This document shows, piece after piece, positions 1 through 64,000 of a stretch of 64,000 nucleotides of DNA (the stretch's first letter is position 1; each line of letters begins with the position of its first letter). The DNA lies in IMG/VR virus record IMGVR_UViG_3300009034_002371, positions 1-64,000 of that record; one strand, given 5' to 3'. The translations under genes and the position numbers were made by a program. The notes beneath the pieces were generated by a model. That model saw only the letters and a list, made by a program, of their open reading frames with translations, was not told the origin of the DNA and made no database searches. The DNA is from a virus.

Positions 1-3000
1 ATACATTCTCTTAGGGAAATTACAAGGCGGAACTGGGAGGAGATTGAACGACTTCTTGACCAGTTAACTGAGTTAAGGGATCAAGGAGAGTTGTCCCGTA
101 CAGATGAAAAAAGCGTTGGACACTTTTTGCTTAAATCTCTCATTTTTAACGAGAGACTTGCTAAAGCAATAGATGAAGTGCTGGGGACGGAACCTATGCA
201 GTCTCAATTAGATGCCACTCTTCATTTAGCTCAAACTGAGGAAGAAGAAAGTAACAGTGATAAAGGGACTGTATCAACTTTTCTACAGTCACGGATACAC
301 GAGTCGTTCACACGCGCTGCAGATCAGTTGTACGCTATGGGTCTTATAAATACTGATGAACGTATAGCTATTTCTAGTTGTATCGGTGATGCCCTCGAGG
401 CATTTGCCGATGTTATGAGAGAGAAAGTACCTAGCGCTTTGGAGATAGATGTACCGGTTGAGGTTGCGCAAGAAATCCTCCGAAACGCTATCTTGAATAG
501 AAGACAGGGTGTCCTTCGTGTGGCCCAAGAGCCCGAGCCAGTTCCCATCGGACCTGAGGGGGAGGAGGTTCGGGAACACGGTGCATTTTATACCTCGTTG
601 TCAGACCTGATAGAGTTAGCTCTTGGAGATGAACGTCATGCTATAGCAACTTATGATGCAATACTTGAACCAATGGATGAAGATGATCCAAACAGGCTAG
701 CGTTTGAAGAGATTCTTAGGGATGAGCAGGATCATGAAAAAATTCTTATTCGAATGTTGGGGGCTAAAATACCCCCTCCGGTTAAAGCTGTTAAACTATC
801 CAAGATAGCGTCACTTATTCGATTAGCCATAGACAGGCAGGATTTCTTTGACTTTTATGGGTTGGCTTTTTTGCCAAGTGCTAAGCCCGAGGTTAGCTAT
901 GCAACTGATCCAGATGCGTATTTAGAGAATCTGAGGGAAAACTATGATGCCGTCTTAAATCGTATTTCGACGGTTTTGGATTTGGGTTATCAGTACATTA
1001 CGGAGTTGGGATCTGTGGTTAGGGGCGAGTTTCTTGATAATATCTATCAATCGGGGCTATTCTCGATTGCAGTAGATAAGCTTGAAGGTAAAGTCTCTGA
1101 AGAAACGTTTGATTTTCTGAGCGAGTACGCGCGTATCTATCCTGCACACCCCACAGCAGAAGAGCTTCGGGAGATACATAAGGATATGCCCGTAGAAGAT
1201 TTAGTTGTCCTATATGAAGAACTACCTTGGTCGGGAAATTATGGTGGAGAGCCTTGGGCCCGTATAGCAGAAGCATACGTCCGGTTACAAGATGTCTACG
1301 GTCAAGCTTCTGAAATATTATCGGAGGGGGCAATGCCGGAGGATTGGGCTACTGCTCTTAGGAGTGGAGATTTTGGGAGAGGAGTTACCGATGTAGCTTC
1401 CTCTATAGATTACCTAAACTCCCTAGTGCATAACACCGCTCCAGCTATGGCGAAACTTGATAAATGGATTCCTTATGCTCTCACATTAGTTTCTGCCAGT
1501 GCTGTTGCTCCCCCAGTGGCCGAGGAGATGTCTCCTCAAGCTCGGAAAGCTGTCGGGGAGTATTATCGGGTGCACCCAGAGAGGGGAGAAACTTATGAAC
1601 AGTTTGTTCAGAACTTCGGGAATCGTGTTGAGGAACTCCCTGAAACGGTTAAGACGTACGTCCTTGGAAACGCGGAGGATCCCGAGCTTGTAAAAGATCT
1701 GTTTTATGATTTTGTGAGGAGGAGATCTACTACCTCGGACACGGATAAGATGTCCCAGTATAGTACTTTTCTTAATCAGCTTGAACGGTCACCAGGGTTT
1801 AAAGCACTTGAGCAGGGGGGATATGATAATCAAGGGATGGAAGTGCTGGGGTATATTAGCTCGTTGGATCCTGAAGAAGTTCCTCGGTATATTTCCCAAT
1901 TACCGCCAGCTTATACAAGCGCGTTGTTAAGAAATCCTGATACCTCCCAAGACATTGTGGGCATGGTCGCCGAGAGGACAGATTTACCTCTACCTGTGAT
2001 GGTGGAGTTAGTTCCTCGTATAGAAGATCAAACTATGCGGGAGGAGATGTTTGATCGCCTTACAGATCCTCACCAAACACCACAGGTTATATTTTCCGCA
2101 GCATTTGATCCTATCCGCTTTTTAGACGATCCAAGTCCCTTTATACGTTACCGTGCACTCGATTTTGCTTTTGACAGAGATAAAACTTTTGATGCTAGTG
2201 CCTATCTGGATGATCCTGATGAGCAAGTGAGGGGGCTTGCTCAGCAAATTATGGAGACTCGGCAGGTTCCACCAGAGGAGGCTGACGAAGCACAGTATAA
2301 TTGGGAGGTATTTAGGAACAGTTATGGCAACCTAGTCAGTGAAATGGGTATTTGGGAGCAAATTGAGCCTAGGGAAGTATCTGAAGAAGAGTTCCGATCG
2401 GCTTGGGAGACGCTAGCTGATCCCGGGACAGGTAAGTTTGATAGAGCACAAGCTGCATCGTTCATAAGAGGGTACCCCAAGCCTCCACTTCCAGTAGGTG
2501 CAGAGTTGGGAGAGGCCCAAGTGGTTCTGGAGCAGCTTAAAAGTGAGGGAGTTTCGTTTGAAGACCAGTACCGCGGGCTCCTCGATTGGGCTGGGGATGC
2601 TGGCTATGTATTGCCCAGGATACCTAACCCCGAGGAAGTTGATGCGGCCTGGCAGGGGTTGGGCGGCTCGGCTAAGATACACAGCCCCGCGGGAGTCTCT
2701 GCGGAAGAGATGTTAAATTTTATCGTCGGTTATGGTCCGGCCGAGGAAATACCTGAAGAAGTACCACCCGAGATTTCACCCGCTTTTGCTGATGAGTATG
2801 CTGCTCTTGTACAACAAATGATCAATGCTGGAGAAATTGATCCCAGCCGAGCAATAGTTACCCCGGAGGAGCTTATTGAGGCACAGGAGTATCTGATGTA
2901 CGATCCTATTTCTGGGTTTCAGTATGCTGCGGCAAAAGAGTTCATAAAAAGTTATACACCGGTTGAAGAAGTTCCTGAAGAAGTTCCACCTGAAGAAGCA

Positions 3001-5592
3001 CCTTGGTGGCAGAAGTTATGGCCTTGGGGAGGTAGCCCCGAGCCTACTGAAGCTAGTAAGCTCCCAGACACTGAGGAAGAGTTCTTTGAGTATCTAATCG
3101 CCGCTGCAGAGAAATTCTTATTCGACCCTAACTCGACACAAAACGAAGGTCGTTGGCGTCTTATAGACCCGAGAGTATTTGATCAGGATAGTATTCGTAG
3201 GTGGAATATTTGGAAAGATATAAAAGCCCCAGGTATTCAATTCGTGATGGGGAAAGACACTCGGGATAAGCAATGGAAACCTCAGGCTATCCGTTTTCAA
3301 AAACCGGATTGGGATGAGACATCAGCTTCAGAATGGTGGTCGAAGAACAAGCGTTACTTTACAAAAGAGTGGACTCAGGCTGATTGGGATGAGTGGATGC
3401 AAAAGCGTCCAGGTGAGATTTTCCCAGAGTATGCAGGACGCGAACCCGAAGAAACTAAAGAGGCGCAGGGGCCGCCAGTAGAGCCTGGGAGATTTGATAT
3501 AGGTCTTTGTGCGTGGTGCGGCTCTGTTATGGATCCACAAACTGGAGCGATTATCGGCGACCTCCCCCCTGGAGTTAGTAGAGAAGAAATTGTTACTTCT
3601 GGTATATGTGAAAAGTGTACGAAAAAGTTTCTAGATGAGATGGGAGAGCCCACACTTCAAACTGCTTCCATAGAGAAAGAAGCCGTTTCCGGCTATTGTG
3701 AGATCTGCGGTGACTGGCATGAAGAGCTTTATAGACATAGAACAACACCCGGCTGGGAAGGTGGTGAATACGTTCCAGAGAATATACAGTTGATCTGCGC
3801 GGAATGTCATGAGCGACTTCACCAGGAGGCCGGTGAATATGAGATGGGCGGGCGATGGCGTCATGAGTTACTAATGGAGGAACTTGGACCGGAGGCATAT
3901 AGTGAGTGGCAAGCAGCACGTGGTAGGCAACGCCAAGAGAAACTTTTAGAAATGATGGGCCCTGAAGCGTATGCTGCATATCAGCAGCTTCTAGCTTTGT
4001 ATCGGTGGCACCCCGAAATGTTTCCTGGAGGGCCAAAGTTTGGTCCCAAGGCTGCTGACTCCAAAGTACCGAAAACACTCGCCGTTGACCTCGACGGTAC
4101 TATTCTCGAATACGATGGATATAAAGGTGTAGGTATATTCGGTGAACCTATTGGCGGTGCTAGAGAGACGTTGCAGAGGTTTAGAGACGATGGGTGGTAT
4201 ATTGTTATAGATACTTGTCGGGGAGAGGTACCACTAGTTATAGAGCATTTGATGATTCAGGAGATTCCATTTGATACTGTGAATACTAATCCTTTTCAAC
4301 CAGATACTGCTAACCCCGGTAAGCCTATGGCAGATTATAGAATAGATGACTCAGCTATTTGTTTTAGCGGCGACTGGTTGGCGGTTTATGATGAGATAAG
4401 CCGCAGGGAGAAGGATAAGGAATACTCTCCGCTGGAGGCTATTAAAGTTACCGCTAACAGTGGCGGTGCTTTCGCATATGATCCAACTAGAGGTATACTA
4501 CTCGACTTTACAGACCCTTTTGGGCATCGTACTCAACCACAAGATTATCCTGATCCGGCATATTGGGGGTACCCCAAAAGTCTCAAAAAGAAACGGAGGA
4601 AGCGTAAAAGAGATGAAGAAACGTCTAAGGATATTCGTCCTACCGGAAGTGTCCTCGATTTCCCGAGGGGATCGCTCGACCCAGCGATCTGGGAATATGA
4701 AGAAGGAGCGGGCATCCCGAAACTCCGTCCGGAAGTAAAAGAAACCATTACCAGAGAGTTTCAAGACTGGGCGGATTTGGTAGGGATATATGCTGATCCC
4801 GAGGATTGGATTAAAGAGTACCTATTTGTCGGATCCTCAGCAACAACGCAATGGAAAGAGATAAGTGATATTGATATAACTGTAGTAATAGATACAGATA
4901 TCGTCGAAGCTTCTAATGTGGTTCCGAGTGACATTATCGGAGAAGAAGTAGCTTCGTGGTTGGGGATTCAGGCTTCGTTGGGCTTAAGTGGTTACGAGAT
5001 TGCTAAACATCCGGTGAACTATTGGATAGCTTCCGATGAAAAACCCGTTGATTTTGCCGACGCTGTATATAATCTTAATACTGACACCTGGATTAAACCT
5101 CCTCCTGAAGTGCCCATGCCGTTTGATCCCGAGGAAGCTTTTGGAGATGTTTGGAAAGAGGCCAGGAGCTGGGCGAACAGCTTCGATATAGGGCTTAGTG
5201 AGACTAGGAGAGATATAGCCGATTTTACGGATTTGGTTAAGTATCGTAAAGAGGAAGAAGCCCGAGGAATAGAGCTTGATGAGCTTTTTTGGGTTGGAGC
5301 TAAGATGGGAGTTAAGCGCGGTGAAATTGAGCAAGATATAAGAGCAATATTAGATGATTTTAAGAAACTTTATGAGCAAAAGGAATTGGCATTCGCAGCC
5401 CCTGTGCAGATGCCACCTGAGGGACGTTTATACTTCTCCAGGAGCTGGTTACCAGCTGTTCTTGTATGGAAATGGCTTGAGAGATATCATTATCTCAAGT
5501 TGCTGAAGGATATATTTCAAATCTATAAGGACGAGCCAGAGGATACTATAACCGAAGAGAAGGTTTGGAAACTAAGGGAAATGCTATCCTAG
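1..5592 (+). CDS. Giant multi-domain (polyvalent) head-region protein, 5'-partial: ferritin-like helix pair, HEAT-like repeats, Zn finger, HNH, HAD phosphatase, Pol-beta-type nucleotidyltransferase
   Basis: Frame is open from base 1 (IHSLREITRR... runs into the listed 91 start). Motifs: DERHAIATY...DEQDHEK (~625-740); CAWC..CEKC (~3508-3620); CEIC..H...GGEY..ENIQLICAECHERLH (~3697-3825); AVDLDGT...KP.ADYRIDD (~4080-4350); FVGS...SDIDITVVID (~4825-4895). Confidence 0.75.
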   Translation: MHSLREITRRNWEEIERLLDQLTELRDQGELSRTDEKSVGHFLLKSLIFNERLAKAIDEVLGTEPMQSQLDATLHLAQTEEEESNSDKGTVSTFLQSRIHESFTRAADQLYAMGLINTDERIAISSCIGDALEAFADVMREKVPSALEIDVPVEVAQEILRNAILNRRQGVLRVAQEPEPVPIGPEGEEVREHGAFYTSLSDLIELALGDERHAIATYDAILEPMDEDDPNRLAFEEILRDEQDHEKILIRMLGAKIPPPVKAVKLSKIASLIRLAIDRQDFFDFYGLAFLPSAKPEVSYATDPDAYLENLRENYDAVLNRISTVLDLGYQYITELGSVVRGEFLDNIYQSGLFSIAVDKLEGKVSEETFDFLSEYARIYPAHPTAEELREIHKDMPVEDLVVLYEELPWSGNYGGEPWARIAEAYVRLQDVYGQASEILSEGAMPEDWATALRSGDFGRGVTDVASSIDYLNSLVHNTAPAMAKLDKWIPYALTLVSASAVAPPVAEEMSPQARKAVGEYYRVHPERGETYEQFVQNFGNRVEELPETVKTYVLGNAEDPELVKDLFYDFVRRRSTTSDTDKMSQYSTFLNQLERSPGFKALEQGGYDNQGMEVLGYISSLDPEEVPRYISQLPPAYTSALLRNPDTSQDIVGMVAERTDLPLPVMVELVPRIEDQTMREEMFDRLTDPHQTPQVIFSAAFDPIRFLDDPSPFIRYRALDFAFDRDKTFDASAYLDDPDEQVRGLAQQIMETRQVPPEEADEAQYNWEVFRNSYGNLVSEMGIWEQIEPREVSEEEFRSAWETLADPGTGKFDRAQAASFIRGYPKPPLPVGAELGEAQVVLEQLKSEGVSFEDQYRGLLDWAGDAGYVLPRIPNPEEVDAAWQGLGGSAKIHSPAGVSAEEMLNFIVGYGPAEEIPEEVPPEISPAFADEYAALVQQMINAGEIDPSRAIVTPEELIEAQEYLMYDPISGFQYAAAKEFIKSYTPVEEVPEEVPPEEAPWWQKLWPWGGSPEPTEASKLPDTEEEFFEYLIAAAEKFLFDPNSTQNEGRWRLIDPRVFDQDSIRRWNIWKDIKAPGIQFVMGKDTRDKQWKPQAIRFQKPDWDETSASEWWSKNKRYFTKEWTQADWDEWMQKRPGEIFPEYAGREPEETKEAQGPPVEPGRFDIGLCAWCGSVMDPQTGAIIGDLPPGVSREEIVTSGICEKCTKKFLDEMGEPTLQTASIEKEAVSGYCEICGDWHEELYRHRTTPGWEGGEYVPENIQLICAECHERLHQEAGEYEMGGRWRHELLMEELGPEAYSEWQAARGRQRQEKLLEMMGPEAYAAYQQLLALYRWHPEMFPGGPKFGPKAADSKVPKTLAVDLDGTILEYDGYKGVGIFGEPIGGARETLQRFRDDGWYIVIDTCRGEVPLVIEHLMIQEIPFDTVNTNPFQPDTANPGKPMADYRIDDSAICFSGDWLAVYDEISRREKDKEYSPLEAIKVTANSGGAFAYDPTRGILLDFTDPFGHRTQPQDYPDPAYWGYPKSLKKKRRKRKRDEETSKDIRPTGSVLDFPRGSLDPAIWEYEEGAGIPKLRPEVKETITREFQDWADLVGIYADPEDWIKEYLFVGSSATTQWKEISDIDITVVIDTDIVEASNVVPSDIIGEEVASWLGIQASLGLSGYEIAKHPVNYWIASDEKPVDFADAVYNLNTDTWIKPPPEVPMPFDPEEAFGDVWKEARSWANSFDIGLSETRRDIADFTDLVKYRKEEEARGIELDELFWVGAKMGVKRGEIEQDIRAILDDFKKLYEQKELAFAAPVQMPPEGRLYFSRSWLPAVLVWKWLERYHYLKLLKDIFQIYKDEPEDTITEEKVWKLREMLS

Positions 5593-5612
5593 ATACCTGG
5601 GGAGGTTTTACT

Positions 5613-6671
5613 ATGAGGGGGATGTTTTTGAACTTCACAGGCGATGCCACAATTGATGAGGCTGTGGAAGAGTACACACTACTCCATGCGCTTGAGGATG
5701 ATTGGATTGATTATACAGAGGTTCGTGATCGGATGGCTGAGCTTATTGAGCAAGGTAAGGGTCTCCCCAGAGAGACGGTTCTTGCTAGATTGACCGAGGT
5801 GCATGGCGCACCACAGTTTAAATCCCCCGCTCAGCGTCGGTGGTATTTTGCTACGCAGAAGGGTGATGAAGGAAAAGTACCTGAATCTAAGGGCAAACGG
5901 TGGCAGGAAATTTTGCAACAAGCAAAAGACGCACTGGCGGCTCAACCGGATATAACGGGTCCTGAACTAGTAGGTTTAGTTGATATGGATCCTCCACTAT
6001 CGCCTAGTGAGCAAGAGCGTGTAGAGAAGCTGGTTTCTCCGGAGAGGGCTAGGAGGTTAGTGAGAGCGCCTGAAGCGGTTCCTAAGGAGGAACGCACTCC
6101 AGAAACCGAGGAACTTGTGACGGAGAGATGGCCGAAACGGGAACGGGAGAGGGAAGAGAAGAAGGAGAAAGAGCTCGTGCCTAAACCGAAGAAAAGGACC
6201 AAAAGAACTCAGTTGGGTCCGAGTCAGATTCCTTTTGTTTCACAGCCGGGAATGCCTTATGTGGGCGCAGAGAAAGCTCCTCAGAAGGCATACTTCCTCG
6301 ACAAATGTCCAGAGATAGCTGATGGTGATAACTGGCGAGCTTTTCAGCAGGCGGTACAGCTTGTACGAAGTGACGTGGAGGATGGAGATGTTAAGGCGAC
6401 TCTTTGCGCGGAATATCCTGAGGTCGACCCCCAGGAGATTTTACAAGCTGCGAAAGGGTATCTTAGACAGGCAAAGAAGGATCCCTATGTGGATGGTCGG
6501 GTATACGCTGATAGCTTAGTTCGTCAGGGTATGAGTGTAGCTGCACTAGCGGCTGAGTATTCTAGTTTACAGTGGCAGGAGGTCGATCCTAGATTTATAC
6601 AGGGTTTCCAAGGAGGGCTACCTTTCGATGTCCTAAGAGTGATACGACGCAAAGAGAGGGTGTTACTTTAG
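5613..6671 (+). CDS. Hypothetical phage head-region protein
   Basis: ATG at 5613 follows GGAGG; contains short motif FKSPAQRRWYFA, also seen at the end of 13986..15938. Confidence 0.7.
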   Translation: MRGMFLNFTGDATIDEAVEEYTLLHALEDDWIDYTEVRDRMAELIEQGKGLPRETVLARLTEVHGAPQFKSPAQRRWYFATQKGDEGKVPESKGKRWQEILQQAKDALAAQPDITGPELVGLVDMDPPLSPSEQERVEKLVSPERARRLVRAPEAVPKEERTPETEELVTERWPKREREREEKKEKELVPKPKKRTKRTQLGPSQIPFVSQPGMPYVGAEKAPQKAYFLDKCPEIADGDNWRAFQQAVQLVRSDVEDGDVKATLCAEYPEVDPQEILQAAKGYLRQAKKDPYVDGRVYADSLVRQGMSVAALAAEYSSLQWQEVDPRFIQGFQGGLPFDVLRVIRRKERVLL

Positions 6672-6701
6672 GAGATACTAATTAGTATAGGAGGATGAGA
6701 C

Positions 6702-6962
6702 ATGATTATTACAAACAACACGGCTCAGGATATAACTTTTGAATTGGATGTTAATAAGAATCCGCTCAAGGGTATGCAGAGTAGGCTTACTGTTCGCCCG
6801 GGTTACCCAGCGACGGTAGATGTCGAGCACATTTGGATGCTGGTCCAGGATCAGGGTTTTCAAGCCCAGGTCGCCGCTGGAAATATCGACATCACCTATG
6901 CTGCAGCAGACACCACATACCTAGCCAATATTCTGAGTTTCCTCAACGGCACATACACTTGA
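6702..6962 (+). CDS. Small putative virion protein, paralog 1 of 3
   Basis: GGAGG RBS; shares TNNT...SRL.V.....VDVE...D.GFQ.....GNI pattern with 7043 and 7376. Confidence 0.7.
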   Translation: MIITNNTAQDITFELDVNKNPLKGMQSRLTVRPGYPATVDVEHIWMLVQDQGFQAQVAAGNIDITYAAADTTYLANILSFLNGTYT

Positions 6963-6982
6963 TGCCTAGCGGACTGGCCTGT

Positions 6983-7004
6983 GGGGCGGTAATCCTACCG
7001 CCCC
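6983..7004 (+). other. GC-rich intergenic hairpin
   Basis: ggggcggta-atcc-taccgcccc, perfect 9-bp stem; no U-tract on +, A-run shortly downstream. Confidence 0.5.
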
Positions 7005-7042
7005 GAAGCTGCCAAAAAAATGTGTCTGGGAGGTAGACGAAA

Positions 7043-7357
7043 ATGGCTTCAAACGCTCTTGTAAGGCTCACAAATAATACGAATCAAAGCTATGCATTCG
7101 AGGTCGACATTAACAAACCGGTGAAGTTTGTCAGCAGGCTGGTACTGCCTGCCAATGGATCAGCTGAAGTTGAGGTGGAAACAGTTGTCCCTATGGTTTT
7201 CTTCGATAGAGGTTTCCAGGCAGCAATAGTTAGTGGTAATGTTACAATTGCTTTTAACTTCACCACATCCAATAACGTAGCAAGCACAGCAAGCAGGTAT
7301 CTCAACAATATCCAAAGGTTCCTTGCTGCAAATGCATCCGGTTGGCAAACGTCCTAG
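7043..7357 (+). CDS. Small putative virion protein, paralog 2 of 3
   Basis: GGAGGT RBS; RLTNNTN...VSRLVLPAN...FDRGFQAAIVSGNV. Confidence 0.7.
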   Translation: MASNALVRLTNNTNQSYAFEVDINKPVKFVSRLVLPANGSAEVEVETVVPMVFFDRGFQAAIVSGNVTIAFNFTTSNNVASTASRYLNNIQRFLAANASGWQTS

Positions 7358-7375
7358 TCTGGGGGTGAAAGGGGA

Positions 7376-8113
7376 ATGAGACTTACAAATACCATAAGTA
7401 ATAATATAGCTTTTGGTGGGGAAACAGGTAAGTCTGTGAAATATGTGTCTCGTCTTATTGTCCCTGCCAACAGTTACAGGGACGTTGATATAGAACAAGT
7501 AATGCCCCTGGCCCTTTTTGATCGGGGTTTCCAGAACAGCGTTGCTAACGGCAGCATAGTTCTGACTTTCGGATCTGCAGATCAATCTTATCTGAGTCGA
7601 GTGCGAGGTTTTCTGAATAGTTTGTTGAATTTGAGCTCATCGAGTTCCTGCTCTTCGAGTTTCAGTAGTTGTTCATCGAGCTTCAGCAGTTCGAGTTTCA
7701 GTAGCTGCTCATCGAGCTTCAGCAGTTCGAGTAGTTGTTCATCGAGCTTCAGCAGTTCGAGTAGCTGTTCATCGAGCTTCAGTAGTTCGAGTAGCTGTTC
7801 ATCGAGCTTCAGTAGTTCGAGTAGCTGTTCATCGAGCTTCAGTAGCTGCAGTTCCAGCTTCTGTTCATCGAGTTCAAGCTTCTCGAGTTCATCTAGCTGC
7901 TCATCGAGCTTCAGCTCATCGAGTTCATGTTCAAGTAGCTTCTCAAGTTGTTCATCGAGTTCAAGCTTCTCGAGTTCATCTAGCTGCAGTTCCAGCTTCT
8001 CAAGTTGTTCATCGAGTTCCAGCTTTAGCTCGTCAAGTTCATGTTCAAGTAGCTTCAGTAGCTCGTCAAGTAGCAGTCCCTCGTTCTCAAGTTCTAGTTC
8101 AAGTACCCCTTAA
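7376..8113 (+). CDS. Small putative virion protein, paralog 3 of 3, with ~155-aa poly-Ser/Cys/Phe tail
   Basis: RLTNT...VSRLIVPAN...FDRGFQNSVANGSI followed by (SSSSSCSSSF)n. Confidence 0.75.
   Translation: MRLTNTISNNIAFGGETGKSVKYVSRLIVPANSYRDVDIEQVMPLALFDRGFQNSVANGSIVLTFGSADQSYLSRVRGFLNSLLNLSSSSSCSSSFSSCSSSFSSSSFSSCSSSFSSSSSCSSSFSSSSSCSSSFSSSSSCSSSFSSSSSCSSSFSSCSSSFCSSSSSFSSSSSCSSSFSSSSSCSSSFSSCSSSSSFSSSSSCSSSFSSCSSSSSFSSSSSCSSSFSSSSSSSPSFSSSSSSTP
7634..8104 (+). repeat. Ser-tract repeat, including four tandem 30-bp units (7711-7830) encoding the 10-aa unit SSSSSCSSSF
   Basis: atcgagcttcagYagttcgagtagYtgttc at 7711, 7741, 7771 and 7801. Confidence 0.9.
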
Positions 8114-8182
8114 TGTAGAGTTGGTAATATTTTCTGCCTGTTTGCAAGGTGAGAGATGGCAGAGTAGACTTGAGGGTATACG

Positions 8183-8995
8183 TTGACTTTTAAATACCCG
8201 TATCCTACAATTAAGGTACATGCAGATGTACAGGATGTTAGCTCGTGGCAGAATGCTATAGCTGATATCTGGCAGGAAATGCCAGACAAAGCTCGAAAAG
8301 TTGCAAATCAGTTAGTTTCAGTTGTTATAGTTGTAAATCCTAACGACCCGAGATTAACGCTGGGCTACACCAAAGAGCCAAAAGCAGCTGCTATTGGAAA
8401 TACTTTGATTCTCTCGTGTAGTGAAGATGTTAACGAGCTATTACACGAGGTAGCCCACACTATAGTTGATAGGGGTTTTACAGGCAGGGATCGGGAAGCA
8501 GTTGATCACTTCTATGATTTCTCGGATAGTGAAAGAGCTCCGTCAGAAAGACTAGCTGAAGATTTCTACTTTACCGTTAAAGGAGATGAGCCTTCCCCTT
8601 TTTGGCAATGGTGGTTTGAACGTGGTTTAGTTGAGGGAGAGAAAATGAGAACAGTGGTGGCCGAGAAAATAGCAAAGCTTGCACGGAACACAAGTGTGAA
8701 TCCTCTACACGTCGTTGAAGCAGTGCTAGATGCATTTGCCGAGGAACTTGTTTACGACTTCGGCGGTGAGGAGCATGTGTGGCTTTACGGTATCGCCAGA
8801 GAGGCTTTAAAGGAAGCTCAAAAGGAAGATCAGCTAGCCTATGAAAATCGCTCTGCCCCTCATCAGTACTACTATGCGGAGGACCTAGCAACTCCACCGA
8901 CCCGTCCTCGGAAACAACCGCTAGGTGAACCGCTGAAAGTTGAACGACCGGATGTTACAATGAGGGGGACATACACAACACCACCTATGGTGTAA
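8183..8995 (+). CDS. Zincin-like (HEXXH) metallopeptidase-domain protein
   Basis: LLHEVAH followed by ERLAEDF (third-ligand Glu region), typical of phage MPTase-like domains. Confidence 0.6.
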   Translation: MTFKYPYPTIKVHADVQDVSSWQNAIADIWQEMPDKARKVANQLVSVVIVVNPNDPRLTLGYTKEPKAAAIGNTLILSCSEDVNELLHEVAHTIVDRGFTGRDREAVDHFYDFSDSERAPSERLAEDFYFTVKGDEPSPFWQWWFERGLVEGEKMRTVVAEKIAKLARNTSVNPLHVVEAVLDAFAEELVYDFGGEEHVWLYGIAREALKEAQKEDQLAYENRSAPHQYYYAEDLATPPTRPRKQPLGEPLKVERPDVTMRGTYTTPPMV

Positions 8996-9025
8996 AAGTT
9001 TGAGCGTAATTTTGGAGGGTTTGAG

Positions 9026-12000
9026 ATGTTCGTTCCGAGAAAGGGTTTTGTCAGATACGGGAACAGAGTAACCATAGCTAGGGCTGGCACTTATCAGGAG
9101 GTGATTGGCACTACGGATGTTATTCTCGGCCCTCAAACTATGCAAAAACTTGCTGCTCTGGTTCCTGTAAGTGAGTATTCAGACAAGTATTTATACGTGA
9201 GAGCTAGGGCAGTTTCTGGGTATGAGAAATATGGGCCAAATGAGAACGGTGATGCTTTTGAGTGGCTGGAGTTGGCAAAAGCTTATCCCACCTTTGTCCG
9301 GGGTGGGATCTATAAGGACCATAATAATAAGGATCGCAGAGAGGCTGTTGGAATTGTAGTTGATGCCTGGCCCAATACTGATGAAGAGTTTGTTGAGGTC
9401 TTGATGGCTATTAACAAACAGAAGGCACCTAGGGAGGTTAAGCTAATAGAGTCCGGGAAGTTGACAGATGTCTCTATGGGGTGTGTAGTTGATGAGGCCA
9501 TATGCTCCGTTTGCGGTAACATTGCACGTGATGAGACTCAGTACTGCGATCATATTAGACAGGGTTTAAAGGGTCAGGTAATAGGTGGAGAGCCATGTTT
9601 TGAGTACAATAAAGGTGTCCGATTCTTTGAAGTCAGCTTGATAAGTCCCTGGAGCGAAGCTGCTGACCCCGCGGCTAAGATAAGGGAGACTATAGCTTCT
9701 AAAGTTGAGTTGGCTGGTTTCGAGGAGTGGATTGTAGATCACTCCGAATTGGACGAGACTATCCCCATTTTAAATAGGGAGGAGCGTGTAGGTATGGATT
9801 TCGTGTTTGGGCAGTTGGTGACTACTAGGGATGGTAGACGCGGGACTGTAACGGGTCAACAGGGCGAGGAAGTCACAGTTACGCTAGAGGGCTCCGGCGA
9901 TGAGCCTCTCCTGTTCCGTGCTGACTATTTAACTCCAATCGCCGTAGAGCCAAATAGTAAGGAGGTTGTAGAGATGGCGAAGGAAAAGGAAGCCGCCATG
10001 AGCCCTCGAGAAGCGCAAGGGGAAGGCCCTGAAGAGTATGATATGGAACATCCGTTCAGGGGCAATCCGATGCGTGGCCGATGGCATGGTGACTACGGCT
10101 CGCCCGGAGAAAAGTTTCAGCAGGATTTTGATCGTACTAATGTACCGTCGGATCCTGTTGACTTACGTGGGCAGCAGATGTCTAGTGAAAAGGAACGCGG
10201 TGACTACTTGCATAAGGGCTATACTGGTGATAAGGCAGAAGGGAAGGCTCCTATCGGTGCAAGTCGTCGCCGTCCTGTAACTGCTGCAGAGCTCGAGGAG
10301 CAGATGGATTACGCACTCGAACAGGCAGCAGATGCCGGTGTAGAGCTGGAAGAGGTTAAGGAGAAGGAGGCTAAGAGAACGGGTCTTTTTGACCGTGCGA
10401 AAGCTGTCTTCGGGATCGGCAAGGAAGCTGACTACACCGAGTATGATGAGGAAAACCCAGATAGGGGATCTATGATGCGTATGAGGGATCCGAGCGATGA
10501 CCAGTATAATTCGGCCTCGGAGTACTTTGATGCGCAGAAGGCTGAAGCTGATGCAAAGGATGCTGAGACTCGTACAGATATCGAAAGGCAGCGTCCTGTG
10601 ACCTATTCTAATACTCCAGAGGAGATTTCCAAGATAAGGTCAGTTTCTACAAAGACAGCAGGGGCTGAGGATGTAGATAAACTCGTGGATATGCTCAAGA
10701 AGGTCTTCAAGGAGGACGAGAAGAAGGTTACCGAGTTCGTCGATACCGTTCGTAAGTTGGATGAAGCAGATTTCGACGAACTGGCTAAGGCTCTCAAGGG
10801 CGTGAAGGAAGAAGAAGACAAAGAAGTTGAGAAAGCTAAGGACAAGGATAAAGAGGAAGAGCCAGAGGGTCCTCCAAAGAGACCAGAGGGTCCTCCAAAG
10901 AGACCAGAGGGTCCTCCAAAGAGACCAGAGGGTCTTCCAAAGAGACCAGAGGGTCTTCCTCCAGGTCGCCGTCCTGCACCTCCAACAGGTCCTCCAAAGA
11001 AACCGGTGGGTCTTCCAGGTGGTGCTCCAGGTGGTGCTCCTCCAAGACTCCCAGGTGCCCCTGGTCCTGGTCCTGGTGGTTTACCGATGGGCGATGTAAG
11101 AATGTATGCACGTCAGGCCATAGCTGCTAGAGAGCTTTCCAAGTTGGCAGCAACCCTTGGTCAGTGGGGTGATGAGGATCCTGTAGCACACGCCAAGAGG
11201 ATGGTGCTGCAGCAGATCTCTAGAGACCCAGCAACAGATCCTACTAGTATATTCTGGTTGGCTTCTGATGTCCGTGGCCTGGATGAAGAGCAGATGGGTC
11301 GGCTCGCTGGTGAGCTACACCTCGAAATCCCGGGTGTACACCCAAGAACAGCTTCGGTAGATTACGAGAGAATGACCAATGCTGAGATTTTGGGTGCATA
11401 CAAGGCTCTGGCAGCTAATGCAGTTTCTGATACTGCTCTAAAAGATGTTCTAACCGCTATGCTCCAGAGAGGCATTACATTGAAGGTAGCTGCAGAGCGG
11501 AAAGACGTCCTAAGATATATCTACGAGCGTATGACCAAGGACAATGTGCCCTATATTGAGGCTAGGAGGGAGGCTGATGTAAAGTTTGACATTATAAAGG
11601 ACAAACCCGATCAGCCTGGTACCCGCCCTCTAGGGTTTGGGCATGAAACTGAAGGTCCTGGTAGCTCGTCTGAGCTGGGCCATCAAGAGCCTAGTGACGG
11701 AAGACATCTCAGCCGCGGAACCCCAGGCGCAATGGGTGGTACACCTACCCCTTCCGGTGTTACGCCTAGGGAGTTTAACGAGCGGGTCCCGTATAGGAGT
11801 TCTGGTATGAGACGTGAAGCAGTTGACGGGGCGTTCCTAAATGATTATGACATAACCTATGGCACCAACACCCGTTGGGATGAGCGTGTCAAGACTATGT
11901 CAGAACAGGAGAACGCTACACAGAAGAGAGATTTCGCGGCAGAGCTGAGAGAAGCTCGGAAGCGGGAACTGGCGTCCAGAGGTGGCGAAGTAACTGCTGC

Positions 12001-13909
12001 TAGGTCTTTCTCAGAGTGGAAGTCCGCTCTAAAGAGGAAAGGTGCTCCCGCGAAGACCATTCGTAAGTTCGAGCACATTTGGAAATCGGCTCTCGATGAC
12101 GGCAAAGGCGAGGAATACGCAGCACGCGCTGCTATAGATTCGGTTCCGGCCCAGTATATCGAGAAACCTACCAAGGAGCATGGCCCCGAGAAGAAAGGCC
12201 CGATAAAGAAGTCCGATCTTCAGGCAACGCTGGTGGCTTATAAAGCCGGAGAGATTACCGACGCCGAGATACTCGAGATGCTGGTGGATGTTACAGATGA
12301 CGAGGCCACAGAGGCTGTTAGGACAGCAGCCGGTGCCGAGTACACAGGTCCCGAGATGCTTGGATCTGAGATAAAAGGTGCCCCTTCAGCTGATCTTGCT
12401 GTTGAGGAGACTAGGAAGCAGAAAAAGGATTTCCAGCAGGAGCTGAAAGAAGCAACGGGCGTCAAGCTCGGTCAGAGGCTCAGAGTGGCTGTAGGTGCCA
12501 GTGATGAAAGTCACCTCGCTGAGGTGATGGAAATCGTTACCGATAGCGATATAATCCACGTGGATTATGAGGACGGCATCCGTAACAGAGACGCTATAGA
12601 CCTTAAAGAGGGTCGCTCCAAAGTCTTTGGCCCTGTGCGTGTCTATACAAGACCAGAGATCCTAACGGTCAAGAAAGGTAACTGGATTGGTTACGGCGAT
12701 GGCGCTTCATGGAGCTTATATAACTTCCATCGCGAAAGTGGGAAGATAGCCGAGGTGAAGTTGGCCGAAGCAGATCCGGCAGAGATCGTTACGGACTTTC
12801 AACTGGCTGGGGAGGATGCAGTCCCCGAGTTCTTCGCTTCGAAGGCATATGGTGAAACTGTTCTCGAGAAGATGGAGGAACTGGAGACGCAGGGAGCACT
12901 CGATCCAGAAGAGGGTACAGGTGTTCCATCGGCAACTGAAGCCGCTCCTGGTGAGATAGCCGTTGGTGCTCGTGTAGTGATTGCTGAAGGTTGGATGCCC
13001 ACTGGTGAGGAGTCCGATGAGTTGGTCCACGACATCGTCCAGCTCCGAGACGAAGAGGTTGAAGGAGCAGTCGAGGCGGTTGATGATAGGACTGACGAGC
13101 TCCAGGTGGACTTTGGCGGCGATCGATCTATCATCCTCAGTACAGCTGAGGTAAGGTTAGCTCGGGATGCTAATGAGACAGGCACCGATGTCCGGTGGAC
13201 AGAGGAAAGTAGGGCTCAGGCTGAGCAAGAGAACAAGACACAACAGTCTGAGTTCGCAAAAGAGCAAGTGCTCTCCTCGTTCGGACCTGATTCTCAGAGA
13301 AGTACGCATCTTGCGGCAAAGACCGCTTCTAAGGTGGGCCAATTCGAGGAGCACACAGCGTTTATGAGCACCTTGGTAAGAGATGCAGGGTTGCGTGTTA
13401 AAGATGCACTTCCTCATGTAGTTCAGGCCTTCGAGATGACTGAAGAGGAGACTCAGGCATTTGTAGAGAGTGATGAGTATACGGAGGCTTTCGAAATGCC
13501 CTTGACTCCTAATAAAATGAATAGCGAACCTGAATTCGGTGCAGGTAAGGAAGTTACGCAGATGCGTGTGAAACTCGCCGGCATGAAGAAACGTCTCTGT
13601 GCCCGAATTGCCCAAGACATGTATAGCAGGGGCATGATTAAGGGCGTAACTGCGGATATGAGCGATGACGATATCCGGCAGGCACTTGACGATCAGATCG
13701 ATAGGCTGATGAAGATGGATGAGCAGGGTCTCTATGAGTTTGAAGAGGCTGTAAAATCGGCTTCAGACCCTGATGGAGTCGAGGCTCTCCGGAAACGATC
13801 AGCTAGGATTGGCCCAAGAGAGGGTACGCTGCAGCAGCCGCTGATAATGAGAGGTGCTAGCAAACCGGCATCGATGAACAGTCTGGATGATCCCGAGTTC
13901 TTCAAGTAA
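9026..13909 (+). CDS. Prohead (capsid maturation) protease fused to long cargo/scaffold region with SH3/KOW-like and ChaB-like segments
   Basis: N-terminal N.NGD.F...YKDHNN...G.VVDA...VSMGC..DEAICSVCG...YCDH...FFEVSLI..AADP.A resembles Zn-finger-containing HK97-type prohead proteases of large myophages; lies upstream of the capsid genes; charged helical C-terminus is scaffold-like; ChaB-like FEHIWKSALDDGKGEEYAARAAIDSV (~12070-12145). Confidence 0.75.
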   Translation: MFVPRKGFVRYGNRVTIARAGTYQEVIGTTDVILGPQTMQKLAALVPVSEYSDKYLYVRARAVSGYEKYGPNENGDAFEWLELAKAYPTFVRGGIYKDHNNKDRREAVGIVVDAWPNTDEEFVEVLMAINKQKAPREVKLIESGKLTDVSMGCVVDEAICSVCGNIARDETQYCDHIRQGLKGQVIGGEPCFEYNKGVRFFEVSLISPWSEAADPAAKIRETIASKVELAGFEEWIVDHSELDETIPILNREERVGMDFVFGQLVTTRDGRRGTVTGQQGEEVTVTLEGSGDEPLLFRADYLTPIAVEPNSKEVVEMAKEKEAAMSPREAQGEGPEEYDMEHPFRGNPMRGRWHGDYGSPGEKFQQDFDRTNVPSDPVDLRGQQMSSEKERGDYLHKGYTGDKAEGKAPIGASRRRPVTAAELEEQMDYALEQAADAGVELEEVKEKEAKRTGLFDRAKAVFGIGKEADYTEYDEENPDRGSMMRMRDPSDDQYNSASEYFDAQKAEADAKDAETRTDIERQRPVTYSNTPEEISKIRSVSTKTAGAEDVDKLVDMLKKVFKEDEKKVTEFVDTVRKLDEADFDELAKALKGVKEEEDKEVEKAKDKDKEEEPEGPPKRPEGPPKRPEGPPKRPEGLPKRPEGLPPGRRPAPPTGPPKKPVGLPGGAPGGAPPRLPGAPGPGPGGLPMGDVRMYARQAIAARELSKLAATLGQWGDEDPVAHAKRMVLQQISRDPATDPTSIFWLASDVRGLDEEQMGRLAGELHLEIPGVHPRTASVDYERMTNAEILGAYKALAANAVSDTALKDVLTAMLQRGITLKVAAERKDVLRYIYERMTKDNVPYIEARREADVKFDIIKDKPDQPGTRPLGFGHETEGPGSSSELGHQEPSDGRHLSRGTPGAMGGTPTPSGVTPREFNERVPYRSSGMRREAVDGAFLNDYDITYGTNTRWDERVKTMSEQENATQKRDFAAELREARKRELASRGGEVTAARSFSEWKSALKRKGAPAKTIRKFEHIWKSALDDGKGEEYAARAAIDSVPAQYIEKPTKEHGPEKKGPIKKSDLQATLVAYKAGEITDAEILEMLVDVTDDEATEAVRTAAGAEYTGPEMLGSEIKGAPSADLAVEETRKQKKDFQQELKEATGVKLGQRLRVAVGASDESHLAEVMEIVTDSDIIHVDYEDGIRNRDAIDLKEGRSKVFGPVRVYTRPEILTVKKGNWIGYGDGASWSLYNFHRESGKIAEVKLAEADPAEIVTDFQLAGEDAVPEFFASKAYGETVLEKMEELETQGALDPEEGTGVPSATEAAPGEIAVGARVVIAEGWMPTGEESDELVHDIVQLRDEEVEGAVEAVDDRTDELQVDFGGDRSIILSTAEVRLARDANETGTDVRWTEESRAQAEQENKTQQSEFAKEQVLSSFGPDSQRSTHLAAKTASKVGQFEEHTAFMSTLVRDAGLRVKDALPHVVQAFEMTEEETQAFVESDEYTEAFEMPLTPNKMNSEPEFGAGKEVTQMRVKLAGMKKRLCARIAQDMYSRGMIKGVTADMSDDDIRQALDDQIDRLMKMDEQGLYEFEEAVKSASDPDGVEALRKRSARIGPREGTLQQPLIMRGASKPASMNSLDDPEFFK
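10862..10960 (+). repeat. 21-bp tandem repeat (~4.7 copies) encoding PEGPPKR
   Basis: ccagagggtcYtccaaagaga repeated from 10862. Confidence 0.95.
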
Positions 13910-13930
13910 GTTCCACTGTGGGTTATTATG

Positions 13931-13970
13931 TAGATGATGTCTAATAAATCTATTTATTAGACATCATCTA
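13931..13970. promoter_or_regulatory. Perfect 19-bp inverted repeat between protease gene and next gene, abutting its RBS
   Basis: tagatgatgtctaataaat-ct-atttattagacatcatcta; GGAGGTG begins at 13972. Confidence 0.7.
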
Positions 13971-13985
13971 TGGAGGTGCGGACAG

Positions 13986-15938
13986 GTGAAGCCGAGAGAA
14001 CTAGATGCGCTTGTAGCTGCTTTGTCTACTGACGTTATATATGGCCTACAGATTGAAAGGTCTGGTATAGGGCAGTATGTAGTTTCAGGTTGTCCTGATG
14101 ATTACAGGATTTATGTCAAGCAGCGTGCCCCCGCTCCTCTAGGTAAACAAGAGCTTACCAAAGTTGCTTCTCTTATCAAGGCTGAAGTTAACAGTTTCCT
14201 AGATGGTATTTTGCGTGTTGGAGATCAACTAGTTCGATATGCGCAGGATCCCGCACAGATTATTCAGTTGATAATGCGGTTCGCTCCTAATGCCGATTCG
14301 GTTGAGGAGTTGAAGGGTAATATTGAGGGTGCGATAGATACTGATACGCTATCGGAGGAGTTTATGCCACTTATACAATCTGCGTTTGAGTCGAAGGTGA
14401 GTGGCGATTGGACTTCTTTCTATCAGCTTACACAGGAGGTTGCACCCGAAGTTAGAATTCCCGCAATGCCTGGTGTAGAGTATGGTGCTGAAACTACCAT
14501 AACTACTGCTCCAACAGTAATGACTCCAGTGCCTGGCATGCCTATGCCTGCAAAGGGTTTAGCTCCTACGTCTCAAAAGTTAGTTCTGTCAGTAAACTCC
14601 ACTCCGATCCGCCTCATGAAACACGCACAGGATGAGGAATCTGAGTTTATCGAGCGGGTTATGCGGGGGACAGAACCTACGAAAGGGGAAGAGAAGGAAT
14701 ACGAGTATCTCGATTACTATACCCGGGGGGTTGAGCCGGGAAGTAGGGAGGAAACAGAGCTATTGATGAACTTTGATCCTCTTGAACCGCAGCTGCCTCC
14801 TGAAGAAAGACCTGAAACTGTCTTCGAGCGTCTCGAAATTGAGCCTCTTATGGAAACGCAAGAGGAGCAGGAATCTACTAGACGTGTTGAGGAGGAGCGA
14901 GAAGAGCACGCAGGGCGATTCCGTAAGGTCCTTGATGATATGCTTGAACGAGAAGTCATATCGGAGAGTCAGCGGGATTATTTATCAGGGGCCTCGGGGA
15001 TCTCTGAATGGGTTTATAGTACAGGTGCAAGCTCGGAAGCGGATATAGAGGGGGTCGTTAGTGAGTTAGCAAGCGGTAAACTATCGTCGGAAGTATGGCA
15101 ACTGCCCAAACACGAAACAGCGATGACTCCATATGCACCCGACGTTCCCGCTTGGTGGCGAGGTTTCTGGGGTATTGTAGGAGCACTACCCGAGTATAGA
15201 TACGATGAGTTGCGGGAGAGGTTAGAACTGAATACTGATATTAGGGAAGCAGCAGGGGAAGAGCTTTTTGTGGATGATTTGCATGATAAGCTCGGTGATA
15301 TTGGTGAGATATTTGATATAACTACCATCAGGGACCCGGATCAACGGGCTCTGGCCAGAAGCAGAGCTCGGCAAAAAGCGTTTGATGAGGTTTGGGCACC
15401 CTATGCTCTTCTACATGCATTTACGTTAGCTGGGATGCAGGGAGTGCGTGTTCATCAGAGAATGCTTGAGGGTTGGATGGAAGCTCACTTTCCACCTGAG
15501 TTTGTAAATAAGTTTAGAGAGACGGTACGACTTTCAAGTGGTGGGAATATGGAAGAAAGCTTTCCAGAGCTCGTGAAAGCTATTTACTGGTGGAGAGATC
15601 CGGCAGAGGGTATGGGGCATGGCACAGATCCTACAATGTGGGACCCAGAGTTTTTAGCTCAGGTACCTGAGACGTTGGAGGTAGATACGGAGCTTAAGCT
15701 CGGAGATGATCCTAAAACAGCTGTCGATATCGGTACCGTAACTGTGGACCACCCAGTATATAGAACGTATATACATAGGCCCAAAAGGCCGGAGAAACCA
15801 ATAGTTTATCAACCCGGAACTCTTAGACCAGATGATCCAAGAAATGTGGCCTTAGAGTTTCCAGAGAAAGGTGAGAGGGTAGAGGGTCCAGGGTTTGCTT
15901 CGGAGAGGCAGCGACGCTGGTGGTTCGCTGGACGTTAG
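13986..15938 (+). CDS. Hypothetical acidic head-region protein
   Basis: 650-aa ORF with GGAGGTG RBS and GTG start; ends in FASERQRRWWFAGR. Confidence 0.7.
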   Translation: MKPRELDALVAALSTDVIYGLQIERSGIGQYVVSGCPDDYRIYVKQRAPAPLGKQELTKVASLIKAEVNSFLDGILRVGDQLVRYAQDPAQIIQLIMRFAPNADSVEELKGNIEGAIDTDTLSEEFMPLIQSAFESKVSGDWTSFYQLTQEVAPEVRIPAMPGVEYGAETTITTAPTVMTPVPGMPMPAKGLAPTSQKLVLSVNSTPIRLMKHAQDEESEFIERVMRGTEPTKGEEKEYEYLDYYTRGVEPGSREETELLMNFDPLEPQLPPEERPETVFERLEIEPLMETQEEQESTRRVEEEREEHAGRFRKVLDDMLEREVISESQRDYLSGASGISEWVYSTGASSEADIEGVVSELASGKLSSEVWQLPKHETAMTPYAPDVPAWWRGFWGIVGALPEYRYDELRERLELNTDIREAAGEELFVDDLHDKLGDIGEIFDITTIRDPDQRALARSRARQKAFDEVWAPYALLHAFTLAGMQGVRVHQRMLEGWMEAHFPPEFVNKFRETVRLSSGGNMEESFPELVKAIYWWRDPAEGMGHGTDPTMWDPEFLAQVPETLEVDTELKLGDDPKTAVDIGTVTVDHPVYRTYIHRPKRPEKPIVYQPGTLRPDDPRNVALEFPEKGERVEGPGFASERQRRWWFAGR

Positions 15939-16102
15939 AGGAGAGGAGACATTCTAGAGACGGACACTGCAGTGTCCAAAAGAATTTCAAGCTTCCCTCA
16001 GATATGGGGGATATGTCATATAGCTTATGAGGCGCAAGCCTACTACGAGTGGCGGGGGGTTATATGACGAAACGAATAACGTCACACAAGGAGGTATTAT
16101 TC

Positions 16103-16597
16103 ATGGGTGCTAAAATTCAATTCCTAGGTGGTTATCAGGATGGTACCATCGAGGTGAACCCAAATACAGATGCGTACGTACAGGGCCAGCCACTTAAAAT
16201 CAACACCGATGCACAACTGGAACTCTGTCTGTGCTACAGGGAAGGATACGACGATGGATATGCAGGGCTGGCAAAGGGATGGTCAGGATCAGCGGCTGTA
16301 GGCGACAGACGCTCAGACATCTACAACGGTAAGGCAACTTACTGGGCTGGGTTCAACCAGATTAGGTTAGATGCGACCGATCCGAGAAATCCCGACAACG
16401 ATGTTGTGCCGTTTGATACGGCGCCGATATATAACCCAGGCGATGATATCTATATCAACGTTTTGGGCTTCTTGACCAATGTTGGTCCCGCCGGACCCGC
16501 TGGTTACACAGCTGTCTGTGACAACGCTACGCCGATCGCGTATGTGGTCTCAGTCGGTGCTGAAGATGCATATCTGGTCATCAACCAGGTGAGATAA
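16103..16597 (+). CDS. Putative capsid decoration/cement protein
   Basis: AAGGAGGT RBS before ATG 16103; ~165-aa Gly-rich beta protein directly upstream of the capsid gene; SDIYNGKATYWAG...YNPGD.IY....G.LTN pattern. Confidence 0.6.
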   Translation: MGAKIQFLGGYQDGTIEVNPNTDAYVQGQPLKINTDAQLELCLCYREGYDDGYAGLAKGWSGSAAVGDRRSDIYNGKATYWAGFNQIRLDATDPRNPDNDVVPFDTAPIYNPGDDIYINVLGFLTNVGPAGPAGYTAVCDNATPIAYVVSVGAEDAYLVINQVR

Positions 16598-16619
16598 TCG
16601 GACGGCGCGGATCTTAACC

Positions 16620-16642
16620 GACGGGGCCTTCGGGCCCCCGTC
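16620..16642 (+). terminator. Hairpin with C(UUCG)G tetraloop after the decoration gene (terminator or RNA-stability element)
   Basis: gacggggcc-ttcg-ggcccccgtc; no U-tract, so termination is uncertain. Confidence 0.5.
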
Positions 16643-16781
16643 ATATCTAGAAGGAATGGAGTTATGAAAGTGCCGGAACATTGGATACCTTATTAAAACC
16701 GGCGCACTAATCTCAACGGGTGGATTCGTAGGGAATCTGCCACTAGCACTAATTTCTTAGTATTATGAGGAGGTAACTCAA

Positions 16782-17780
16782 ATGCGTTATGCATCCGCCA
16801 CCGCAGAAGGTGGTTTAAGTCAAGCCGACCTCACTCAGATTTCGACAGCTGTTGCAAGAGGGCTGCAGTTGTCGGGAAGAGCTGGTCGAACGGTTGATAT
16901 GAATCCGGCCGAGAAAAGACGCAAAGAGTATATCAGCGGGATTCAGAAAGAAGCTGCTCTGGCCAGGGCATTAACGACCGAAGCGGGATTGAGAAAGATT
17001 GCGGCCAATATGGCCAATCCCGTGAGGTTTTATCTCGATTATAAAGGCATCTTCAGGAAGTTTGCTGTAGTTGAGCAAATACCTGACGGTGTGCCCATGA
17101 TCTACGACAGGGACTTTCCAGATGTCCCTGCCGTGAAAGTGGGCCCAGGTGGCGCTGCTGCCATGATCGAGATGATTGCACAGCGTGTTGAACTAGAACC
17201 TTTTGAAATAATAGCTCGTCCGAAGGTTCCATACCGCGAGCTATTCAACCGAAGGTTCCGCGCGCTAGATAGGGCAAAGGACAAGCTGATCTGGGGTATG
17301 GAGCTAAGAGAGGATCTCATCGGCTTCTCCCTGTTGGCTACTGCCTGGGCAGCGGGCCCAAATGCAGGTGTGGCCGTAGCAGGTGCCCTCACGAAAGCGG
17401 CACTTGCAGATGCCTTCGCTCAGATAGAGCGTTGGAGGTTACCGGTTGCATCCGTCCTGATGTCAGCCTACGGTACTCGTGACATTAGGAGCTGGGAATG
17501 GACGGTATTGGATCAGTTGGCCCTTCAAGAGATCCGAGAGACCGGTTATCTCGGAAATCTGTGGGGTGCTGACTTCTACGTCAGCGACCAGGTTCCATAC
17601 GGAACTATGTATATAATGACCACGCCGAAGTTCCTCGCCTGGATGCCGTTCCGACGTGATACTCAGGTGATTCCGGCAGACGATCCGGATAACACCTGGT
17701 TAGGGTTCGTCGGATATGAACTCCTGGGAATGACAGTATTCAATTCCCGTGGAGTTACCAGGCTGACCTTCACCGTCTAG
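16782..17780 (+). CDS. Major capsid protein (HK97/encapsulin-like fold)
   Basis: Strong RBS GAGGAGGT; 332 aa; LDYKGIFRK...VEQIP.G..YD.D...FEI.ARP.V...L..RRF..LDR...REDL..F.LL...G.LWGA...S..VP.G pattern of large-phage HK97-type capsids; follows protease and decoration genes. Confidence 0.85.
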   Translation: MRYASATAEGGLSQADLTQISTAVARGLQLSGRAGRTVDMNPAEKRRKEYISGIQKEAALARALTTEAGLRKIAANMANPVRFYLDYKGIFRKFAVVEQIPDGVPMIYDRDFPDVPAVKVGPGGAAAMIEMIAQRVELEPFEIIARPKVPYRELFNRRFRALDRAKDKLIWGMELREDLIGFSLLATAWAAGPNAGVAVAGALTKAALADAFAQIERWRLPVASVLMSAYGTRDIRSWEWTVLDQLALQEIRETGYLGNLWGADFYVSDQVPYGTMYIMTTPKFLAWMPFRRDTQVIPADDPDNTWLGFVGYELLGMTVFNSRGVTRLTFTV

Positions 17781-17800
17781 GTCATAGTCGCTGTTGAGCT

Positions 17801-17831
17801 GTTAAGGAGGTTCGGGAGGGGCCTCCTTAAC
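17801..17831 (+). terminator. Hairpin after capsid gene
   Basis: gttaaggagg...cctccttaac, 10-bp perfect stem. Confidence 0.55.
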
Positions 17832-17855
17832 TGTCTCCGTTGGTAGTGGTTTCTT

Positions 17856-18389
17856 ATGGGGGATTGGAATGCAGATTATGAGTTAGCCCAGAAGTGTAGC
17901 AAAGGAGATAAGGCTGCCCTCGATGGCTTAGTCTCTCAGTTTCTTCCTAAGATTTCTAACAGGGTGCAGAGACTGATTCCTGAATGGGATGCGGAGGATG
18001 TAGTACAAGATGTAGTTTTTGCTATGCTTAACAGTATAGGAAACTATAGGGCTAAATCGGCGCTCGTTACTTGGGTTTATAGAATAACTACTAATAAGGC
18101 AGCCGACTATTTTCGAAAACGTGGCCGCGAGATTCTAGTTTCCACACGTGGGGGACTTTCGTATGGCTCAGCCGATCTCCGCGATGAAGTAGATTGCCTT
18201 TTGTTAGTCGACGAAGTTTTCTCTAGAGTCCTTGAGAAAAACGAAAAGTACCTGGAAGTTGTGCAGTTGAAGTTTTATGAGGGTCTTAGCTTTGGGGAGA
18301 TTTCGGAAAGGTTGGGTATCGGGTACGAGGCAACTCGCTCGCGTTATCGGAGGGCAATGGATAGTGTTGAACAGTTTATGTTGCATTAG
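17856..18389 (+). CDS. ECF-type sigma-70 RNA polymerase sigma factor
   Basis: Region 2: DAEDVVQDV...WVYRITTNKAADYFRK; region 4: LKFYEGLSFGEISERLG...TRSRYRRA. Confidence 0.9.
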   Translation: MGDWNADYELAQKCSKGDKAALDGLVSQFLPKISNRVQRLIPEWDAEDVVQDVVFAMLNSIGNYRAKSALVTWVYRITTNKAADYFRKRGREILVSTRGGLSYGSADLRDEVDCLLLVDEVFSRVLEKNEKYLEVVQLKFYEGLSFGEISERLGIGYEATRSRYRRAMDSVEQFMLH

Positions 18390-18397
18390 ATAGAATT

Positions 18398-19393
18398 TTG
18401 TCAGTGCCTTTGAGAGGAGAGGCTCTAACTTTGGATGTCCCAGAGCATGTTACAGATTTTATAGCTACTTTGCATTCGGCTGATAAGAGTACTCGTGATG
18501 AAGCGCAAGAAGTTCTTTTGAAACTCTGTAAAGTTACAGGGTATAAGATTCTAAGCTCTCGCCGTAAGGCAGGACCATCTACTTTCGTTGCTGTTATAAA
18601 GATATCTGATTATCTTCCTAACAACGTGTTTGTTAAGTATATTCGAAAGCGAAGTGTGTTTCAGGTATACAACGCTTTGCAGCAGGTCTTGGTATCTCCC
18701 AATCTAATGAGTATTTATGGTGCTACATTATATTGGTTAGTTGCTGAGGCTTTTAGCTTTAGATCCACTGGAGTTCAACCAAAGCTTACATCGACGACTA
18801 AGTATATCCTTGCAGTCGACGCCCTATTGCGTATCCATGCCATTGATATCCGCCCGTTAATGTCGGATGGCTTTTTAGAGCCACCTCCCTTAATAGACAC
18901 TTTCTGGAAAACATTCCAAGTTGCAGAGCGATGCGCAACTTCTTCATCGGATCCTGGTGAGTGGCCTTGTTATCTTGCACGTATGAGACGGGACTTCGAT
19001 ACTCTTTTTCCTGCGATTAAACAGCCTGGGGACAATGATTTAGTGTTACATCATGGTGAGTACATAATGCCCAATTTGGGTTTTGTTCCTGTGGGCATTG
19101 GATGGGAGTGCCGTCCCTTCGATTGGGATGGTGCGTGTATCTCCTCGCGGTGGCATGATCTAGCGTATATGACGTTACCCTCAAGTGATGTTGACATGTT
19201 ACGTAGTCTCGATCCCAAGCTTGTGCGTAGATATGCAAATGGATTGGGTATATTTGAGGAAGAGTGGGTTACTCTGCTGTTAAAAACATACGCGCAACAC
19301 AGAATTCTTCAAGTCCTCCGCATGGTTGCTAAGTTTAAGAAGTTAGCTTATACCGACCTCGTGGGTTATTATTTAGACATACTGATGAGATAG
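18398..19393 (+). CDS. Aminoglycoside phosphotransferase/choline kinase-like kinase
   Basis: LHHGEY..PNL (Brenner-like motif, D replaced by E) and FDWD.A.....HDLA. Confidence 0.65.
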   Translation: MSVPLRGEALTLDVPEHVTDFIATLHSADKSTRDEAQEVLLKLCKVTGYKILSSRRKAGPSTFVAVIKISDYLPNNVFVKYIRKRSVFQVYNALQQVLVSPNLMSIYGATLYWLVAEAFSFRSTGVQPKLTSTTKYILAVDALLRIHAIDIRPLMSDGFLEPPPLIDTFWKTFQVAERCATSSSDPGEWPCYLARMRRDFDTLFPAIKQPGDNDLVLHHGEYIMPNLGFVPVGIGWECRPFDWDGACISSRWHDLAYMTLPSSDVDMLRSLDPKLVRRYANGLGIFEEEWVTLLLKTYAQHRILQVLRMVAKFKKLAYTDLVGYYLDILMR

Positions 19394-19396
19394 GAT

Positions 19397-20224
19397 ATGG
19401 TTACTCTTACGAAACTAATTCCCATTCATAGAGTTACTGAGTGCCAGGGAGCCGCTGGGGAGCTTACTGGGTACATGTGGGATAAAGGGTTTATTCTAAC
19501 CAAAGGAGGTGATGAATTTACACGCCTGAAGATGAATGGGAAGAAATTCGCCACTATTACTGAAGTTCCTACACCAGTTAGAGATGCACATGCCTCTGCG
19601 GATCGATTACGGGAGTTATTTAGTTCTATTAAAAGAACCGCTGGGACTGCATATCAGCCTGTAATGGTTGCTGATGTAGATGCTCACGAGCCTCGAAGAA
19701 CAGCAGATACTAGACTTAATTGGATAGCCCAGGCTTTGTCTGATATTTGTTTTCCGTTTGAAGGGTTATCGCTGCTCGATCTAGGGTGCTCGACAGGGTA
19801 TATGTCTCTAGCTTTTGATGCCTATGGTTTCACTGTTACCGGTGTAGATGCTAATGCTACCTCTCTTGAGCTTGCGAACTGTGCAAGTGATGTTGTTAGA
19901 GGTAATGTTACTTTCATAAACGAGTGGTGTCTTAATTTTCTATCCCATACGTCGGGTAGTTACGACGTGGTACTTTTACTAAATCTACTACATTGGCTAC
20001 ACAGGCAAAATAAGTGGGGCCCTCCCCAAGTTGAGGAATTTATTCAGTCGCTTGCCGACCGCACACGTATCGCTTTAGCACTTTCATTTTTCCCTAAAAG
20101 AGCGTGTATGGGAGAGCAGGGTAAAACTGAAGACTCAATCCGCCGCTGGGGTGAGGGTAAGTTCAGTGCAATAAAGTACTTAGGCGCCGGTAAGGCCTAC
20201 CCCCTATGGCTATGTATACGGTAA
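19397..20224 (+). CDS. Class I SAM-dependent methyltransferase
   Basis: LLDLGCSTG...VTGVD...YDVVLLLNLLHW. Confidence 0.85.
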   Translation: MVTLTKLIPIHRVTECQGAAGELTGYMWDKGFILTKGGDEFTRLKMNGKKFATITEVPTPVRDAHASADRLRELFSSIKRTAGTAYQPVMVADVDAHEPRRTADTRLNWIAQALSDICFPFEGLSLLDLGCSTGYMSLAFDAYGFTVTGVDANATSLELANCASDVVRGNVTFINEWCLNFLSHTSGSYDVVLLLNLLHWLHRQNKWGPPQVEEFIQSLADRTRIALALSFFPKRACMGEQGKTEDSIRRWGEGKFSAIKYLGAGKAYPLWLCIR

Positions 20225-20257
20225 CAGACAAGTCGGAGAATATTGTTTGGGGGTAAA

Positions 20258-20271
20258 TGTGTAATAATAAT
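20258..20271 (+). promoter_or_regulatory. Putative promoter motif TGTGTAATAATAAT, copy 1
   Basis: Identical 14-mer in the intergenic region at 36731. Confidence 0.5.
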
Positions 20272-20312
20272 TGTCTTATATTTCTTGTACTCGATGATTG
20301 GAGGTAGTAAAA

Positions 20313-20744
20313 ATGGCTGAAACTGCTGTACAACAGGAGAAGAAGGACAAATTTATCTTTGGTTGTATCCACGATCAGAACGTAGTGCTTCCTGATCTCA
20401 TAACTGGACCGAGGGGATCGGAAGGTGCTCTCAGGTTTGAGCCAGGACAGGTGGTTGATCTTGAAGATTACTTCTCTGGACCTCGGCTTAGAAGATCTAG
20501 GTCCCTGAAGCTAGCTATCAATGAGGGATGGCTAATTCCCTGTAAGAGTGTTGATCAGAAGGTGACACCCAAGAAACGGATCGTAGAGAGTGGTGAAGCT
20601 CCTATTAACGAGTTCGATATGAGGTTAGCTGAGGAACTCGATAAGGAGGAGGCAGAGCTAGAGAGGCTCAAGCAGGGACATGACGCTCTTGGAGCCCGTG
20701 CAAGAAGAGTGAGAGCCCGGCAGGCGGCTGAAAAAGGGACTTGA
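20313..20744 (+). CDS. Hypothetical small virion-associated protein
   Basis: GGAGGT RBS before MAETAVQ; S..L..AI..G.L motif shared with 20746 and 36765. Confidence 0.6.
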   Translation: MAETAVQQEKKDKFIFGCIHDQNVVLPDLITGPRGSEGALRFEPGQVVDLEDYFSGPRLRRSRSLKLAINEGWLIPCKSVDQKVTPKKRIVESGEAPINEFDMRLAEELDKEEAELERLKQGHDALGARARRVRARQAAEKGT

Positions 20745-20745
20745 G

Positions 20746-21087
20746 ATGAAGGTTATTCATACCGCACCTGGGGGCCCCACGGTTTATATTACCGACTTAG
20801 GACTTCGGCTTGGTCAGGCTAGTGAAATGTTTGTTCCAGTTCGTAAAGCTGCTGGTTCCGCGGATCTGGTGAATGCCATAGAGAGGAACCTTGTCCGCAT
20901 TAAATTTACAGCAGCCGAGGGGAATCATCCTGATCTTCAGGAGCTGTTGTCACGAGTCGAGCAAGCTGAGGCAAAGCGGGAGGGACAGTTACTATATGCC
21001 AAGGTGAAAGAGACCATGGAAACCGGGCGGATGGCCTCTTCCTCTGTCCCAGTACGTCCTGCGGTGCTTGAACCTGTGACCCCATAG
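20746..21087 (+). CDS. Hypothetical small virion-associated protein
   Basis: VYITDLG...SADLVNAIERNLV. Confidence 0.55.
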   Translation: MKVIHTAPGGPTVYITDLGLRLGQASEMFVPVRKAAGSADLVNAIERNLVRIKFTAAEGNHPDLQELLSRVEQAEAKREGQLLYAKVKETMETGRMASSSVPVRPAVLEPVTP

Positions 21088-21101
21088 TGTGTAGTCCAAA
21101 T

Positions 21102-21127
21102 GTGGAGGAGTCGTGAGGCTCCTCCAC
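21102..21127 (+). terminator. Hairpin with GNRA loop between structural genes and glycosylation block I
   Basis: gtggaggagtc-gtga-ggctcctccac. Confidence 0.5.
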
Positions 21128-21146
21128 GCAAAACGGAGAGGGTAAA

Positions 21147-22367
21147 GTGGCTATACGATTAGGATTGCATGCACCATTCATCTTTGGCCCTGTTGGTTTT
21201 GCACGTGTTGGTAGGATGATGGCTCTTGGGCTTAATAATCTTGGTGTGGAGGTGCGATTAAAAGGTGTAAAAAATCCAAGATACAACAGGGTCATAGCAA
21301 AGGAAGAATATGATCGTCTAAAAAGTTTTGCACAGGAGACATGGGAGCCAGATATTTGGGTTGCCCTGTCCCCCGGTTGTGGTTTTCTTAAAGATGTGAA
21401 GGGTTGGAACATAGGTATGTCTATGTGGGAAACACCAGAGCTTCCGGGGTTCGGGCGCCATTGTAAACATGTTGATGAGGTTTGGGTTCCCTCTCCCTTT
21501 AATTGGAAGATATTTCACGGTTCTGAAAGTAGTAGTGTACCCAGAGAAAGTCTATCCTATATGCCCCTTGGGGTAGACACCCGCCTTTATTCCCCACATA
21601 CCCCATCGATCCGTATTACGGATGACTTTCAAACCAGCTTTGATTTCATCTATGGAATAGTTTGTGGTTATTCGGCGCGGAAGGGTGTGGACCTCATGTT
21701 AACTGCCCACCATGAGCTTTTTGACCATGAGGATAGTGTAGCACTCTTTGTGAAGGGTGATCATTTTGGTCAGAGGCTGCTTCCAAAAGATATCCAATCC
21801 ATGTACAACGGGAAGACTTTAGTAGATCTTTCTGATCAGCCTCCCAGAGTAAGAGAGGAGATTGAGCAGAAGGTGTGTAAGCATAAGCCTACTATACTGT
21901 ACAATTTTGCTAGTCTTAGCGATGCAGATCTTAGCGAAGTCTATAACTCATTAGATGCTTTTGTTTTCCCATCCCGTGGAGAAGGATTTGGACTACCCCC
22001 TCTGGAAGCAATGAGTTGTGAGCTCCCTGTAATTGGGACCGCAGCGACAGGAATGAAAGAGTTTATGCTTGATGAGTTTAGTTACCCTGTACGCTCAAGG
22101 GGTTGGAAGATATGTACTGGTTGCGATTGGATTACTCCTGACTACCGTGGGCAGTTATTTGTGGATCCAGATTATATACAGTACAGGGATGCGCTTTGGG
22201 AGGTTTATTCTGATCGTGAGGCCGCTAAAGTCAAAGGAAAAAAAGCGCGTGAGTTTGTGATTGAGAATTACAGTTTTGAAGTTGCAACAGCTAGGATGAA
22301 GAGAAGGTTAGAAGAGATAGTGGGTGGTCATATGACGACAGAAAACTTCTGGCCGGAGGGGGTGTAG
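21147..22367 (+). CDS. GT4 (GT-B) glycosyltransferase
   Basis: RKG.D...DAFVFPSRGEGFGLPPLEAMSCELPVI. Confidence 0.9.
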   Translation: MAIRLGLHAPFIFGPVGFARVGRMMALGLNNLGVEVRLKGVKNPRYNRVIAKEEYDRLKSFAQETWEPDIWVALSPGCGFLKDVKGWNIGMSMWETPELPGFGRHCKHVDEVWVPSPFNWKIFHGSESSSVPRESLSYMPLGVDTRLYSPHTPSIRITDDFQTSFDFIYGIVCGYSARKGVDLMLTAHHELFDHEDSVALFVKGDHFGQRLLPKDIQSMYNGKTLVDLSDQPPRVREEIEQKVCKHKPTILYNFASLSDADLSEVYNSLDAFVFPSRGEGFGLPPLEAMSCELPVIGTAATGMKEFMLDEFSYPVRSRGWKICTGCDWITPDYRGQLFVDPDYIQYRDALWEVYSDREAAKVKGKKAREFVIENYSFEVATARMKRRLEEIVGGHMTTENFWPEGV

Positions 22368-22370
22368 GCT

Positions 22371-24227
22371 ATTTACTTCCTTTATGCTTCGGAGATCCCA
22401 TATCACCATAGCGGCGGTGCCTGTCGAAGTGTACAGACGTTATTTAAGGAACTTAGTAAAAGCGGGCATTCCTGCCTTAGCATTTCTAGGATCCCAGGTG
22501 AAAAACATGTTGCCATAGATGGTGTAAAATGTTTACGCACTGCGGTCCCCGAGAGGTGGTTGGAGAGTATCCTCAAAGATCGGGGTCCGGGAGGGAAGAT
22601 TGTTCTCGCCCAGCTTGCAGGGGATTCGTGGGTAGTGAAGCTTGCAAAGCAATATAAGGTTCCTTCTATTTTGCGTATTCCTTCTTTTACTGAGTATATC
22701 TGTACAGCTTACGCTAAATTTATACGCTGTTTAAGGCCTTGCTTATCAGGGAACAAATGTCCGCATAGAGTTGTCAATAGGGCAGTTAGAGAGGCATCGG
22801 CAGTTATTACAAGTAGTTATTTTGCAGCAACACTTGTGAAGCAATTTTACGACAAGGATGCTTTAGTAGTTTACCCATCTATAGATCCGGAGGAGCATTT
22901 GGTAAAGAAGACTGGGCATAAAGTGACTCTGATAAATGGGACTCCGGTAAAAGGTATGGGTGTCCTTCTTAAAGTGGCTAAAAAGCACAAGGAGTTTTCA
23001 TATATGGTTGTTAGAAATCCTCCCCCGCTTGATAAGTCCTGGAAGGATTATGATATACAGCTTCTTCCAGGAAGAGACGACATGCATGCTGTGTGGGAGC
23101 AAACGAGAATCCTTCTAGTTCCTTCTTTGGTGGCAGAGTCGTTTGGCAGGGTTTGTGTTGAGGCGGGTATAAATGGAATCCCTGTAATAGCTTCCGATCG
23201 TGGGGGGTTACCTGAAGCAGCTGGTCCTGCGGCAGTGATTCCTGTTGAAGATATCAAGGCGTGGCAACAGGAAGTCTATAAGTTAATGACTGATTCAAAG
23301 TACTATGCAACTCGTAGCGCTTCGGCTAGGGAGCATGCTACGCAGTTTGATGTAGTTACCTCAACAGATAGATTTGCACGGTTGGCTGAGGAACTTTTAG
23401 CTGGAAGAGAAGCCGCCCCACTTATTACGAGACTCAACAAGTCTATAATAGAACCTAGTAAGGTACCTAGAGTAGCACTCTTCGGTCCATGGATTGGGGA
23501 ATTTGGTTGGGAAGTAGCTACATGGCAGCCTTGGTGCAGAAAGCAGGCAAGAAAATACGACAAAGTATATGTGTGCAGTTTCCCCGGTATGGGAGCTCTC
23601 TATGAGGACTTTGCGGAGTTTGTACCTCATAGTTATCCTAGACGAGAGGTTTTATGGACGCTGGATAGGGGTGTGGACCTTTCTAAGGTTGCATATAACA
23701 GACCTGCTGATGTTACTACCTTGGTGAATCCTATATGGGAATACCGGATTGATGGAGAGTTTATAAAATTTGGTAAGGGTCACAACACTCAGTTTGGCTG
23801 CCTCATACACGCTGCTAAACACCTGGCGGATGATAAGCTTTGTAAAAATTATCCAGAGAAGCTTTGGCGGGAGATTGTAGCAGAGCTGCCAGGAAGTGTT
23901 GCTTCTATAGGGACTGGGGCAGATTTGCACATAGCGGGGACAGTGGATCGGAGAGGTATCCCGCTTAATGAGTTGATGGATCTTATGGCTGGATGTAGGG
24001 TTGTTGTTGGGGGCAGCTCTGGTCCCATGCATCTTGCCGCCTTTTGCGGTGCTGCTGTTGTTGTCTGGGGACCGCGAAACGCGTCTTTTGAGCCGCTCAA
24101 TCGAAGGTATACGAAGGCATGGAACCCATTTGGAACAAGGGTAGAGTACATCTTTGCAGATGATTGGAAGCCGCTTCCTGCTGGTGTGGTATCAGCAGTG
24201 CGGAGGGTGTTGGAAAATACGTCATGA
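22371..24227 (+). CDS. GT4 + GT9-like fusion glycosyltransferase; probable non-canonical ATT start
   Basis: Frame is open from 22368 with a GT4 N-terminus (YFLYASE...SGGA.RS..TL..EL...GH); ESFGRV..EA..NG.PVI; C-terminal GGSSGPMHLAAFCG (GT9-like). Confidence 0.8.
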   Translation: MYFLYASEIPYHHSGGACRSVQTLFKELSKSGHSCLSISRIPGEKHVAIDGVKCLRTAVPERWLESILKDRGPGGKIVLAQLAGDSWVVKLAKQYKVPSILRIPSFTEYICTAYAKFIRCLRPCLSGNKCPHRVVNRAVREASAVITSSYFAATLVKQFYDKDALVVYPSIDPEEHLVKKTGHKVTLINGTPVKGMGVLLKVAKKHKEFSYMVVRNPPPLDKSWKDYDIQLLPGRDDMHAVWEQTRILLVPSLVAESFGRVCVEAGINGIPVIASDRGGLPEAAGPAAVIPVEDIKAWQQEVYKLMTDSKYYATRSASAREHATQFDVVTSTDRFARLAEELLAGREAAPLITRLNKSIIEPSKVPRVALFGPWIGEFGWEVATWQPWCRKQARKYDKVYVCSFPGMGALYEDFAEFVPHSYPRREVLWTLDRGVDLSKVAYNRPADVTTLVNPIWEYRIDGEFIKFGKGHNTQFGCLIHAAKHLADDKLCKNYPEKLWREIVAELPGSVASIGTGADLHIAGTVDRRGIPLNELMDLMAGCRVVVGGSSGPMHLAAFCGAAVVVWGPRNASFEPLNRRYTKAWNPFGTRVEYIFADDWKPLPAGVVSAVRRVLENTS

Positions 24228-25213
24228 AGGTTCTCTTCGTTACCAGAGTTCCACCGGAGGTTATAGCGTGGAAGGCTCAGAATGCACTACCCCGGGTCCG
24301 CCATCTCCCTTGCGAGCTTGTAGAATGTTACTCTGCCGAGGATGTACGTAACCATATTGGCACCGCTGATGTGATTTTATTGGATAATGGTTACAGATAT
24401 GTACCTTTTTGGGATGAAATTACGTTTATCAACACAGCCTCCTTGTATACTGGTAGGTTTCATGTTGATATGTGGCTTCCTCGTGAGAGCGGCACTCCAG
24501 CTACCTGGAATGAGAGCTCTATAAGTTTTAACGTGCGTATCATTGCCTACCGTAAGCTCCAGAAGGAGTACCGACCTGGATGGCAGAATGTGTTTTGGTC
24601 TCCTCACTGCATAGACGCTCAACACTATGACGTTCTTCGCGATATTGATGTTTTATTTTGGGGGGCGTGTAGTCCACAATATCCGTTTCGGCAGTTTGTG
24701 TCCCAGAAACTAAAAGAGTGTGTTGTTGGGAATGGGGTACCTATAGATCCCTTTCTGACTATGTACGATGTAGTAGTTGCACGTCGTAAATACAAGTATG
24801 GTGTCGTACGTTTTGTTTCGAACCCAGTAGATTGGCAACCACCACAAGTACAAACAATGTACGGCTACTACGGTCCCCGATTGTTCAGGTTACTGTCTAG
24901 GGCTAGAGTTTGTTGTACGGGACCGGCCTGGGGCGTTCCGGTTGGTAAGTATATAGAACATGCTGCTTGTGGTGCAGTGAGTTTAACTACGGATTTCTCT
25001 GATAGAGAAGCTTTGGGGTTTAGTCATGAGGAGAATATTTGGGTTACCGATAAGCGGCACTTCATGGGGGACCTCACCCATTTGTTAGAACGTGATAATG
25101 TGGTACAAGCGATATCGAGGAACGCGAGGGAGCTTGTAGAGACGCGTCATACTTTAGCTATTCGGGCACGAGAGTTATATAAGTTTCTATGTAAGGCGAC
25201 AGGGAAAGAATGA
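24224..25213 (+). CDS. CgeB-like / Glyco_trans_1_2 glycosyltransferase
   Basis: DIDVLFWG...YP.R...KY.E.AACG...ISRNARELV..RHT...RA.EL. Confidence 0.8.
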   Translation: MKVLFVTRVPPEVIAWKAQNALPRVRHLPCELVECYSAEDVRNHIGTADVILLDNGYRYVPFWDEITFINTASLYTGRFHVDMWLPRESGTPATWNESSISFNVRIIAYRKLQKEYRPGWQNVFWSPHCIDAQHYDVLRDIDVLFWGACSPQYPFRQFVSQKLKECVVGNGVPIDPFLTMYDVVVARRKYKYGVVRFVSNPVDWQPPQVQTMYGYYGPRLFRLLSRARVCCTGPAWGVPVGKYIEHAACGAVSLTTDFSDREALGFSHEENIWVTDKRHFMGDLTHLLERDNVVQAISRNARELVETRHTLAIRARELYKFLCKATGKE

Positions 25214-26301
25214 AGGTTGTTTTTGCTACTAAGCGTGTCAGTAAGTTAAGAAGGTTATCGCTTGTACGGCCAAATGATATGTTAAGACATCTACCGTGCA
25301 AGGTGGTTGAATGTTATTCTGCAGCTGATGTACGTAAGCATGTAAAAACTGCTGATGTAGTGCTTCTCGATTTCTTTAGAGCTATGAACTTAGCTCTTAA
25401 TTATATTCACTATTGGAAGGATCTTACGTTTCTCAACGAGTTAGATATCCCCGTTGGTTGGTTCTATTGGGGTGTGTGGCCGCAGCATGGGAAAATTGTT
25501 AAACCAATGCTTAACGCTATTAAGATTGACTTTTACCTAGCCCTCCAGCAGGAGATCGTGAGGGAGTTTCGACAGCATTGGCTTGATGATACATTCTGGT
25601 GCCCATCCAGTATGGCAGTACAAAATTACAACGTTCCCAGGGACATAGATATACTACTCTGGGGCACAGTTGGCATTCCCTCAAAACATACGTATCCGTA
25701 CCGGGAGTTTCTGAGGAGGGAGTTGAAGAGGCGCATTATCAAGAAGATCGAGGATGTCGATCCCTGGCTATCGACCTACAGTATAAGTATCGGGGGGCGT
25801 AAGTACAAGTATGCTCGATTACGTCGATTACAGATTGATCGACCCAGTTCGCGGCAAATGAAGTATGGGTACTATGGACCGAAGCTGCACGAGCTAGTGT
25901 CACGAGCTAAGATTTGTCCAACAGGTCCGCATCGCGACAGAATTCCCCTTGGCAAATATTTTGAGAATGCAGCCTGTGGTGCGGTTACTATGAGTATCAG
26001 GTTCGTTGATGATGCAGCTCTCGGCTTCGAGCATGGCAAAACTATTTGGTTTACTGACAGGAAGTTTCCGTCATACCCACGCTTTTCAAAAAATGATATA
26101 AGGTTTCCGAGCCATTGGCAAGAGATCCTTAACAGTAAGGAACATGATTTTTTTGGCGATCTTGCTTATTTGTTAGAACACCAGGAGGTGATACAGGAGA
26201 TATCAAACAATGCAAGAGAACTCATCCGAACGAGACATACTCCAGAGGTTCGAGCACTTGGGTTGTATAAATTCTTGTGCGAGAGGGTGGAAGAATCGTG
26301 A
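25210..26301 (+). CDS. CgeB-like / Glyco_trans_1_2 glycosyltransferase
   Basis: Same paralog motifs (KYFENAACG, NARELIRTRHT). Confidence 0.8.
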   Translation: MKVVFATKRVSKLRRLSLVRPNDMLRHLPCKVVECYSAADVRKHVKTADVVLLDFFRAMNLALNYIHYWKDLTFLNELDIPVGWFYWGVWPQHGKIVKPMLNAIKIDFYLALQQEIVREFRQHWLDDTFWCPSSMAVQNYNVPRDIDILLWGTVGIPSKHTYPYREFLRRELKRRIIKKIEDVDPWLSTYSISIGGRKYKYARLRRLQIDRPSSRQMKYGYYGPKLHELVSRAKICPTGPHRDRIPLGKYFENAACGAVTMSIRFVDDAALGFEHGKTIWFTDRKFPSYPRFSKNDIRFPSHWQEILNSKEHDFFGDLAYLLEHQEVIQEISNNARELIRTRHTPEVRALGLYKFLCERVEES

Positions 26302-27284
26302 AAATTTTATTTGTCCCAGCACGCGTGCATAGCTTGTGCCGAGAAAAGGCTGTATGGATACGTTCTATGATGAGACATCTACCCTGTGATATGGTAGAGT
26401 GTTACTCTCCTGCTGATGTTCGTGCCCATTTGAAAGGGGCTCATGTAGTCTTGTTGGATATTCCTAGGTTCATCCCTTTTTTGAAAAGTCTTACGTTTCT
26501 TAACAAAGCTAAAGTGTTCAAGGCTATATATTACTGTGATATATGGCGCCCTTATGAGCTTGATGAGCTTATAAAGCCTAACGTGCATCTAGTACCGGTG
26601 CGGAAGCTTGTAGAGAGGTATAGGGCCGAGTGGTTGCGTAGTATGTTTTGGACTCCTGCAAGCATGGACGTTCAAGAATATGATTTACCACGAGACATAG
26701 ATGTTTTGTTCTGGGGAACGTTTAGCTACCCCACAGTGGGTACTTACCCGTTCCGGGAGTTTGTTAGGATATGGTTAAAAGAGCACATTGTTGACAAGAT
26801 CTCGCAAGTTGATCCGCATTTGGCCATGTACCATGTAGAGATTGGGGGCCGTAAGTACGTGTATGCTCTGCTAAAGTCTGTTCCTGGTTTGCACTCACGT
26901 AACCCAAATAAGGTACAAGCAACATATGGCTATTACGGTGAAAGGTTGTATAGACTAGTTTCAAGGTCTAAGATTTGCTGTGCCGGACCAAAACTGAAAC
27001 GTGGTGTTCCCCTTGGCAAATATTTTGAGAATGCAGCCTGTGGCGCTGTTTCTATAAGTCGCGAGTTCACTGATAGAGAGGCTTTAGGCTTCGAGCATAA
27101 AAAGAATATCTGGATTACAGGTACGAAACATTTTGCAAGTGGTCTTACTTACCTATTAGAGCATGATGACGTGGTAAGGGAGATGTCGGGTAATGCAAGA
27201 GAGCTCATTCGGGCGAGACATACCCGGGGGATCCGGGCGCGGGAGCTGTATAAATTCTTATCTAAGAAAACGGGGAAAGTATGA
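26298..27284 (+). CDS. CgeB-like / Glyco_trans_1_2 glycosyltransferase
   Basis: Same paralog motifs; GTG start overlaps upstream TGA. Confidence 0.8.
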   Translation: MKILFVPARVHSLCREKAVWIRSMMRHLPCDMVECYSPADVRAHLKGAHVVLLDIPRFIPFLKSLTFLNKAKVFKAIYYCDIWRPYELDELIKPNVHLVPVRKLVERYRAEWLRSMFWTPASMDVQEYDLPRDIDVLFWGTFSYPTVGTYPFREFVRIWLKEHIVDKISQVDPHLAMYHVEIGGRKYVYALLKSVPGLHSRNPNKVQATYGYYGERLYRLVSRSKICCAGPKLKRGVPLGKYFENAACGAVSISREFTDREALGFEHKKNIWITGTKHFASGLTYLLEHDDVVREMSGNARELIRARHTRGIRARELYKFLSKKTGKV

Positions 27285-28261
27285 AGGTGCTTTTAGTTTC
27301 TAGAGATATACCTAAGCAAAAGGTACACCGGTTGTCTAACTTTCTCTTACGTATGGACTACATGCCTTGTACTTTGCTTAGGGCAAGAACAAATCAGGAC
27401 ATAGCACGTTACATGTCTGAGGCGGATGTTATTTTTCTTAATTCAACATCCCATACTAGGTGGGTGGCGGAGGATTCTCCTATATACAGGGTGGGGGTTC
27501 CAGTGGGTAGGATTTTTGGTGATGTTTGGGGGCTACCACAGCTTGAGAAATACAGGAACATGAAAAAGTTTAGGAGTAAGACTGGTACCCTTGTTGCGGA
27601 CCACTTTAGGCATTACGATTATCGTGTTTGTACTTGTCAGGCACTTTTTAGAGAGTTTTGCCCGGAGTATGTTGATACCATGTTTTGGTCTCCGCACTGT
27701 GTAGACGTTCAGAACTTTGATGTTCCCAAAGATGTTGATGTTTTGATTTGGGGAGCTTTGGGTACTAGTGCTGACAGAAGACGTGTGAAAAACCTCTTGA
27801 TGAAACATGTTGTTGCTCCAGGGAGGCAATACGATGCGGCCCGTTTAATATACAAGATTGCTCTAGGTGGGAGAAAGTATACACTTGTGTGGCTTCGAAG
27901 TCATGGTGAGGTATACCGTGGCTCTAAGCTCTACAGAATGATATCAAGGGCTAAGGTTTGCTGTACAGCTCCCGTACACCAGGCACCTGTTGGTAAATAC
28001 TTTGAGAATGCAGCCTGCGGCTCTGTGACTTTAACCTTAAAGTTCACCGATAGGGAAGCTTTGGGGTTTGAACATGGGAAGAATATTTGGATTTCGAGCT
28101 TGGGCAGCTACTTAAAGAATTTGCGGTTTCTGTTAGAACATGATGCCTTGGTGAAAGAAATGTCCAGGAATGCGAAGGAGCTCATCTGTACTAGACATAC
28201 TCCAGAGATACGGGGTAAGGAGTTGTATGAGTTCTTTAAGCGTCTGACGGGGAAGACGTAA
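27281..28261 (+). CDS. CgeB-like / Glyco_trans_1_2 glycosyltransferase
   Basis: Same paralog motifs. Confidence 0.8.
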   Translation: MKVLLVSRDIPKQKVHRLSNFLLRMDYMPCTLLRARTNQDIARYMSEADVIFLNSTSHTRWVAEDSPIYRVGVPVGRIFGDVWGLPQLEKYRNMKKFRSKTGTLVADHFRHYDYRVCTCQALFREFCPEYVDTMFWSPHCVDVQNFDVPKDVDVLIWGALGTSADRRRVKNLLMKHVVAPGRQYDAARLIYKIALGGRKYTLVWLRSHGEVYRGSKLYRMISRAKVCCTAPVHQAPVGKYFENAACGSVTLTLKFTDREALGFEHGKNIWISSLGSYLKNLRFLLEHDALVKEMSRNAKELICTRHTPEIRGKELYEFFKRLTGKT

Positions 28262-28929
28262 TGCGGAATCTTATCCTCCTGGGGGCTAGTGGTAACGCCC
28301 GGGAGATACTTGACGTTGTTGATAGTATCAATAAACTGGCTTCCAAGCCTGTTTACAAATGCCTTGGTTTTCTTGACGATAACAACTCTCTCCATGGTGA
28401 AAAAGTTTGTGGTATCCCAGTTTTGGGACCCATAGTAGCTGCACAAGATTTTCCAGATGCTCATTTTGTAAATGCCATTGGAAGTGTTTCTACTTTTCTG
28501 CAACGAGAGTCCATTATTGAAGCTACTAGGATTCCCTTGGAAAGATTTGCTACGATAGTCCACCCTCTAGCGAGTGTTTCCCGGACTGCCTATGTAGGGC
28601 GAGGGACCGTAGTTCTTCCTCATGTATTCATAGGTTCCGATGCTAGAGTAGGAGATCATGTTCTTATATTGTCCGGCTCTGCTGTAAATCATGATGTGGT
28701 AGTCGGAGATTGTACATGTATTACAAGTGGTGCGTGTATCTCGGGCAAGGTAAAGATAGGCAGGTTGTGTTACTTGGGGACAAACTGCTCCCTCATAGGA
28801 AGTATCACTGTTAATGATTATGTGCTCATTGGTATGGGTAGTGTTGTACTTAAGGATGTTCCAAGAGGTTGGGCTGTTGTGGGTAACCCCGCTAGGTTTT
28901 TGAGATATACTGTAAGGGAGGAGATATGA
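28261..28929 (+). CDS. NeuD/PglD-family sugar acetyltransferase
   Basis: LILLGASGNAR...GFLDDN...AIG...IVHP + hexapeptide repeats + NHD + VVGNPAR. Confidence 0.9.
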   Translation: MRNLILLGASGNAREILDVVDSINKLASKPVYKCLGFLDDNNSLHGEKVCGIPVLGPIVAAQDFPDAHFVNAIGSVSTFLQRESIIEATRIPLERFATIVHPLASVSRTAYVGRGTVVLPHVFIGSDARVGDHVLILSGSAVNHDVVVGDCTCITSGACISGKVKIGRLCYLGTNCSLIGSITVNDYVLIGMGSVVLKDVPRGWAVVGNPARFLRYTVREEI

Positions 28930-29915
28930 ATATGGCGGAGAGGGTCAATGGTTGCGTTCTAATTACGGGTGCCGCTGGGCATATCGGCTCATCTATAGCT
29001 AGGGCACTGTTGGACGAGCCAGTAGATCAATTGGTACTTCTGGACAACTTTACTAAGGGGAGACGCGAGGATATTGTAGATGTTGTACGAGATCCTCGGG
29101 TACAATGTGTTTCGGGAGATATAAAGGATTCTGGGCTGCTCCATAGGCTCTTTGAAGATGTAGACTATGTTTTCCATCTGGCTGCTCTGTGGATTCGACA
29201 ATGTCAGGATTTTCCCTGTGCAGGGTTTGAGGTGAATATCAGGGGTACCTTTAATGTACTTGAAGCTGCTGCTGCCCAAGGGGTTAGGAGACTGGTGTTT
29301 GCATCAAGTTCTTCAGTTTACGGGACACCCGTTGAAACTCCAATAACGGAGGAACATCCATACAACCACAGAACCTTCTACGGCGCGTCAAAGGTTGCGG
29401 GGGAGCATTTATGTCGTGCTTTTAACGAGAAATACGGCTTGGATTATGTAGGGCTACGCTACATGAACGTTTATGGTCCAGGTCAAAGTTTTACCGGTAC
29501 TTATACAGCCGTGATATCAAAAATGCTGCAACGTATCGAACAGGGACAGCCTCTCATAATATACGGTACCGGACTCCAATCGCGAGACTTTACATATATA
29601 GATGATGCTGTAGATGCAAGTATCCTTGCACTGAAACATGGGGAATCGACCGCTATTTATAACGTTTGTACGGGTTCGGAAGTAACTGTAAAGGAACTGG
29701 CTGACCTTCTTCTGGAACTTACAGGCTCAGACGTGGGTACTGTACATGAAACTGAGGCGGAAGCCTTTTTGATTCGAAAAGTAGGTAGTACTGAGAAGGC
29801 AGAAAGGGGTTTAGGGTTCAAAGCGCAGGTACCTTTAAGGGAGGGACTGCAGCGCTTACTCCAATGGAGATCTAAACAGCGAGTGGAGGTGCCACATGAA
29901 AGTTCCGATAACTAG
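28926..29915 (+). CDS. NAD-dependent nucleotide-sugar epimerase/dehydratase (extended SDR)
   Basis: ITGAAGHIG, VFHLAA, SSSSVYG, YGASK, RYMNVYGP. Confidence 0.92.
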   Translation: MNMAERVNGCVLITGAAGHIGSSIARALLDEPVDQLVLLDNFTKGRREDIVDVVRDPRVQCVSGDIKDSGLLHRLFEDVDYVFHLAALWIRQCQDFPCAGFEVNIRGTFNVLEAAAAQGVRRLVFASSSSVYGTPVETPITEEHPYNHRTFYGASKVAGEHLCRAFNEKYGLDYVGLRYMNVYGPGQSFTGTYTAVISKMLQRIEQGQPLIIYGTGLQSRDFTYIDDAVDASILALKHGESTAIYNVCTGSEVTVKELADLLLELTGSDVGTVHETEAEAFLIRKVGSTEKAERGLGFKAQVPLREGLQRLLQWRSKQRVEVPHESSDN

Positions 29916-31047
29916 ACCGTTACTGTCAAAAGAGGAAGAGGAGGCTGTTGTCTCTGTGCTGCAGTCTGGATGGCTAGTTCAGGGAGCAAACGTCGAAGCC
30001 TTTGAGAAAGCTATTACTGAATATGTCGGTGGTGGATATGCTGTGGCAGTAAGTTCATGTACTACAGCACTTCACCTAGCTCTGATTCTGGGGGGTATTT
30101 CAAAGGGTGATGAAGTACTTGTTCCAGCCTTCACGCACACTGCGTCAGCCAATGTTATCGAATACCAGGGGGCCACGCCGGTGTTTGTAGATATCGATTT
30201 AAACACCTTTAACATGAGTACACGTGGCGTTGCAAAGTCTATTAGTAAGGACACGAAAGCAATCATGCCTGTACATCTGTTCGGGTTGTGTGCTGATATG
30301 AGTAGTATTTTGAATTTGGCCTCTAGGTATGATCTATTTGTTGTTGAGGATGCTGCCTGTGCTCTGGGAAGCTCTCTTGCGTTTTCAAAGGATGAAGAGA
30401 TCCGCTATGCGGGGACTATGGGAGTTGGCTGTTTCAGTTTCCACCCCCGCAAAGTTATTACAACAGGTGAAGGGGGCATACTGCTTACAGATCATCCAGA
30501 GATGGCTAGTGCGGCTCGTAGTTTACGAGCTTTTGGAATGGCTGCTTCAACCTATAAGCGACAGCAAGCTGAAACACCTGCTAATCCTACCTTTGAGAAT
30601 CTAGGTTACAATTATCGCATGACAGATATCCAGGGAGCCATAGGTGTAGTGCAAATGCGGAGGTTGGAAGGTATCATTGCGAAAAGGCATATGTTAGCAG
30701 CCCGTTACAATGAAGCATTATCGCATGTCCCGGGTATTCAACTTCCTATCGAGCCCATAGGTTATAAACACATCTATCAGTCGTACGTTCTCCTAATTAC
30801 AGAGGAGTTCCCGCTACCTAGAGATGAGGTTACTGAGAAGTTACACGGGCAAGGTGTTGCTACAAGATCGGGAGCTGAGGCTGTTCCGATGCTAGCTTAC
30901 TACTGTGAGAAGTATGGGTATACAGAGCAGGACTTCCCTAATGCTATAACTGCGGAAAAGTGTAGTTTGGTGCTACCGCTGTATCCCCAGATGACGGCCG
31001 AGGAGCAGGACTACGTTATAGAGGCTATATGGAGGCTTTCGTCATGA
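29896..31047 (+). CDS. DegT/DnrJ/EryC1/StrS PLP-dependent sugar aminotransferase
   Basis: SCTTALH, VHLFG, EDAACA, SFHPRKVITTGEGG, GYNYRMTD. Confidence 0.93.
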   Translation: MKVPITRPLLSKEEEEAVVSVLQSGWLVQGANVEAFEKAITEYVGGGYAVAVSSCTTALHLALILGGISKGDEVLVPAFTHTASANVIEYQGATPVFVDIDLNTFNMSTRGVAKSISKDTKAIMPVHLFGLCADMSSILNLASRYDLFVVEDAACALGSSLAFSKDEEIRYAGTMGVGCFSFHPRKVITTGEGGILLTDHPEMASAARSLRAFGMAASTYKRQQAETPANPTFENLGYNYRMTDIQGAIGVVQMRRLEGIIAKRHMLAARYNEALSHVPGIQLPIEPIGYKHIYQSYVLLITEEFPLPRDEVTEKLHGQGVATRSGAEAVPMLAYYCEKYGYTEQDFPNAITAEKCSLVLPLYPQMTAEEQDYVIEAIWRLSS

Positions 31048-31958
31048 CGATACCTGTGGGGCTTATAGGTTATGGGTATTGGGGGAAGATAGTTGCGAAG
31101 TACCTCGATGAGAATACTGACATAGATCTTAAGTGTATATGTAGTCTGGAGTATGAGATAGAAGACCGTTGGACTAAGGATCCCCTGCATATTTGGGCAG
31201 ATGATAAAATTGAAGCCGTATTCATAGTAACTCCTATAGAAACTCACTATGGATTGGTTAAGGAAGCTCTACACCAGGGAAAGCACGTCTTTTGTGAAAA
31301 GCCTCTCACCATGAAAGCGGCACATGCGAGAGAGCTTAAAGAGCTTGCGGAAGCCGGTAAGCTTATGTTGGTAACAGATCTTACATATACCTTCTCCCCC
31401 GCTCTCGAACTAGCCAAGTTCTATTTAGAGTCGGGTCGCATAGGAGATCTTCACCATGTCGAGCTTGCCTTAAAGAAGATGGGCAATCACAGCGAGAAGG
31501 ATGTACGTTGGGTGTTAGGACCTCATCTTCTTTCTATACTTGGGATGTTTCATCCTCTAGAGGACTTGCGATTCGATTGTAGTACCTATTTTAGTGTAGA
31601 CGGCAGAGCGGAAGCTTGTTCTATAGCGCTTGAGGATGGTTGTATAACCGGGCGTATAGATTTAAGTGCGAACTATCCCGAGAAGTGCAGGGAAGTTGTT
31701 CTGTATGGTAGTAAAGGTGCAATTATCTATCAGCCTGGAGGGAAGGAGTGGACGCTTCGACTATTACAGTATTCTGCAGCTACCAGAACCTCTACCAAGA
31801 TGCTATTACAGGATGTAACGGATATACACACAGATGAGCGTAATAATCTCCGTTATGCTGTTAAGTTTTTTACAGATGTTTTCTTTGGTCGTCAAGAGTC
31901 TAACATAGATGATGCTATACAGGTGACTAGTATACTGGAGCAGTTGGTACAGGAGTAA
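31044..31958 (+). CDS. Gfo/Idh/MocA oxidoreductase (WbpB-like sugar 3-dehydrogenase)
   Basis: IGYGYWG, TP..TH, GKHVFCEKP; adjacent to WbpD/WbpE-like genes. Confidence 0.85.
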   Translation: MTIPVGLIGYGYWGKIVAKYLDENTDIDLKCICSLEYEIEDRWTKDPLHIWADDKIEAVFIVTPIETHYGLVKEALHQGKHVFCEKPLTMKAAHARELKELAEAGKLMLVTDLTYTFSPALELAKFYLESGRIGDLHHVELALKKMGNHSEKDVRWVLGPHLLSILGMFHPLEDLRFDCSTYFSVDGRAEACSIALEDGCITGRIDLSANYPEKCREVVLYGSKGAIIYQPGGKEWTLRLLQYSAATRTSTKMLLQDVTDIHTDERNNLRYAVKFFTDVFFGRQESNIDDAIQVTSILEQLVQE

Positions 31959-31965
31959 AAAGAGC

Positions 31966-32565
31966 GTGAGTGACTATTTCGTACACGAATCAGCATATGT
32001 TGAAGAGGGTGCTATCGTTGGTGAGGGAACAAAGGTATGGCATTTCAGTCATGTGATGAGTGGCGCCCAGATTGGTAATAACTGTTTACTTGGACAAAGT
32101 GTCTTTATCGATAAAAGGGCGAAGATAGGCAATAACGTAAAGATAATGAATAATGTTTCAGTTTATGATTTGGTAACAATTGAGGATAATGTATTCTGTG
32201 GGCCGTCGATGGTATTTACTAACGTCAAGAATCCTCGCGCGGAGATACAGAGGCGCCTGAGCGAGTACCTGCCTACTGTGGTAAAGCGCGGTGCTACTAT
32301 AGGTGCTAATGCGACGGTTGTATGCGGAAATACTATCGGGCGGTATGCTTTCATAGGTGCAGGTTCTGTGGTGACTAAGGATATTCCTGATTATGCTGTG
32401 GCATATGGGAATCCGGCTCGTGTAGATGGATGGATGTGTGAATGTGGTGAGGAGCTAAATTTCACGCCCGAATATGCTATTGCTACATGTGTTAAATGTA
32501 ACAAGAAGTATAAGAAACGTGTGCAGATTGTAGAACGCCATTGGGGTGATACGGAGAGGAGCTGA
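31966..32565 (+). CDS. wbpD: WbpD-like hexapeptide N-acetyltransferase
   Basis: YFVHESAYV..GA.VG.GTK.WHFSH...GPSMVFTNV.NPR...GNPAR..GWMCECG. Confidence 0.85.
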   Translation: MSDYFVHESAYVEEGAIVGEGTKVWHFSHVMSGAQIGNNCLLGQSVFIDKRAKIGNNVKIMNNVSVYDLVTIEDNVFCGPSMVFTNVKNPRAEIQRRLSEYLPTVVKRGATIGANATVVCGNTIGRYAFIGAGSVVTKDIPDYAVAYGNPARVDGWMCECGEELNFTPEYAIATCVKCNKKYKKRVQIVERHWGDTERS

Positions 32566-32567
32566 GA

Positions 32568-33686
32568 ATGATTGTCCCTTTTGTAGATCTAAAAGCGCAA
32601 TACTTATCGATCAAAGACGAGATCGATGCAGCTATACAGTCTGTGATAGACAATACGTCTTTCATTATGGGTGCGGATGTTTTCGAGTTCGAAAAGGAGT
32701 TTGCTGAATTCTGTGGTGCTAAATACGCAGTTGGTGTAGCCTCCGGTTCAGCTGCCCTAGATCTAGCTTTAATAGCCTGTGGTATAAGACAAGGCGATGA
32801 GGTTATAACAACACCGAACACCTTTATAGCGACGGCTGAGGCTATTAGTCATGTGGGTGCTAAACCTGTTTTCATAGATATTGAAAACGTTAGCTATAAT
32901 ATGGATCCTGAACTGCTTGAAGCCGCTCTTACCCCCAGAACTAGAGCAGTTATTCCAGTCCATCTGTTTGGACATCCCGTTGACATGGATCCCATAAGTG
33001 CTATTGCACATAGACACGATCTAGTAGTTATTGAGGACGCTGCACAGGCTCATGGGGCGGTATATAAAAATCGTGTTGTTGGTACACTGGGGAGGGCGGC
33101 CTGTTTTAGTTTCTACCCAGCCAAGAACCTCGGCGCTTATGGCGATGCAGGGATGGTTGTAACAAATGATGAGGGGATAGCTAGACGGGTGAAACTCCTT
33201 AGGAATCACGGACGTGTGGAGAAATACCGTTATGACATTGAAGGTTACGGTGCTCGATTGGATACGATTCAAGCAGCTATATTACGTGTAAAGTTAAGGT
33301 ATTTGGAGCAGTGGACGAGTGAACGCAGAGTGAACGCGCAGATATACAATAGCTGTTTGAAGGCTAACGGGTTAGGTATAGAGATACCTAAAGAGGCACA
33401 CCGCTCAAAACATGTGTATCATCTCTATGTAATCAAAACTGATGAACGAGATAATTTACGTACATCGCTAAGGGGCGCAAGTATTGCTACTGGGGTACAC
33501 TATCCCATTCCCCTGCACCTGCAGCCCGCTTATAAGTACCTGGGTTATAAGGAGGGGGACTTTCCTGTAACGGAGGAACTAGCACAGAGGTGTCTTTCTT
33601 TGCCGATGTTTCCTGAGCTTACGGAAGAGAGCATTGTGTATGTTACTTCGTCTATGTTGCAATTATTGGAAGGGAGACTTTCGTAG
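32568..33686 (+). CDS. DegT-family aminotransferase (WbpE-like)
   Basis: PFVDLKAQY, EDAAQAHGA, SFYPAKNLGAYGDAG, RLDTIQAA, HYPIPLHLQ. Confidence 0.93.
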   Translation: MIVPFVDLKAQYLSIKDEIDAAIQSVIDNTSFIMGADVFEFEKEFAEFCGAKYAVGVASGSAALDLALIACGIRQGDEVITTPNTFIATAEAISHVGAKPVFIDIENVSYNMDPELLEAALTPRTRAVIPVHLFGHPVDMDPISAIAHRHDLVVIEDAAQAHGAVYKNRVVGTLGRAACFSFYPAKNLGAYGDAGMVVTNDEGIARRVKLLRNHGRVEKYRYDIEGYGARLDTIQAAILRVKLRYLEQWTSERRVNAQIYNSCLKANGLGIEIPKEAHRSKHVYHLYVIKTDERDNLRTSLRGASIATGVHYPIPLHLQPAYKYLGYKEGDFPVTEELAQRCLSLPMFPELTEESIVYVTSSMLQLLEGRLS

Positions 33687-33688
33687 AT

Positions 33689-34624
33689 ATGAGAGTTTTG
33701 TTCTTATCTAGAATTGTGCCAAAGAAGGTAGAACATAGACCATCTAATTTTCAAAAACGTGTAAACCTTATGCCGTGTGAGATAATCCAATGTACTTCCC
33801 CGAGTGCTGTACATGAATATGCTGAAACTGCCGATGTTATATTGGTGAACTCTTGGAGCCATGTTTCCTGGTTGTCGGAGGTTAGGTTCATTACTGACCT
33901 TCCTGCACTTACAGGAGCAATTTATGATCAGGTATGGGTACGGAAAGTAACAAGGAATACCCTACAGTTTGATGTACGTATTGGCTTCTATCGGGAGCTT
34001 ATGCAGAGATTTGCTCCCCACTGGATGGAACAGTTTTTCTGGTCGCCGTACTGTGTGGATATACGAGAGTATGGTACTCCGCGTGATATTGATACTCTGT
34101 TTTGGGGAAAATCTGGTAGCGGTCATAAGTTTCGAAACTTTGTGGATATGACTCTAAGGAAATATTGTATTGGAGAGGGGGAAAAAGTAGATTCGCGTTT
34201 GACAATGCATGACATAGTGATTGGTGAACGGGAGTACAGACACGCACGACTTATGAGGAAACCTCCTACTCCGTATCGTGGGGATCTGAATCTATATCCG
34301 CTAATAGGAAGAACTAAGATTTGTCCAACAGGTCCAGCACATAATGCTCCAGTTGCTAAGTTTTTCGAAAATGCTGCTTGTGGCGCTGTAAATTTGACTT
34401 GTGACTTTACCGATAGAGAGGCTCTAGGTTTCGAACATAAAAAGAACATCTGGATTACAGATATGGGACACTTTACAGATGATCTTGTCTACCTACTGGA
34501 GCATGACGATATCCGAGAAGAGATCTCGAGGAATGCAAGAGAGCTTATAGAGACTCGACATACTCCAGCCATCCGTGCGCAGGAGTTATATGAGTTCTTG
34601 TGTAAACGCTCAGGGGTGGTGTAG
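33689..34624 (+). CDS. CgeB-like / Glyco_trans_1_2 glycosyltransferase
   Basis: Same paralog motifs (KFFENAACG). Confidence 0.8.
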   Translation: MRVLFLSRIVPKKVEHRPSNFQKRVNLMPCEIIQCTSPSAVHEYAETADVILVNSWSHVSWLSEVRFITDLPALTGAIYDQVWVRKVTRNTLQFDVRIGFYRELMQRFAPHWMEQFFWSPYCVDIREYGTPRDIDTLFWGKSGSGHKFRNFVDMTLRKYCIGEGEKVDSRLTMHDIVIGEREYRHARLMRKPPTPYRGDLNLYPLIGRTKICPTGPAHNAPVAKFFENAACGAVNLTCDFTDREALGFEHKKNIWITDMGHFTDDLVYLLEHDDIREEISRNARELIETRHTPAIRAQELYEFLCKRSGVV

Positions 34625-36587
34625 CTGTGAAGGTGTTATTTTGTACTACATTCAGAGCTCGGAGGACAAGACCTACAGCAAAGGCTCCTATGTTGGAGCG
34701 GCTACCATGTGAGTATGTAGAATGTGGTAGCTTGCGGCAGGTTGAGAAGCATATAGATACTGCAGATGTTGTATTGTTAGATTGGCGACCTGGCTGGGTC
34801 AAGTTTTGGAGGCAGCTTGATTTCCTTAACGATTTACCCGTGCTTGTAGGCCGGTTTCATGGTGATATATGGCAGAAGCTAGAGCGCCCTGCGGGAGATT
34901 TGAAATTTGATGTTCATCTATCTCCTTTTTTGGAGGGTGCACGACTTCTTGCACCTCATATAAAGTTTATTGATTGGCTAGATAAGATGCATTGGGTTCC
35001 GGCCTGCGTAGACGTTCCAAAGTACCAAGTATCGAAAGATATCGATATCTTATTCTGGGGTAGCCTCTCGAGCCATGTGTATTCGTTTAGAAGTTTTGCA
35101 AGCAAGACTCTGAGGAAGATGATTGTTAAAGATTATAAAGTACCGGGCAGTGTACGTGCTTTTGATGTACGTATTGACGATCATATTTATAACTATTCAT
35201 ATCTGAGTTACTCACATAGTGACTATATAGGGGACAAGTTGTTTAAGTTACTATCTAGAGTTAAGATATGTCCGACGGGTCCAGCACTTATGTGTGGAGT
35301 TAGCTTACCCGTTGGAAAGTTTCTCGAAAATGCTGTTTGTGGTGCTGTGAATTTGACTTGTGACTTTACTGACAGGAAAGCTTTAGGTTTCGAACATAAA
35401 AAGAACATCTGGATCACAGATACAAAACGCTTTACAGATGATCTTGTCTACCTACTGGAGCATGACGATATCCGAGAAGAGATCTCGAGGAATGCAAGAG
35501 AGCTTATAGAGACTCGACATACTCGGGATGTTAGAGCTCAGGAGCTGTATACGTTTCTGTGTGATAAAACAAGTAGCTCTCGTCCTGGTAAAAAGGTCTC
35601 TCAGAGTTTGCCAAAATTAGAGGAGTTGGTAGTTGTCTTTTCGTCTACGTATAATGGTAGCAGAGGACCCTATGCAACTCATGTACACGGTATGTTGGGA
35701 CACCTTCCATGTAAGTTTGTAACCTGTACCTCGGTGGGTGCTGTTCGAAAACAGATTGAAGCAGGTGCTGGTGTTGTTATACTGGACAAAGGGCCCCGGT
35801 TTACTCCCGATTGGAATGGGCATACATTTCTTAACGAGTTACCGGTGTTTGTATCTAGAATTTACAATGATACCTGGCATCCCGTAGAGCAAGATCCTGG
35901 TAACGTGCGGCTTGATGCTCTTTTTGTCCAGTATTTTGAATCGTCGAAACGGACTCGACCAGAGCTTGCAGATAAAATGGTTCAAGTTCCTCCTAGCGTG
36001 GATGTATATGATTTAGAGCCTGTTCGTGATATTGATATACTGTCCTGGGGGGGCATTAGCCAACATTATCGGCTTCGTAGGCTTATTCGTCAATGGCTAC
36101 AAAAGCGAGTAGTTGGGGAGTTGGATATAGTTGATGAGTATTTAACGATCTACGAAGTTAAGCTTAATGGTAGGCGTTATAGATATGCACTTTTACATAA
36201 GTGCCGATCTGGTCTGTATACGGGGAAGAACTTGTTTAAGTTGATTGCACGTTCGAAAGTTTGTCCTACGGGTACCATGAACATCCGAAATTGTTACTAT
36301 CCCCCGCTTGGTAAATACTTTGAAAATCCTGCAGCTGGGGCGGTTATGCTAAGTAACGAGTTTAGTGACAGGGAATCTCTGGGTTTTGAACATGGAAAGA
36401 ATATCTGGATTTTAGAGGAAGGACAGTTTGTAGATAGTGTGGCTGAGGATTATTTTATAGAAAATCTCGTTTATCTGTTGGAACATGACGATATCCGAGA
36501 AGAGATCTCGAGGAATGCAAGAGAGCTTATAGAGACTCGACATACTCGGGATGTTAGAGCTCAGGAGCTGTATACGTTTCTGTGTGA
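34471..36587 (+). repeat. Identical dispersed repeats in CgeB-like C-termini
   Basis: 34471-34565 = 35430-35524 (95 bp); 35461-35564 = 36484-36587 (104 bp), compared by eye. Confidence 0.85.
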
Positions 36588-36606
36588 GGAGACGAGAAAG
36601 AGATAG
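34627..36606 (+). CDS. Tandem double CgeB-like glycosyltransferase
   Basis: Two full copies of the paralog domain in one ORF. Confidence 0.8.
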   Translation: MKVLFCTTFRARRTRPTAKAPMLERLPCEYVECGSLRQVEKHIDTADVVLLDWRPGWVKFWRQLDFLNDLPVLVGRFHGDIWQKLERPAGDLKFDVHLSPFLEGARLLAPHIKFIDWLDKMHWVPACVDVPKYQVSKDIDILFWGSLSSHVYSFRSFASKTLRKMIVKDYKVPGSVRAFDVRIDDHIYNYSYLSYSHSDYIGDKLFKLLSRVKICPTGPALMCGVSLPVGKFLENAVCGAVNLTCDFTDRKALGFEHKKNIWITDTKRFTDDLVYLLEHDDIREEISRNARELIETRHTRDVRAQELYTFLCDKTSSSRPGKKVSQSLPKLEELVVVFSSTYNGSRGPYATHVHGMLGHLPCKFVTCTSVGAVRKQIEAGAGVVILDKGPRFTPDWNGHTFLNELPVFVSRIYNDTWHPVEQDPGNVRLDALFVQYFESSKRTRPELADKMVQVPPSVDVYDLEPVRDIDILSWGGISQHYRLRRLIRQWLQKRVVGELDIVDEYLTIYEVKLNGRRYRYALLHKCRSGLYTGKNLFKLIARSKVCPTGTMNIRNCYYPPLGKYFENPAAGAVMLSNEFSDRESLGFEHGKNIWILEEGQFVDSVAEDYFIENLVYLLEHDDIREEISRNARELIETRHTRDVRAQELYTFLCEETRKR

Positions 36607-36730
36607 TTTAGACTAGAGTGAATAGGGGAGATAACAATTCCGATGGATTGTTACTATGCTCACGATATTGTCGAGCATTGTCATCGGTCAACTGCAGAAA
36701 CACGGAGTTGTCTTCACTAAGTGACCAAAG

Positions 36731-36744
36731 TGTGTAATAATAAT
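36731..36744 (+). promoter_or_regulatory. Putative promoter motif TGTGTAATAATAAT, copy 2
   Basis: Identical to 20258-20271; ~20 nt upstream of ATG 36765. Confidence 0.5.
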
Positions 36745-36764
36745 CGAGCGGAGAGGAGAGCACA

Positions 36765-37169
36765 ATGATACAAATTAGGAAACATCCAGATGTTGAAGCA
36801 GCCCTGTATATATCGGGCTTGGATGTTAAATTACCTGCGGACCACTCGTGGGTAACTATATCTAGTCGCTTCTCTGTCGATGAGATTGAAGGTTCGAAGA
36901 ACCTTGAGGATGCCCTCAGGGTGAAATTCATTGAGATGCGAATTGACGGAGACTATAGCGATGCTCCTAGTTGGTTTCTCGAATCGTACGCCGATGCTGT
37001 ACGTGTCCCGGTTGAGGTTCTGGACGATAATGAGTTGACAGCTGTGCAAAAACTGGAGAGTCTTAAAGCGTCTGCTCATCCTATTATGTGGGCTATTATA
37101 CGTTCAGAACTGTTTAATGTAGAGAGTGAAGGGCGAAATCGCCCTACCGTGCTTAATATGTTGCGATAG
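36765..37169 (+). CDS. Hypothetical small virion-associated protein
   Basis: GAGGAG RBS; SKNLEDAL motif; C-terminal E..G.NR.TVL..L motif of the kind seen in phage proteins encoded near capsid genes. Confidence 0.6.
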   Translation: MIQIRKHPDVEAALYISGLDVKLPADHSWVTISSRFSVDEIEGSKNLEDALRVKFIEMRIDGDYSDAPSWFLESYADAVRVPVEVLDDNELTAVQKLESLKASAHPIMWAIIRSELFNVESEGRNRPTVLNMLR

Positions 37170-37186
37170 GTGTGCGAGGTAGAGAT

Positions 37187-37813
37187 ATGAGGGAGTTTGA
37201 TTACGACGCTGCATATTTTGAAAATATGTTGCATATGTATAGCGGGTCGGCCGGGAAGATTGCTGAGACCCGCTGGGACTTTGTTAAAGAAGCGGGGGCC
37301 CGTACAATTTTGGATTTTGGGTGTGGTTGTAACTTTATGACTATATTCGCTCCTGATGGAACTGATGTGGATTCATACGATATAGGGCATATCGACGATA
37401 ATCCATATCCGCAAACTGGTATACGCCGTGATCATTATGATTTGGTCCTTTTCCATGATGTGTTGGAGCATATTGACTGGGAGAATAATCCAGATGCGAA
37501 GATAGAGGAGATAGTCCAGAAGACACGGTGGATATCTGTAACTGTTCCTATGTTACCCGATGGACAGCCACTAGAGGAATGGAAGCACTATAAGCCAGGT
37601 GAACACCTGACTTACTTTACGGGAGAATCTCTCGACAAGTTTTTTGAGGAGCGTGGGTTCGTGAAAGCAAAAAGTGGGTATCCGGAATGCCCACCACGTA
37701 TAGATATTTTGTCGGTGCTTTATAGGAGGGAGGATGAACCTCTTCGGGCATCACAATCCTCAGCTACTTCGACGTCTAGTATTCCTGAAACTAGAAAAGT
37801 ATCTGAGGTGTGA
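37187..37813 (+). CDS. Class I SAM-dependent methyltransferase
   Basis: ILDFGCG, YDLVLFHDVLEHI, EHL.YF. Confidence 0.85.
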   Translation: MREFDYDAAYFENMLHMYSGSAGKIAETRWDFVKEAGARTILDFGCGCNFMTIFAPDGTDVDSYDIGHIDDNPYPQTGIRRDHYDLVLFHDVLEHIDWENNPDAKIEEIVQKTRWISVTVPMLPDGQPLEEWKHYKPGEHLTYFTGESLDKFFEERGFVKAKSGYPECPPRIDILSVLYRREDEPLRASQSSATSTSSIPETRKVSEV

Positions 37814-37851
37814 AGTAAGAGCGGAGGCAAATAACGCTCAAGGAGGCGTAA

Positions 37852-39408
37852 ATGAGATTAGGGGTGGTAATAAACCAGCCTGGAGCTGCCAAACCGGAGG
37901 ATCAAAAGATACTTAAGCTACCTGGCGTTAAGCCGGTAGAAGTATCGGTTGAAGTACCTCCCGATGGTACCGTAGTTGAAGTAGCGCAGCTACCGGCAGG
38001 TGTTAAAACTATTGAGATTCCGGAGCAACCTGTGGAACAGGTTCAGCCTGCTATTGCTCCTCTCGGTGCTGCTGCCAGAGCTGGTGCAGTGGAGGGAGCT
38101 CCACAGGTACCACCGGGCAGAAAGATTATCTTATATCAGCGCCAGTCGCCAGGTGACATCTTGACTATGTCGAATCCCGTTGGCGACCTGAAACGGACAT
38201 ATCCCGATTGGTTTATAGATGTAAAATCTCCAGCTCAGGAGGTCTGGCTTAATAATCCACATCTCACACCACTTGATGAAAACGATCCAACGGTGGAGAA
38301 ATATGATGTCACGTACGATGATATCAATATTAGCGGCTGGGATGGACTTCACTTTACGGATGCGTTTCGATACGATATAGAGAGGAAATTAAACTCTAAT
38401 CCGGCGATGGTGTCGAAGTGGGGGAGAGTAGAGATAAGAAAGACCAGTTTCCGACCGGAGTTGTATATATCCGATGACGAGAGGAGCTGGTGGTCCCAGG
38501 TTCATTGCGAATTCTTCTGGGACGGTCCCTATTGGGTGATTAACGCGGGGCGAAAGCCTGATAACGAATTAAAACAGTATCACCGGTGGCAGGAGTCAGT
38601 AGCACAGCTGAATGAGTACTTTGCCGGGCGCGTAAAGATAGTCCAAATGGGACACGAGAGTCATATACATCCTCCGCTGGAGGGTACTTTCAGCCTTGTA
38701 GGTAAAACTGATATACGGCAGCTTATCCGTCTCATATACTGGTCACATGGTACAATTGGACCTCTGTCCTTTCAGTTTGTTATCTCAGGGGCCTTCGAGC
38801 AACCAGCTGTATGTGTGGCTGGTGGAAAGGAAGGAGTTCCGTGGCACCTTTATCCGCATATGAGGTATATTTACACTAATGGTGCTCTGGAGTGCTGCAG
38901 GTGGGACGGGTGTTGGTTAGGGGGCATGCAGGGTGAATGTAAGGATTCTGTTGATGGTGTTCCCCATTGCTTCAGGTTAATCGAACCCCACATGATAGCA
39001 GACGGTGCTAAAATGTACTATGAGGGCGGTCGATTACCTATGCCGACTGAGGAGCAGGTTGAAGAGTGGACTAAAGATATTCTCATTCTTGAGGATCAAC
39101 CTGATAGGCAAGAGGCGTTTCAGCAGAAGCTGGGCCATACCCACCGATTAACCATTCTAGATAATGCTAAGGCAGCTATCAAGATACTTGGGGAAAAGTC
39201 CTTTGATGTAATATCGCTGGATCATCATCTTACTGATGAGAAACCAAAACAAGGGCAAACACCCAACACGGGGGAAACGGTTGCCAAGTTTCTAGCGAAA
39301 CAGAAACCTGATTCCCACATTATAGTGCATTGTCATGATGGTTTTGGTGTTAAGCTCATTACAAAACACTTACCACAGGCAGAGCATCGTCCAGGTTATT
39401 GGGTCTAA
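37852..39408 (+). CDS. GT9-like (heptosyltransferase-like) glycosyltransferase fused to a C-terminal receiver-like (cyclic-phosphate-processing type) domain
   Basis: QSPGDILTM...K.Y..W...VQ.G...LVGKTDIRQLI.LI; C-terminal ILILED...FDVISLDH.L...TG..VA.FL...IVH. Confidence 0.7.
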   Translation: MRLGVVINQPGAAKPEDQKILKLPGVKPVEVSVEVPPDGTVVEVAQLPAGVKTIEIPEQPVEQVQPAIAPLGAAARAGAVEGAPQVPPGRKIILYQRQSPGDILTMSNPVGDLKRTYPDWFIDVKSPAQEVWLNNPHLTPLDENDPTVEKYDVTYDDINISGWDGLHFTDAFRYDIERKLNSNPAMVSKWGRVEIRKTSFRPELYISDDERSWWSQVHCEFFWDGPYWVINAGRKPDNELKQYHRWQESVAQLNEYFAGRVKIVQMGHESHIHPPLEGTFSLVGKTDIRQLIRLIYWSHGTIGPLSFQFVISGAFEQPAVCVAGGKEGVPWHLYPHMRYIYTNGALECCRWDGCWLGGMQGECKDSVDGVPHCFRLIEPHMIADGAKMYYEGGRLPMPTEEQVEEWTKDILILEDQPDRQEAFQQKLGHTHRLTILDNAKAAIKILGEKSFDVISLDHHLTDEKPKQGQTPNTGETVAKFLAKQKPDSHIIVHCHDGFGVKLITKHLPQAEHRPGYWV

Positions 39409-39426
39409 TCGGAGAGGAGACCTATA

Positions 39427-40194
39427 ATGATTACAAGTTTCAAGGAAAAAAAGCTTGTGGAGTACCTTGAGCCGGGAGGTAAGTATTTAATCCGTTTTGG
39501 GCATGGATTCGGGGACACTATCATGTTTATGCCCATCTATGATAAGTTAGTGGGGATGTTTACCGATTGTCAAATAGACCTCTATGTGGAATCTGGACAG
39601 GAAGAGATCTGGAAGTCTGTAGCAGATAAGGACGCTCCCGGGTATGATGTAGTGTTCTCGCTGGACTTCCCCATGGCCATAGGTAGCGACCTCACAAAGC
39701 CAGCTAAATGTTGCATAGACGAAGTGGGTATTGAACCAATTACAGCCCTTGCAGAGCTTCCGGAGAAGCCGAGTCCGTTAGTTGGTATACATTATCAGGG
39801 AACAGCCTTACCGGATTCTGTTGGTTGTCCCCAGGAGGTAGCCCAACAGATATGGAACGAGGTTCTGGAATTTGGCAAAGTTCCCATAGAGTGCCACTTC
39901 GAGCACATGTTTCATAACCCAGTTAATAAAATGTTCTGGTTTGTTAGTAGCCATGTTAGAAACTGTACTGCAAACCTCCATAATTTGATTGGGTTGATAC
40001 AGCATACGGGAGCGTTTATGGGTGTTGCCTCCGGTCCTTGGGTGGCAGCTTTATCTATTATGCCAGAGAGAACGTTGTATTTGGAGAAACATCACAAGTT
40101 AGAAACATATACCAGTGAGGCTAGAGCCCGGGTAGATGTACTTGACTATCGCTCCGGGAGTGTAAAAGAGTGGTTAGAGAGCCTGACATGGTGA
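39427..40194 (+). CDS. GT9-like glycosyltransferase
   Basis: HGFGDTIMF.P...FMGVASGP...A. Confidence 0.65.
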   Translation: MITSFKEKKLVEYLEPGGKYLIRFGHGFGDTIMFMPIYDKLVGMFTDCQIDLYVESGQEEIWKSVADKDAPGYDVVFSLDFPMAIGSDLTKPAKCCIDEVGIEPITALAELPEKPSPLVGIHYQGTALPDSVGCPQEVAQQIWNEVLEFGKVPIECHFEHMFHNPVNKMFWFVSSHVRNCTANLHNLIGLIQHTGAFMGVASGPWVAALSIMPERTLYLEKHHKLETYTSEARARVDVLDYRSGSVKEWLESLTW

Positions 40195-40239
40195 TGGGTG
40201 TTTGGGGAGAACGCCATAAAAACGGAGAGGAGAACAATA

Positions 40240-41196
40240 ATGGCTAGAAAATATGCCATGATAGTGACAGATTCCGGGTACCTAGGCGGGGTCAACGGGA
40301 TGCTTAACGGGTTGTGGTACTATAATAACGATGTAGATTTCCACTATATCTATAAGGAAAGTAGACGTGGGGAACTCACTGCGTTCATGGAGGACGTAAA
40401 AAAGGACCCGTGGTATTCCGATCGAATCTATATGACGAAGTATGAGGAGTTAATAAATGAGGGTTACCCTGAAGGCTCAGGTCGCCCTCCATGGCGTCTC
40501 AAGTTCTACCGCTATCTATATGGTATTAGAAGATGTCAAGACTATGACGCCGCAGTCATATTTGATGCGGATATGATAATAGTTAATAACTTCATGCGGT
40601 ACTTTGATATTGCTGCCGAGACGGGAAGAATTTTAGTTCCTAATAACGATTACTCGGGAGAGGAGTTTGATTGTTATCGTGGAGGCTATAAAGGCGCTTC
40701 TTCCCCACCTCTCTATTGTATGCCGCTTTTCTTCGTTCCCAGTAACCCGGATATAATCAAAGCTTTCGAAAGGATTCCGGAGTTGGCTATAGAGCGAGAT
40801 ACAAGTGACATGGTTGCTTTTAATCACTCGATGATAGAGTCTAAGCTGATAGAGGAGCTTCTCCTACTGCCCGCTGTTTTGTGGTTACAAGTGCATTACT
40901 ACTTTGTAATGCTGGCAAGGAGAAATATAGGTGGTAAACAGTATCTAGCACTACATAGGGGTGGTGATAGATTGTTCTCTTTTCATCGGCGGTGGTGGTT
41001 TGAATCCGACTGTAGGAAGAAAATAGTGATGCCCAAAACGGCTATAGGGGCTGCGTTTGCATATAACAACGTGCGTCTGTTTTGGGAGTTTACTAGGTTC
41101 TTCAATCTACAGTGTCGCCACAATGTCGAGTGGCAGGAGAGGTGGGGCGACTTTCCTAAAGAGATACCAAAACCGAAGTTGCCAGGGAAGTATTAG
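40240..41196 (+). CDS. GT8-like (GT-A, DxD) glycosyltransferase
   Basis: D..YL.G...M.N.L...K.YRY...YD..VIFDADMIIVNN...DM..FN. Confidence 0.65.
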   Translation: MARKYAMIVTDSGYLGGVNGMLNGLWYYNNDVDFHYIYKESRRGELTAFMEDVKKDPWYSDRIYMTKYEELINEGYPEGSGRPPWRLKFYRYLYGIRRCQDYDAAVIFDADMIIVNNFMRYFDIAAETGRILVPNNDYSGEEFDCYRGGYKGASSPPLYCMPLFFVPSNPDIIKAFERIPELAIERDTSDMVAFNHSMIESKLIEELLLLPAVLWLQVHYYFVMLARRNIGGKQYLALHRGGDRLFSFHRRWWFESDCRKKIVMPKTAIGAAFAYNNVRLFWEFTRFFNLQCRHNVEWQERWGDFPKEIPKPKLPGKY

Positions 41197-41225
41197 GTAG
41201 ATTTCAGTCGAGAGGGAGGTTTACG

Positions 41226-42233
41226 ATGGGGGCAGGTGTACCGGGTAATAAATTCGCGTTTGTAGTGGGGGCGTCAGATAACTATTTGCAAGGTCTAACA
41301 GCCATGTTCAATAGTCTAGAATATCACGGTAGTACCGCTGATGTTCTCTTGATTCCCTGGAAACTACCAGAGGAATTTCTGAACGGACTTAGCAGGTATA
41401 GTTTCCAGGTTAGATTGTTTCCCAACGAGATACAACATCAGGTTTTGGCCACAGCTATAGAGAGGTTTAGAGTTGCGTATCAGGCCGGTGCAGAGTACGA
41501 GGCTGTGTGTTTGCTTGATGCCGATATGTTTTTCCTCGATAATGTTGATCTCTTCTTCGAGATAGCTGCAAAGGGGTTTATAGTTACCGGCAGCAATGGG
41601 ATGATTATTAACTTCAATACGGGTTACCAAAATCAGTACAGTCTGGATCTAGGTCAGCCTGAGTGGCCATATAAGAAGGTACATACAACTGCACCAATCT
41701 TTATAAGTCCTTCAGACTTGGATTGGTTTGAAGCGTTGTACAGTGCACGTCGTGTCGATTCGTGGGATGACTTTCTCTATCTTAACATTTTGGGTATAAA
41801 GCTGGGGAAGTATAAAAACATGTTGTGTATGCCTCCCTATGCGTTTACAGGGATACACCACTGGGATCTGAAAGTAGAAACGGGTTTGGTACGTAAAAGT
41901 TCTGAGATAGTGCTTGCTGGTACAGAAGAGGCCGTGTATATGGCCCACGGTAAGTTCTGGGACGAGAGCTATTGTAAAGATCTTCTCAATGTCATGCACC
42001 AGTACCTAGAGCGTTGGAATATGGGCGATATGTGTAAGCAAAGAGTGGAGGACGCTCATAAGATAGCTATTCAGGAGTTCCAAAAGTATCTTAATTATCA
42101 AGTTGGCCATGAACCAGAGCCCACTCCCGTTGCTTGGTTCCTTAAACGGCACTCGTCGAGTTCTAGTAGGATGTCCGCCTCACCAGGTAGCGGACCTGAT
42201 AGAAGTTCTACTTCTTCAAAGGCAACTGTGTAG
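41226..42233 (+). CDS. GT8-like glycosyltransferase, paralog of 40240, with short Ser-rich tail
   Basis: SDNYLQG...NSL...RF...LLDADMFFLDN...DD..LN...HGKFW. Confidence 0.65.
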   Translation: MGAGVPGNKFAFVVGASDNYLQGLTAMFNSLEYHGSTADVLLIPWKLPEEFLNGLSRYSFQVRLFPNEIQHQVLATAIERFRVAYQAGAEYEAVCLLDADMFFLDNVDLFFEIAAKGFIVTGSNGMIINFNTGYQNQYSLDLGQPEWPYKKVHTTAPIFISPSDLDWFEALYSARRVDSWDDFLYLNILGIKLGKYKNMLCMPPYAFTGIHHWDLKVETGLVRKSSEIVLAGTEEAVYMAHGKFWDESYCKDLLNVMHQYLERWNMGDMCKQRVEDAHKIAIQEFQKYLNYQVGHEPEPTPVAWFLKRHSSSSSRMSASPGSGPDRSSTSSKATV

Positions 42234-42276
42234 ATAGTCCAATCTAACTAACCATGATCTAAATCACACTATTAAA

Positions 42277-43581
42277 ATGGCTACTGAATTTATATGCAAA
42301 GTTGGGTGGGACGGACCACCCACCCGAGACTTTAAACAGCTATCGCTCTGGACTATAACGTGTCATTGTGATCTAACGGCTGCATCTACTAAAGTTTTTA
42401 GTAGTACTAGGCATGCTGGAACTAGATTCCCCGTGCAGGACGGTAGACGAGTTTACTTGTATCGGGGCGGTACTCTCATGAATGCTAACGCCTGGATGCT
42501 GCATGCTACAGAGACCCAGACTTTAGTTAGAGATATTCAGGGTACCGATACGCCTCAGGCCGGTGATCAGTGGCGACAAACTGCGGGTAATATATATGGT
42601 TGGGTCACTATAAGCGATGCCGGAGATTCTGTCATCGCGGTAGCTGAATGTTATAGTGACCGTGACATGATAGATCGTATTAAGCTTATAGGTTGGGGAA
42701 CAAATGCTATAAACTATGTAAAGATATATGCACCTAGTGGTCAGCGCCATACAGGTGTTGCAAATACCGGTTTCAAGATTTATGTTCCGGATGCTGATAA
42801 TATCTTGGAGTTGAACGATGTAGATATTCTTATTCAGTATATTGAGTTCCATGGTGGTGGTAGGCAGATAACTGGCACCTACAGATATGGGATACGTACT
42901 ATAAGGATAGACAGTTGTATATTCCATGATAACATTTGGGGTGCAATGATAGATATCCCAAACAATGCCTACTTGACAACTATGATATGGAACTCTGTCT
43001 TCTATAGTTCGTTCTCTGCTGCTATCGGACCTGGTCATTACAGTGCTGATGTTCATGTAGAAAACTGCTCTATCTATAACCCAGGTGGTATTGGCGTCTT
43101 TAGAGCAGAGTGTTACAATGTTGTAACGCATAGAGGAGAGAATGCTGTAGACCCAGGTTTTGGAGATGAGTGTACAGGTGACTATAATTGCGATGGGGTT
43201 GAGGTGGAAACGGATGGTAGTGCGCCTGGACTGAACTCATTGCATAATCAGACACTCTCGGATATATCATGGGTTTGTACCGATTTACATCCTGCGGAGA
43301 ATAAGCAGATAGACCTCCATACTTATACTGACTATTATACCGATAGTGTACTCATCGGGCAAGGTGTTGATAGATCCGCAGGTGTTATTGGATTTAATAC
43401 TGACATTGATGGTGATCCCCGTATAGGCCTTTGGACTATTGGTGTGGATCAAAAGGCGTACTCATCGAGTTCGTCTAGCGCGTCTAGTTCAAGCGCGTCT
43501 TCTGCTTCAGTAGTTTCAAGTTCATCCAGTAGCGGATCTACATTCGATTTGAGACTACGCGACATAACTTACGATGTATAG
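42277..43581 (+). CDS. Putative virion surface protein, right-handed beta-helix with C-terminal Ser tract
   Basis: Repeating N/C-ladder strands (DSCIFHDN, WNSVFY, ENCSIYN), TDIDGDPR..W.IG.DQ, then SSSSSSASSS. Confidence 0.6.
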   Translation: MATEFICKVGWDGPPTRDFKQLSLWTITCHCDLTAASTKVFSSTRHAGTRFPVQDGRRVYLYRGGTLMNANAWMLHATETQTLVRDIQGTDTPQAGDQWRQTAGNIYGWVTISDAGDSVIAVAECYSDRDMIDRIKLIGWGTNAINYVKIYAPSGQRHTGVANTGFKIYVPDADNILELNDVDILIQYIEFHGGGRQITGTYRYGIRTIRIDSCIFHDNIWGAMIDIPNNAYLTTMIWNSVFYSSFSAAIGPGHYSADVHVENCSIYNPGGIGVFRAECYNVVTHRGENAVDPGFGDECTGDYNCDGVEVETDGSAPGLNSLHNQTLSDISWVCTDLHPAENKQIDLHTYTDYYTDSVLIGQGVDRSAGVIGFNTDIDGDPRIGLWTIGVDQKAYSSSSSSASSSSASSASVVSSSSSSGSTFDLRLRDITYDV

Positions 43582-43602
43582 CTGCTGTTGGGGGAGTTTA
43601 GC

Positions 43603-44415
43603 ATGGATATTGTTTATCTAGATGATAAGTGGCCGTTTAGAGTACAGACAGCCGAGCCAGATAACACACCCCTTATCGTGGACGATGCTGAGGTGACCAT
43701 CACCAGGGTAGATGATATGGTAGTGGTGTTGCCAACTATGTCTGTAGCCCCAGGTGGTATTTTTCCCGGCTACACTGAGTATATCGTCTCTCCCCCGGTC
43801 ACATCGACAGAGGGGAACTATATCATTGATTGGAATATTATACTAAATGGTGTAAGTAAAAGCTTCCGTCAGGTGTATCAAGTTATCTCTCTCCCCGAGT
43901 ATGCTATCGAGGAACGGGACATGATAAATGCACTGAGGATTCGATTAAAGGATAATCGACCCGAGTTGTATAGGGTTGATGAGGCAGAGCAAAAGTGGCA
44001 TGATGAGGAGTTATACTCCTTCCTCTATTATGCCCTAGCTGACTTTAATGGTTATCCTCCCTACTGGACGGATTATACATTTGTGGATCTGCCTTTACAG
44101 CTGCATGGTATGGTGTTGCTCGGTGCACAGATAATGGCTATAATTGCGGAAGCAACCTTACAAGCAGCTAACGACTTTAGCTATAATGATAATGGGTTGA
44201 CTGTGACATTATCTCGTTCCGGAAAGTATATGGCTATTGCTAGTCAGCTCTGGAATATGTATGTACAGCTTGTAGCCAGGGTCAAGAGATTTCTTGGATT
44301 TTACCTTACTGAGTGGGTGGGTGTCAAGACACGACGTATGCCGATCAGTGTCAGACGCCCACTTTCCATGTTACCGCACCTGGAAAATGTATTTGGTCGT
44401 GAGGGTGGTATGTAG
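43603..44415 (+). CDS. Putative head-tail adaptor/neck protein with N-terminal Ig-like domain
   Basis: LR.RL.D...W.DEEL..FL..AL.DFN..PP...F.YND.G......RS..Y helical connector-like pattern. Confidence 0.6.
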   Translation: MDIVYLDDKWPFRVQTAEPDNTPLIVDDAEVTITRVDDMVVVLPTMSVAPGGIFPGYTEYIVSPPVTSTEGNYIIDWNIILNGVSKSFRQVYQVISLPEYAIEERDMINALRIRLKDNRPELYRVDEAEQKWHDEELYSFLYYALADFNGYPPYWTDYTFVDLPLQLHGMVLLGAQIMAIIAEATLQAANDFSYNDNGLTVTLSRSGKYMAIASQLWNMYVQLVARVKRFLGFYLTEWVGVKTRRMPISVRRPLSMLPHLENVFGREGGM

Positions 44416-44429
44416 GAGGTTGGTTAGTA

Positions 44430-45629
44430 ATGGCCTTACATGCAGATACGGTATGGGAAGTAAGATCAGCAGGAAGCAATAACAATGGAGGAGGTTGGCA
44501 CGACGCGGGCGGAGCCTCTGCCGACCACTCTCAGCAGGATGCTGCAAACGAGAGCTGGACGAACCTGTCCATTAGTGGGTCAACGTTGACTGACGACGAT
44601 GCCGGCGGTAAGTTCACTGCGAGTATGCTCGGAAATATCATCAACGTTTTGACGTCAGGCCGCTTTGAAATAAGCACCGTTACGGATGGCGATAACGTTG
44701 AGCTAGATCGATCACCGGGGAACGATACTGGGCTGACAGGATACGAGGGTGGAGCTGTCGCCGATCTAGAACAGATCGACAATATAATTGTAGCGGGGAA
44801 TACGGTACATGTAAAGGCAGGGACATATGTAGCGGGAGGAGCACTATCCTTTACGGCTGGAGGGAGCGCTACACCAGTTGTAATTGAAGGATATAATTCA
44901 TCCAGAGGCGACAATCCTACAGGGACTAATAGACCGTTGCTCACGATGGGAGCGAACGCTATTACTACTGGGCTATACACCCAGTTTCGGAACTTCAGGA
45001 TGACATCCAGCGCGGCCACCTTCTTCTCCCTCGGTACTATAAGTATGATAGTGAATTGTGCTATAGATCACACCAATACGGGTGACGCTGTTGCTGCGGG
45101 CCAGAGCGCTTCTGTCATTGACTGTGATATTACTTCTAACGGTACAGGGATAGACTGCGGCGGGTATGGCGTTAGAATACATGGCTGTTATATCCACGAC
45201 CTTAGTATAGGGATTGAGCTTGACCAATATGCCTGTTCCATTGAGTTTTGCATTCTTGATACCTGCAGCACTTACGGTATATATCTTAGCGGGGTGGGCG
45301 CACGGCACAGCCAGGACATAACAAACAACGTCTTCTACAGTTGTACGGACGCCATATATGCCGGTGTAGCGGTATACGGTAACAAGATAATGAGCAACAG
45401 TTTCTCCGATGGAACTGATGGCATTCACATTACCTCTAGTTCTCCTCATAACCATATTGACTATAACAACTGGTACAACAACGGTGGTAATGATGTGACC
45501 AACGTTTCCAAAGGGGATAATGCTACTGCGAACGATCCGCTATTTACAAATGCTGGTGCTGGCGACTTTTCTTTACAGTCTGGTTCTGCGATGAGAGGTG
45601 CAGGGTTCGCTGTGAGGGTAGGTGTATAA
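44430..45629 (+). CDS. Right-handed beta-helix (pectin-lyase-like) virion protein
   Basis: GNTVHVKAGTY, GDNPTG.NRP, repeated NN.F/GI strands, DPLFTNA..GDFSLQ.GS. Confidence 0.75.
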   Translation: MALHADTVWEVRSAGSNNNGGGWHDAGGASADHSQQDAANESWTNLSISGSTLTDDDAGGKFTASMLGNIINVLTSGRFEISTVTDGDNVELDRSPGNDTGLTGYEGGAVADLEQIDNIIVAGNTVHVKAGTYVAGGALSFTAGGSATPVVIEGYNSSRGDNPTGTNRPLLTMGANAITTGLYTQFRNFRMTSSAATFFSLGTISMIVNCAIDHTNTGDAVAAGQSASVIDCDITSNGTGIDCGGYGVRIHGCYIHDLSIGIELDQYACSIEFCILDTCSTYGIYLSGVGARHSQDITNNVFYSCTDAIYAGVAVYGNKIMSNSFSDGTDGIHITSSSPHNHIDYNNWYNNGGNDVTNVSKGDNATANDPLFTNAGAGDFSLQSGSAMRGAGFAVRVGV

Positions 45630-45688
45630 ATAGTAAGTTAATAACACGAGGTTTCCGTTTAAGAGATTAGTAGTTGTCCTAGACGGGG

Positions 45689-46315
45689 GTGATATATTTG
45701 ACTACTAGTACTACAGAGCTAAAGGAGCCTGTAGAACAGGCACTGGGTGCTGATCTCAATACGATTTTTCATCTAGGGCCTTCTGGGTTAAAGAAAGCTG
45801 ATATAGCGTATGCTTATGTTACAGCTGATGAGATACAAGCTGCCACTATTGTCGAGATTGGTGCAGGCTACGGTATCTCGAGTGTAACATTGGGGGCCGT
45901 TGCTAAGAAGTACGGTGGTAAGCTCTATAGTGTTGAGTACAGAGTGAAAGCGGCTTGGTGGACAAACCTAAAGAAATATGGTGTCATAGATCATGTTGAG
46001 CTTGTACAAGGGAGGAATCCCTTCCTTGACTGGTCACAACTTGATCATATTAGAACTGTAGATTATCTTCTAATCGACGGTAATCACTGTTATATGCCTG
46101 TAATGGTTGACTTCTTTACTTGGGTGCCAAGGGTACGCAACGGAGGTAGAATAGCTTTTCATGATTACCTTAACGGGAGAGCTCAAGTGAAGGATGCAGT
46201 AGATAAGCTAGAGAAAGTCTATCCTCTGGAGTATGTTGGTTTATCAGCTTCCAAGAGTGGTCTATATGTGGTAACCAAGTCACTAGATGAGAGAGGTAGA
46301 TTTCCGAAGTTCTGA
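45689..46315 (+). CDS. Methyltransf_24-type O-methyltransferase
   Basis: VEIGAGYG.S...IDGNH.Y..V..D...GG.IAFHDY. Confidence 0.85.
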   Translation: MIYLTTSTTELKEPVEQALGADLNTIFHLGPSGLKKADIAYAYVTADEIQAATIVEIGAGYGISSVTLGAVAKKYGGKLYSVEYRVKAAWWTNLKKYGVIDHVELVQGRNPFLDWSQLDHIRTVDYLLIDGNHCYMPVMVDFFTWVPRVRNGGRIAFHDYLNGRAQVKDAVDKLEKVYPLEYVGLSASKSGLYVVTKSLDERGRFPKF

Positions 46316-46324
46316 GGTGATCTT

Positions 46325-46870
46325 ATGGCCCGCCCCCCTTCTGCTATGATCTTAGCCGTTAAGGAAGCTTTTGGAGATCGACCTCTGACCGGTGCAGAGA
46401 TTGGAGTATTCATAGGTGATAATGCCAAGTTTATATTGGATACGTTAAACCTCCAGAGGTTGTATCTTATAGATCCCTTTGATCCAAACAACGACTTCGA
46501 AGCCTATATAAAGCCCAGGGTAGGGAAAGCTAGAGCGCATGTTGTAAAGAGGTTGGAACAATATGAACATATTGTTACATGGCTATTTGTAACGTCAGAT
46601 GAGGCTGTTGACAGGATAACGGATATACTGGATTTTGTCTATATCGATGGTAATCATAGTTACGAATATGTTAAGCGTGATATCGGAAATTACTATCGTT
46701 TAGTAAGGCCGGGCGGTTTTGTAGGCGGTCATGATTACATGATGCGAAAGAAGCCTCCTATAGAGGCAAAAAGGGCTGTGGACGAGTTCGTACAAGAGCA
46801 TGGATGTGACTTGGTAGTATCCAAAGAGTTTGACCCACATCACCCGGATTGGTGGTTTCGCAAGCAATGA
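46325..46870 (+). CDS. Methyltransf_24-type O-methyltransferase
   Basis: GAEIGV..G...IDP...DFVYIDGNHSYE.V..DI...GG..GGHDY. Confidence 0.88.
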   Translation: MARPPSAMILAVKEAFGDRPLTGAEIGVFIGDNAKFILDTLNLQRLYLIDPFDPNNDFEAYIKPRVGKARAHVVKRLEQYEHIVTWLFVTSDEAVDRITDILDFVYIDGNHSYEYVKRDIGNYYRLVRPGGFVGGHDYMMRKKPPIEAKRAVDEFVQEHGCDLVVSKEFDPHHPDWWFRKQ

Positions 46871-47628
46871 TACATTTTATATGGTTGGGACCTGATGAGT
46901 TTAGATATGCAGACTATCTGGCAATCAGAACAGCTCAGAAAGTCTATAAAGAAGTTCCGTATCTCTGGGTGGATGATACTGTACCGGAGAACGAGTGGTT
47001 AGCAAAGGCGAGAGGTTACAGTGTCCGACAACTTATTCCTGGCGATTGGCAGCGGTTTGTGGTTATAGGAAAGAAACAAAGTGCAAGTCAGAGCTCTAAT
47101 TATCTGAGATATTGTCTCTTATATAGATTTGGTGGCCTATATTTAGATACGGATACGCTCTGCATTAAATCTATCTTTGATTTCGACTTGCAGGGTTTGG
47201 TAGTAGGTAGGGATGATGTTGTAAAGCGGTGGCCGTTGTGTACTGCTATTATGTATGTTAAGAAGTGCCACAATCCAGATGTAAAAGTTCTGCTACGGAG
47301 ATGCATTGATATACTGGAGGAGTCCGGCGGTGATGTTAAATGGGGAACAACAGGACCGAGATTACTAAGTGCTGTACTTCCCACAAGTGATAACCTACAT
47401 ACTCTTCTACCTAAAGAGTGTTTTTACTTCTATGGATACCCCGAGTGGCAGGAACTGTTTGAGGATAACCCTATAGATGAACGAATGTACGTACTTCACT
47501 ACTGGGGTAAGTATGCCAGGGATCCCGAGTGTATGGGTTTAGATTGCATAACACCAGAGTATATTAGAACATCAAATAGCCTTTATGCTAAAGTAGTGAG
47601 AAAAGTACTAGGGGAAGATTATCTATGA
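46867..47628 (+). CDS. GT32 (DXD sugar-binding / Gb3 synthase-like) glycosyltransferase
   Basis: IHFIWLG...S.YLRY.LLY..GGLYLDTD...WGTTGP.LL...HYW. Confidence 0.88.
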   Translation: MIHFIWLGPDEFRYADYLAIRTAQKVYKEVPYLWVDDTVPENEWLAKARGYSVRQLIPGDWQRFVVIGKKQSASQSSNYLRYCLLYRFGGLYLDTDTLCIKSIFDFDLQGLVVGRDDVVKRWPLCTAIMYVKKCHNPDVKVLLRRCIDILEESGGDVKWGTTGPRLLSAVLPTSDNLHTLLPKECFYFYGYPEWQELFEDNPIDERMYVLHYWGKYARDPECMGLDCITPEYIRTSNSLYAKVVRKVLGEDYL

Positions 47629-47675
47629 TGTTGGGGAGTGAAATTCCGTAGCCCCCTCGTTAACACGGTAGTAAT

Positions 47676-48494
47676 ATGTTATCAGTGATAATTCCTATCA
47701 TGGGAAAGCGCCCGGATCGGGTCCCCCTCTTTGCAGAAACGTTGCGGTGTATACAACAACAGGACTTTCGGGATTATGAACTAATCGTGGTAGAACAGTA
47801 TTCGGATGAGCCAATGTGGGAGGAGGATGTAGCTACTTTCTCCCCCAGATATATTGCTATTCAAGGAAGTCCTCTTTGTGTGCCTTGGTGTAAAAACGTG
47901 GGGGCTCGAGAAGCTAGAAGCGATGTTTTAGTTTTCCTTGACGCTGATGTAGTATTCGGTACTGATTACTTTCGCGTCATTATGGAGAATTTTACTTCAG
48001 CTAGGAAGTACTCCGCTGGATGGGATAGCACCCTATGGTTGCGTCAAACTGGGCTCCAGGAGTATTTATCTACGCACACTTATACACCTAACTGGAGTCC
48101 GGAGCTTCTTCAACAGGAATTATTTATAGGGTTAGATGGTCCCGTAAACTTTGGACTGTCTATAGTTTTTGATAGGGAGTTTTTTAGGAGCATCGGGGGG
48201 TACAACGAGAATTTTGATATGTGGTCTGCAGATGATAAGGATCTGTTGACTAGAGCTATTGCCGCGACAGGTGACGACTGTAAGTTACACACCATACCGT
48301 ATACCGTTCTTCATTTGTGGCATGATATGCGGGAGAAGTCCCCAACGTGGAAAGAAGACAGGGAATACCGGCTTAGTTGTGTAAGGAAATATCCCCTAGA
48401 AGTTTCAAGGCGTCTTGTAGAGGCACAAACCGGCAACCCAGAGCATAGGTCACTTATAGATTGGCCCGATATGCGGTGGCAGGGGATTTTATGA
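47676..48494 (+). CDS. GT2/GT7-like glycosyltransferase
   Basis: LSVIIP...ELIVVE...KNVGAR...VFLDAD...GGYNENF..W..DD.DL..R...HLWH. Confidence 0.88.
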   Translation: MLSVIIPIMGKRPDRVPLFAETLRCIQQQDFRDYELIVVEQYSDEPMWEEDVATFSPRYIAIQGSPLCVPWCKNVGAREARSDVLVFLDADVVFGTDYFRVIMENFTSARKYSAGWDSTLWLRQTGLQEYLSTHTYTPNWSPELLQQELFIGLDGPVNFGLSIVFDREFFRSIGGYNENFDMWSADDKDLLTRAIAATGDDCKLHTIPYTVLHLWHDMREKSPTWKEDREYRLSCVRKYPLEVSRRLVEAQTGNPEHRSLIDWPDMRWQGIL

Positions 48495-49754
48495 ATGGTA
48501 TTGCTAATTAACTTACCGGCACCCTTTTTAGTTGAGCAAAGGGTACACCCACCACTGGGCTTATTATATCTAGGGGCTGTGCTACAAGAGAATAAAGTTG
48601 AGGTAGAAGTTGTTGATCTAGCAGGGCAGTCCTGTGAAGATCTGTTGGTGTATAATACCCCTGAGCTTGTTGGTATATCATCCGTTACTCCTCAGTTTGA
48701 CGATGCCAAGGTTGTTCTGGATCGATTAAGGGAGCAGTGTCCAGATGTACCAGTTGTAATTGGAGGGCCCCATGCTACCGTCGATCCTAAGTCCTGTGGG
48801 GTCTTTGACTATATTGCAGTGGGCGAGGGAGAACAAGTTATTGCAGATTATAAAAAGTGGGGTGAGGCTAAGGTAATTCAATATACATCTGCAGGCGATC
48901 TAGATAGTATTCCTTTCCCGGCTAGGGATCTAGTGGATCTCGGATCTTATAGTTACGATATCGGCGGCGAACCAGCTACAACTCTCGTGACTAGTCGCGG
49001 GTGCCCTTACCGTTGTGCATTTTGTTGTCGCACTTGTGGCCCTAGGATGAGGATGCGGTCTCCCGAGAATATTATTGAAGAGGTGCGTTTACTTAAGAGA
49101 AAGTATGGGTACAGGGCGTTTGCGATCTTTGATGATGTGTTTGTGCTAAATAGGAAGAGGATTAGTAGGATAACGAGTTTATTGAAAAAGGAAAATGTGA
49201 TATATAGGTGTTTTGTCAGGAGTGATGTTGTTGACTTGTCATTGCTCAGGATGCTTAAGGAGTCCGGGTGCTATGAGGTAGGGTTTGGGGCAGAGAGTGG
49301 CTCCCAGAAAATATTAGATGTTGTAGATAAGAGGACTAGCGTACAGCAAAATACACGGCTAGTTGAGATGTGTAAGCAGGTGAGTTTGAAAGTTAAGGCG
49401 TTTATGATTGTGGGCCTGCCGGGAGAAACTCACGAGACCATGCAGGAGACATATAACTGGTTAAGAGATGTTGCTCCCGATACCTGGGATGTATCCATTT
49501 ATACTCCATATAAAGGTAGTCGAATAGTTAGTAGTCCGTTTTTATATGACATAAAGATAAATAATATTGCTTTTAAGGATGCTTGGCACAAAGGAGTCCC
49601 AGGTGCGTATAAATGTGCCGTCTCCACTAGTGGCCTCAGCTCTGATGATATTGTACAGTGGCGGGATAAGATAGAAGCTGAGCTCGGAGGAAACCGGTAC
49701 AAGCATCCCGTCTCTGATGTGCTCCACAGCCTGAGCACAGGTCCAATCTCATGA
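48495..49754 (+). CDS. B12-binding radical SAM protein (class B methyltransferase-like)
   Basis: PPLGLLYL, GGPHAT, SRGCPYRCAFC, FGAESGSQ, GLPGET. Confidence 0.92.
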   Translation: MVLLINLPAPFLVEQRVHPPLGLLYLGAVLQENKVEVEVVDLAGQSCEDLLVYNTPELVGISSVTPQFDDAKVVLDRLREQCPDVPVVIGGPHATVDPKSCGVFDYIAVGEGEQVIADYKKWGEAKVIQYTSAGDLDSIPFPARDLVDLGSYSYDIGGEPATTLVTSRGCPYRCAFCCRTCGPRMRMRSPENIIEEVRLLKRKYGYRAFAIFDDVFVLNRKRISRITSLLKKENVIYRCFVRSDVVDLSLLRMLKESGCYEVGFGAESGSQKILDVVDKRTSVQQNTRLVEMCKQVSLKVKAFMIVGLPGETHETMQETYNWLRDVAPDTWDVSIYTPYKGSRIVSSPFLYDIKINNIAFKDAWHKGVPGAYKCAVSTSGLSSDDIVQWRDKIEAELGGNRYKHPVSDVLHSLSTGPIS

Positions 49755-51073
49755 CTCATGAAGTTTTAACAGCAAAGCGGCTCCCAAGTACCTTAGTGCA
49801 GGAGCTCAAGCGGTCGTTTGGTAATGCACCAGTACGTGGTGCTGAAATTGGGGTTCTAGACGGTCGGAATGCTCTGTACATGTTGCAGGCGCTAAATATT
49901 GAGAAGCTGTATCTTATAGATCCCTACGAGGGTTATAATGGATATTGTGATTTAGATGAAGATACCTTACGCGTTGCCAGGACGATGGCAATGCAAAGGC
50001 TAAAGCCTTTTGAGGACAGAATTGTATGGCTTTACCTAAGATCAGATGAAGCTGTAGACAAAATACCAGATATGCTAGATTTTGTCTATATCGATGGTAA
50101 TCATAGTTATGAATATGTTAAACGAGATATTGAGAATTATCACTGCTTGGTAAAGCCTGGCGGTTTTGTTGGAGGACATGACTATACTTCAAATATCGAC
50201 CCGAGATATGTTATTAAGGTAAAGAAAGCCGTTGATGAGTTTGTTACTAAATATGGTTATAAGTTGTTCGTTCGCCCTTATAGAAAATCAGATGACTGGC
50301 CAGATTGGTGGGTGAGGACAGGAACAGTACATTTTATTTGGTTTGGCCCGGCAGCCTTAGGCTATGCAGATTTTTTAGCAGTTAAAACTGCTGCATTGGT
50401 GTATGGTGTAGCCCCCTATGTTTGGTTGGATGCTGTGCCCGAAAATGAGTGGCTATCAAGAATAAGGGAGATTTCCATACAGGGGCAAATTAAAGATGAG
50501 TGGTTAGATATTGCACATTTAACTACAAATACTGGGCACCGATCAGATTACCTGAGATATCAACTTCTACATGACTTCGGTGGTTTATATTTAGATTTTG
50601 ATACCATTTGTGTAAGATCCATTTTTGATCTCAGCCTCAATGGCGTAGTTGTAGGACGCCAGGGGATACAAATAGACCCTCTAAATGGTGCTGTTATGTA
50701 TGTTGCCGAGCCTTGTCATCCAATTGTAAAGACTCTGTTGTGCAAATCTACTGACTTGTTGAAAAGGTTTGGGAGTGGGCTTCAATGGGAGGCTACAGGG
50801 CCCTGGCTGTTGAAGGAAGTGTTATTTGAGAATGAACATTCCCACACTATTTTACCTCAGGAGGTTTTCTACTTTTACAGTCCCTGTAATTGGCAGCAGT
50901 TGTTTAGGGATAATCCTGTAAGTGATCAAATGTATGTTATGCACTGGTGGCGCGCTGCTGCTAAGGGAAAAGTAGGTAAGATTGCGGCAAGGAAGATTAC
51001 ACCAGAGTATGTTAGAACGTCGAGTGAGTTTTATGCCAGGGTAGTTAGGGAGGTACTAGGGGATGACGTGTAG
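49751..51073 (+). CDS. Methyltransf_24 + GT32 fusion
   Basis: N-half paralogous to 46325, C-half paralogous to 46867. Confidence 0.85.
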   Translation: MTHEVLTAKRLPSTLVQELKRSFGNAPVRGAEIGVLDGRNALYMLQALNIEKLYLIDPYEGYNGYCDLDEDTLRVARTMAMQRLKPFEDRIVWLYLRSDEAVDKIPDMLDFVYIDGNHSYEYVKRDIENYHCLVKPGGFVGGHDYTSNIDPRYVIKVKKAVDEFVTKYGYKLFVRPYRKSDDWPDWWVRTGTVHFIWFGPAALGYADFLAVKTAALVYGVAPYVWLDAVPENEWLSRIREISIQGQIKDEWLDIAHLTTNTGHRSDYLRYQLLHDFGGLYLDFDTICVRSIFDLSLNGVVVGRQGIQIDPLNGAVMYVAEPCHPIVKTLLCKSTDLLKRFGSGLQWEATGPWLLKEVLFENEHSHTILPQEVFYFYSPCNWQQLFRDNPVSDQMYVMHWWRAAAKGKVGKIAARKITPEYVRTSSEFYARVVREVLGDDV

Positions 51074-53192
51074 GTTAATACACTTTGTATGGTTTGGACC
51101 TAGACCTTTAGGTTATACTGAGTTTCTGGCTGTTAAAACAGCCCGTAAGATATATGGGGTTGAACCATACCTCTGGACAGACAATTCTGTCCCGGAAAAC
51201 GAGTGGTTGTTAAGAATAAAAGAGATCGCCGTACAAAAACAGATTAAAAGTGAGTGGCAGCAGATCGCTAACCTTGCCAGCAAGTATAATTACAAATCAG
51301 ACTATCTAAGATATCAACTCCTACACGATTACGGGGGTTTGTACCTAGATATAGATACCCTCTGTGTGAAACCTATCTTCGGCCTCGTTCTGCAGGGTTT
51401 GGTCGCCGCGCAGCAGCAGTCTTCCAAAGAGCCCATCAATGGCGCTGTTATGTATGTTGCCGAGCCTCAGCATCCAGTTGTGGCTGCCCTCTTAAACGAA
51501 TCTATAAGAATACTCAGAGAGGTCAAGTCTATGACCTGGTCAGAGATTGGCCCTAAATTGCTTTCCAAAACTTTGAAACCGAATATTGATTGTACTATAC
51601 TACCTCATGAACATTTCTATTTCTATAAGTCGTCTCACTGGCGGCAGATATTTGAGGATAATCCTATAGATGACCAGATGTGTGTTATTCATTGGTGGAA
51701 CAAACATGCAGGTGCATTTGCCAGGAAAACTGTTAACCCAGAATATATTAGGACTTCTAACAGCCTCTATGCCAAGATGGTAAAGAGAGTGTTAGGTTCG
51801 GATTATGGTTTGTCCCAGAAGACACCTGCACTGTCGGCTATTGTTTCTATTATGGGTGATCACCCTCAGCGAGCCAGAAACTTTGAAGCGACTCTGCGGT
51901 GTATACAGCAACAAGACTTCCAAGACTATGAGCTAGTAATTGTAGAGCAGTATATAGAGAAGCCTCTATGGGAGAGTCGTGCTAAATCTCTAAATGCAAC
52001 TTACATGACCATCACAGAGAGTACCCTACCTGACTGGGCACGCTTCTGCCTTTCGTGGTGTAAGAATGTCGGAGCCCGGGTATCTAAGCATGATACTTTA
52101 TTGATGCTTGATGGTGATGTGGCATTTGGTAATGATTACTTTTCACGTGTGGTTAGTACTTTCAGGACTGATTGGGGTTACCTTATGGGATTTAGCTTGC
52201 TTATCCGGTTGAACACCAAAGGTACTGGCATCTACTTGAGAGATGGGACCTACCATGCGGAGTGGCCACGTGAGCATGTTGAGAAGACTAACAATCCAGG
52301 TTTCTCAGGTAGTGGAGGCGGGGGTGGTTCCGTTGTCTTCGACAAGCGGTTTTTCTTTGATGTTATAGGGGGTTATAGTGAGAATTATTTCGGCTGGGGT
52401 AAAGAGGATAAAGATTGTCTACTGAGGGCTTATAGATTTGCTGGAGGCAATGAAGAGGGTAGGTTAAGGCGTATGGACTACACCCTACTGCATTTGTTCC
52501 ATCGCCACATAGGACTCGCGCATAGGCCGAAGGAAGCGACTACCCACTATTTCAAGTATACACGGCCATATCCACGTCGTGTTACACATCTTCTCGTGGA
52601 GGCCCAAGTAGGTAGACCGGAGCATAGAACTCTTATAGATCTGTCGCGTTTGGATTCTCCCAGTGCTGGTTGTGTTGAACTTCAAAGATCCCCGTTGTCC
52701 CAGGAAGAACGTGTGAGTATGTTGGGTAACCACCACCCCGAGTATAGTTTTGAAGATTTCACTAATCAAAAGTTGTTCGATGCCACAGATCTAGACGGCT
52801 CTGTCATTGTTGGCAGTTGTTTCTATCAGGATCCCGATTCTCAAGATGCAGATCCTCGCGTGAAAGTTTTTCCTGATGATATGCAGGGGGTTACGTTTAT
52901 TGAATGCAATTTAGATAATGTGTATGTACCCCCAGGTAATACAGTTGACCTCTTGTGTTCTTGTAGGAGGATCAAACGTCAGAATGACGGAGAGTCTTGG
53001 ATACTTAATGAAGATCTAGTGCCTATTGAGCCATTGAGCAAGGAACGCTTAGCCGCGGTTGGTGGTAATATAGTCCCCAGGAAGATACCGCGACGTGCTA
53101 TACGTAAAGAGGAATTGCGTCGCTTACGCAGTGAACGAATGAAGAAGTTCCAAGAGTTTTACGCGTCTCGAGAGAGGCAGGATGAAGAATGA
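51063..53192 (+). CDS. GT32 + GT2/7 fusion with unknown C-terminal domain
   Basis: GGLYLDID (GT32); LDGD...GGYSE..GWG.ED (GT2/7); then DFTNQ...GSCFYQ...FIECNLDNV domain. Confidence 0.82.
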   Translation: MTCRLIHFVWFGPRPLGYTEFLAVKTARKIYGVEPYLWTDNSVPENEWLLRIKEIAVQKQIKSEWQQIANLASKYNYKSDYLRYQLLHDYGGLYLDIDTLCVKPIFGLVLQGLVAAQQQSSKEPINGAVMYVAEPQHPVVAALLNESIRILREVKSMTWSEIGPKLLSKTLKPNIDCTILPHEHFYFYKSSHWRQIFEDNPIDDQMCVIHWWNKHAGAFARKTVNPEYIRTSNSLYAKMVKRVLGSDYGLSQKTPALSAIVSIMGDHPQRARNFEATLRCIQQQDFQDYELVIVEQYIEKPLWESRAKSLNATYMTITESTLPDWARFCLSWCKNVGARVSKHDTLLMLDGDVAFGNDYFSRVVSTFRTDWGYLMGFSLLIRLNTKGTGIYLRDGTYHAEWPREHVEKTNNPGFSGSGGGGGSVVFDKRFFFDVIGGYSENYFGWGKEDKDCLLRAYRFAGGNEEGRLRRMDYTLLHLFHRHIGLAHRPKEATTHYFKYTRPYPRRVTHLLVEAQVGRPEHRTLIDLSRLDSPSAGCVELQRSPLSQEERVSMLGNHHPEYSFEDFTNQKLFDATDLDGSVIVGSCFYQDPDSQDADPRVKVFPDDMQGVTFIECNLDNVYVPPGNTVDLLCSCRRIKRQNDGESWILNEDLVPIEPLSKERLAAVGGNIVPRKIPRRAIRKEELRRLRSERMKKFQEFYASRERQDEE

Positions 53193-55129
53193 GAACTATA
53201 CCAGTAAAGGAATATGTTGAAGATAGGATAGAAGATAACGGATCGTATAGTCGGACTTTTCTGTCCTATCCTAAATACCATAGGCATGAAGATGGTACCC
53301 TCCATGAGACTGATTGCACTATTATAGAGAGTCAGGATCCTGATTGGGATTGGGAAGTTACCGAGGGTGTCTGGACTCTTTATGTTAAAAGAGATGGTAC
53401 CTTCCAGTCGCGGTTCCATGAACATACTGTTACAAGGAAGCCGGTTGGTATTGGATTTTATAATATCAGAACCAAGACTTCCATAAACAGAGTTGAGTTT
53501 GATTTAACTACATGGGACGTTGAGGTTGGGCATGATACCATAACATGGACAAATCCTGAGAACGGTATTATCTTTAAGGTATGGTATATACATGATCAGG
53601 CTCGAGGTATCGTGGAACTTCCACAAGAAGTACAAACAGAGTTATTAGCTAAGAGGCGCAAGAGCTGGTCCCGTGAAAATACTTATGTTAGCGTTATTTA
53701 CGATGCTGATATGAATTTTCAGGATGAGGATATGGAGTCCGAAGATCGGATCAGACATAAGCATCCTGATTGGGAGATCCAGATCGGAGGGCACCACATC
53801 GTCCATGAAAAATTCGGTCGGAAACCGAATCCACATCCCCCAGAGGTTGAGCGGGAAGATGCAGATGAGTCACTAGATTATACATGGCCCAAACGTAAGA
53901 TATACTTTGCCGAACAGAAGAAGTTCATCGAAGCCTGTAGAATAGATGCTCTGGAAAGCGAAGATGGGAAAATCATTTTCAATACTACCGATACCTTTGG
54001 TTTTGCTTTCTGCGAAGATGCCTATATCCGTGGCTATCCTAATTACAATAATACCAACTATAATGGTGTCGGTCTTATTGTAGATGGGCACACCAGTTCC
54101 GCGTGTGAGTATTTTTCGTTTATCAGATTCAACTTGAGTAGTCAGCTTGGTATCCCAGGTACTATATCTCTTGTTCGCTTGTACTTATACTGCTATAATA
54201 CTTCCTACGGTGGGATCGATTACATGTATGCCAGCCCGACACTCAAGCCGTGGACAGAAACGGGAGTTACCTGGCGTAGATGGAATGGCTCTGCGTATTG
54301 GAATGACCCGGGAGCTTGGTACGGGTTTTATGACTGGGAGGGATGTGAATACGATTTCAATACCCTGAATGGGGCTGGTTGTGATATTAGTAAGTATTAC
54401 GCCTCTAGGCCGGTTAATGAAGGTCACGAGGATTCCTATATAGCTATTGGTGATCTTGGGTTCCATAATATGTTTGACCATCTCCAGGCCCAGTGGGAGG
54501 CCGATAAGTGGTATGGTTGGAAAATCCACAACCCGTCTGACGAGCTTGGGAGAGCATATTTTAGAGATTCTGAGTATGCGACTGTTGGTCAGAGGCCCTA
54601 TTTAGAAGTTACTTGGGTATCTAGTAGTTCAAGTAGCTCTGCCTCGTATAGCTGTAGTTCCTCAAGTTCCAGCTCGTCCCACTCCAGTTCTTCCTCGTTT
54701 AGTTCTAGTTCTTCCAGCTTCAGTAGTTCAAGCTCATCGTGTTCTAGTTCCTATCCAGGTCCATACTACGTTAGGGCGGACGCACTCGGTGGAGGTGTGG
54801 GAGATGCCGATACTCAGGCTCGAGCTCTTACTCCGGAAGAATTTAGAACTCATAATGCAGGGTCCCCGGTAACCTATTACGTTAAAGGAAAATTTGGAAC
54901 ATGTTTAGGTGACTACGCATTTAGTGGTAACTTAAACTACTCGGCAAGGGATGGTAATTTTGCTAATGCTATGCTTATCAAGGGATACCTGAACAACGGG
55001 CCACTTGACGTAGTCCACGGAAGGTATCGTCCAAGATTTATTCTTGGGGATGTCTCTCTGAGTTCGTCAAGCTCGTGTAGTTCAAGTTCTGGTTCTTCAA
55101 GTGTTAGTTCTTCAAGTAGCTCTACTTGA
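53189..55129 (+). CDS. Virion surface protein: N-domain + DNRLRE-like domain + Ser tract + beta-helix N-terminal cap + Ser tail
   Basis: EDAYI...FIRFNLS...LYLY...W.ETGVTW...F.DSE....RPYLEVTW (DNRLRE-like); YYVRADA.GGG.G...RPR cap. Confidence 0.7.
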   Translation: MRTIPVKEYVEDRIEDNGSYSRTFLSYPKYHRHEDGTLHETDCTIIESQDPDWDWEVTEGVWTLYVKRDGTFQSRFHEHTVTRKPVGIGFYNIRTKTSINRVEFDLTTWDVEVGHDTITWTNPENGIIFKVWYIHDQARGIVELPQEVQTELLAKRRKSWSRENTYVSVIYDADMNFQDEDMESEDRIRHKHPDWEIQIGGHHIVHEKFGRKPNPHPPEVEREDADESLDYTWPKRKIYFAEQKKFIEACRIDALESEDGKIIFNTTDTFGFAFCEDAYIRGYPNYNNTNYNGVGLIVDGHTSSACEYFSFIRFNLSSQLGIPGTISLVRLYLYCYNTSYGGIDYMYASPTLKPWTETGVTWRRWNGSAYWNDPGAWYGFYDWEGCEYDFNTLNGAGCDISKYYASRPVNEGHEDSYIAIGDLGFHNMFDHLQAQWEADKWYGWKIHNPSDELGRAYFRDSEYATVGQRPYLEVTWVSSSSSSSASYSCSSSSSSSSHSSSSSFSSSSSSFSSSSSSCSSSYPGPYYVRADALGGGVGDADTQARALTPEEFRTHNAGSPVTYYVKGKFGTCLGDYAFSGNLNYSARDGNFANAMLIKGYLNNGPLDVVHGRYRPRFILGDVSLSSSSSCSSSSGSSSVSSSSSST

Positions 55130-55187
55130 TGGTACATATTTACGCCTTGACTGTACTTAGGGTGAATTTGTAATTGGGGGTTGTTGT

Positions 55188-58100
55188 ATGAAACCTCAAC
55201 CAACGGGTTTATATACCGAAGACGCGATAGAATCGGGTGGTATGCACCATACCACCTTCCTATCCTATCCCAAATATCATCGACATGAAGATGGTACTCT
55301 CCATGAGACTGATTGTGTTATCAGGGACAGTCAGGACCCTGATTGGGATTGGGAAGTTATCGAGGGTGTCTGGACTCTTTATGTTAAAAGAGATGGTACT
55401 TATCAGTCCCGATTTCATGATTATACTATCACGAGAAAGCCAGTTGGTGTTGGGTTCTGTAACACACATTCCAAGAAGTGTGTCGTTAAGATAGACTTTG
55501 ATCTGAACTCCTGGGTAGTCAAGATCGATGGGGATACTGCAACATGGACAAATCCCGATAACGGTATTGTTTTCAAAGTCCAGTATATACATGATCAGGC
55601 TCGAGGTATCGTAGAACTTCCACAAGCAGTACAAACACAACTGTTAGAGGATTGTGGATCCTGGCCAGTTGAAGATACCTCCGTTTGTGTTATTTATGAT
55701 GCCGATATAGACTTCCTTAGTGAAGATGTAGATACTGTAGATAGTATAATAGATGGGAACTCGAAGTGGGTAGTTAAAGTTGGAGGACTTTATGTAGTTC
55801 ACGAGAAGCATGGACTGGTAAGTAAAGAACACCGCGATAATCTCGCTTGGCAAAAGCATACGATATACCTTCCTGAACAAAAGAGATATATTGAAGCATG
55901 TGCTCTAGATGCTTTAAAAAGTGAAGATGGCGTACTTATCTTTAACGATACTGATACGTTTAAGGAAGGTGTGGATGGCTACTCAGGCTGCGAGGATACT
56001 TATATAGAGTTAAGTAGTGAAACCACCCACGGTAGTTCTACCCAGATATACTGCGACGGGGACTCTTGGGATACAAAGAAAGTCTTGATTAAGTTTGACC
56101 TAAGTGGTGAGATTCCACTAGTTCCTCATCAAACAATAACTTCTGCTTCCCTGGGTCTATACGTTCTTAACCACTTTGATGGCCCAGCTGACTCCCTTCG
56201 GATTATGTGTGCAGGTGTCCTTAAACCATGGACAGAAGATGAGGCTACCTGGACGCGCTGGCATAAAACAAATGACAAGTGGTGGCACAGTAGCGGCTGT
56301 GATGCTAAGAATGACTATGCCTACTTCAATAGTTTTAGTGGTTATGGGTATGATAGATTTAGTAGTTGGACCCAAGCGTTTATTAACGAAAGTGATGAGG
56401 ATGACTACACTTCATGGGTTGTTAGACCATGGCAAATACAAAAGCAGTATGATGCTCAGCTCTGGTATGGTTGGGTACTCGACCCTGGCGTTCCAGAGCA
56501 TGTAGAAATTACTTTTGCTAGTTCGGAGCATGCTGATCCAACAAAGCGGCCGTATCTGACAGTTACCTGGGAACCAACTAGTTCCTCAAGCTCCAGTTCG
56601 AGCTTCAGTAGTAGTTGTTCCAGTTCGAGCTTCAGTAGTAGTAGTTCTTCATGGGGCCCCTACAGTTGTCAGTTTGGAGATTATACAGTACTACAACACC
56701 TTCATTTTGAAACTGAAAACCCTGATGGGATCCAAATTGGTAAATATAGTATTGTCCATAACTGTTATGCTAACCAGGCCTCCCCCACTGCAGACTATCC
56801 AGCGTGGAAAGCAACTGGAAGCGGATTTAATGTAACTTCGTTCATCAGCTGTGAAGGGGCTAGTGTTGGTGGGTACGCCTTCTATACAGATCTTGAGGAT
56901 ATAACCTTCACAGGGTGCCTTGCTCGTGATAGTAATGTTGGTTTTTATGTTGGAAACCAGGCTATCAGATTAGTCCATAATCTGATTTATAACTGTGCAC
57001 GTGGTATACATATAGCAAGTAGAGATACCTTTATACATGGCAATACTATTTACAACTGTAGTACCTGTGGAATATATCTTGGTACTACTTGGGCCAGTGT
57101 GTACATTCTAGGCAATATTTTAGATTCCTGTGACTATGGTATATTGGCATCTTTTCGACAACCGGCATGCTATCTTGATTGGAACAATTTCAGTAATAGC
57201 CTCACTCTAGATATAGCCCAGTCTGGTGGCCAAGACGTTGTGAATAAGGGGCCGAATACTACCTCCCTTGATCCTGGTTTCTTTGATATAGGAAGTTTAG
57301 ATTTCCGTGTTGGTCAACATATGAGGGGACTTGGTGTTAAGTCTAATTTTGGTAGTAATAATATTATAGCAGCTAGTTGTATCGGCTATCCGGATCAGGG
57401 AGCCATACAGCGGAGAGAGGTAATTGGTGAGGATGCAGCGGTATGGGAGACAGGACCTGATGCACATACCGGAATTGGTTATGTGAAGCTGAGTCCTACT
57501 CACGCTAGTAGATATCCCCTGAAGTGGGAATTCTTAGCTCCTGTCAAAGCTGATCGTGCTCTTCAGTTTAGCTTTTGGCGTAAGGGGAGTTTTAGTGGTA
57601 CATTTCAATTTCTTGCAACAGGTGTTGGTATAAGCATATCTGAGGTTGTTGCTGTACCGGGTTCGTATCAACAACATATATCCCCTGTGGTGACTCCAAC
57701 TTCGGATCAGTTTGCCAAGATAACGTTACAAGCGCAAGGAACAGGTACTATCTATGTCGATGACTTTGGAACTTCGCAAAGTTGTTCCTCAAGCTCATCG
57801 TTCTCAAGTAGTTGTTCCTCAAGCTCATGTAGTAGTTCCTGTTCGTCAAGTTCATGTAGTTCATCGTTCTCAAGTAGTTGTTCCTCAAGCTCATCAAGTT
57901 CATGTAGTTCATCGTTCTCAAGTAGTTGTTCCTCAAGTTCATGTTCGAGTAGCTTCTCAAGTAGTTGCTCTTCGAGCTCCAGCTTTAGTTCATCATGCTC
58001 AAGTAGCTTCTCAAGTTCATGTAGCAGCTCCTCGTTCTCAAGCAGCTGCTCATCGAGTTCATCATGTTCAAGTAGCTTCTCATCGAGTTCATCATGTTCA

Positions 58101-58589
58101 AGTAGCTTCTCAAGTAGCTGTTCATCGAGCTTCTGTTCATCAAGTTCATGTTCAAGTAGCTTCTCGAGCTCCTGTTCATCGAGCTTCAGCTCATCGAGTA
58201 GCTGTTCAAGTAGCTTCAGTAGCTGCAGTTCAAGCTTCAGCTCATCAAGTTCATGTTCAAGTAGCTTCTCGAGTTCATGCTCTTCGAGCTTCAGCTCATC
58301 GAGTTCATGTTCAAGTAGCTTTAGTAGCTGCAGTTCATCGTTCTCAAGTAGCTGCTCATCGAGCTTCAGCTCATCGAGTTCGTGCTCAAGTAGTTTTAGT
58401 AGCTCATCGAGTAGCAGTTTCAGTTCATCGAGTTCATGTTCAAGTAGTTTCTCAAGTTCATGTTCAAGTAGCTTCTCAAGTTGTTCATCGAGCTCCAGCT
58501 TTAGTTCATCATGTTCAAGTAGCTTCTCAAGTTGTTCATCGAGCTCCAGCCTTAGTTCATCATGTTCAAGTAGTTCGAGCATACAGTAG
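55188..58589 (+). CDS. Virion surface protein: N-domain + DNRLRE-like domain + Ser tract + beta-helix body + jelly-roll/CBM-like domain + ~265-aa Ser/Cys/Phe tail
   Basis: N-terminus paralogous to 53189; FKEGVDGYSGCEDTYI...FASSE....RPYLTVTW; middle aligns with aa ~98-470 of 58599. Confidence 0.75.
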   Translation: MKPQPTGLYTEDAIESGGMHHTTFLSYPKYHRHEDGTLHETDCVIRDSQDPDWDWEVIEGVWTLYVKRDGTYQSRFHDYTITRKPVGVGFCNTHSKKCVVKIDFDLNSWVVKIDGDTATWTNPDNGIVFKVQYIHDQARGIVELPQAVQTQLLEDCGSWPVEDTSVCVIYDADIDFLSEDVDTVDSIIDGNSKWVVKVGGLYVVHEKHGLVSKEHRDNLAWQKHTIYLPEQKRYIEACALDALKSEDGVLIFNDTDTFKEGVDGYSGCEDTYIELSSETTHGSSTQIYCDGDSWDTKKVLIKFDLSGEIPLVPHQTITSASLGLYVLNHFDGPADSLRIMCAGVLKPWTEDEATWTRWHKTNDKWWHSSGCDAKNDYAYFNSFSGYGYDRFSSWTQAFINESDEDDYTSWVVRPWQIQKQYDAQLWYGWVLDPGVPEHVEITFASSEHADPTKRPYLTVTWEPTSSSSSSSSFSSSCSSSSFSSSSSSWGPYSCQFGDYTVLQHLHFETENPDGIQIGKYSIVHNCYANQASPTADYPAWKATGSGFNVTSFISCEGASVGGYAFYTDLEDITFTGCLARDSNVGFYVGNQAIRLVHNLIYNCARGIHIASRDTFIHGNTIYNCSTCGIYLGTTWASVYILGNILDSCDYGILASFRQPACYLDWNNFSNSLTLDIAQSGGQDVVNKGPNTTSLDPGFFDIGSLDFRVGQHMRGLGVKSNFGSNNIIAASCIGYPDQGAIQRREVIGEDAAVWETGPDAHTGIGYVKLSPTHASRYPLKWEFLAPVKADRALQFSFWRKGSFSGTFQFLATGVGISISEVVAVPGSYQQHISPVVTPTSDQFAKITLQAQGTGTIYVDDFGTSQSCSSSSSFSSSCSSSSCSSSCSSSSCSSSFSSSCSSSSSSSCSSSFSSSCSSSSCSSSFSSSCSSSSSFSSSCSSSFSSSCSSSSFSSSCSSSSSCSSSFSSSSSCSSSFSSSCSSSFCSSSSCSSSFSSSCSSSFSSSSSCSSSFSSCSSSFSSSSSCSSSFSSSCSSSFSSSSSCSSSFSSCSSSFSSSCSSSFSSSSSCSSSFSSSSSSSFSSSSSCSSSFSSSCSSSFSSCSSSSSFSSSCSSSFSSCSSSSSLSSSCSSSSSIQ
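57774..58580 (+). repeat. Longest Ser/Cys/Phe low-complexity tract (~800 bp)
   Basis: Imperfect repeats of tcaagtagcttc / tcatcgagttcatgt units; same DNA vocabulary as 7634-8104. Confidence 0.92.
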
Positions 58590-58598
58590 AGGTAGAGG

Positions 58599-60011
58599 AT
58601 GGCTGCACCCAAGACAAGATATGTTCGCGCTGACGCCGCTGGTGGTGGTAATGGTACCGTAGATGCTGCAAGCGGGCCAGGCGGTAATTATGCCTGGACG
58701 TGGAATGAGTTTATGTCCAATCTCCCACGCTATGGCGATACCTACTATATTAAAGGTCCTTACACATATACCCTTACAACGGACCTTGATTTCTATGCCG
58801 GACGTTCTAGTGCCCCTATAGTTGTTGAAGGATATTATAATTCCCCCGGAGACAACCCTACAGGAAATAATAGACCTAGAATTGCTTGCGGTGTCCATGA
58901 GTTGGACCTAGGTGGTTATTTCTATTTTAGGAATTTCCGAATAACAATAAGCGAGTGGCTTGGATGTTATTCCGAGGGTCCGAATACAATTGTACAAAAT
59001 TGTAGTAGTTATAATACCGGTCCTGCTATTGACTATCCAGCTGCCTTCTCCGGCGGGGGAGGCGTTTGGATTGACTGTGATGGGAGAGCAAGAGACGCCG
59101 GGTGGTTTTTCGAGGGTAATGTTATCGGTTGCTGTGCTTACAACTGCGATTACGGTTTTATCTCATGGGCGCACGATGTTTGCATTATACATAGTATAAC
59201 AAAAAATTGCGGCTACGGGGTATGGATGTACTCCGGCGGGAGTGCTATATTGAACAATACATTCTATAACTGTTCCTCAGGTGGAATCTTTGGCGAGAAT
59301 CAGGCTGTTGGCCCTATTATAGGTAACGTGTTTGACTCTGGTGATAAAGGTGTAGAGTATGATGTTCCGGCAGGTCGGGAGGTGTGGCTTGATTACAATA
59401 ATTATGAGAACCTCTCCGGGAGTGATACTGTAAACTGTAGCAAGGGGGAGGACTGGACCAGCGATGATCCCGAGTTCTTCGACTTCGGAACTAGCGACTT
59501 TCGGGTAGGTCCAGGTATCAGAGGACAGGGATTCCCGAAGTGGCAAGATTTCTTTGACCATATCCTCAACCCCAATTTGGAGGGTTGGTCTGATCAGGGA
59601 GCTTTGCAGCGACGAGAAGAAGTAGGGGAAATGTCTGTCGAGAAGGAGACAGGTCCTAACGCTCGCGGGGGCACTGGATCATGTGTACGATTCACTCCTT
59701 CATCTACTGTACACCCTCAAGTATGGGTTTTCAAGGTTCCCTGCCAGGATAGTATTGCTGTACAGTTGGACATGTGGCATAAAATCACGTCCGGCTTTAA
59801 TGGGTCTTTTACATTTAGTGCTTCTGGTAGTGGTATCACTCCAATAAATGAGGAAGTAGTGGCGCTTACAGATGATGGTGTTTACCATGAGTTTCTTTCC
59901 AGTATAATGACGCCGACCGAGTCCGGTTACATTGCAGTAACACTGAGAGCAAAGCAGGGTGTAGTTTCCGGTAGCATTTTCGTTGATGACATTACTACTC
60001 TAGAAGTATAG
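58599..60011 (+). CDS. Intact beta-helix + CBM-like virion protein
   Basis: RYVRADAAGGG.G...GDNPTGNNRPR...NNTFYNC...DPEFFD...DQGALQRRE...IFVDD. Confidence 0.72.
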   Translation: MAAPKTRYVRADAAGGGNGTVDAASGPGGNYAWTWNEFMSNLPRYGDTYYIKGPYTYTLTTDLDFYAGRSSAPIVVEGYYNSPGDNPTGNNRPRIACGVHELDLGGYFYFRNFRITISEWLGCYSEGPNTIVQNCSSYNTGPAIDYPAAFSGGGGVWIDCDGRARDAGWFFEGNVIGCCAYNCDYGFISWAHDVCIIHSITKNCGYGVWMYSGGSAILNNTFYNCSSGGIFGENQAVGPIIGNVFDSGDKGVEYDVPAGREVWLDYNNYENLSGSDTVNCSKGEDWTSDDPEFFDFGTSDFRVGPGIRGQGFPKWQDFFDHILNPNLEGWSDQGALQRREEVGEMSVEKETGPNARGGTGSCVRFTPSSTVHPQVWVFKVPCQDSIAVQLDMWHKITSGFNGSFTFSASGSGITPINEEVVALTDDGVYHEFLSSIMTPTESGYIAVTLRAKQGVVSGSIFVDDITTLEV

Positions 60012-60027
60012 GGGTTGAGGTAGCAGT

Positions 60028-60885
60028 ATGGCAAGCTCAAGTTCTAAAGTACCCCGTGATACAGGTACATTTGAGTATCGTTATCGAGATAGCGCTCTGC
60101 CACCTGTAATTCATGATGATGAAAAGTATAATCTACCATCACAGGATTTCATCGATGAACTAAACGACCCTTCATTTTTCCAGGGAGATTTTTATGAGGA
60201 TGTAAGTCTAAGTTCTAGCTCATCGAGCTCTTGTTCTCCAAGTCCAAGTTCATCAAGCTCAAGTAGTATAAGTCTTTCGTGTTCTAGCTCTTCAAGTTAT
60301 AGTTCACAGTCGGTAAGTAGTTCATCTTCAAGTTGTAGTAGTCTTGAAGCCCCAGACGTAACTGACGCCAGAGTAGACCCACCACGTTTTCGTTCCGGTG
60401 AAATTATATGTGCTAGGTATACCTATCATGGTGCTTTTCCTGAAGCCGGTTCTCAGATCCGTTGGTATAAGAACGATGTATATCAGCCGGATCATGATAA
60501 TGAGATATGTTTCGAAGTAACTGGTCAACGGGGAGATGTTTGGTTCTTCTATGTTACACCATGTGATGCGTTTGTATGTGGGAACCCTGTGGAGTCTCTC
60601 CCTGGGATTATGATAAATAACCCTCCGTCTGCACCCTCCCGTATAGAGATTGTTCCTCATAATCCACAGGTGGATGATGACTTATTTGCAATTGTAGAGG
60701 GATCTGTCGATCTCGATGGTGACAGGATTATATATCATATAACATGGTACAGACTCAGGGACGGGGTTACTGAGGAGTTAGTAGCGTATCGTAATAAGAC
60801 TACGGTACCGTATACTGAGGTACAGGAGGGAGATGTATTCTCCATTGAGGCTAGGGCATTTGACGGAAGTGATGAGTCCGGGTAG
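60028..60885 (+). CDS. Ser-tract protein with two Ig-like domains
   Basis: Ser tract ~60205-60342; S.IRWYKN...VTP.D...G and NNPPSAP..I.P..P..DDL...D.DGD.I.Y...W...DG patterns. Confidence 0.65.
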   Translation: MASSSSKVPRDTGTFEYRYRDSALPPVIHDDEKYNLPSQDFIDELNDPSFFQGDFYEDVSLSSSSSSSCSPSPSSSSSSSISLSCSSSSSYSSQSVSSSSSSCSSLEAPDVTDARVDPPRFRSGEIICARYTYHGAFPEAGSQIRWYKNDVYQPDHDNEICFEVTGQRGDVWFFYVTPCDAFVCGNPVESLPGIMINNPPSAPSRIEIVPHNPQVDDDLFAIVEGSVDLDGDRIIYHITWYRLRDGVTEELVAYRNKTTVPYTEVQEGDVFSIEARAFDGSDESG

Positions 60886-61081
60886 TGAATTCATAGCCCC
60901 ATGCCTTTCCGTTGGTTATAGGGGATTAGGGGGTTTAGCCGTATATTAGTAGGCGAGGCTCTCTACTAGACTTTGGCATAGTGGTGGGCTACACGAAGGT
61001 GCTCCTCTCCGTGCCCATACTATGACAGAGCTCCTCTCGACTAGTTGGGGAGCCTCTCCTATACCTCGCGGGGTGATAAAG

Positions 61082-62020
61082 ATGCCTGTATGGGTTACAG
61101 ATAACTTTTTTAGGACTATGAGATACTTTAATCGGTTCATAGGTCTACAGGCTCATGAGCCTGTGTACCTACTGTTTAGGAAGTGGTCTGGTCCCGTAAT
61201 CTCTGGCACAGCGTCTGGCTTTCGTCTTAACCCTGTTTACCAAAGATATGAATTTACCCTGTATACACCACCTACGCCTATAGTAGGCACCGGGAAGCCC
61301 TTCTTGCTATCTTTAAAGTTATTCCTAGATGGCGCCGAAATGAATCCTGTATATCAGTACGACCTAACAACATCAAATCTTGACTTTTGGATGGAGATAG
61401 ATAAGGGAGGGCCCAAAGATCCAGATAGCTATGGTGGTTATATTGTAGGCTTTCATGATGGTTTTGACCCTGCTGGACATATAATAGAGTACCGCTACGA
61501 AGAAGTTTGTCACTGCGTAGATGTTGGAGAGGAGAGTTTTCATCCTGACTCTAGATGTTCGACCTGTTACGGTACAGGATTTGTGGGTGGCTATGATCAA
61601 TATACGTCATTCCAAGAAAGAGAAGCTGGGCGGATTGTTAAGCCAGCTAATACTATCCTTTGTAGGTTCCCTATTACTTCTGAAATACTAAAGATAAGCA
61701 GATACGGTGGTGAAATAGTTACTCAGAGAAAGAGCTGGGCCATCGTTAGCCCACTTTTGCATGACTGGGATATACTTATAAGAATGAGAGCTTACGGTGC
61801 TCCTATGCAGCTAAATCCTACTACACTCACGGTGCCAGATGAACGATACTGGATCATAGAGTGGGAACACTCATCTGCAAGGCCTTCATACGACCTGCCC
61901 CTGAGGGCGCAGCCCGGGATGCATGCTGTGCGAAAGGGAGTTACTCTTCACCAAAAATTTAACACAGCGGAGATACAGCCACAACATATAGCGTATCAGA
62001 TTCCGTTCCTGAGAGGGTAA
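61082..62020 (+). CDS. Putative head-closure/neck protein with Zn finger
   Basis: C.C...CSTCYGTGFVGGY...P.L..WDILI...RYWI pattern, as in neck proteins of large myophages; GGGGTGA RBS before ATG 61082. Confidence 0.6.
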   Translation: MPVWVTDNFFRTMRYFNRFIGLQAHEPVYLLFRKWSGPVISGTASGFRLNPVYQRYEFTLYTPPTPIVGTGKPFLLSLKLFLDGAEMNPVYQYDLTTSNLDFWMEIDKGGPKDPDSYGGYIVGFHDGFDPAGHIIEYRYEEVCHCVDVGEESFHPDSRCSTCYGTGFVGGYDQYTSFQEREAGRIVKPANTILCRFPITSEILKISRYGGEIVTQRKSWAIVSPLLHDWDILIRMRAYGAPMQLNPTTLTVPDERYWIIEWEHSSARPSYDLPLRAQPGMHAVRKGVTLHQKFNTAEIQPQHIAYQIPFLRG

Positions 62021-62024
62021 TAGC

Positions 62025-62522
62025 ATGGTTATATCTGTTGCCTCACTAGTTGGTAGGGTTCTCGTTCAACGGGGCATGAATCAGCTAATAGCCCAGGTGA
62101 CAGCACAAGCTGTTGAAGAAGTGATTGAATCTTTTAGGGAAGAAAGTGCAGAACTCGCCAGCCAGCGAATCGGAGTTATTGATATAGAATCCGATACATG
62201 GTACGCTTTTCATATGGCCAATCGACAGAGTTGGGAAGCTGGGCTTCGTAAGTGGGCTGATGTGCTTAAAAGAGAAATCCCACGACGTTACGTTGGACAG
62301 GGTGCAGGACCCGGGAGCAGATCAATGTTCAGGACAGATATAAATGCTACTGGGGAGGGTTTGGATATACGTCTTGTTCGTCTACCTGGATCTCCTCGCG
62401 GGATTAGTAGAGCTGCTGCCCAAGGGGTTATACGAAAAGCTGTTCAGGATACTATAAAGGCTTATATAAGGTGTGTTGCTACCGGTGGTGCAGGTTTCCC
62501 GGAGGATTATGAGGGTGCTTGA
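62025..62522 (+). CDS. Hypothetical neck-region protein
   Basis: Position between neck-like and tail-terminator-like genes; no motif recognised. Confidence 0.5.
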   Translation: MVISVASLVGRVLVQRGMNQLIAQVTAQAVEEVIESFREESAELASQRIGVIDIESDTWYAFHMANRQSWEAGLRKWADVLKREIPRRYVGQGAGPGSRSMFRTDINATGEGLDIRLVRLPGSPRGISRAAAQGVIRKAVQDTIKAYIRCVATGGAGFPEDYEGA

Positions 62523-63316
62523 TAATGGCATTTTACAGGTTTACTCGCTCTTGTAGACAAGTTCTAATCAATTATTTGCAGAGTCAGTTGAGCAGATCAG
62601 AGAAGCACTGGGACGGATCTGAGTGGGTTGAGCTGCCAGAGATTCGTGTTGTAGATGCTCATGAATATCAACCGAGGCTGCTTCCGGCTGTTGTTACAGA
62701 TACGGTCATGGGTAATATACGAACTCTATCTTTTAACCATGTTATTCACGTGTGGACAGATGATTACGGCCTCTACGGGCCCCGTAATGCCACGTATCAG
62801 GTATTTGGTGGTAGGGGTGACTTTGATGTGACATTTTTCTGTGGCGCTAATGATAGAGAGCTCCAACAAAAGTTAGTTGATGTAACGACGATGTATTTGA
62901 CGATTGGTCGTGGATACCTTTGGCTTTACCGGTTTGTATTGGTGGGTGATGTGAGAATACAAGGTGATGGTGTCGAGGGTGAGGTACAACAAGAGAGGGT
63001 GTGGTATGGTAACTTGCTCACGCCTGTATCTGCTGACTGGCGACTAATCGTGCCCCGAGATCAGGTCGAGCGTTTTGATATTGATATTGATTTGGTAACA
63101 CCGGACGATCCATTTGAGAGTCCAGATGGACTTGCACCTGGAGTACTTACTCCCATGGATCCAGAGGGTGCAAGAGCCAGACTCGTAGAAATGCAGAGGC
63201 AGGAGTCAGCGCAAGCACCTGCTAGTTCATTGAGAGACCTCATGATAGAAGGTTCCGATGCCGAGGATTTGCCCCTTCGACCTATGAGAAGTTATAAGAA
63301 GGTCCAGAAGGAATAG
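62519..63316 (+). CDS. Putative tail terminator/completion protein
   Basis: I.YLQ..L...I...Y.P..LPAVV...F.V...AND...KL.D pattern and gene order. Confidence 0.5.
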   Translation: MIMAFYRFTRSCRQVLINYLQSQLSRSEKHWDGSEWVELPEIRVVDAHEYQPRLLPAVVTDTVMGNIRTLSFNHVIHVWTDDYGLYGPRNATYQVFGGRGDFDVTFFCGANDRELQQKLVDVTTMYLTIGRGYLWLYRFVLVGDVRIQGDGVEGEVQQERVWYGNLLTPVSADWRLIVPRDQVERFDIDIDLVTPDDPFESPDGLAPGVLTPMDPEGARARLVEMQRQESAQAPASSLRDLMIEGSDAEDLPLRPMRSYKKVQKE

Positions 63317-63349
63317 CTTTGTGGTGGAGTTTCGAGGAGGTTATATATA

Positions 63350-64000
63350 ATGGCACTTAACGCAGCGATTGTGTGGGAGGTAAGAACCTCCGGCAATAAT
63401 AATAATGGTGGAGGCTTCAAAGCGGGGGCATCTGGGACTGATCGCTCGCAACAGGACGCTGCCCATTTATCTTTTACCGATCTAGAAGTTAAGGGCGCGG
63501 TCTATACCAGAGTATACTCTGTCACAGAGAATGCAAACTTAGTTGCTACTTGTATTGGAAACTTAATCCATATAACTGGCGACGGTGGCTCCGGGCTTTT
63601 TACAGTCGGGTTTTATGAGGTCACTGGGCAAGGTAACGATGGTAATAACTATCTCGATATAGATAGGAACTGCGCTACTGGTAATGCTAGTGACGGAATT
63701 GCCGCCCTCGGGGGCGCTGTTGCGGACTTATTGGAGATAGATAGTGTTGTAGTCGCGGGTAATACCATGTATGTTAAAGCTGGAACGTACGCTCACGCTA
63801 GTGCGTTAAGTGTAAACAATGGTACTGCTAGTCTATATATTAAAACAATAGGCTATAATACTGCTAGGGGTGACGCCCCCACAGGTGATAACAGGCCACT
63901 GATACAGGACGGCGGTAACGAACAGAAATGGGGAACGTATAACGAGATTGAGAATTTCAGACGTACAGGTTCTCACACCTACGGTATCTATACTTTGAAC
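63350..64000 (+). CDS. Beta-helix virion protein, paralog of 44430, 3'-partial (missing from ORF track)
   Basis: GAGGAGG RBS; MALNAAIVWEVRTSGNNNNGGG...SQQDAA...GGAVADL.EID..VVAGNT.YVKAGTY...RGD.PTG.NRPL. Confidence 0.85.
   Translation, partial: MALNAAIVWEVRTSGNNNNGGGFKAGASGTDRSQQDAAHLSFTDLEVKGAVYTRVYSVTENANLVATCIGNLIHITGDGGSGLFTVGFYEVTGQGNDGNNYLDIDRNCATGNASDGIAALGGAVADLLEIDSVVVAGNTMYVKAGTYAHASALSVNNGTASLYIKTIGYNTARGDAPTGDNRPLIQDGGNEQKWGTYNEIENFRRTGSHTYGIYTLN

Follow-up and report, generated by a model that had tools for sequence, protein, structure and literature searches.

Polyserine tracts punctuated by cysteine and phenylalanine in accessory proteins of a large uncultured phage, interleaved with a glycan-synthesis island

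We analyzed a window consisting of the first 64 kb of an 82.8-kb contig from an uncultured large tailed phage, the capsid protein of which (gene 16782–17780) is similar to that of Bacillus phage G. Five proteins in the window and one just past its edge contain in-frame tracts that are 74–80% Ser. Judged from its nucleotide sequence, the tract DNA is a portable cassette under concerted evolution. Our preferred explanation, to which we give an even chance as a whole, is that the tracts are disordered polyserine tethers and tails on accessory outer-virion proteins (fiber- or spike-like, one being a small head-module domain), that they spread as cassettes, and that the tails serve as O-glycosylation acceptors.

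Composition and units of the tracts

A six-frame scan of the window recovered the Ser tracts of the initial annotation to within a few codons, all on the + strand: 7625–8110, 43453–43542, 54611–54760, 55049–55132, 56568–56660, 57771–58589, and 60196–60351. An additional item listed at 42153–42167 is just SSSSS inside P0006 and is trivial. Two more tracts are located on the contig just beyond the window (64669–65073 and 65431–65550). The long tracts T1, T7, and T9 (159, 269, and 131 aa) are nearly pure in Ser, Cys, and Phe with a CSSSF core; T1 contains 124 S, 17 F, and 15 C, T7 contains 208 S, 33 C, and 25 F, and T9 contains 101 S, 13 F, and 11 C. Cys makes up 8–12% of the tracts versus 1.3% genome-wide, and 41 of the 59 tract Cys residues are in the CSSSF context. 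With each Phe taken as the end of a unit, SSSSSCSSSF, already described as recurrent, is the commonest (18 of 53 Phe-ended units). The spacing between Phe residues is mostly 7–10 residues, while the unit lengths range from 5 to 22. The Ser codons are mixed, as had been claimed, with AGY accounting for 54%, 48%, and 50% of them in T1, T7, and T9, respectively. Because both Ser codon families are used, the Ser run is not a simple trinucleotide slippage product.

Translation of the tracts

The tracts are translated in the Ser frame because they are in frame between domains conserved in homologs and use both Ser codon families. The position of the tract type found in P0002 and P0003 is the same in six of six homologs. 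In the ORF at 64597–66696, beyond the window edge, the frame of the 131-aa tract continues for over 500 aa past the tract, and P0001 is the sole ORF with a start codon that spans T1.

It is scarcely credible that the Ser reading is illusory and that the real product is an antisense coiled-coil-like repeat of Leu, Glu, Asp, Lys, and His, or a non-coding DNA or RNA repeat. Across T1 and T7, neither antisense frame −1 nor sense frame +1 contains a stop, and T7 lies within a 286-aa antisense ORF; T9 likewise has no stop in the antisense frame but has a single one in +1. However, reasoning from the genetic code, this openness is automatic, since codons starting with TC, AG, TG, or TT cannot yield a stop there. 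No antisense ORF with a start codon was found over T1 or T9, the other called genes, 66 in all, lie on the + strand, and the antisense Leu codons are CTN in 217 of 217 cases, whereas TTR encodes 35% of Leu in the genome; all of this argues against an antisense product. RNA folding of T1 exceeds that of shuffled sequences (z = −6.3 for dinucleotide and −3.3 for synonymous shuffles), but T9 has no extra RNA structure (z = −1.6; 3 of 60 shuffles). The conserved domains on either side share the reading frame of the tracts, which opposes the antisense and non-coding versions alike.

Proteins carrying the tracts

P0001 (7376–8113, + strand) consists of a folded domain of approximately 85 aa followed by a 159-aa C-terminal S/C/F tail (T1; 7634–8110). 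Two tandem paralogs of this domain with no Ser tail (6702–7357, + strand; 6702–6962, 86 aa, and 7043–7357, 104 aa) show 36% and 40% identity to residues 1–88 of P0001 in alignment A2. Among 14 relatives, the domain occurs by itself in 10 and fused to a propeller in 4; the Ser tail was thus added to a domain that otherwise stands alone or is propeller-fused. With alignment A2, AF2 predicted the N-terminal domain with a pLDDT of 87. The tract may be disordered; the single-sequence model was poor throughout, even for the domain that is well folded when the alignment is used.

P0003 (53189–55129, + strand) comprises an N-terminal domain, a CBM96 module (E = 3.7e-9), a Ser tract (54611–54760), a beta-helix cap piece of approximately 100 aa, and a Ser tail (55049–55129). 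P0002 (55188–58589, + strand) comprises an N-terminal domain, a CBM96-like region, a Ser tract (56568–56660), the remainder of a beta-helix, and a 269-aa S/C/F tail (57780–58586). Its pectate-lyase-like beta-helix match is weak and below the cutoff; both belong to the structural region of the phage, and any enzymatic activity is putative. An intact, tract-free beta-helix paralog is encoded at 58599–60011 (+ strand; Pfam Beta_helix/NosD). Its residues 4–98 align to residues 523–620 of P0003 and its residues 127–467 to residues 518–862 of P0002; therefore, the Ser tracts of both proteins are located at module borders of the beta-helix.

P0004 (60028–60885, + strand) has an N-terminal region of approximately 60 aa, a Ser tract (60196–60351), and a C-terminal domain. 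The ORF at 64597–66696 has a domain in common with P0004, and its N-proximal tract joins a short N-terminal motif to the distal domains. In these two proteins and at the internal sites of P0002 and P0003, a mostly-Ser run lies between two folded modules. P0005 (42277–43581, + strand) has a Ser/Ala tract close to its C-terminus (43453–43542). The tracts are thus placed at module borders or as cargo-less tails on fiber-like proteins (CBM96, beta-helix, and propeller). The initial annotation called the host proteins unrelated, which holds for P0001 with respect to the rest; however, P0002 and P0003 are paralogs, and P0004 and the ORF at 64597–66696 share a domain.

Copying of tract DNA between genes

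The proposal that the tracts are portable and were copied between loci is borne out by the DNA words that they share, the unit of the sister phage, the domain fusions, and the lack of a tract in the G001 ortholog of P0004. A 31-mer pointed out in the initial annotation is found at 7910, 58290, 64726, and 64900, and one 30-nt unit is identical in three genes. The null for DNA sharing consisted of 300 synonymous-codon shuffles. The longest words common to tract pairs are 38–44 nt (shuffle mean 17–19, maximum 30), and 58–72 24-mers are common to tract pairs (0.1–0.2 in the shuffles, maximum 7). The observed sharing was reached in 0 of 300 shuffles for every tract pair, far exceeding the expectation from protein sequence and codon usage. 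Within the genome, 48–139 18-mers are shared per tract pair, versus none in nine of nine pairs between this phage and its sister G001, which has a different unit homogenized across its own genes.

The cassette would consist of repeat units of approximately 21–30 nt around TGY-Ser3-TTC. Recombination or gene conversion would spread it and keep the copies alike among the genes of one genome, and a cassette behaving in this way would mark, and probably mediate, module borders.

The glycan island and its distribution

Glycan genes occupy approximately 30 kb and are interleaved with the tract genes; they include 12 glycosyltransferase (GT) ORFs with 15 GT-domain matches, situated between the capsid gene and the tail sheath, as well as amino-sugar enzymes. 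Two blocks, both on the + strand, were delimited by Pfam and NCBIfam matches. Block A (21147–42233), which also contains the paralog DNA repeats D1, D3, D4, and D12, encodes a GT4, a GT4 with a GT9-like domain, seven PF13524 glycosyltransferase paralogs (eight domains), a NeuD/PglB/VioB acetyltransferase, a 4,6-dehydratase-like enzyme, two DegT aminotransferases, a GFO oxidoreductase, a second hexapeptide acetyltransferase, and a methyltransferase. Block B (44430–53192) encodes a NosD-like beta-helix protein, three Methyltransf_24 and three Gly_transf_sug (DXD) domains, two GT2-type domains, and a B12-binding radical SAM enzyme. None of the 67 ORFs in the 82.8-kb record has two or more hydrophobic 19-mers, which would characterize a polytopic membrane protein; therefore, no flippase, polymerase, oligosaccharyltransferase, or SecY-like protein is encoded.

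None of the island GTs matched a known protein O-glycosyltransferase, and their best PDB matches were generic GT4 enzymes. The protein O-heptosyltransferases of autotransporters (BAHT; TibC/AAH) are GT9-like. The GT9-like domain of the island scored 26.3 bits with Pfam Glyco_transf_9 (cutoff 22); in the PDB, it matched only WaaF/LPS heptosyltransferase II (1psw), weakly (E = 0.052), and no TibC entry. Few parts of the island are kept in G001, and they include the GT4 (57% identity) and the GT9-like domain (49% over 253 aa). The GT4 at 21147–22367 and the GT9-like domain of 22560–24227 are candidates for the first sugar transfer, and P0001, with its 85-aa domain and 159-aa tail, offers a small, concrete test substrate.

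At the same site, G001 has a different glycan island, and it carries tracts of its own on NHL/LVIVD propeller proteins. Its homolog of P0005 (44% identity) has a Ser/Phe tract at the matching place, and its ortholog of P0004 (174 aa) matches residues 108–279 only and has no tract. The G001 tracts are built of S9-T-S-F units devoid of Cys; the P0007 tracts likewise have no Cys, and P0010 has Arg in its place. Aromatic punctuation occurs in most lineages, as Phe in G001 and P0007 and as Phe or Tyr in P0008 and P0009.

In the relatives G002–G005, block A is missing, and no Ser tract longer than 18 aa was found. Block B is absent from G003 between the homologs of 43588 and 61022. Each of the four has zero or one match to PF00534 and to PF00535, and the capsid gene is separated from the next conserved gene by 1.5–4.5 kb, compared with 25.8 and 34 kb in the sister phages. 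The tract genes are all accessory insertions, inserted together with the glycan genes in the late structural region. This co-occurrence compares two sister genomes with four incomplete fragments (28–60% complete) and therefore amounts to effectively one evolutionary event.

Possible functions of the tracts

In the preferred explanation, the internal tracts would be long flexible tethers, and the cargo-less C-terminal tails of 159 and 269 aa would most probably be O-glycosylation acceptors. Soluble phage glycosyltransferases encoded between the tract genes would modify the tails in the host cytoplasm, and the sugar-laden tails may give the particle a mucin-like sugar brush. An O-glycosylation tag was suggested in the initial annotation, and its genomic context agrees with this, as the tract genes are interleaved with a soluble glycan-synthesis island and both features occur at the same site in G001; the modification itself we infer. 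The target of the island could instead be DNA, the host envelope, or other virion proteins.

We consider it rather unlikely, though a serious contender, that the tracts are plain unmodified polyserine linkers or entropic bristles giving reach and flexibility, with the terminal tails as leftovers or spacers and the island acting on phage DNA, the host surface, or other proteins. The polyserine linkers of bacterial carbohydrate enzymes are not known to require glycosylation. The internal tracts sit where such enzymes have their linkers, between a CBM and a catalytic-type beta-helix, and the tethering arrangement in the ORF at 64597–66696 also fits a plain linker. Of over 180 S. degradans depolymerases, more than a quarter contain polyserine linkers, according to the cited part of PMC2386152, and viral glycosyltransferases are described as also acting on DNA or host serotype in that of PMC12619734. 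However, P0001 and P0002 end one or two residues past their tracts, so that these join nothing, and readthrough into the next gene is barred by several stops. The joint insertion of tract and glycan genes also opposes a plain linker. A cohesive mesh, as proposed in the initial annotation, is improbable. In it, Phe would be a sticker in a Ser spacer, and Cys would form disulfides after the exit of the particle from the reducing cytoplasm, so that tails are cross-linked on one particle or between particles. The enrichment of Cys, its regular placement in CSSSF, the Phe spacing, and the recurrence of aromatic punctuation in relatives speak for it. However, Cys is missing from the tracts of G001, the closest relative, and of P0007, and P0010 has Arg instead, which weakens the cross-link idea; the varying unit lengths imply no regular fold and count against a mesh, and any dense glycosylation would hamper Phe contacts. 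Still more improbable are phosphoserine tracts, in which a phage or host kinase would render the tail polyanionic, enabling it to bind cations or minerals or to serve as an adhesive. A kinase-like protein at 18398–19393, in the same accessory block, is a weak lead (Pfam E = 5.5e-4, below the cutoff; atlas score 0.98), but members of its APH/EcKL-type family mostly phosphorylate small molecules, and this one may act on a sugar. G001 lacks a homolog of it, although G001 has tracts, and no protein-kinase family was found among the ORFs scanned.

Comparison with known systems

Polyserine linkers of this general kind are described, in the cited part of PMC2386152, for modular carbohydrate-active enzymes of Saccharophagus degradans, Cellvibrio japonicus, and Teredinibacter turnerae. 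As in those enzymes, mostly-Ser runs of the phage part a carbohydrate-binding module from a catalytic-type domain. Howard et al. in 2004 are said to have found a mixture of TCN and AGY codons in the linkers, a feature that the phage tracts share. In contrast, the phage tracts belong to particle proteins, have periodic Cys and Phe punctuation, reach 269 aa, and can end the protein, with nothing folded after the two longest (P0001 and P0002); they are also homogenized at the DNA level among genes, inside a glycan-synthesis island.

In mycobacteriophages, glycans are reported at the C-termini of capsid and tail-tube subunits (Freeman 2023, as cited in PMC12619734, PMC12582341, and PMC12894461). 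Here too, phage glycosyltransferase genes adjoin or lie within the structural genes, and the Ser-rich C-terminal tails, whose glycosylation we infer, would parallel the glycosylated C-terminal extensions. However, mycobacteriophages use few transferases on capsid and tail-tube targets, whereas this phage has its many GT domains and amino-sugar pathways. No Ser-rich extension was found on its capsid protein, and its candidate targets, accessory fiber or decoration proteins, bear Ser tails of great length.

The abstract on Megavirinae, the Mimivirus group (PMC10117803), describes clade-specific fibril glycosylation clusters of 6–33 genes that join nucleotide-sugar pathways for rare bacterial-type amino sugars with glycosyltransferases, and the surface fibrils are decorated. 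G000 and G001 hold different islands at a single site, which resembles such clade-specific clusters. However, the Megavirinae are giant eukaryotic viruses with unrelated fibril proteins, and that abstract describes no polyserine acceptor tract.

Serine-rich repeat adhesins have long Ser-rich disordered repeats that are O-glycosylated in or at the cell by dedicated transferases. They require an accessory Sec system (SecA2/SecY2 export) and cell-wall anchoring. The phage record, in contrast, encodes no polytopic membrane or SecY-like protein, and its S/C/F repeat chemistry differs from that of the adhesins. Among the papers that our literature search covered, none describes polyserine or serine-rich tracts paired with phage glycosyltransferases.

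Implications

A fuller picture is possible, and we offer it tentatively. The phage may make a mucin-like glycocalyx, in which more than a dozen soluble transferases, drawing on rare amino sugars that the phage itself makes, O-glycosylate the concertedly evolving S/C/F tails of accessory fiber and head proteins in the cytoplasm. Close relatives would exchange the island as a whole, as with a serotype locus, the tract DNA would act as a homology cassette to exchange, split, and re-tether receptor-binding modules, and Cys, which is lineage-specific, would bring thiol chemistry to the coat, either disulfides or S-linked sugar.

With or without glycosylation, the homogenization of tract DNA within the genome provides a clear example of a linker cassette evolving in concert at module borders. 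Should the tails accept sugars, the glycan coats of environmental large phages would rival those of giant viruses in genetic investment. This would matter for the ways in which phages adhere to or pass through the capsules and slime of their hosts, for evasion of recognition, and for the mosaicism of fiber genes.

Serine tracts and their composition

A six-frame scan for Ser-rich windows found tracts on the + strand at 7625–8110, 43453–43542, 54611–54760, 55049–55132, 56568–56660, 57771–58589, and 60196–60351, in agreement with the positions in the initial annotation. A further tract listed there, at 42153–42167, turned out to be merely five serines. The same scan found two extra + strand Ser tracts past the window edge, at 64669–65073 and 65431–65550. 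The three long tracts are T1 in P0001 (7376–8113), T7 in P0002 (55188–58589), and T9 in an ORF at 64597–66696 of the record, which starts 597 nt beyond the window end.

The long tracts are nearly pure S/C/F. T1 has 159 residues (124 S, 17 F, and 15 C), T7 has 269 (208 S, 33 C, and 25 F), and T9 has 131 (101 S, 13 F, and 11 C). When cut after every Phe, they yield units of 5–22 residues, the commonest of which (18 of 53 Phe-ended units) is SSSSSCSSSF, the recurring unit noticed initially; CSSSF holds 41 of the 59 Cys residues. Periodicity analysis gave F–F spacings of mostly 7–10 residues. A regular solenoid fold, as exemplified by Cys-ladder antifreeze-type repeats, is unsupported because the unit lengths range from 5 to 22 residues. 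In a single-sequence AF2 model, which was poor overall, the tail had a pLDDT of 25–31 and no secondary structure.

Reading frame and translation

Three frames are open in T1 and T7, and T9 has a single stop in the +1 frame. The +1 and −1 antisense frames are open because codons starting with TC, AG, TG, and TT cannot give stops there. The extra frames are thus open automatically, and the antisense reading (LLEHELDELK...) is therefore a by-product. Its 'Leu' codons are CTN in 217 of 217 cases, and TTR codons make up 35% of Leu genome-wide. Coding in the antisense or any other frame was rejected, since only the + strand ORF has a start codon and spans T1 or T9. The internal tracts of P0002 and P0003 (53189–55129) lie in frame between domains that are kept in all six aligned homologues, and T9 is followed by more than 500 in-frame residues, LVIVD repeats among them. 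It is well supported that the tracts are real and translated. Readthrough or recoding of stop codons, by which the tails would become linkers, was also rejected, because several stops precede the next gene and TAG (31), TGA (20), and TAA (15) all serve as stop codons. P0002 and the next gene share a frame with two TAGs between them, and four stops follow P0001.

The RNA of T1 (7634–8110) folds much better than its shuffles (z = −6.3 for dinucleotide and −3.3 for synonymous shuffling), and that of T9 (64675–65067) gave a non-significant z = −1.6 against synonymous shuffles. The AGC/TCG codon junctions in T1 form AGCT, TCGA, and CTCGAG palindromes. Given the T9 value, RNA structure was not adopted as the cause of the codon order and was left as a by-product of palindromic AGC–TCG-type junctions.

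DNA copying between tracts

The claim that distant tracts share DNA words was borne out: the 31-mer originally pointed out occurs at 7910, 58290, 64726, and 64900. A 30-nt unit with identical codons (AGC TCA TCG AGT TCA TGT TCA AGT AGC TTC) is common to T1, T7, and T9; no match to this exact unit was found in a search of viral contigs. Ser is encoded by a mixture of TCN and AGY codons, as had been described, with AGY accounting for 48–54% in T1, T7, and T9; this mixture also speaks for the Ser frame as the one translated. We compared the tracts with 300 shuffles in which synonymous codons were permuted while the protein sequence and codon counts of each tract were kept. For all three T1/T7/T9 pairs, the longest shared word and the number of shared 24-mers exceeded those of 300 of 300 shuffles, so that the similarity goes beyond composition. 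The longest shared words are 38–44 nt (null mean 17–19, maximum 30), and 58–72 24-mers are held in common (null mean 0.1–0.2, maximum 7). TCT makes up only 2–4 of the 101–208 Ser codons per long tract, against 24% genome-wide, and TTC makes up 47 of 55 Phe codons, against 34%. This skewed usage fits the amplification of a founder unit.

The sister phage G001 (IMGVR_UViG_3300005573_001166; 159 kb) has a capsid protein with 90% identity and a syntenic structural region. Three of its genes carry long tracts built from a different 36-nt unit, SS[I/S]SSSSSSTSF, which has no Cys, and its homologue of P0005 (42277–43581) has a Ser/Phe tract at the equivalent C-terminal place. Tract pairs within either genome have 48–139 18-mers in common, whereas cross-genome pairs have none in 9 of 9 cases; the tracts have thus been homogenised within each genome and replaced between genomes. 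The comparison shows concerted evolution. It is well supported that a repeat cassette carries the tracts and that recombination keeps it alike within a genome.

Tract-bearing proteins and module borders

The first ~85 residues of P0001 belong to a small-protein family with 14 matches at E ≤ 0.001, of which 10 are stand-alone proteins (84–104 aa) and 4 carry a fused propeller-like domain of ~310 aa. Immediately upstream of P0001 are two tail-less paralogues (6702–6962 and 7043–7357), and the stretch 6702–8113, within the head module, holds three tandem paralogues of the small ~85-aa alpha/beta domain. The S/C/F tail of P0001 starts exactly where the tail-less family proteins end. The AF2 model of the P0001 domain is confident; it had no match in the PDB at E ≤ 0.001 and matched only uncharacterised phage proteins in BFVD. 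P0001 is absent from G001, in which its syntenic neighbours adjoin each other. The G001 orthologue of P0004 (60028–60885) begins beyond the end point of the P0004 tract. Just upstream of this tract-less orthologue, G001 has a 1.1-kb AT-rich stretch with internal repeats (115501–116591), in which no ORF of at least 60 aa was found.

An intact beta-helix protein (58599–60011) aligns to P0003 and P0002 in two pieces: residues 4–98 to the part of P0003 between its two Ser tracts, and residues 127–467 to the segment of P0002 that is flanked by the Ser linker and the tail. Across 53189–60011, the beta-helix module is thus split over paralogous neighbours, with the first ~100 aa in P0003 and the rest in P0002, and the intact copy follows them. 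Homologues from other contigs retain this split. In the homologues P0007 (47% identity), P0008 (45%), P0009 (42%), and P0010 (33%), which also come from other contigs, a Ser tract of ~25 to ~230 residues is kept immediately after the CBM96-like domain, and its punctuation varies (F only, C/F/Y, or Arg). Scans with single sequences and alignments for wider relatives gave four distant viral loci, all tract-less; a metagenome scan gave three loci, short or distant, and none were found in the bacterial genomes scanned.

The ORF at 64597–66696 comprises, in order, two QGAWQ motifs, the 131-aa S/C/F tract, a domain that P0004 also has, another Ser tract, and the LVIVD repeats. T9 looks like a long leash from a short docking peptide to the distal domains. 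The tract partner domains are CBM96 and beta-helix in this phage and propellers (NHL and LVIVD) in G001, all of them typical of phage fibres or spikes.

Genome setting and accessory insertions

The parent IMG/VR record, of which the window is bases 1–64000, has 82,761 bases with a CheckV completeness estimate of 27%, and all but one of its 67 called ORFs are on the + strand. The product of 16782–17780 and the major head protein of Bacillus phage G are 34% identical, a head maturation protease domain is part of a 1627-aa head protein (9026–13909), and a tail sheath is encoded at 66774–68273 of the record. These genes place the tracts in the late, structural region of a large tailed phage. In the 1627-aa protein, five near-identical 21-nt repeats (10857–10959) encode (R)PEGPPK and are followed by a Pro/Gly-rich stretch. 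A DNA search of named phages gave no match. Among the runs listed in a sequencing-run search, only small shares (0.08–0.10) were found, in sediment metagenomes, and no RNA run was among those listed; neither result was taken as evidence.

Four more distant relatives were compared (capsid ~60% identical; 28–60% complete; phylogenetically non-independent). The distance from the capsid gene to the homologue of 43588–44415 is 1.5–4.5 kb in these four, against 25.8 kb in the present phage and 34 kb in G001. In one relative, G003, the homologues of 43588 and 61022 adjoin, as do those of 62519 and the sheath. Therefore, relative to this backbone, every tract gene of the present phage lies in an insertion, together with the glycan genes. 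In each of the four distant, incomplete relatives, PF00534 has 0–1 match, as does PF00535, and Ser tracts do not exceed 18 residues. The accessory block starts directly after the capsid gene with an ECF-type sigma factor, an APH/EcKL-like kinase, and a methyltransferase (17856–20224), none of which has a homologue in G001.

Glycan genes interleaved with the tract genes

The region from the capsid gene to the tail sheath contains 12 ORFs with 15 glycosyltransferase-domain matches: one GT4, one GT4+GT9-like protein, seven paralogues that together carry eight PF13524 domains, three DXD sugar-binding domains, and two GT2-type domains. P0006, the protein containing 42153–42167, was considered as GT8-like because of a DXD-like motif; it has no Pfam or NCBIfam match and was left out of these counts. 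The seven PF13524 genes (24164–28261 and 33689–36606) flank an amino-sugar cassette, and their C-terminal parts have 60–91% DNA identity, which points to recent tandem expansion. An acetyltransferase of the NeuD/PglB/VioB family scores above the curated NCBIfam cut-off. The island also encodes a 4,6-dehydratase-like enzyme, two PseC/LegC-like aminotransferases, a GFO oxidoreductase, a second acetyltransferase, several methyltransferases, and a B12-binding radical SAM enzyme (48495–49754). The best NCBIfam scores of the last are to HpnJ, BchE, RiPP, and P-methyltransferase types, none of them reaching its cut-off; a role as a sugar C-methyltransferase is possible, as is action on the proteins. 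Cross-links between Ser and Cys through lanthionine or thioether bonds are unlikely, since no lanthipeptide-type family was found among the scanned ORFs and the sole radical SAM enzyme, this B12-binding one, falls below all equivalog cut-offs.

Each of the 67 ORFs has at most one hydrophobic 19-mer, and so they encode no flippase, polymerase, initiating membrane transferase, or oligosaccharyltransferase. This absence is in keeping with stepwise glycosylation of a soluble acceptor by soluble enzymes; host membrane enzymes may contribute. G001 has an island at the same site with mostly different genes: GT4 and GT2 enzymes, a nucleotidyltransferase, a GDP-mannose-dehydratase-like enzyme, a GHMP kinase, a SIS-HAD fusion, thiamine-dependent enzymes, and a reductase. 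Few parts are common to both islands, including a GT4 (57% identity) and a GT9-like domain (49%, 253 residues).

Possible functions of the tracts

The initial annotation had also proposed that regular Cys and Phe residues join the tails into a mesh. This is improbable, as the Cys in the tracts is lineage-specific. Phosphorylation of the serines, proposed there as a means of mineral binding, has the APH-like kinase as its sole lead, and we consider it very improbable. For the internal tracts, a role as flexible tethers, in the manner of polyserine linkers (PMC2386152), is well supported.

The best-supported functional reading, from linkage and analogy, is that the tracts, and above all the two tails that carry no cargo, may serve as O-glycosylation acceptors. 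In the literature searched, no paper was found that connects polyserine tracts of phage proteins with glycosyltransferases. The parallels are features of other systems: capsid and tail-tube proteins of mycobacteriophages are reported to carry glycans on their C-terminal parts (PMC12619734), Megavirinae fibrils are associated with clade-specific clusters of 6–33 glycan genes (PMC10117803), and Ser-rich regions of Gram-positive surface proteins are described as glycosylated.

What the first reader, a model, noticed from the sequence alone, without database searches (positions are those of the whole stretch)
54620..60011. A beta-helix protein split at Ser tracts into complementary parts on two neighbouring genes: Ser tracts as shuffling junctions
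Seen: the intact protein 58599..60011 begins RYVRADAAGGG.G...YYIKG...GY.N.PGD...RPRIACG and continues VHELDLGGYFYFRNFRIT...DYPA...NTFYNC...DPEFFD..DFRVG...DQGALQRRE...ETGP...IFVDD. ORF 53189 contains only the first part (YYVRADALGGGVG...YYVKG...GYLNNGPLD...RPRFILG, ~54752-55059), flanked by two Ser tracts, then stops. ORF 55188 resumes directly after its Ser tract with the remaining part (GPYSCQFGDYTVLQHLHFET...DYPA...NTIYNC...DPGFFD..DFRVG...DQGAIQRRE...ETGP...IYVDD, ~56653-57770). The two pieces tile the intact paralog with essentially no overlap or gap. Inference: recombination between similar Ser-coding DNA tracts deleted reciprocal segments after a duplication, or inserted an N-domain/DNRLRE cassette mid-domain. 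The parts may re-associate in trans. This would be a repeat-mediated system for diversifying virion surface proteins.
Basis: partly seen in the sequence, partly recalled or inferred. Interest (0 to 1): 0.88.

Follow-up and report, generated by a model that had tools for sequence, protein, structure and literature searches.

The report
Phage beta-helix enzyme split across two genes
In an uncultured tailed phage, a sugar-cutting beta-helix domain that is normally one piece is encoded as a front piece on one gene and the remainder on the next gene, each hung by a serine linker on a copy of the same sugar-binding module; the split is old and conserved, and the pieces probably snap back together.

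Summary
Gene A (53189..55129) ends with a roughly 100-residue piece that matches residues 4-98 of the intact paralog C (58599..60011). Gene B (55188..58589) resumes, right after its Ser tract, with the match to C from about residue 98 to 467. The overlap is only 1-2 residues.

The cut lies inside a single right-handed beta-helix domain of the polysaccharide-lyase or tailspike kind. A model of C aligns to Pel9A from residue 2 to 339 (Z 27).

This is not a misassembly and not a recent event:
- Two A-type proteins and one B-type protein, 38-49% identical to A and B, have the same architectures.
- Independent public contigs bridge the junctions.
- In about 100 other family members found here, front piece ("cap") and remainder ("body") are contiguous.

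A complex prediction puts A's cap on B's first rung (score 0.79, best control 0.01). Halves of one fold tend to pass this test by likeness, so it shows compatibility, not binding.

The "Ser tracts as active shuffling junctions" reading is only weakly supported. The three tracts at the split share no exact word longer than 13 nt with one another.

The scan had already noted a C-terminal strand split in this same genome and a split tailspike in another phage. My two look-ups did not return an N-terminal cap/body split on duplicated carrier modules.

The parts
53189..54619 (+). Gene A, N-module (aa 1-477): galactose-mutarotase-like beta-sandwich followed by CBM96
   Evidence: Pfam CBM96 at aa 274-363, 37.1 bits against a cut-off of 26. 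AF2 model pLDDT 70.8. VIA Z 15.7 to the chondroitin-sulfate-binding CBM 8wab and Z 13.2 to the alginate-binding CBM 7vbo; Z about 10 to mutarotase-like domains for aa about 40-273.
54620..54751 (+). Gene A, Ser tract 1 (linker between N-module and cap)
   Evidence: mixed use of all six Ser codons
54752..55048 (+). Gene A, beta-helix cap (aa 522-620): N-terminal cap plus about the first two rungs, ending RPRFILG
   Evidence: BLASTP to C 4-98, E 6e-8. Alignments. 62-69% identical in P0002/P0003, against 45-47% for their N-modules.
55055..55129 (+). Gene A, terminal Ser tract and TGA stop
   Evidence: The same Ser tail and end are present in P0002 and P0003.
55130..55187 (+). 58-nt spacer between A and B. 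The genes are in different frames, and reading through the stop meets a second stop after 6 codons.
   Evidence: Bridged by independent contigs X2 record 11, X3 record 19 and X1 record 4.
55188..56579 (+). Gene B, N'-module (aa 1-464), paralog of A's N-module
   Evidence: 45% identity to A 1-476, E 2e-125
56580..56651 (+). Gene B, Ser tract (linker between N'-module and body)
   Evidence: Bridged by X3 record 20.
56652..57779 (+). Gene B, capless beta-helix body from W489 (WGPYSCQF...), the QGAIQ strand, and a C-terminal CBM-like beta-sandwich ending YVDDFGTSQ
   Evidence: BLASTP to C, E 3e-51. Alignment. P0005 has the same start, SSSSWGAYPVKF. Body HMM matched from position 2 with no cap match.
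57780..58589 (+). Gene B, about 270-codon Ser/Cys/Phe tail and stop
58599..60011 (+). Gene C, intact paralog: cap + body + CBM-like C-terminal domain, no Ser tract
   Evidence: AF2 pLDDT 88.4. VIA Z 27.0 to pectate lyase Pel9A over model residues 2-339. C-terminal part matches CBM16/CBM4/CBM61.
44430..45629 (+). Gene D, intact cap+body paralog with a long cap insertion
63350..64000 (+). Gene E (runs on to 64597 of the record), intact cap+body paralog

Best explanation
A and B are the two halves of an old gene fission inside a C-like polysaccharide-lyase/tailspike-type beta-helix domain.
- A carries the N-terminal cap and about the first two rungs at its C-terminus.
- B carries the remaining rungs (presumably with the active site) plus a CBM-like end domain.
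- Each piece is tethered by a flexible poly-Ser linker to its own copy of a glycan-binding module (mutarotase-like sandwich + CBM96).

The most likely working mode is that the cap of A stacks onto the open first rung of B. This rebuilds one continuous beta-helix as a two-chain enzyme with two glycan-binding arms.

Shown: the tiling, the position of the cut inside one domain, the conservation of both split forms in diverged relatives, and the contiguity of the junctions in independent contigs.

Inferred: physical re-association, enzymatic function, virion location, and the origin by a single cassette insertion at the cap/body boundary.
For: 1. Tiling with a 1-2 residue overlap.

2. The cut is inside one domain.
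- The AF2 model of C (pLDDT 88.4) aligns to single-domain lyases from residue 1-7 onward in 50 of 50 listed rows. Examples: Pel9A Z 27.0, rmsd 2.8, 293 aligned, model 2..339; rhamnogalacturonan lyase 5olr Z 25.9.
- The junction segment has a fixed length of 20 residues in 49 of 64 aligned rows and 21-22 in 9 more. It is not a hinge.

3. Of 157 stored proteins scanned with my cap, body and C-terminal HMMs, 101 have cap and body in one chain. The only full-length body without a cap is P0005, the B-type relative.

4. Both split forms are conserved.
- P0002 (631 aa) and P0003 (628 aa) are N-Ser-cap-Ser-stop.
- P0005 (905 aa) is N-Ser-WGAY...body.
- The stand-alone cap is more conserved (62-69% identity) than its N-module (45-47%).

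5. A's cap and B's helix are both closest to C among the intact paralogs, with similar divergence: 38.9% and 40.5% identity; local alignment scores 109 vs 51/31 and 230 vs 137/150. The record holds 4 cap motifs and 4 bodies.

6. Complex prediction, B 487-864 with A 518-625: score 0.79 (runs 0.79, 0.84, 0.79), best of 3 controls 0.01.
- The mark was reached by 58 of 80 solved complexes and 2 of 110 mismatched pairs.
- Runs agree in at least 96% of contacts, and partner pLDDT is at least 85.
- The interface is B 489-511 against A 580-625, that is, rung on rung as in the intact fold.

7. Independent Logan contigs bridge cap-end/Ser/stop/B-start: X2 record 11 with 7 other letters in 270, and X3 record 19 with 24 in 295. 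X3 record 20 bridges N'/Ser/body-start.
Against: - The complex pass is expected for halves of one fold. Both of my alignments contain intact single-chain homologs, so it shows that the pieces still fit, not that they bind (caveats).
- Only three diverged relatives were found (2 A-type, 1 B-type).
This does not single out the interface as the constrained part.
- The N-module tree does not resolve A-type and B-type orthology.
- There is no expression, protein or activity evidence.
Confidence: 0.55

Rival explanations
1. Conserved fission, but no re-association. The capless body of B works on its own, with its first rung shielded by Trp489 or by the linker. The cap on A has taken on a separate role, for instance as a small binding or docking domain.
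For: The outer half of the cap is its most conserved part (71-80% identity, against 51-56% for the half that would face B). The N-module occurs with quite different C-terminal modules elsewhere: P0006 has a second Disaggr_repeat/CBM96-like domain, and P0007 and L016 have only Ser tails. So A and B could simply be two members of a modular family.
Against: - The exact complementarity of the two pieces.
- Their equal relatedness to C.
- In 101 of 157 proteins, cap and body are in one chain, and no other full-length capless body was found.
- The alternating hydrophobic strand patterns at both cut faces are retained in the relatives (MLIKGY / RPRFILG, and YTVLQHLHFET).
- The complex prediction is well above its controls.
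Confidence: 0.27
2. One reading: Ser-coding tracts act as present-day recombination junctions that keep reshuffling caps, bodies and N-modules to diversify surface proteins.
For: - Modules shared between genes lie next to Ser tracts: the N-module in A and B, cap and body, and the QGAxQ strands at 64618 and 82694.
- The long Ser/Cys/Phe tracts at 7634, 57774 and 64690 share exact words of 38-44 nt.
- Short public contigs show joints between Ser tracts (tables 5 and 5c).
Against: - The tracts that flank the split (A1, A2, B1) share only 10-13 nt of exact sequence with one another and use all six Ser codons.
- The same architectures are fixed in relatives 38-49% identical.
- None of the joints shown (15 in table 5, 14 more not shown; 12 in table 5c, 39 more not shown) links A2 to B1.
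- The joints that are listed have sides of 20-48 nt in low-complexity DNA from mixed metagenomes, which the tool itself warns often come from other organisms or repeats.
Confidence: 0.1
3. Assembly chimera at the repeats: the real genome has one intact N-Ser-cap-body gene.
For: Low-complexity Ser DNA is hard to assemble. One X2 contig (record 9) joins 53488 to 55488, the same register in A and B.
Against: - The N-modules of A and B are only 45% identical, so they are not strain variants.
- Independent contigs from three other runs bridge A-end to B-start, and one bridges N'-Ser-body.
- P0002 and P0003 stop after cap+Ser, and P0005 goes from the Ser tract straight into the body.
Confidence: 0.02

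Closest known systems
PL9 / PL6-type right-handed beta-helix polysaccharide lyases (pectate lyase Pel9A 1ru4, rhamnogalacturonan lyase 5olr, PL6 alginate lyases) and phage tailspike depolymerases (Dettilon gp208, CBA120 TSPs, HK620, Sf6)
   Same: Same fold for cap plus body. Z 27.0 to 1ru4, 25.9 to 5olr and 19-22 to tailspikes, all starting at model residue 1-7. C-terminal CBM-like sandwich.
   Different: Those are single chains. Here the first ~100 residues (cap and about the first two rungs) sit on another gene. Catalytic residues were not examined. Sequence-level Pfam hits are below the gathering scores.
Polyserine-linker modular carbohydrate-active enzymes of marine bacteria (Saccharophagus degradans, Cellvibrio, Teredinibacter)
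   Same: Poly-Ser linkers separate carbohydrate-binding and catalytic modules. PMC2386152 states that more than a quarter of over 180 depolymerases of S. degradans have such linkers (passages read). CBM96 is an alginate-binding module of a multidomain lyase (PMC9971899, abstract read).
   Different: Here the genes are phage-encoded, and one linker pair sits inside a catalytic-type domain instead of between domains. The tracts are patterned with Cys and Phe.
Natural gene fissions that rebuild a fold from two chains (donor-strand complementation in chaperone-usher pili; trans-acting autochaperone segment of autotransporter beta-helices such as BrkA): recalled, not checked in a call
   Same: A missing edge or end element of a beta structure is supplied by another chain.
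   Different: Those supply a strand or a C-terminal segment. Here about the first two rungs plus the N-cap are supplied, and both partners carry a duplicated glycan-binding module.
Earlier notes of this scan: C-terminal strand split of beta-helix gene E in this same genome (e1-6124332) and a two-gene tailspike, body plus C-terminal end-cap, in another phage (e1-150628)
   Same: Phage beta-helix proteins encoded in complementary pieces on neighbouring genes. In this genome the pieces are again next to Ser tracts (QGAxQ motifs at 64618/64645 and 82694/82718).
   Different: Those splits are at the C-terminal end. This one is at the N-terminal cap and comes with a duplicated carrier module. These are AI notes; I checked only the motif positions.

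Membership tests
Right-handed parallel beta-helix (Pfam Beta_helix PF13229 / NosD PF05048 / Pect-lyase PF12708) | Sequence match at the Pfam gathering score | tested here: not met
   C: PF13229 23.9 bits against a cut-off of 25.9; PF05048 20.7 against 23.6. B: PF12708 20.8 against 27. All are sub-threshold though significant by E-value.
Right-handed parallel beta-helix polysaccharide lyase fold (PL9/PL6-like) | Single continuous beta-helix domain superposable on solved members, N-cap included | tested here: met
   AF2 model of C, pLDDT 88.4. VIA Z 27.0, rmsd 2.8, 293 aligned to 1ru4 over model 2..339. 50 of 50 listed rows start at residue 1-7.
PL9/PL6 lyases | Ca-binding acidic residues and catalytic base on the central rungs | not tested
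   No residue-level comparison was made.
CBM96 | Pfam PF24517 at gathering score, and the fold | tested here: met
   A: 37.1 bits against a cut-off of 26. Model Z 15.7 to 8wab and 13.2 to 7vbo. B has no Pfam hit at E<=0.01 but is 45% identical to A across the module.
CBM96 | Binding of a polysaccharide | not testable with these tools
   Needs a binding assay.
Split (fission) protein pair that reassembles | Intact single-chain homologs exist, and the pieces tile them without gap or large overlap | tested here: met
Split (fission) protein pair that reassembles | Both pieces kept as separate ORFs in diverged relatives | tested here: met
   P0002 and P0003 (A-type), P0005 (B-type), 38-49% identical. 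Only three relatives were found.
Split (fission) protein pair that reassembles | The two genes co-occur or are adjacent in diverged relatives | tested here: inconclusive
Metagenome loci L001-L004 end inside the first N-module. Adjacency was seen only in close relatives, 86-97% nt identity.
Split (fission) protein pair that reassembles | Physical association of the pieces | tested here: inconclusive
   Prediction only: score 0.79 against best control 0.01. A pass by likeness to the intact fold is expected.
Repeat-mediated cassette shuffling system | Long near-identical DNA repeats flanking the exchanged cassettes | tested here: not met
   A1, A2 and B1 share exact words of 10-13 nt with one another. 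Only the long tails (7634, 57774, 64690) share 38-44 nt.
Repeat-mediated cassette shuffling system | Alternative junctions present in a population | tested here: inconclusive
   Only short, low-depth Logan contigs of related strains were available. Tract-to-tract joints are ambiguous.

The most novel reading that the evidence does not exclude
A proximity-gated natural split enzyme. The cap and the catalytic body are each tethered by a poly-Ser leash to its own glycan-binding arm. A complete, stable beta-helix would then form only when both arms sit side by side on the target polysaccharide or on the virion. Together with the C-terminal strand split noted for gene E, this phage lineage would build its beta-helix proteins combinatorially from separately encoded end-pieces.
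Probability: 0.12. Interest if true: 0.85.

Novelty: new variant of a known kind. Interest (0 to 1): 0.6.

Why it matters
Right-handed beta-helices are the working parts of phage depolymerases and of many lyases. Their N-terminal cap is thought to protect the open edge and to help folding.

This pair is a natural, conserved case in which the cap and about the first two rungs are made as a separate chain. It offers a ready test of whether such a fold can be completed in trans, and whether that is used to control or combine activities.

It also shows that poly-Ser linkers in this phage lineage mark module borders even inside a domain. That bears on how receptor-binding and depolymerase genes evolve and on how to annotate them, because B would be called a truncated enzyme and A's cap would be missed.

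My literature searches found no paper that describes such a split. These were word searches of open-access texts only.

Tried and rejected
- IMG/VR scans with A, with C, and with the A/B N-module alignment found no relatives.
- The metagenome scan with the N-module alignment gave 19 loci. The four closest (L001-L004) end inside the first N-module, so they say nothing about cap or body. Their upstream gene matches the C-terminal domain of window gene 51063, which fits the A position.
- The last protein search (B body, shorter proteins) gave only two distant intact-type hits, P0158 and P0159, at 32-33% identity.
- The tree of N-modules is a polytomy and does not separate A-type from B-type. Rows used: A, B, P0002-P0007. 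P0008 and the cut loci were left out.
- The promoter/terminator scan between A and B gave only a weak terminator-like hairpin at 55143-55164. Counts were not above the shuffles.
- Read-through of A's TGA was rejected: a second stop follows after 6 codons, and B is in another frame (sequence).
- The look-up of sequencing runs listed no RNA holder. All four holders had small shares (0.05-0.12) and are contigs, so the parts without cover and the tract-to-tract joints are not evidence either way.
- My long-cap HMM did not detect the short caps of P0002 and P0003 at E<=1e-3. They fall in the 7 'no hit' rows. Their caps were confirmed by alignment.
- Foldseek on the N-module also gave low-probability matches to podovirus tail proteins (probability 0.21-0.35), which I disregard.
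- Supplements of papers were not opened.
Full report
CONTEXT

The window is bases 1-64000 of an 82,761-base IMG/VR virus record, estimated 27% complete. All sizeable ORFs lie on the + strand. Downstream of the finding are a tail sheath gene (66774..68273; phrog_2839, E 1.4e-12) and a baseplate wedge gene (79461..80921; phrog_6, E 4.5e-38). This is therefore a large contractile-tailed phage. Upstream, from 22 to 53 kb, lie many glycosyltransferase genes, a radical SAM/B12 gene and methyltransferase genes.

THE OBSERVATION

Three ORFs are as described: A 53189..55129 (646 aa), B 55188..58589 (1133 aa), C 58599..60011 (470 aa).
- C 4-98 matches A 523-620 (34% identity, E 6e-8).
- C 127-467 matches B 518-862 (37%, E 3e-51).
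- A 1-476 matches B 1-461 (45%, E 2e-125).

In a MAFFT alignment with the two other intact paralogs, D (44430..45629) and E (63350..64597), A's cap ends RPRFILG where C has RPRIACG. B starts, directly after its Ser tract, with WGPYSCQFGDY where C has CGVHELDLGGY. The two pieces tile C with an overlap of one or two residues.

WHAT THE PIECES ARE

An AlphaFold2 model of C built on 64 aligned sequences has mean pLDDT 88.4.
- Foldseek finds phage tailspikes and polysaccharide lyases. For the last ~125 residues it finds CBM16/CBM4/CBM61-type sandwiches.
- VIA-align gives Z 27.0 (rmsd 2.8, 293 aligned) to pectate lyase Pel9A over model residues 2..339. It gives Z 25.9 to a rhamnogalacturonan lyase and Z 19-22 to PL6 lyases, AlgE epimerases and several tailspikes.
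- All 50 listed rows start at model residue 1-7.

Residues 1-98 are therefore the N-cap and about the first two rungs of one continuous beta-helix domain, not a separate domain.

The segment around the cut has a fixed length: 20 residues between the conserved Pro and Asn in 49 of 64 aligned rows, 21-22 in 9, and other lengths in 6 partial or divergent rows. It is not a natural hinge.

The shared N-module of A and B was modelled with only 7 sequences (pLDDT 70.8). It consists of two parts:
- A galactose-mutarotase-like sandwich, aa ~40-273, Z about 10.
- A CBM96, Z 15.7 to a chondroitin-sulfate-binding CBM and 13.2 to the alginate-binding founding member. The Pfam hit in A is 37.1 bits against a cut-off of 26.

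CBM96 was defined on an alginate-binding module of a multidomain lyase (PMC9971899, abstract read).

IS THE SPLIT REAL, AND HOW OLD IS IT

A search of 5.8 billion proteins with A gave 8 hits among 5115 candidates. I read their sequences.
- P0002 (631 aa, 49% identity) and P0003 (628 aa, 46%) have exactly the A architecture: N-module, Ser tract, cap ending RPRLVMG, short Ser tail, end.
- P0005 (905 aa) has the B architecture: N-module, Ser tract, then WGAYPVKFGRYTILQH... through to ...YIDDF and a Ser tract. It is 47% identical to B over 99% of residues 1-870.

The stand-alone cap is better conserved than the module that carries it: 69% and 62% identity, against 47% and 45%.

An exhaustive HMMER search with C found 486 proteins at E<=1e-3. 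I scanned the 157 proteins held at that point with HMMs for cap, body and C-terminal domain.
- 101 have cap before body in one chain (87 cap-body, 8 cap-body-Cterm, 6 with extra partial cap hits).
- 44 have only the C-terminal domain.
- 3 have body without cap: P0005 with the whole body, P0010 a 281-aa fragment, P0019 a partial match.
- 1 is cap-Cterm, 1 is Cterm-Cterm, and 7 had no hit. The 7 include P0002 and P0003, whose short caps my long-cap HMM missed.

The fission is thus a derived state of one lineage. Both A's cap and B's helix are closest to C among the intact paralogs and about equally far from it (38.9% and 40.5% identity; scores 109 vs 51/31 and 230 vs 137/150). The record holds four cap motifs and four bodies.

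Logan contigs of four other runs from four studies were laid on the region.
- Three bridge the end of A, the spacer and the start of B: X2 record 11, 55059-55328, 7 other letters; X3 record 19, 54998-55292, 24; X1 record 4, 55090-55397, 43.
- One bridges N'-module, Ser tract and body start: X3 record 20, 56521-56725, 13.

With N-modules only 45% identical, a collapse of strain variants is excluded. Misassembly is rejected.

DO THE PIECES REASSEMBLE

I sent B 487-864 (alignment of 54 rows) and A 518-625 (20 rows) to the complex predictor, with the cap as partner.
- The verdict was support: score 0.79 (runs 0.79, 0.84, 0.79), best of three controls 0.01.
- The mark was reached by 58 of 80 solved complexes and 2 of 110 mismatched pairs.
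- The runs agree in at least 96% of contacts, and the partner's pLDDT is at least 85.
- The contacts put A's strands MLIKGY and RFILG on B's YTVLQHLHFET. That is the rung-on-rung packing of the intact fold.

This must be read with care. Halves of one fold tend to pass by likeness, and my alignments contain intact homologs on both sides. The result shows that the two sequences are still compatible with one beta-helix, not that they bind.

One point runs against a simple interface-driven constraint. The half of the cap that would face B is less conserved (51-56%) than the outer half (71-80%).

THE SER TRACTS

The three tracts at the split use all six Ser codons and share exact words of only 10-13 nt with one another. 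The long Ser/Cys/Phe tails at 7634, 57774 and 64690 share 38-44 nt and are built from similar ~30-nt units.

Modules that recur between genes do lie next to Ser tracts: the N-module, cap and body, and the QGAxQ strands at the starts of the genes at 64597 and 82679. The N-module family carries other C-terminal parts elsewhere (P0006, P0007, L016).

This is the usual picture of low-complexity linkers at module borders, as in polyserine-linker enzymes of marine polysaccharide degraders (PMC2386152, passages read). The unusual feature is that one border lies inside a domain.

The contig joints between Ser tracts have short sides in low-complexity DNA from mixed communities, and none of those shown joins A2 to B1. 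They do not show active shuffling.

Both cut ends fall at the same residue. A single insertion of a [Ser - stop - spacer - N' - Ser] cassette into an N-Ser-cap-body ancestor is therefore simpler than two reciprocal deletions. This is inference only.

VERDICT

It is a genuine, old, conserved fission inside a beta-helix domain, with duplicated glycan-binding carrier modules and Ser linkers.
- Re-association in trans is the best reading, at about 0.55.
- An ongoing Ser-tract shuffling system is not supported.

The scan had already noted a C-terminal strand split of gene E in this genome (e1-6124332) and a two-gene tailspike elsewhere (e1-150628). I found no note of an N-terminal cap/body split in those two look-ups. 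I found no paper on one in two word searches of open-access texts.

Noticed in passing
window 57752-58662: Across B's ~270-codon Ser/Cys/Phe tail three of six frames are open. One is a minus-strand ORF of 286 aa rich in Leu/Glu that looks coiled-coil-like. Another is a +1 ORF of 302 aa. Both are most likely by-products of the AGY/TCN codon pattern, not genes.
   Followed up: no
L020 1618-1665 (record 64618-64665) and L020 19694-19735 (record 82694-82735): Two genes begin with two copies of the QGAxQ motif followed by a Ser tract. In B and C this motif is internal, after the beta-helix (window 57396 and 59595). D and E end before it.
   Followed up: partly
window 22560-53192: A long run of glycosyltransferase, methyltransferase and radical SAM/B12 genes lies directly upstream of the Ser-tract proteins. 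The poly-Ser tracts could be O-glycosylation substrates. This was not tested.
   Followed up: no
window 53341-53488 joined to 55488-55903: One public contig (X2 record 9, 564 nt) matches A's N-module for 148 nt and then B's N'-module at the same register (offset 1999). It could be a mosaic or single-copy N-module in a related phage, or a mapping effect in the most conserved stretch.
   Followed up: no
P0005 and P0008 (relatives): Two relatives have an extra N-terminal extension, M-x-I-P-x-P followed by a Ser tract, in front of the N-module. A and B lack it. Whether the ORFs continue upstream could not be checked.
   Followed up: no
window 37852-39408: A phage gene with a cyclic-phosphate-processing receiver domain (cREC_REC, E 1.3e-7).
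   Followed up: no
window 1-5592 and 9026-13909: Two giant ORFs (1863 aa, open at the 5' end, and 1627 aa). The first has an HNH motif hit (E 1.4e-4). The second contains a 21-nt tandem repeat at 10857-10959, 5.0 copies with 97% matches, which encodes the repeated peptide PEGPPKR.
   Followed up: no
L001 2-1003: A related metagenome contig holds a beta-helix-like protein end followed by a ~170-residue Ser/Phe/Cys/Trp tract of the same patterned kind. Such tails are therefore a trait of the wider phage group.
   Followed up: no
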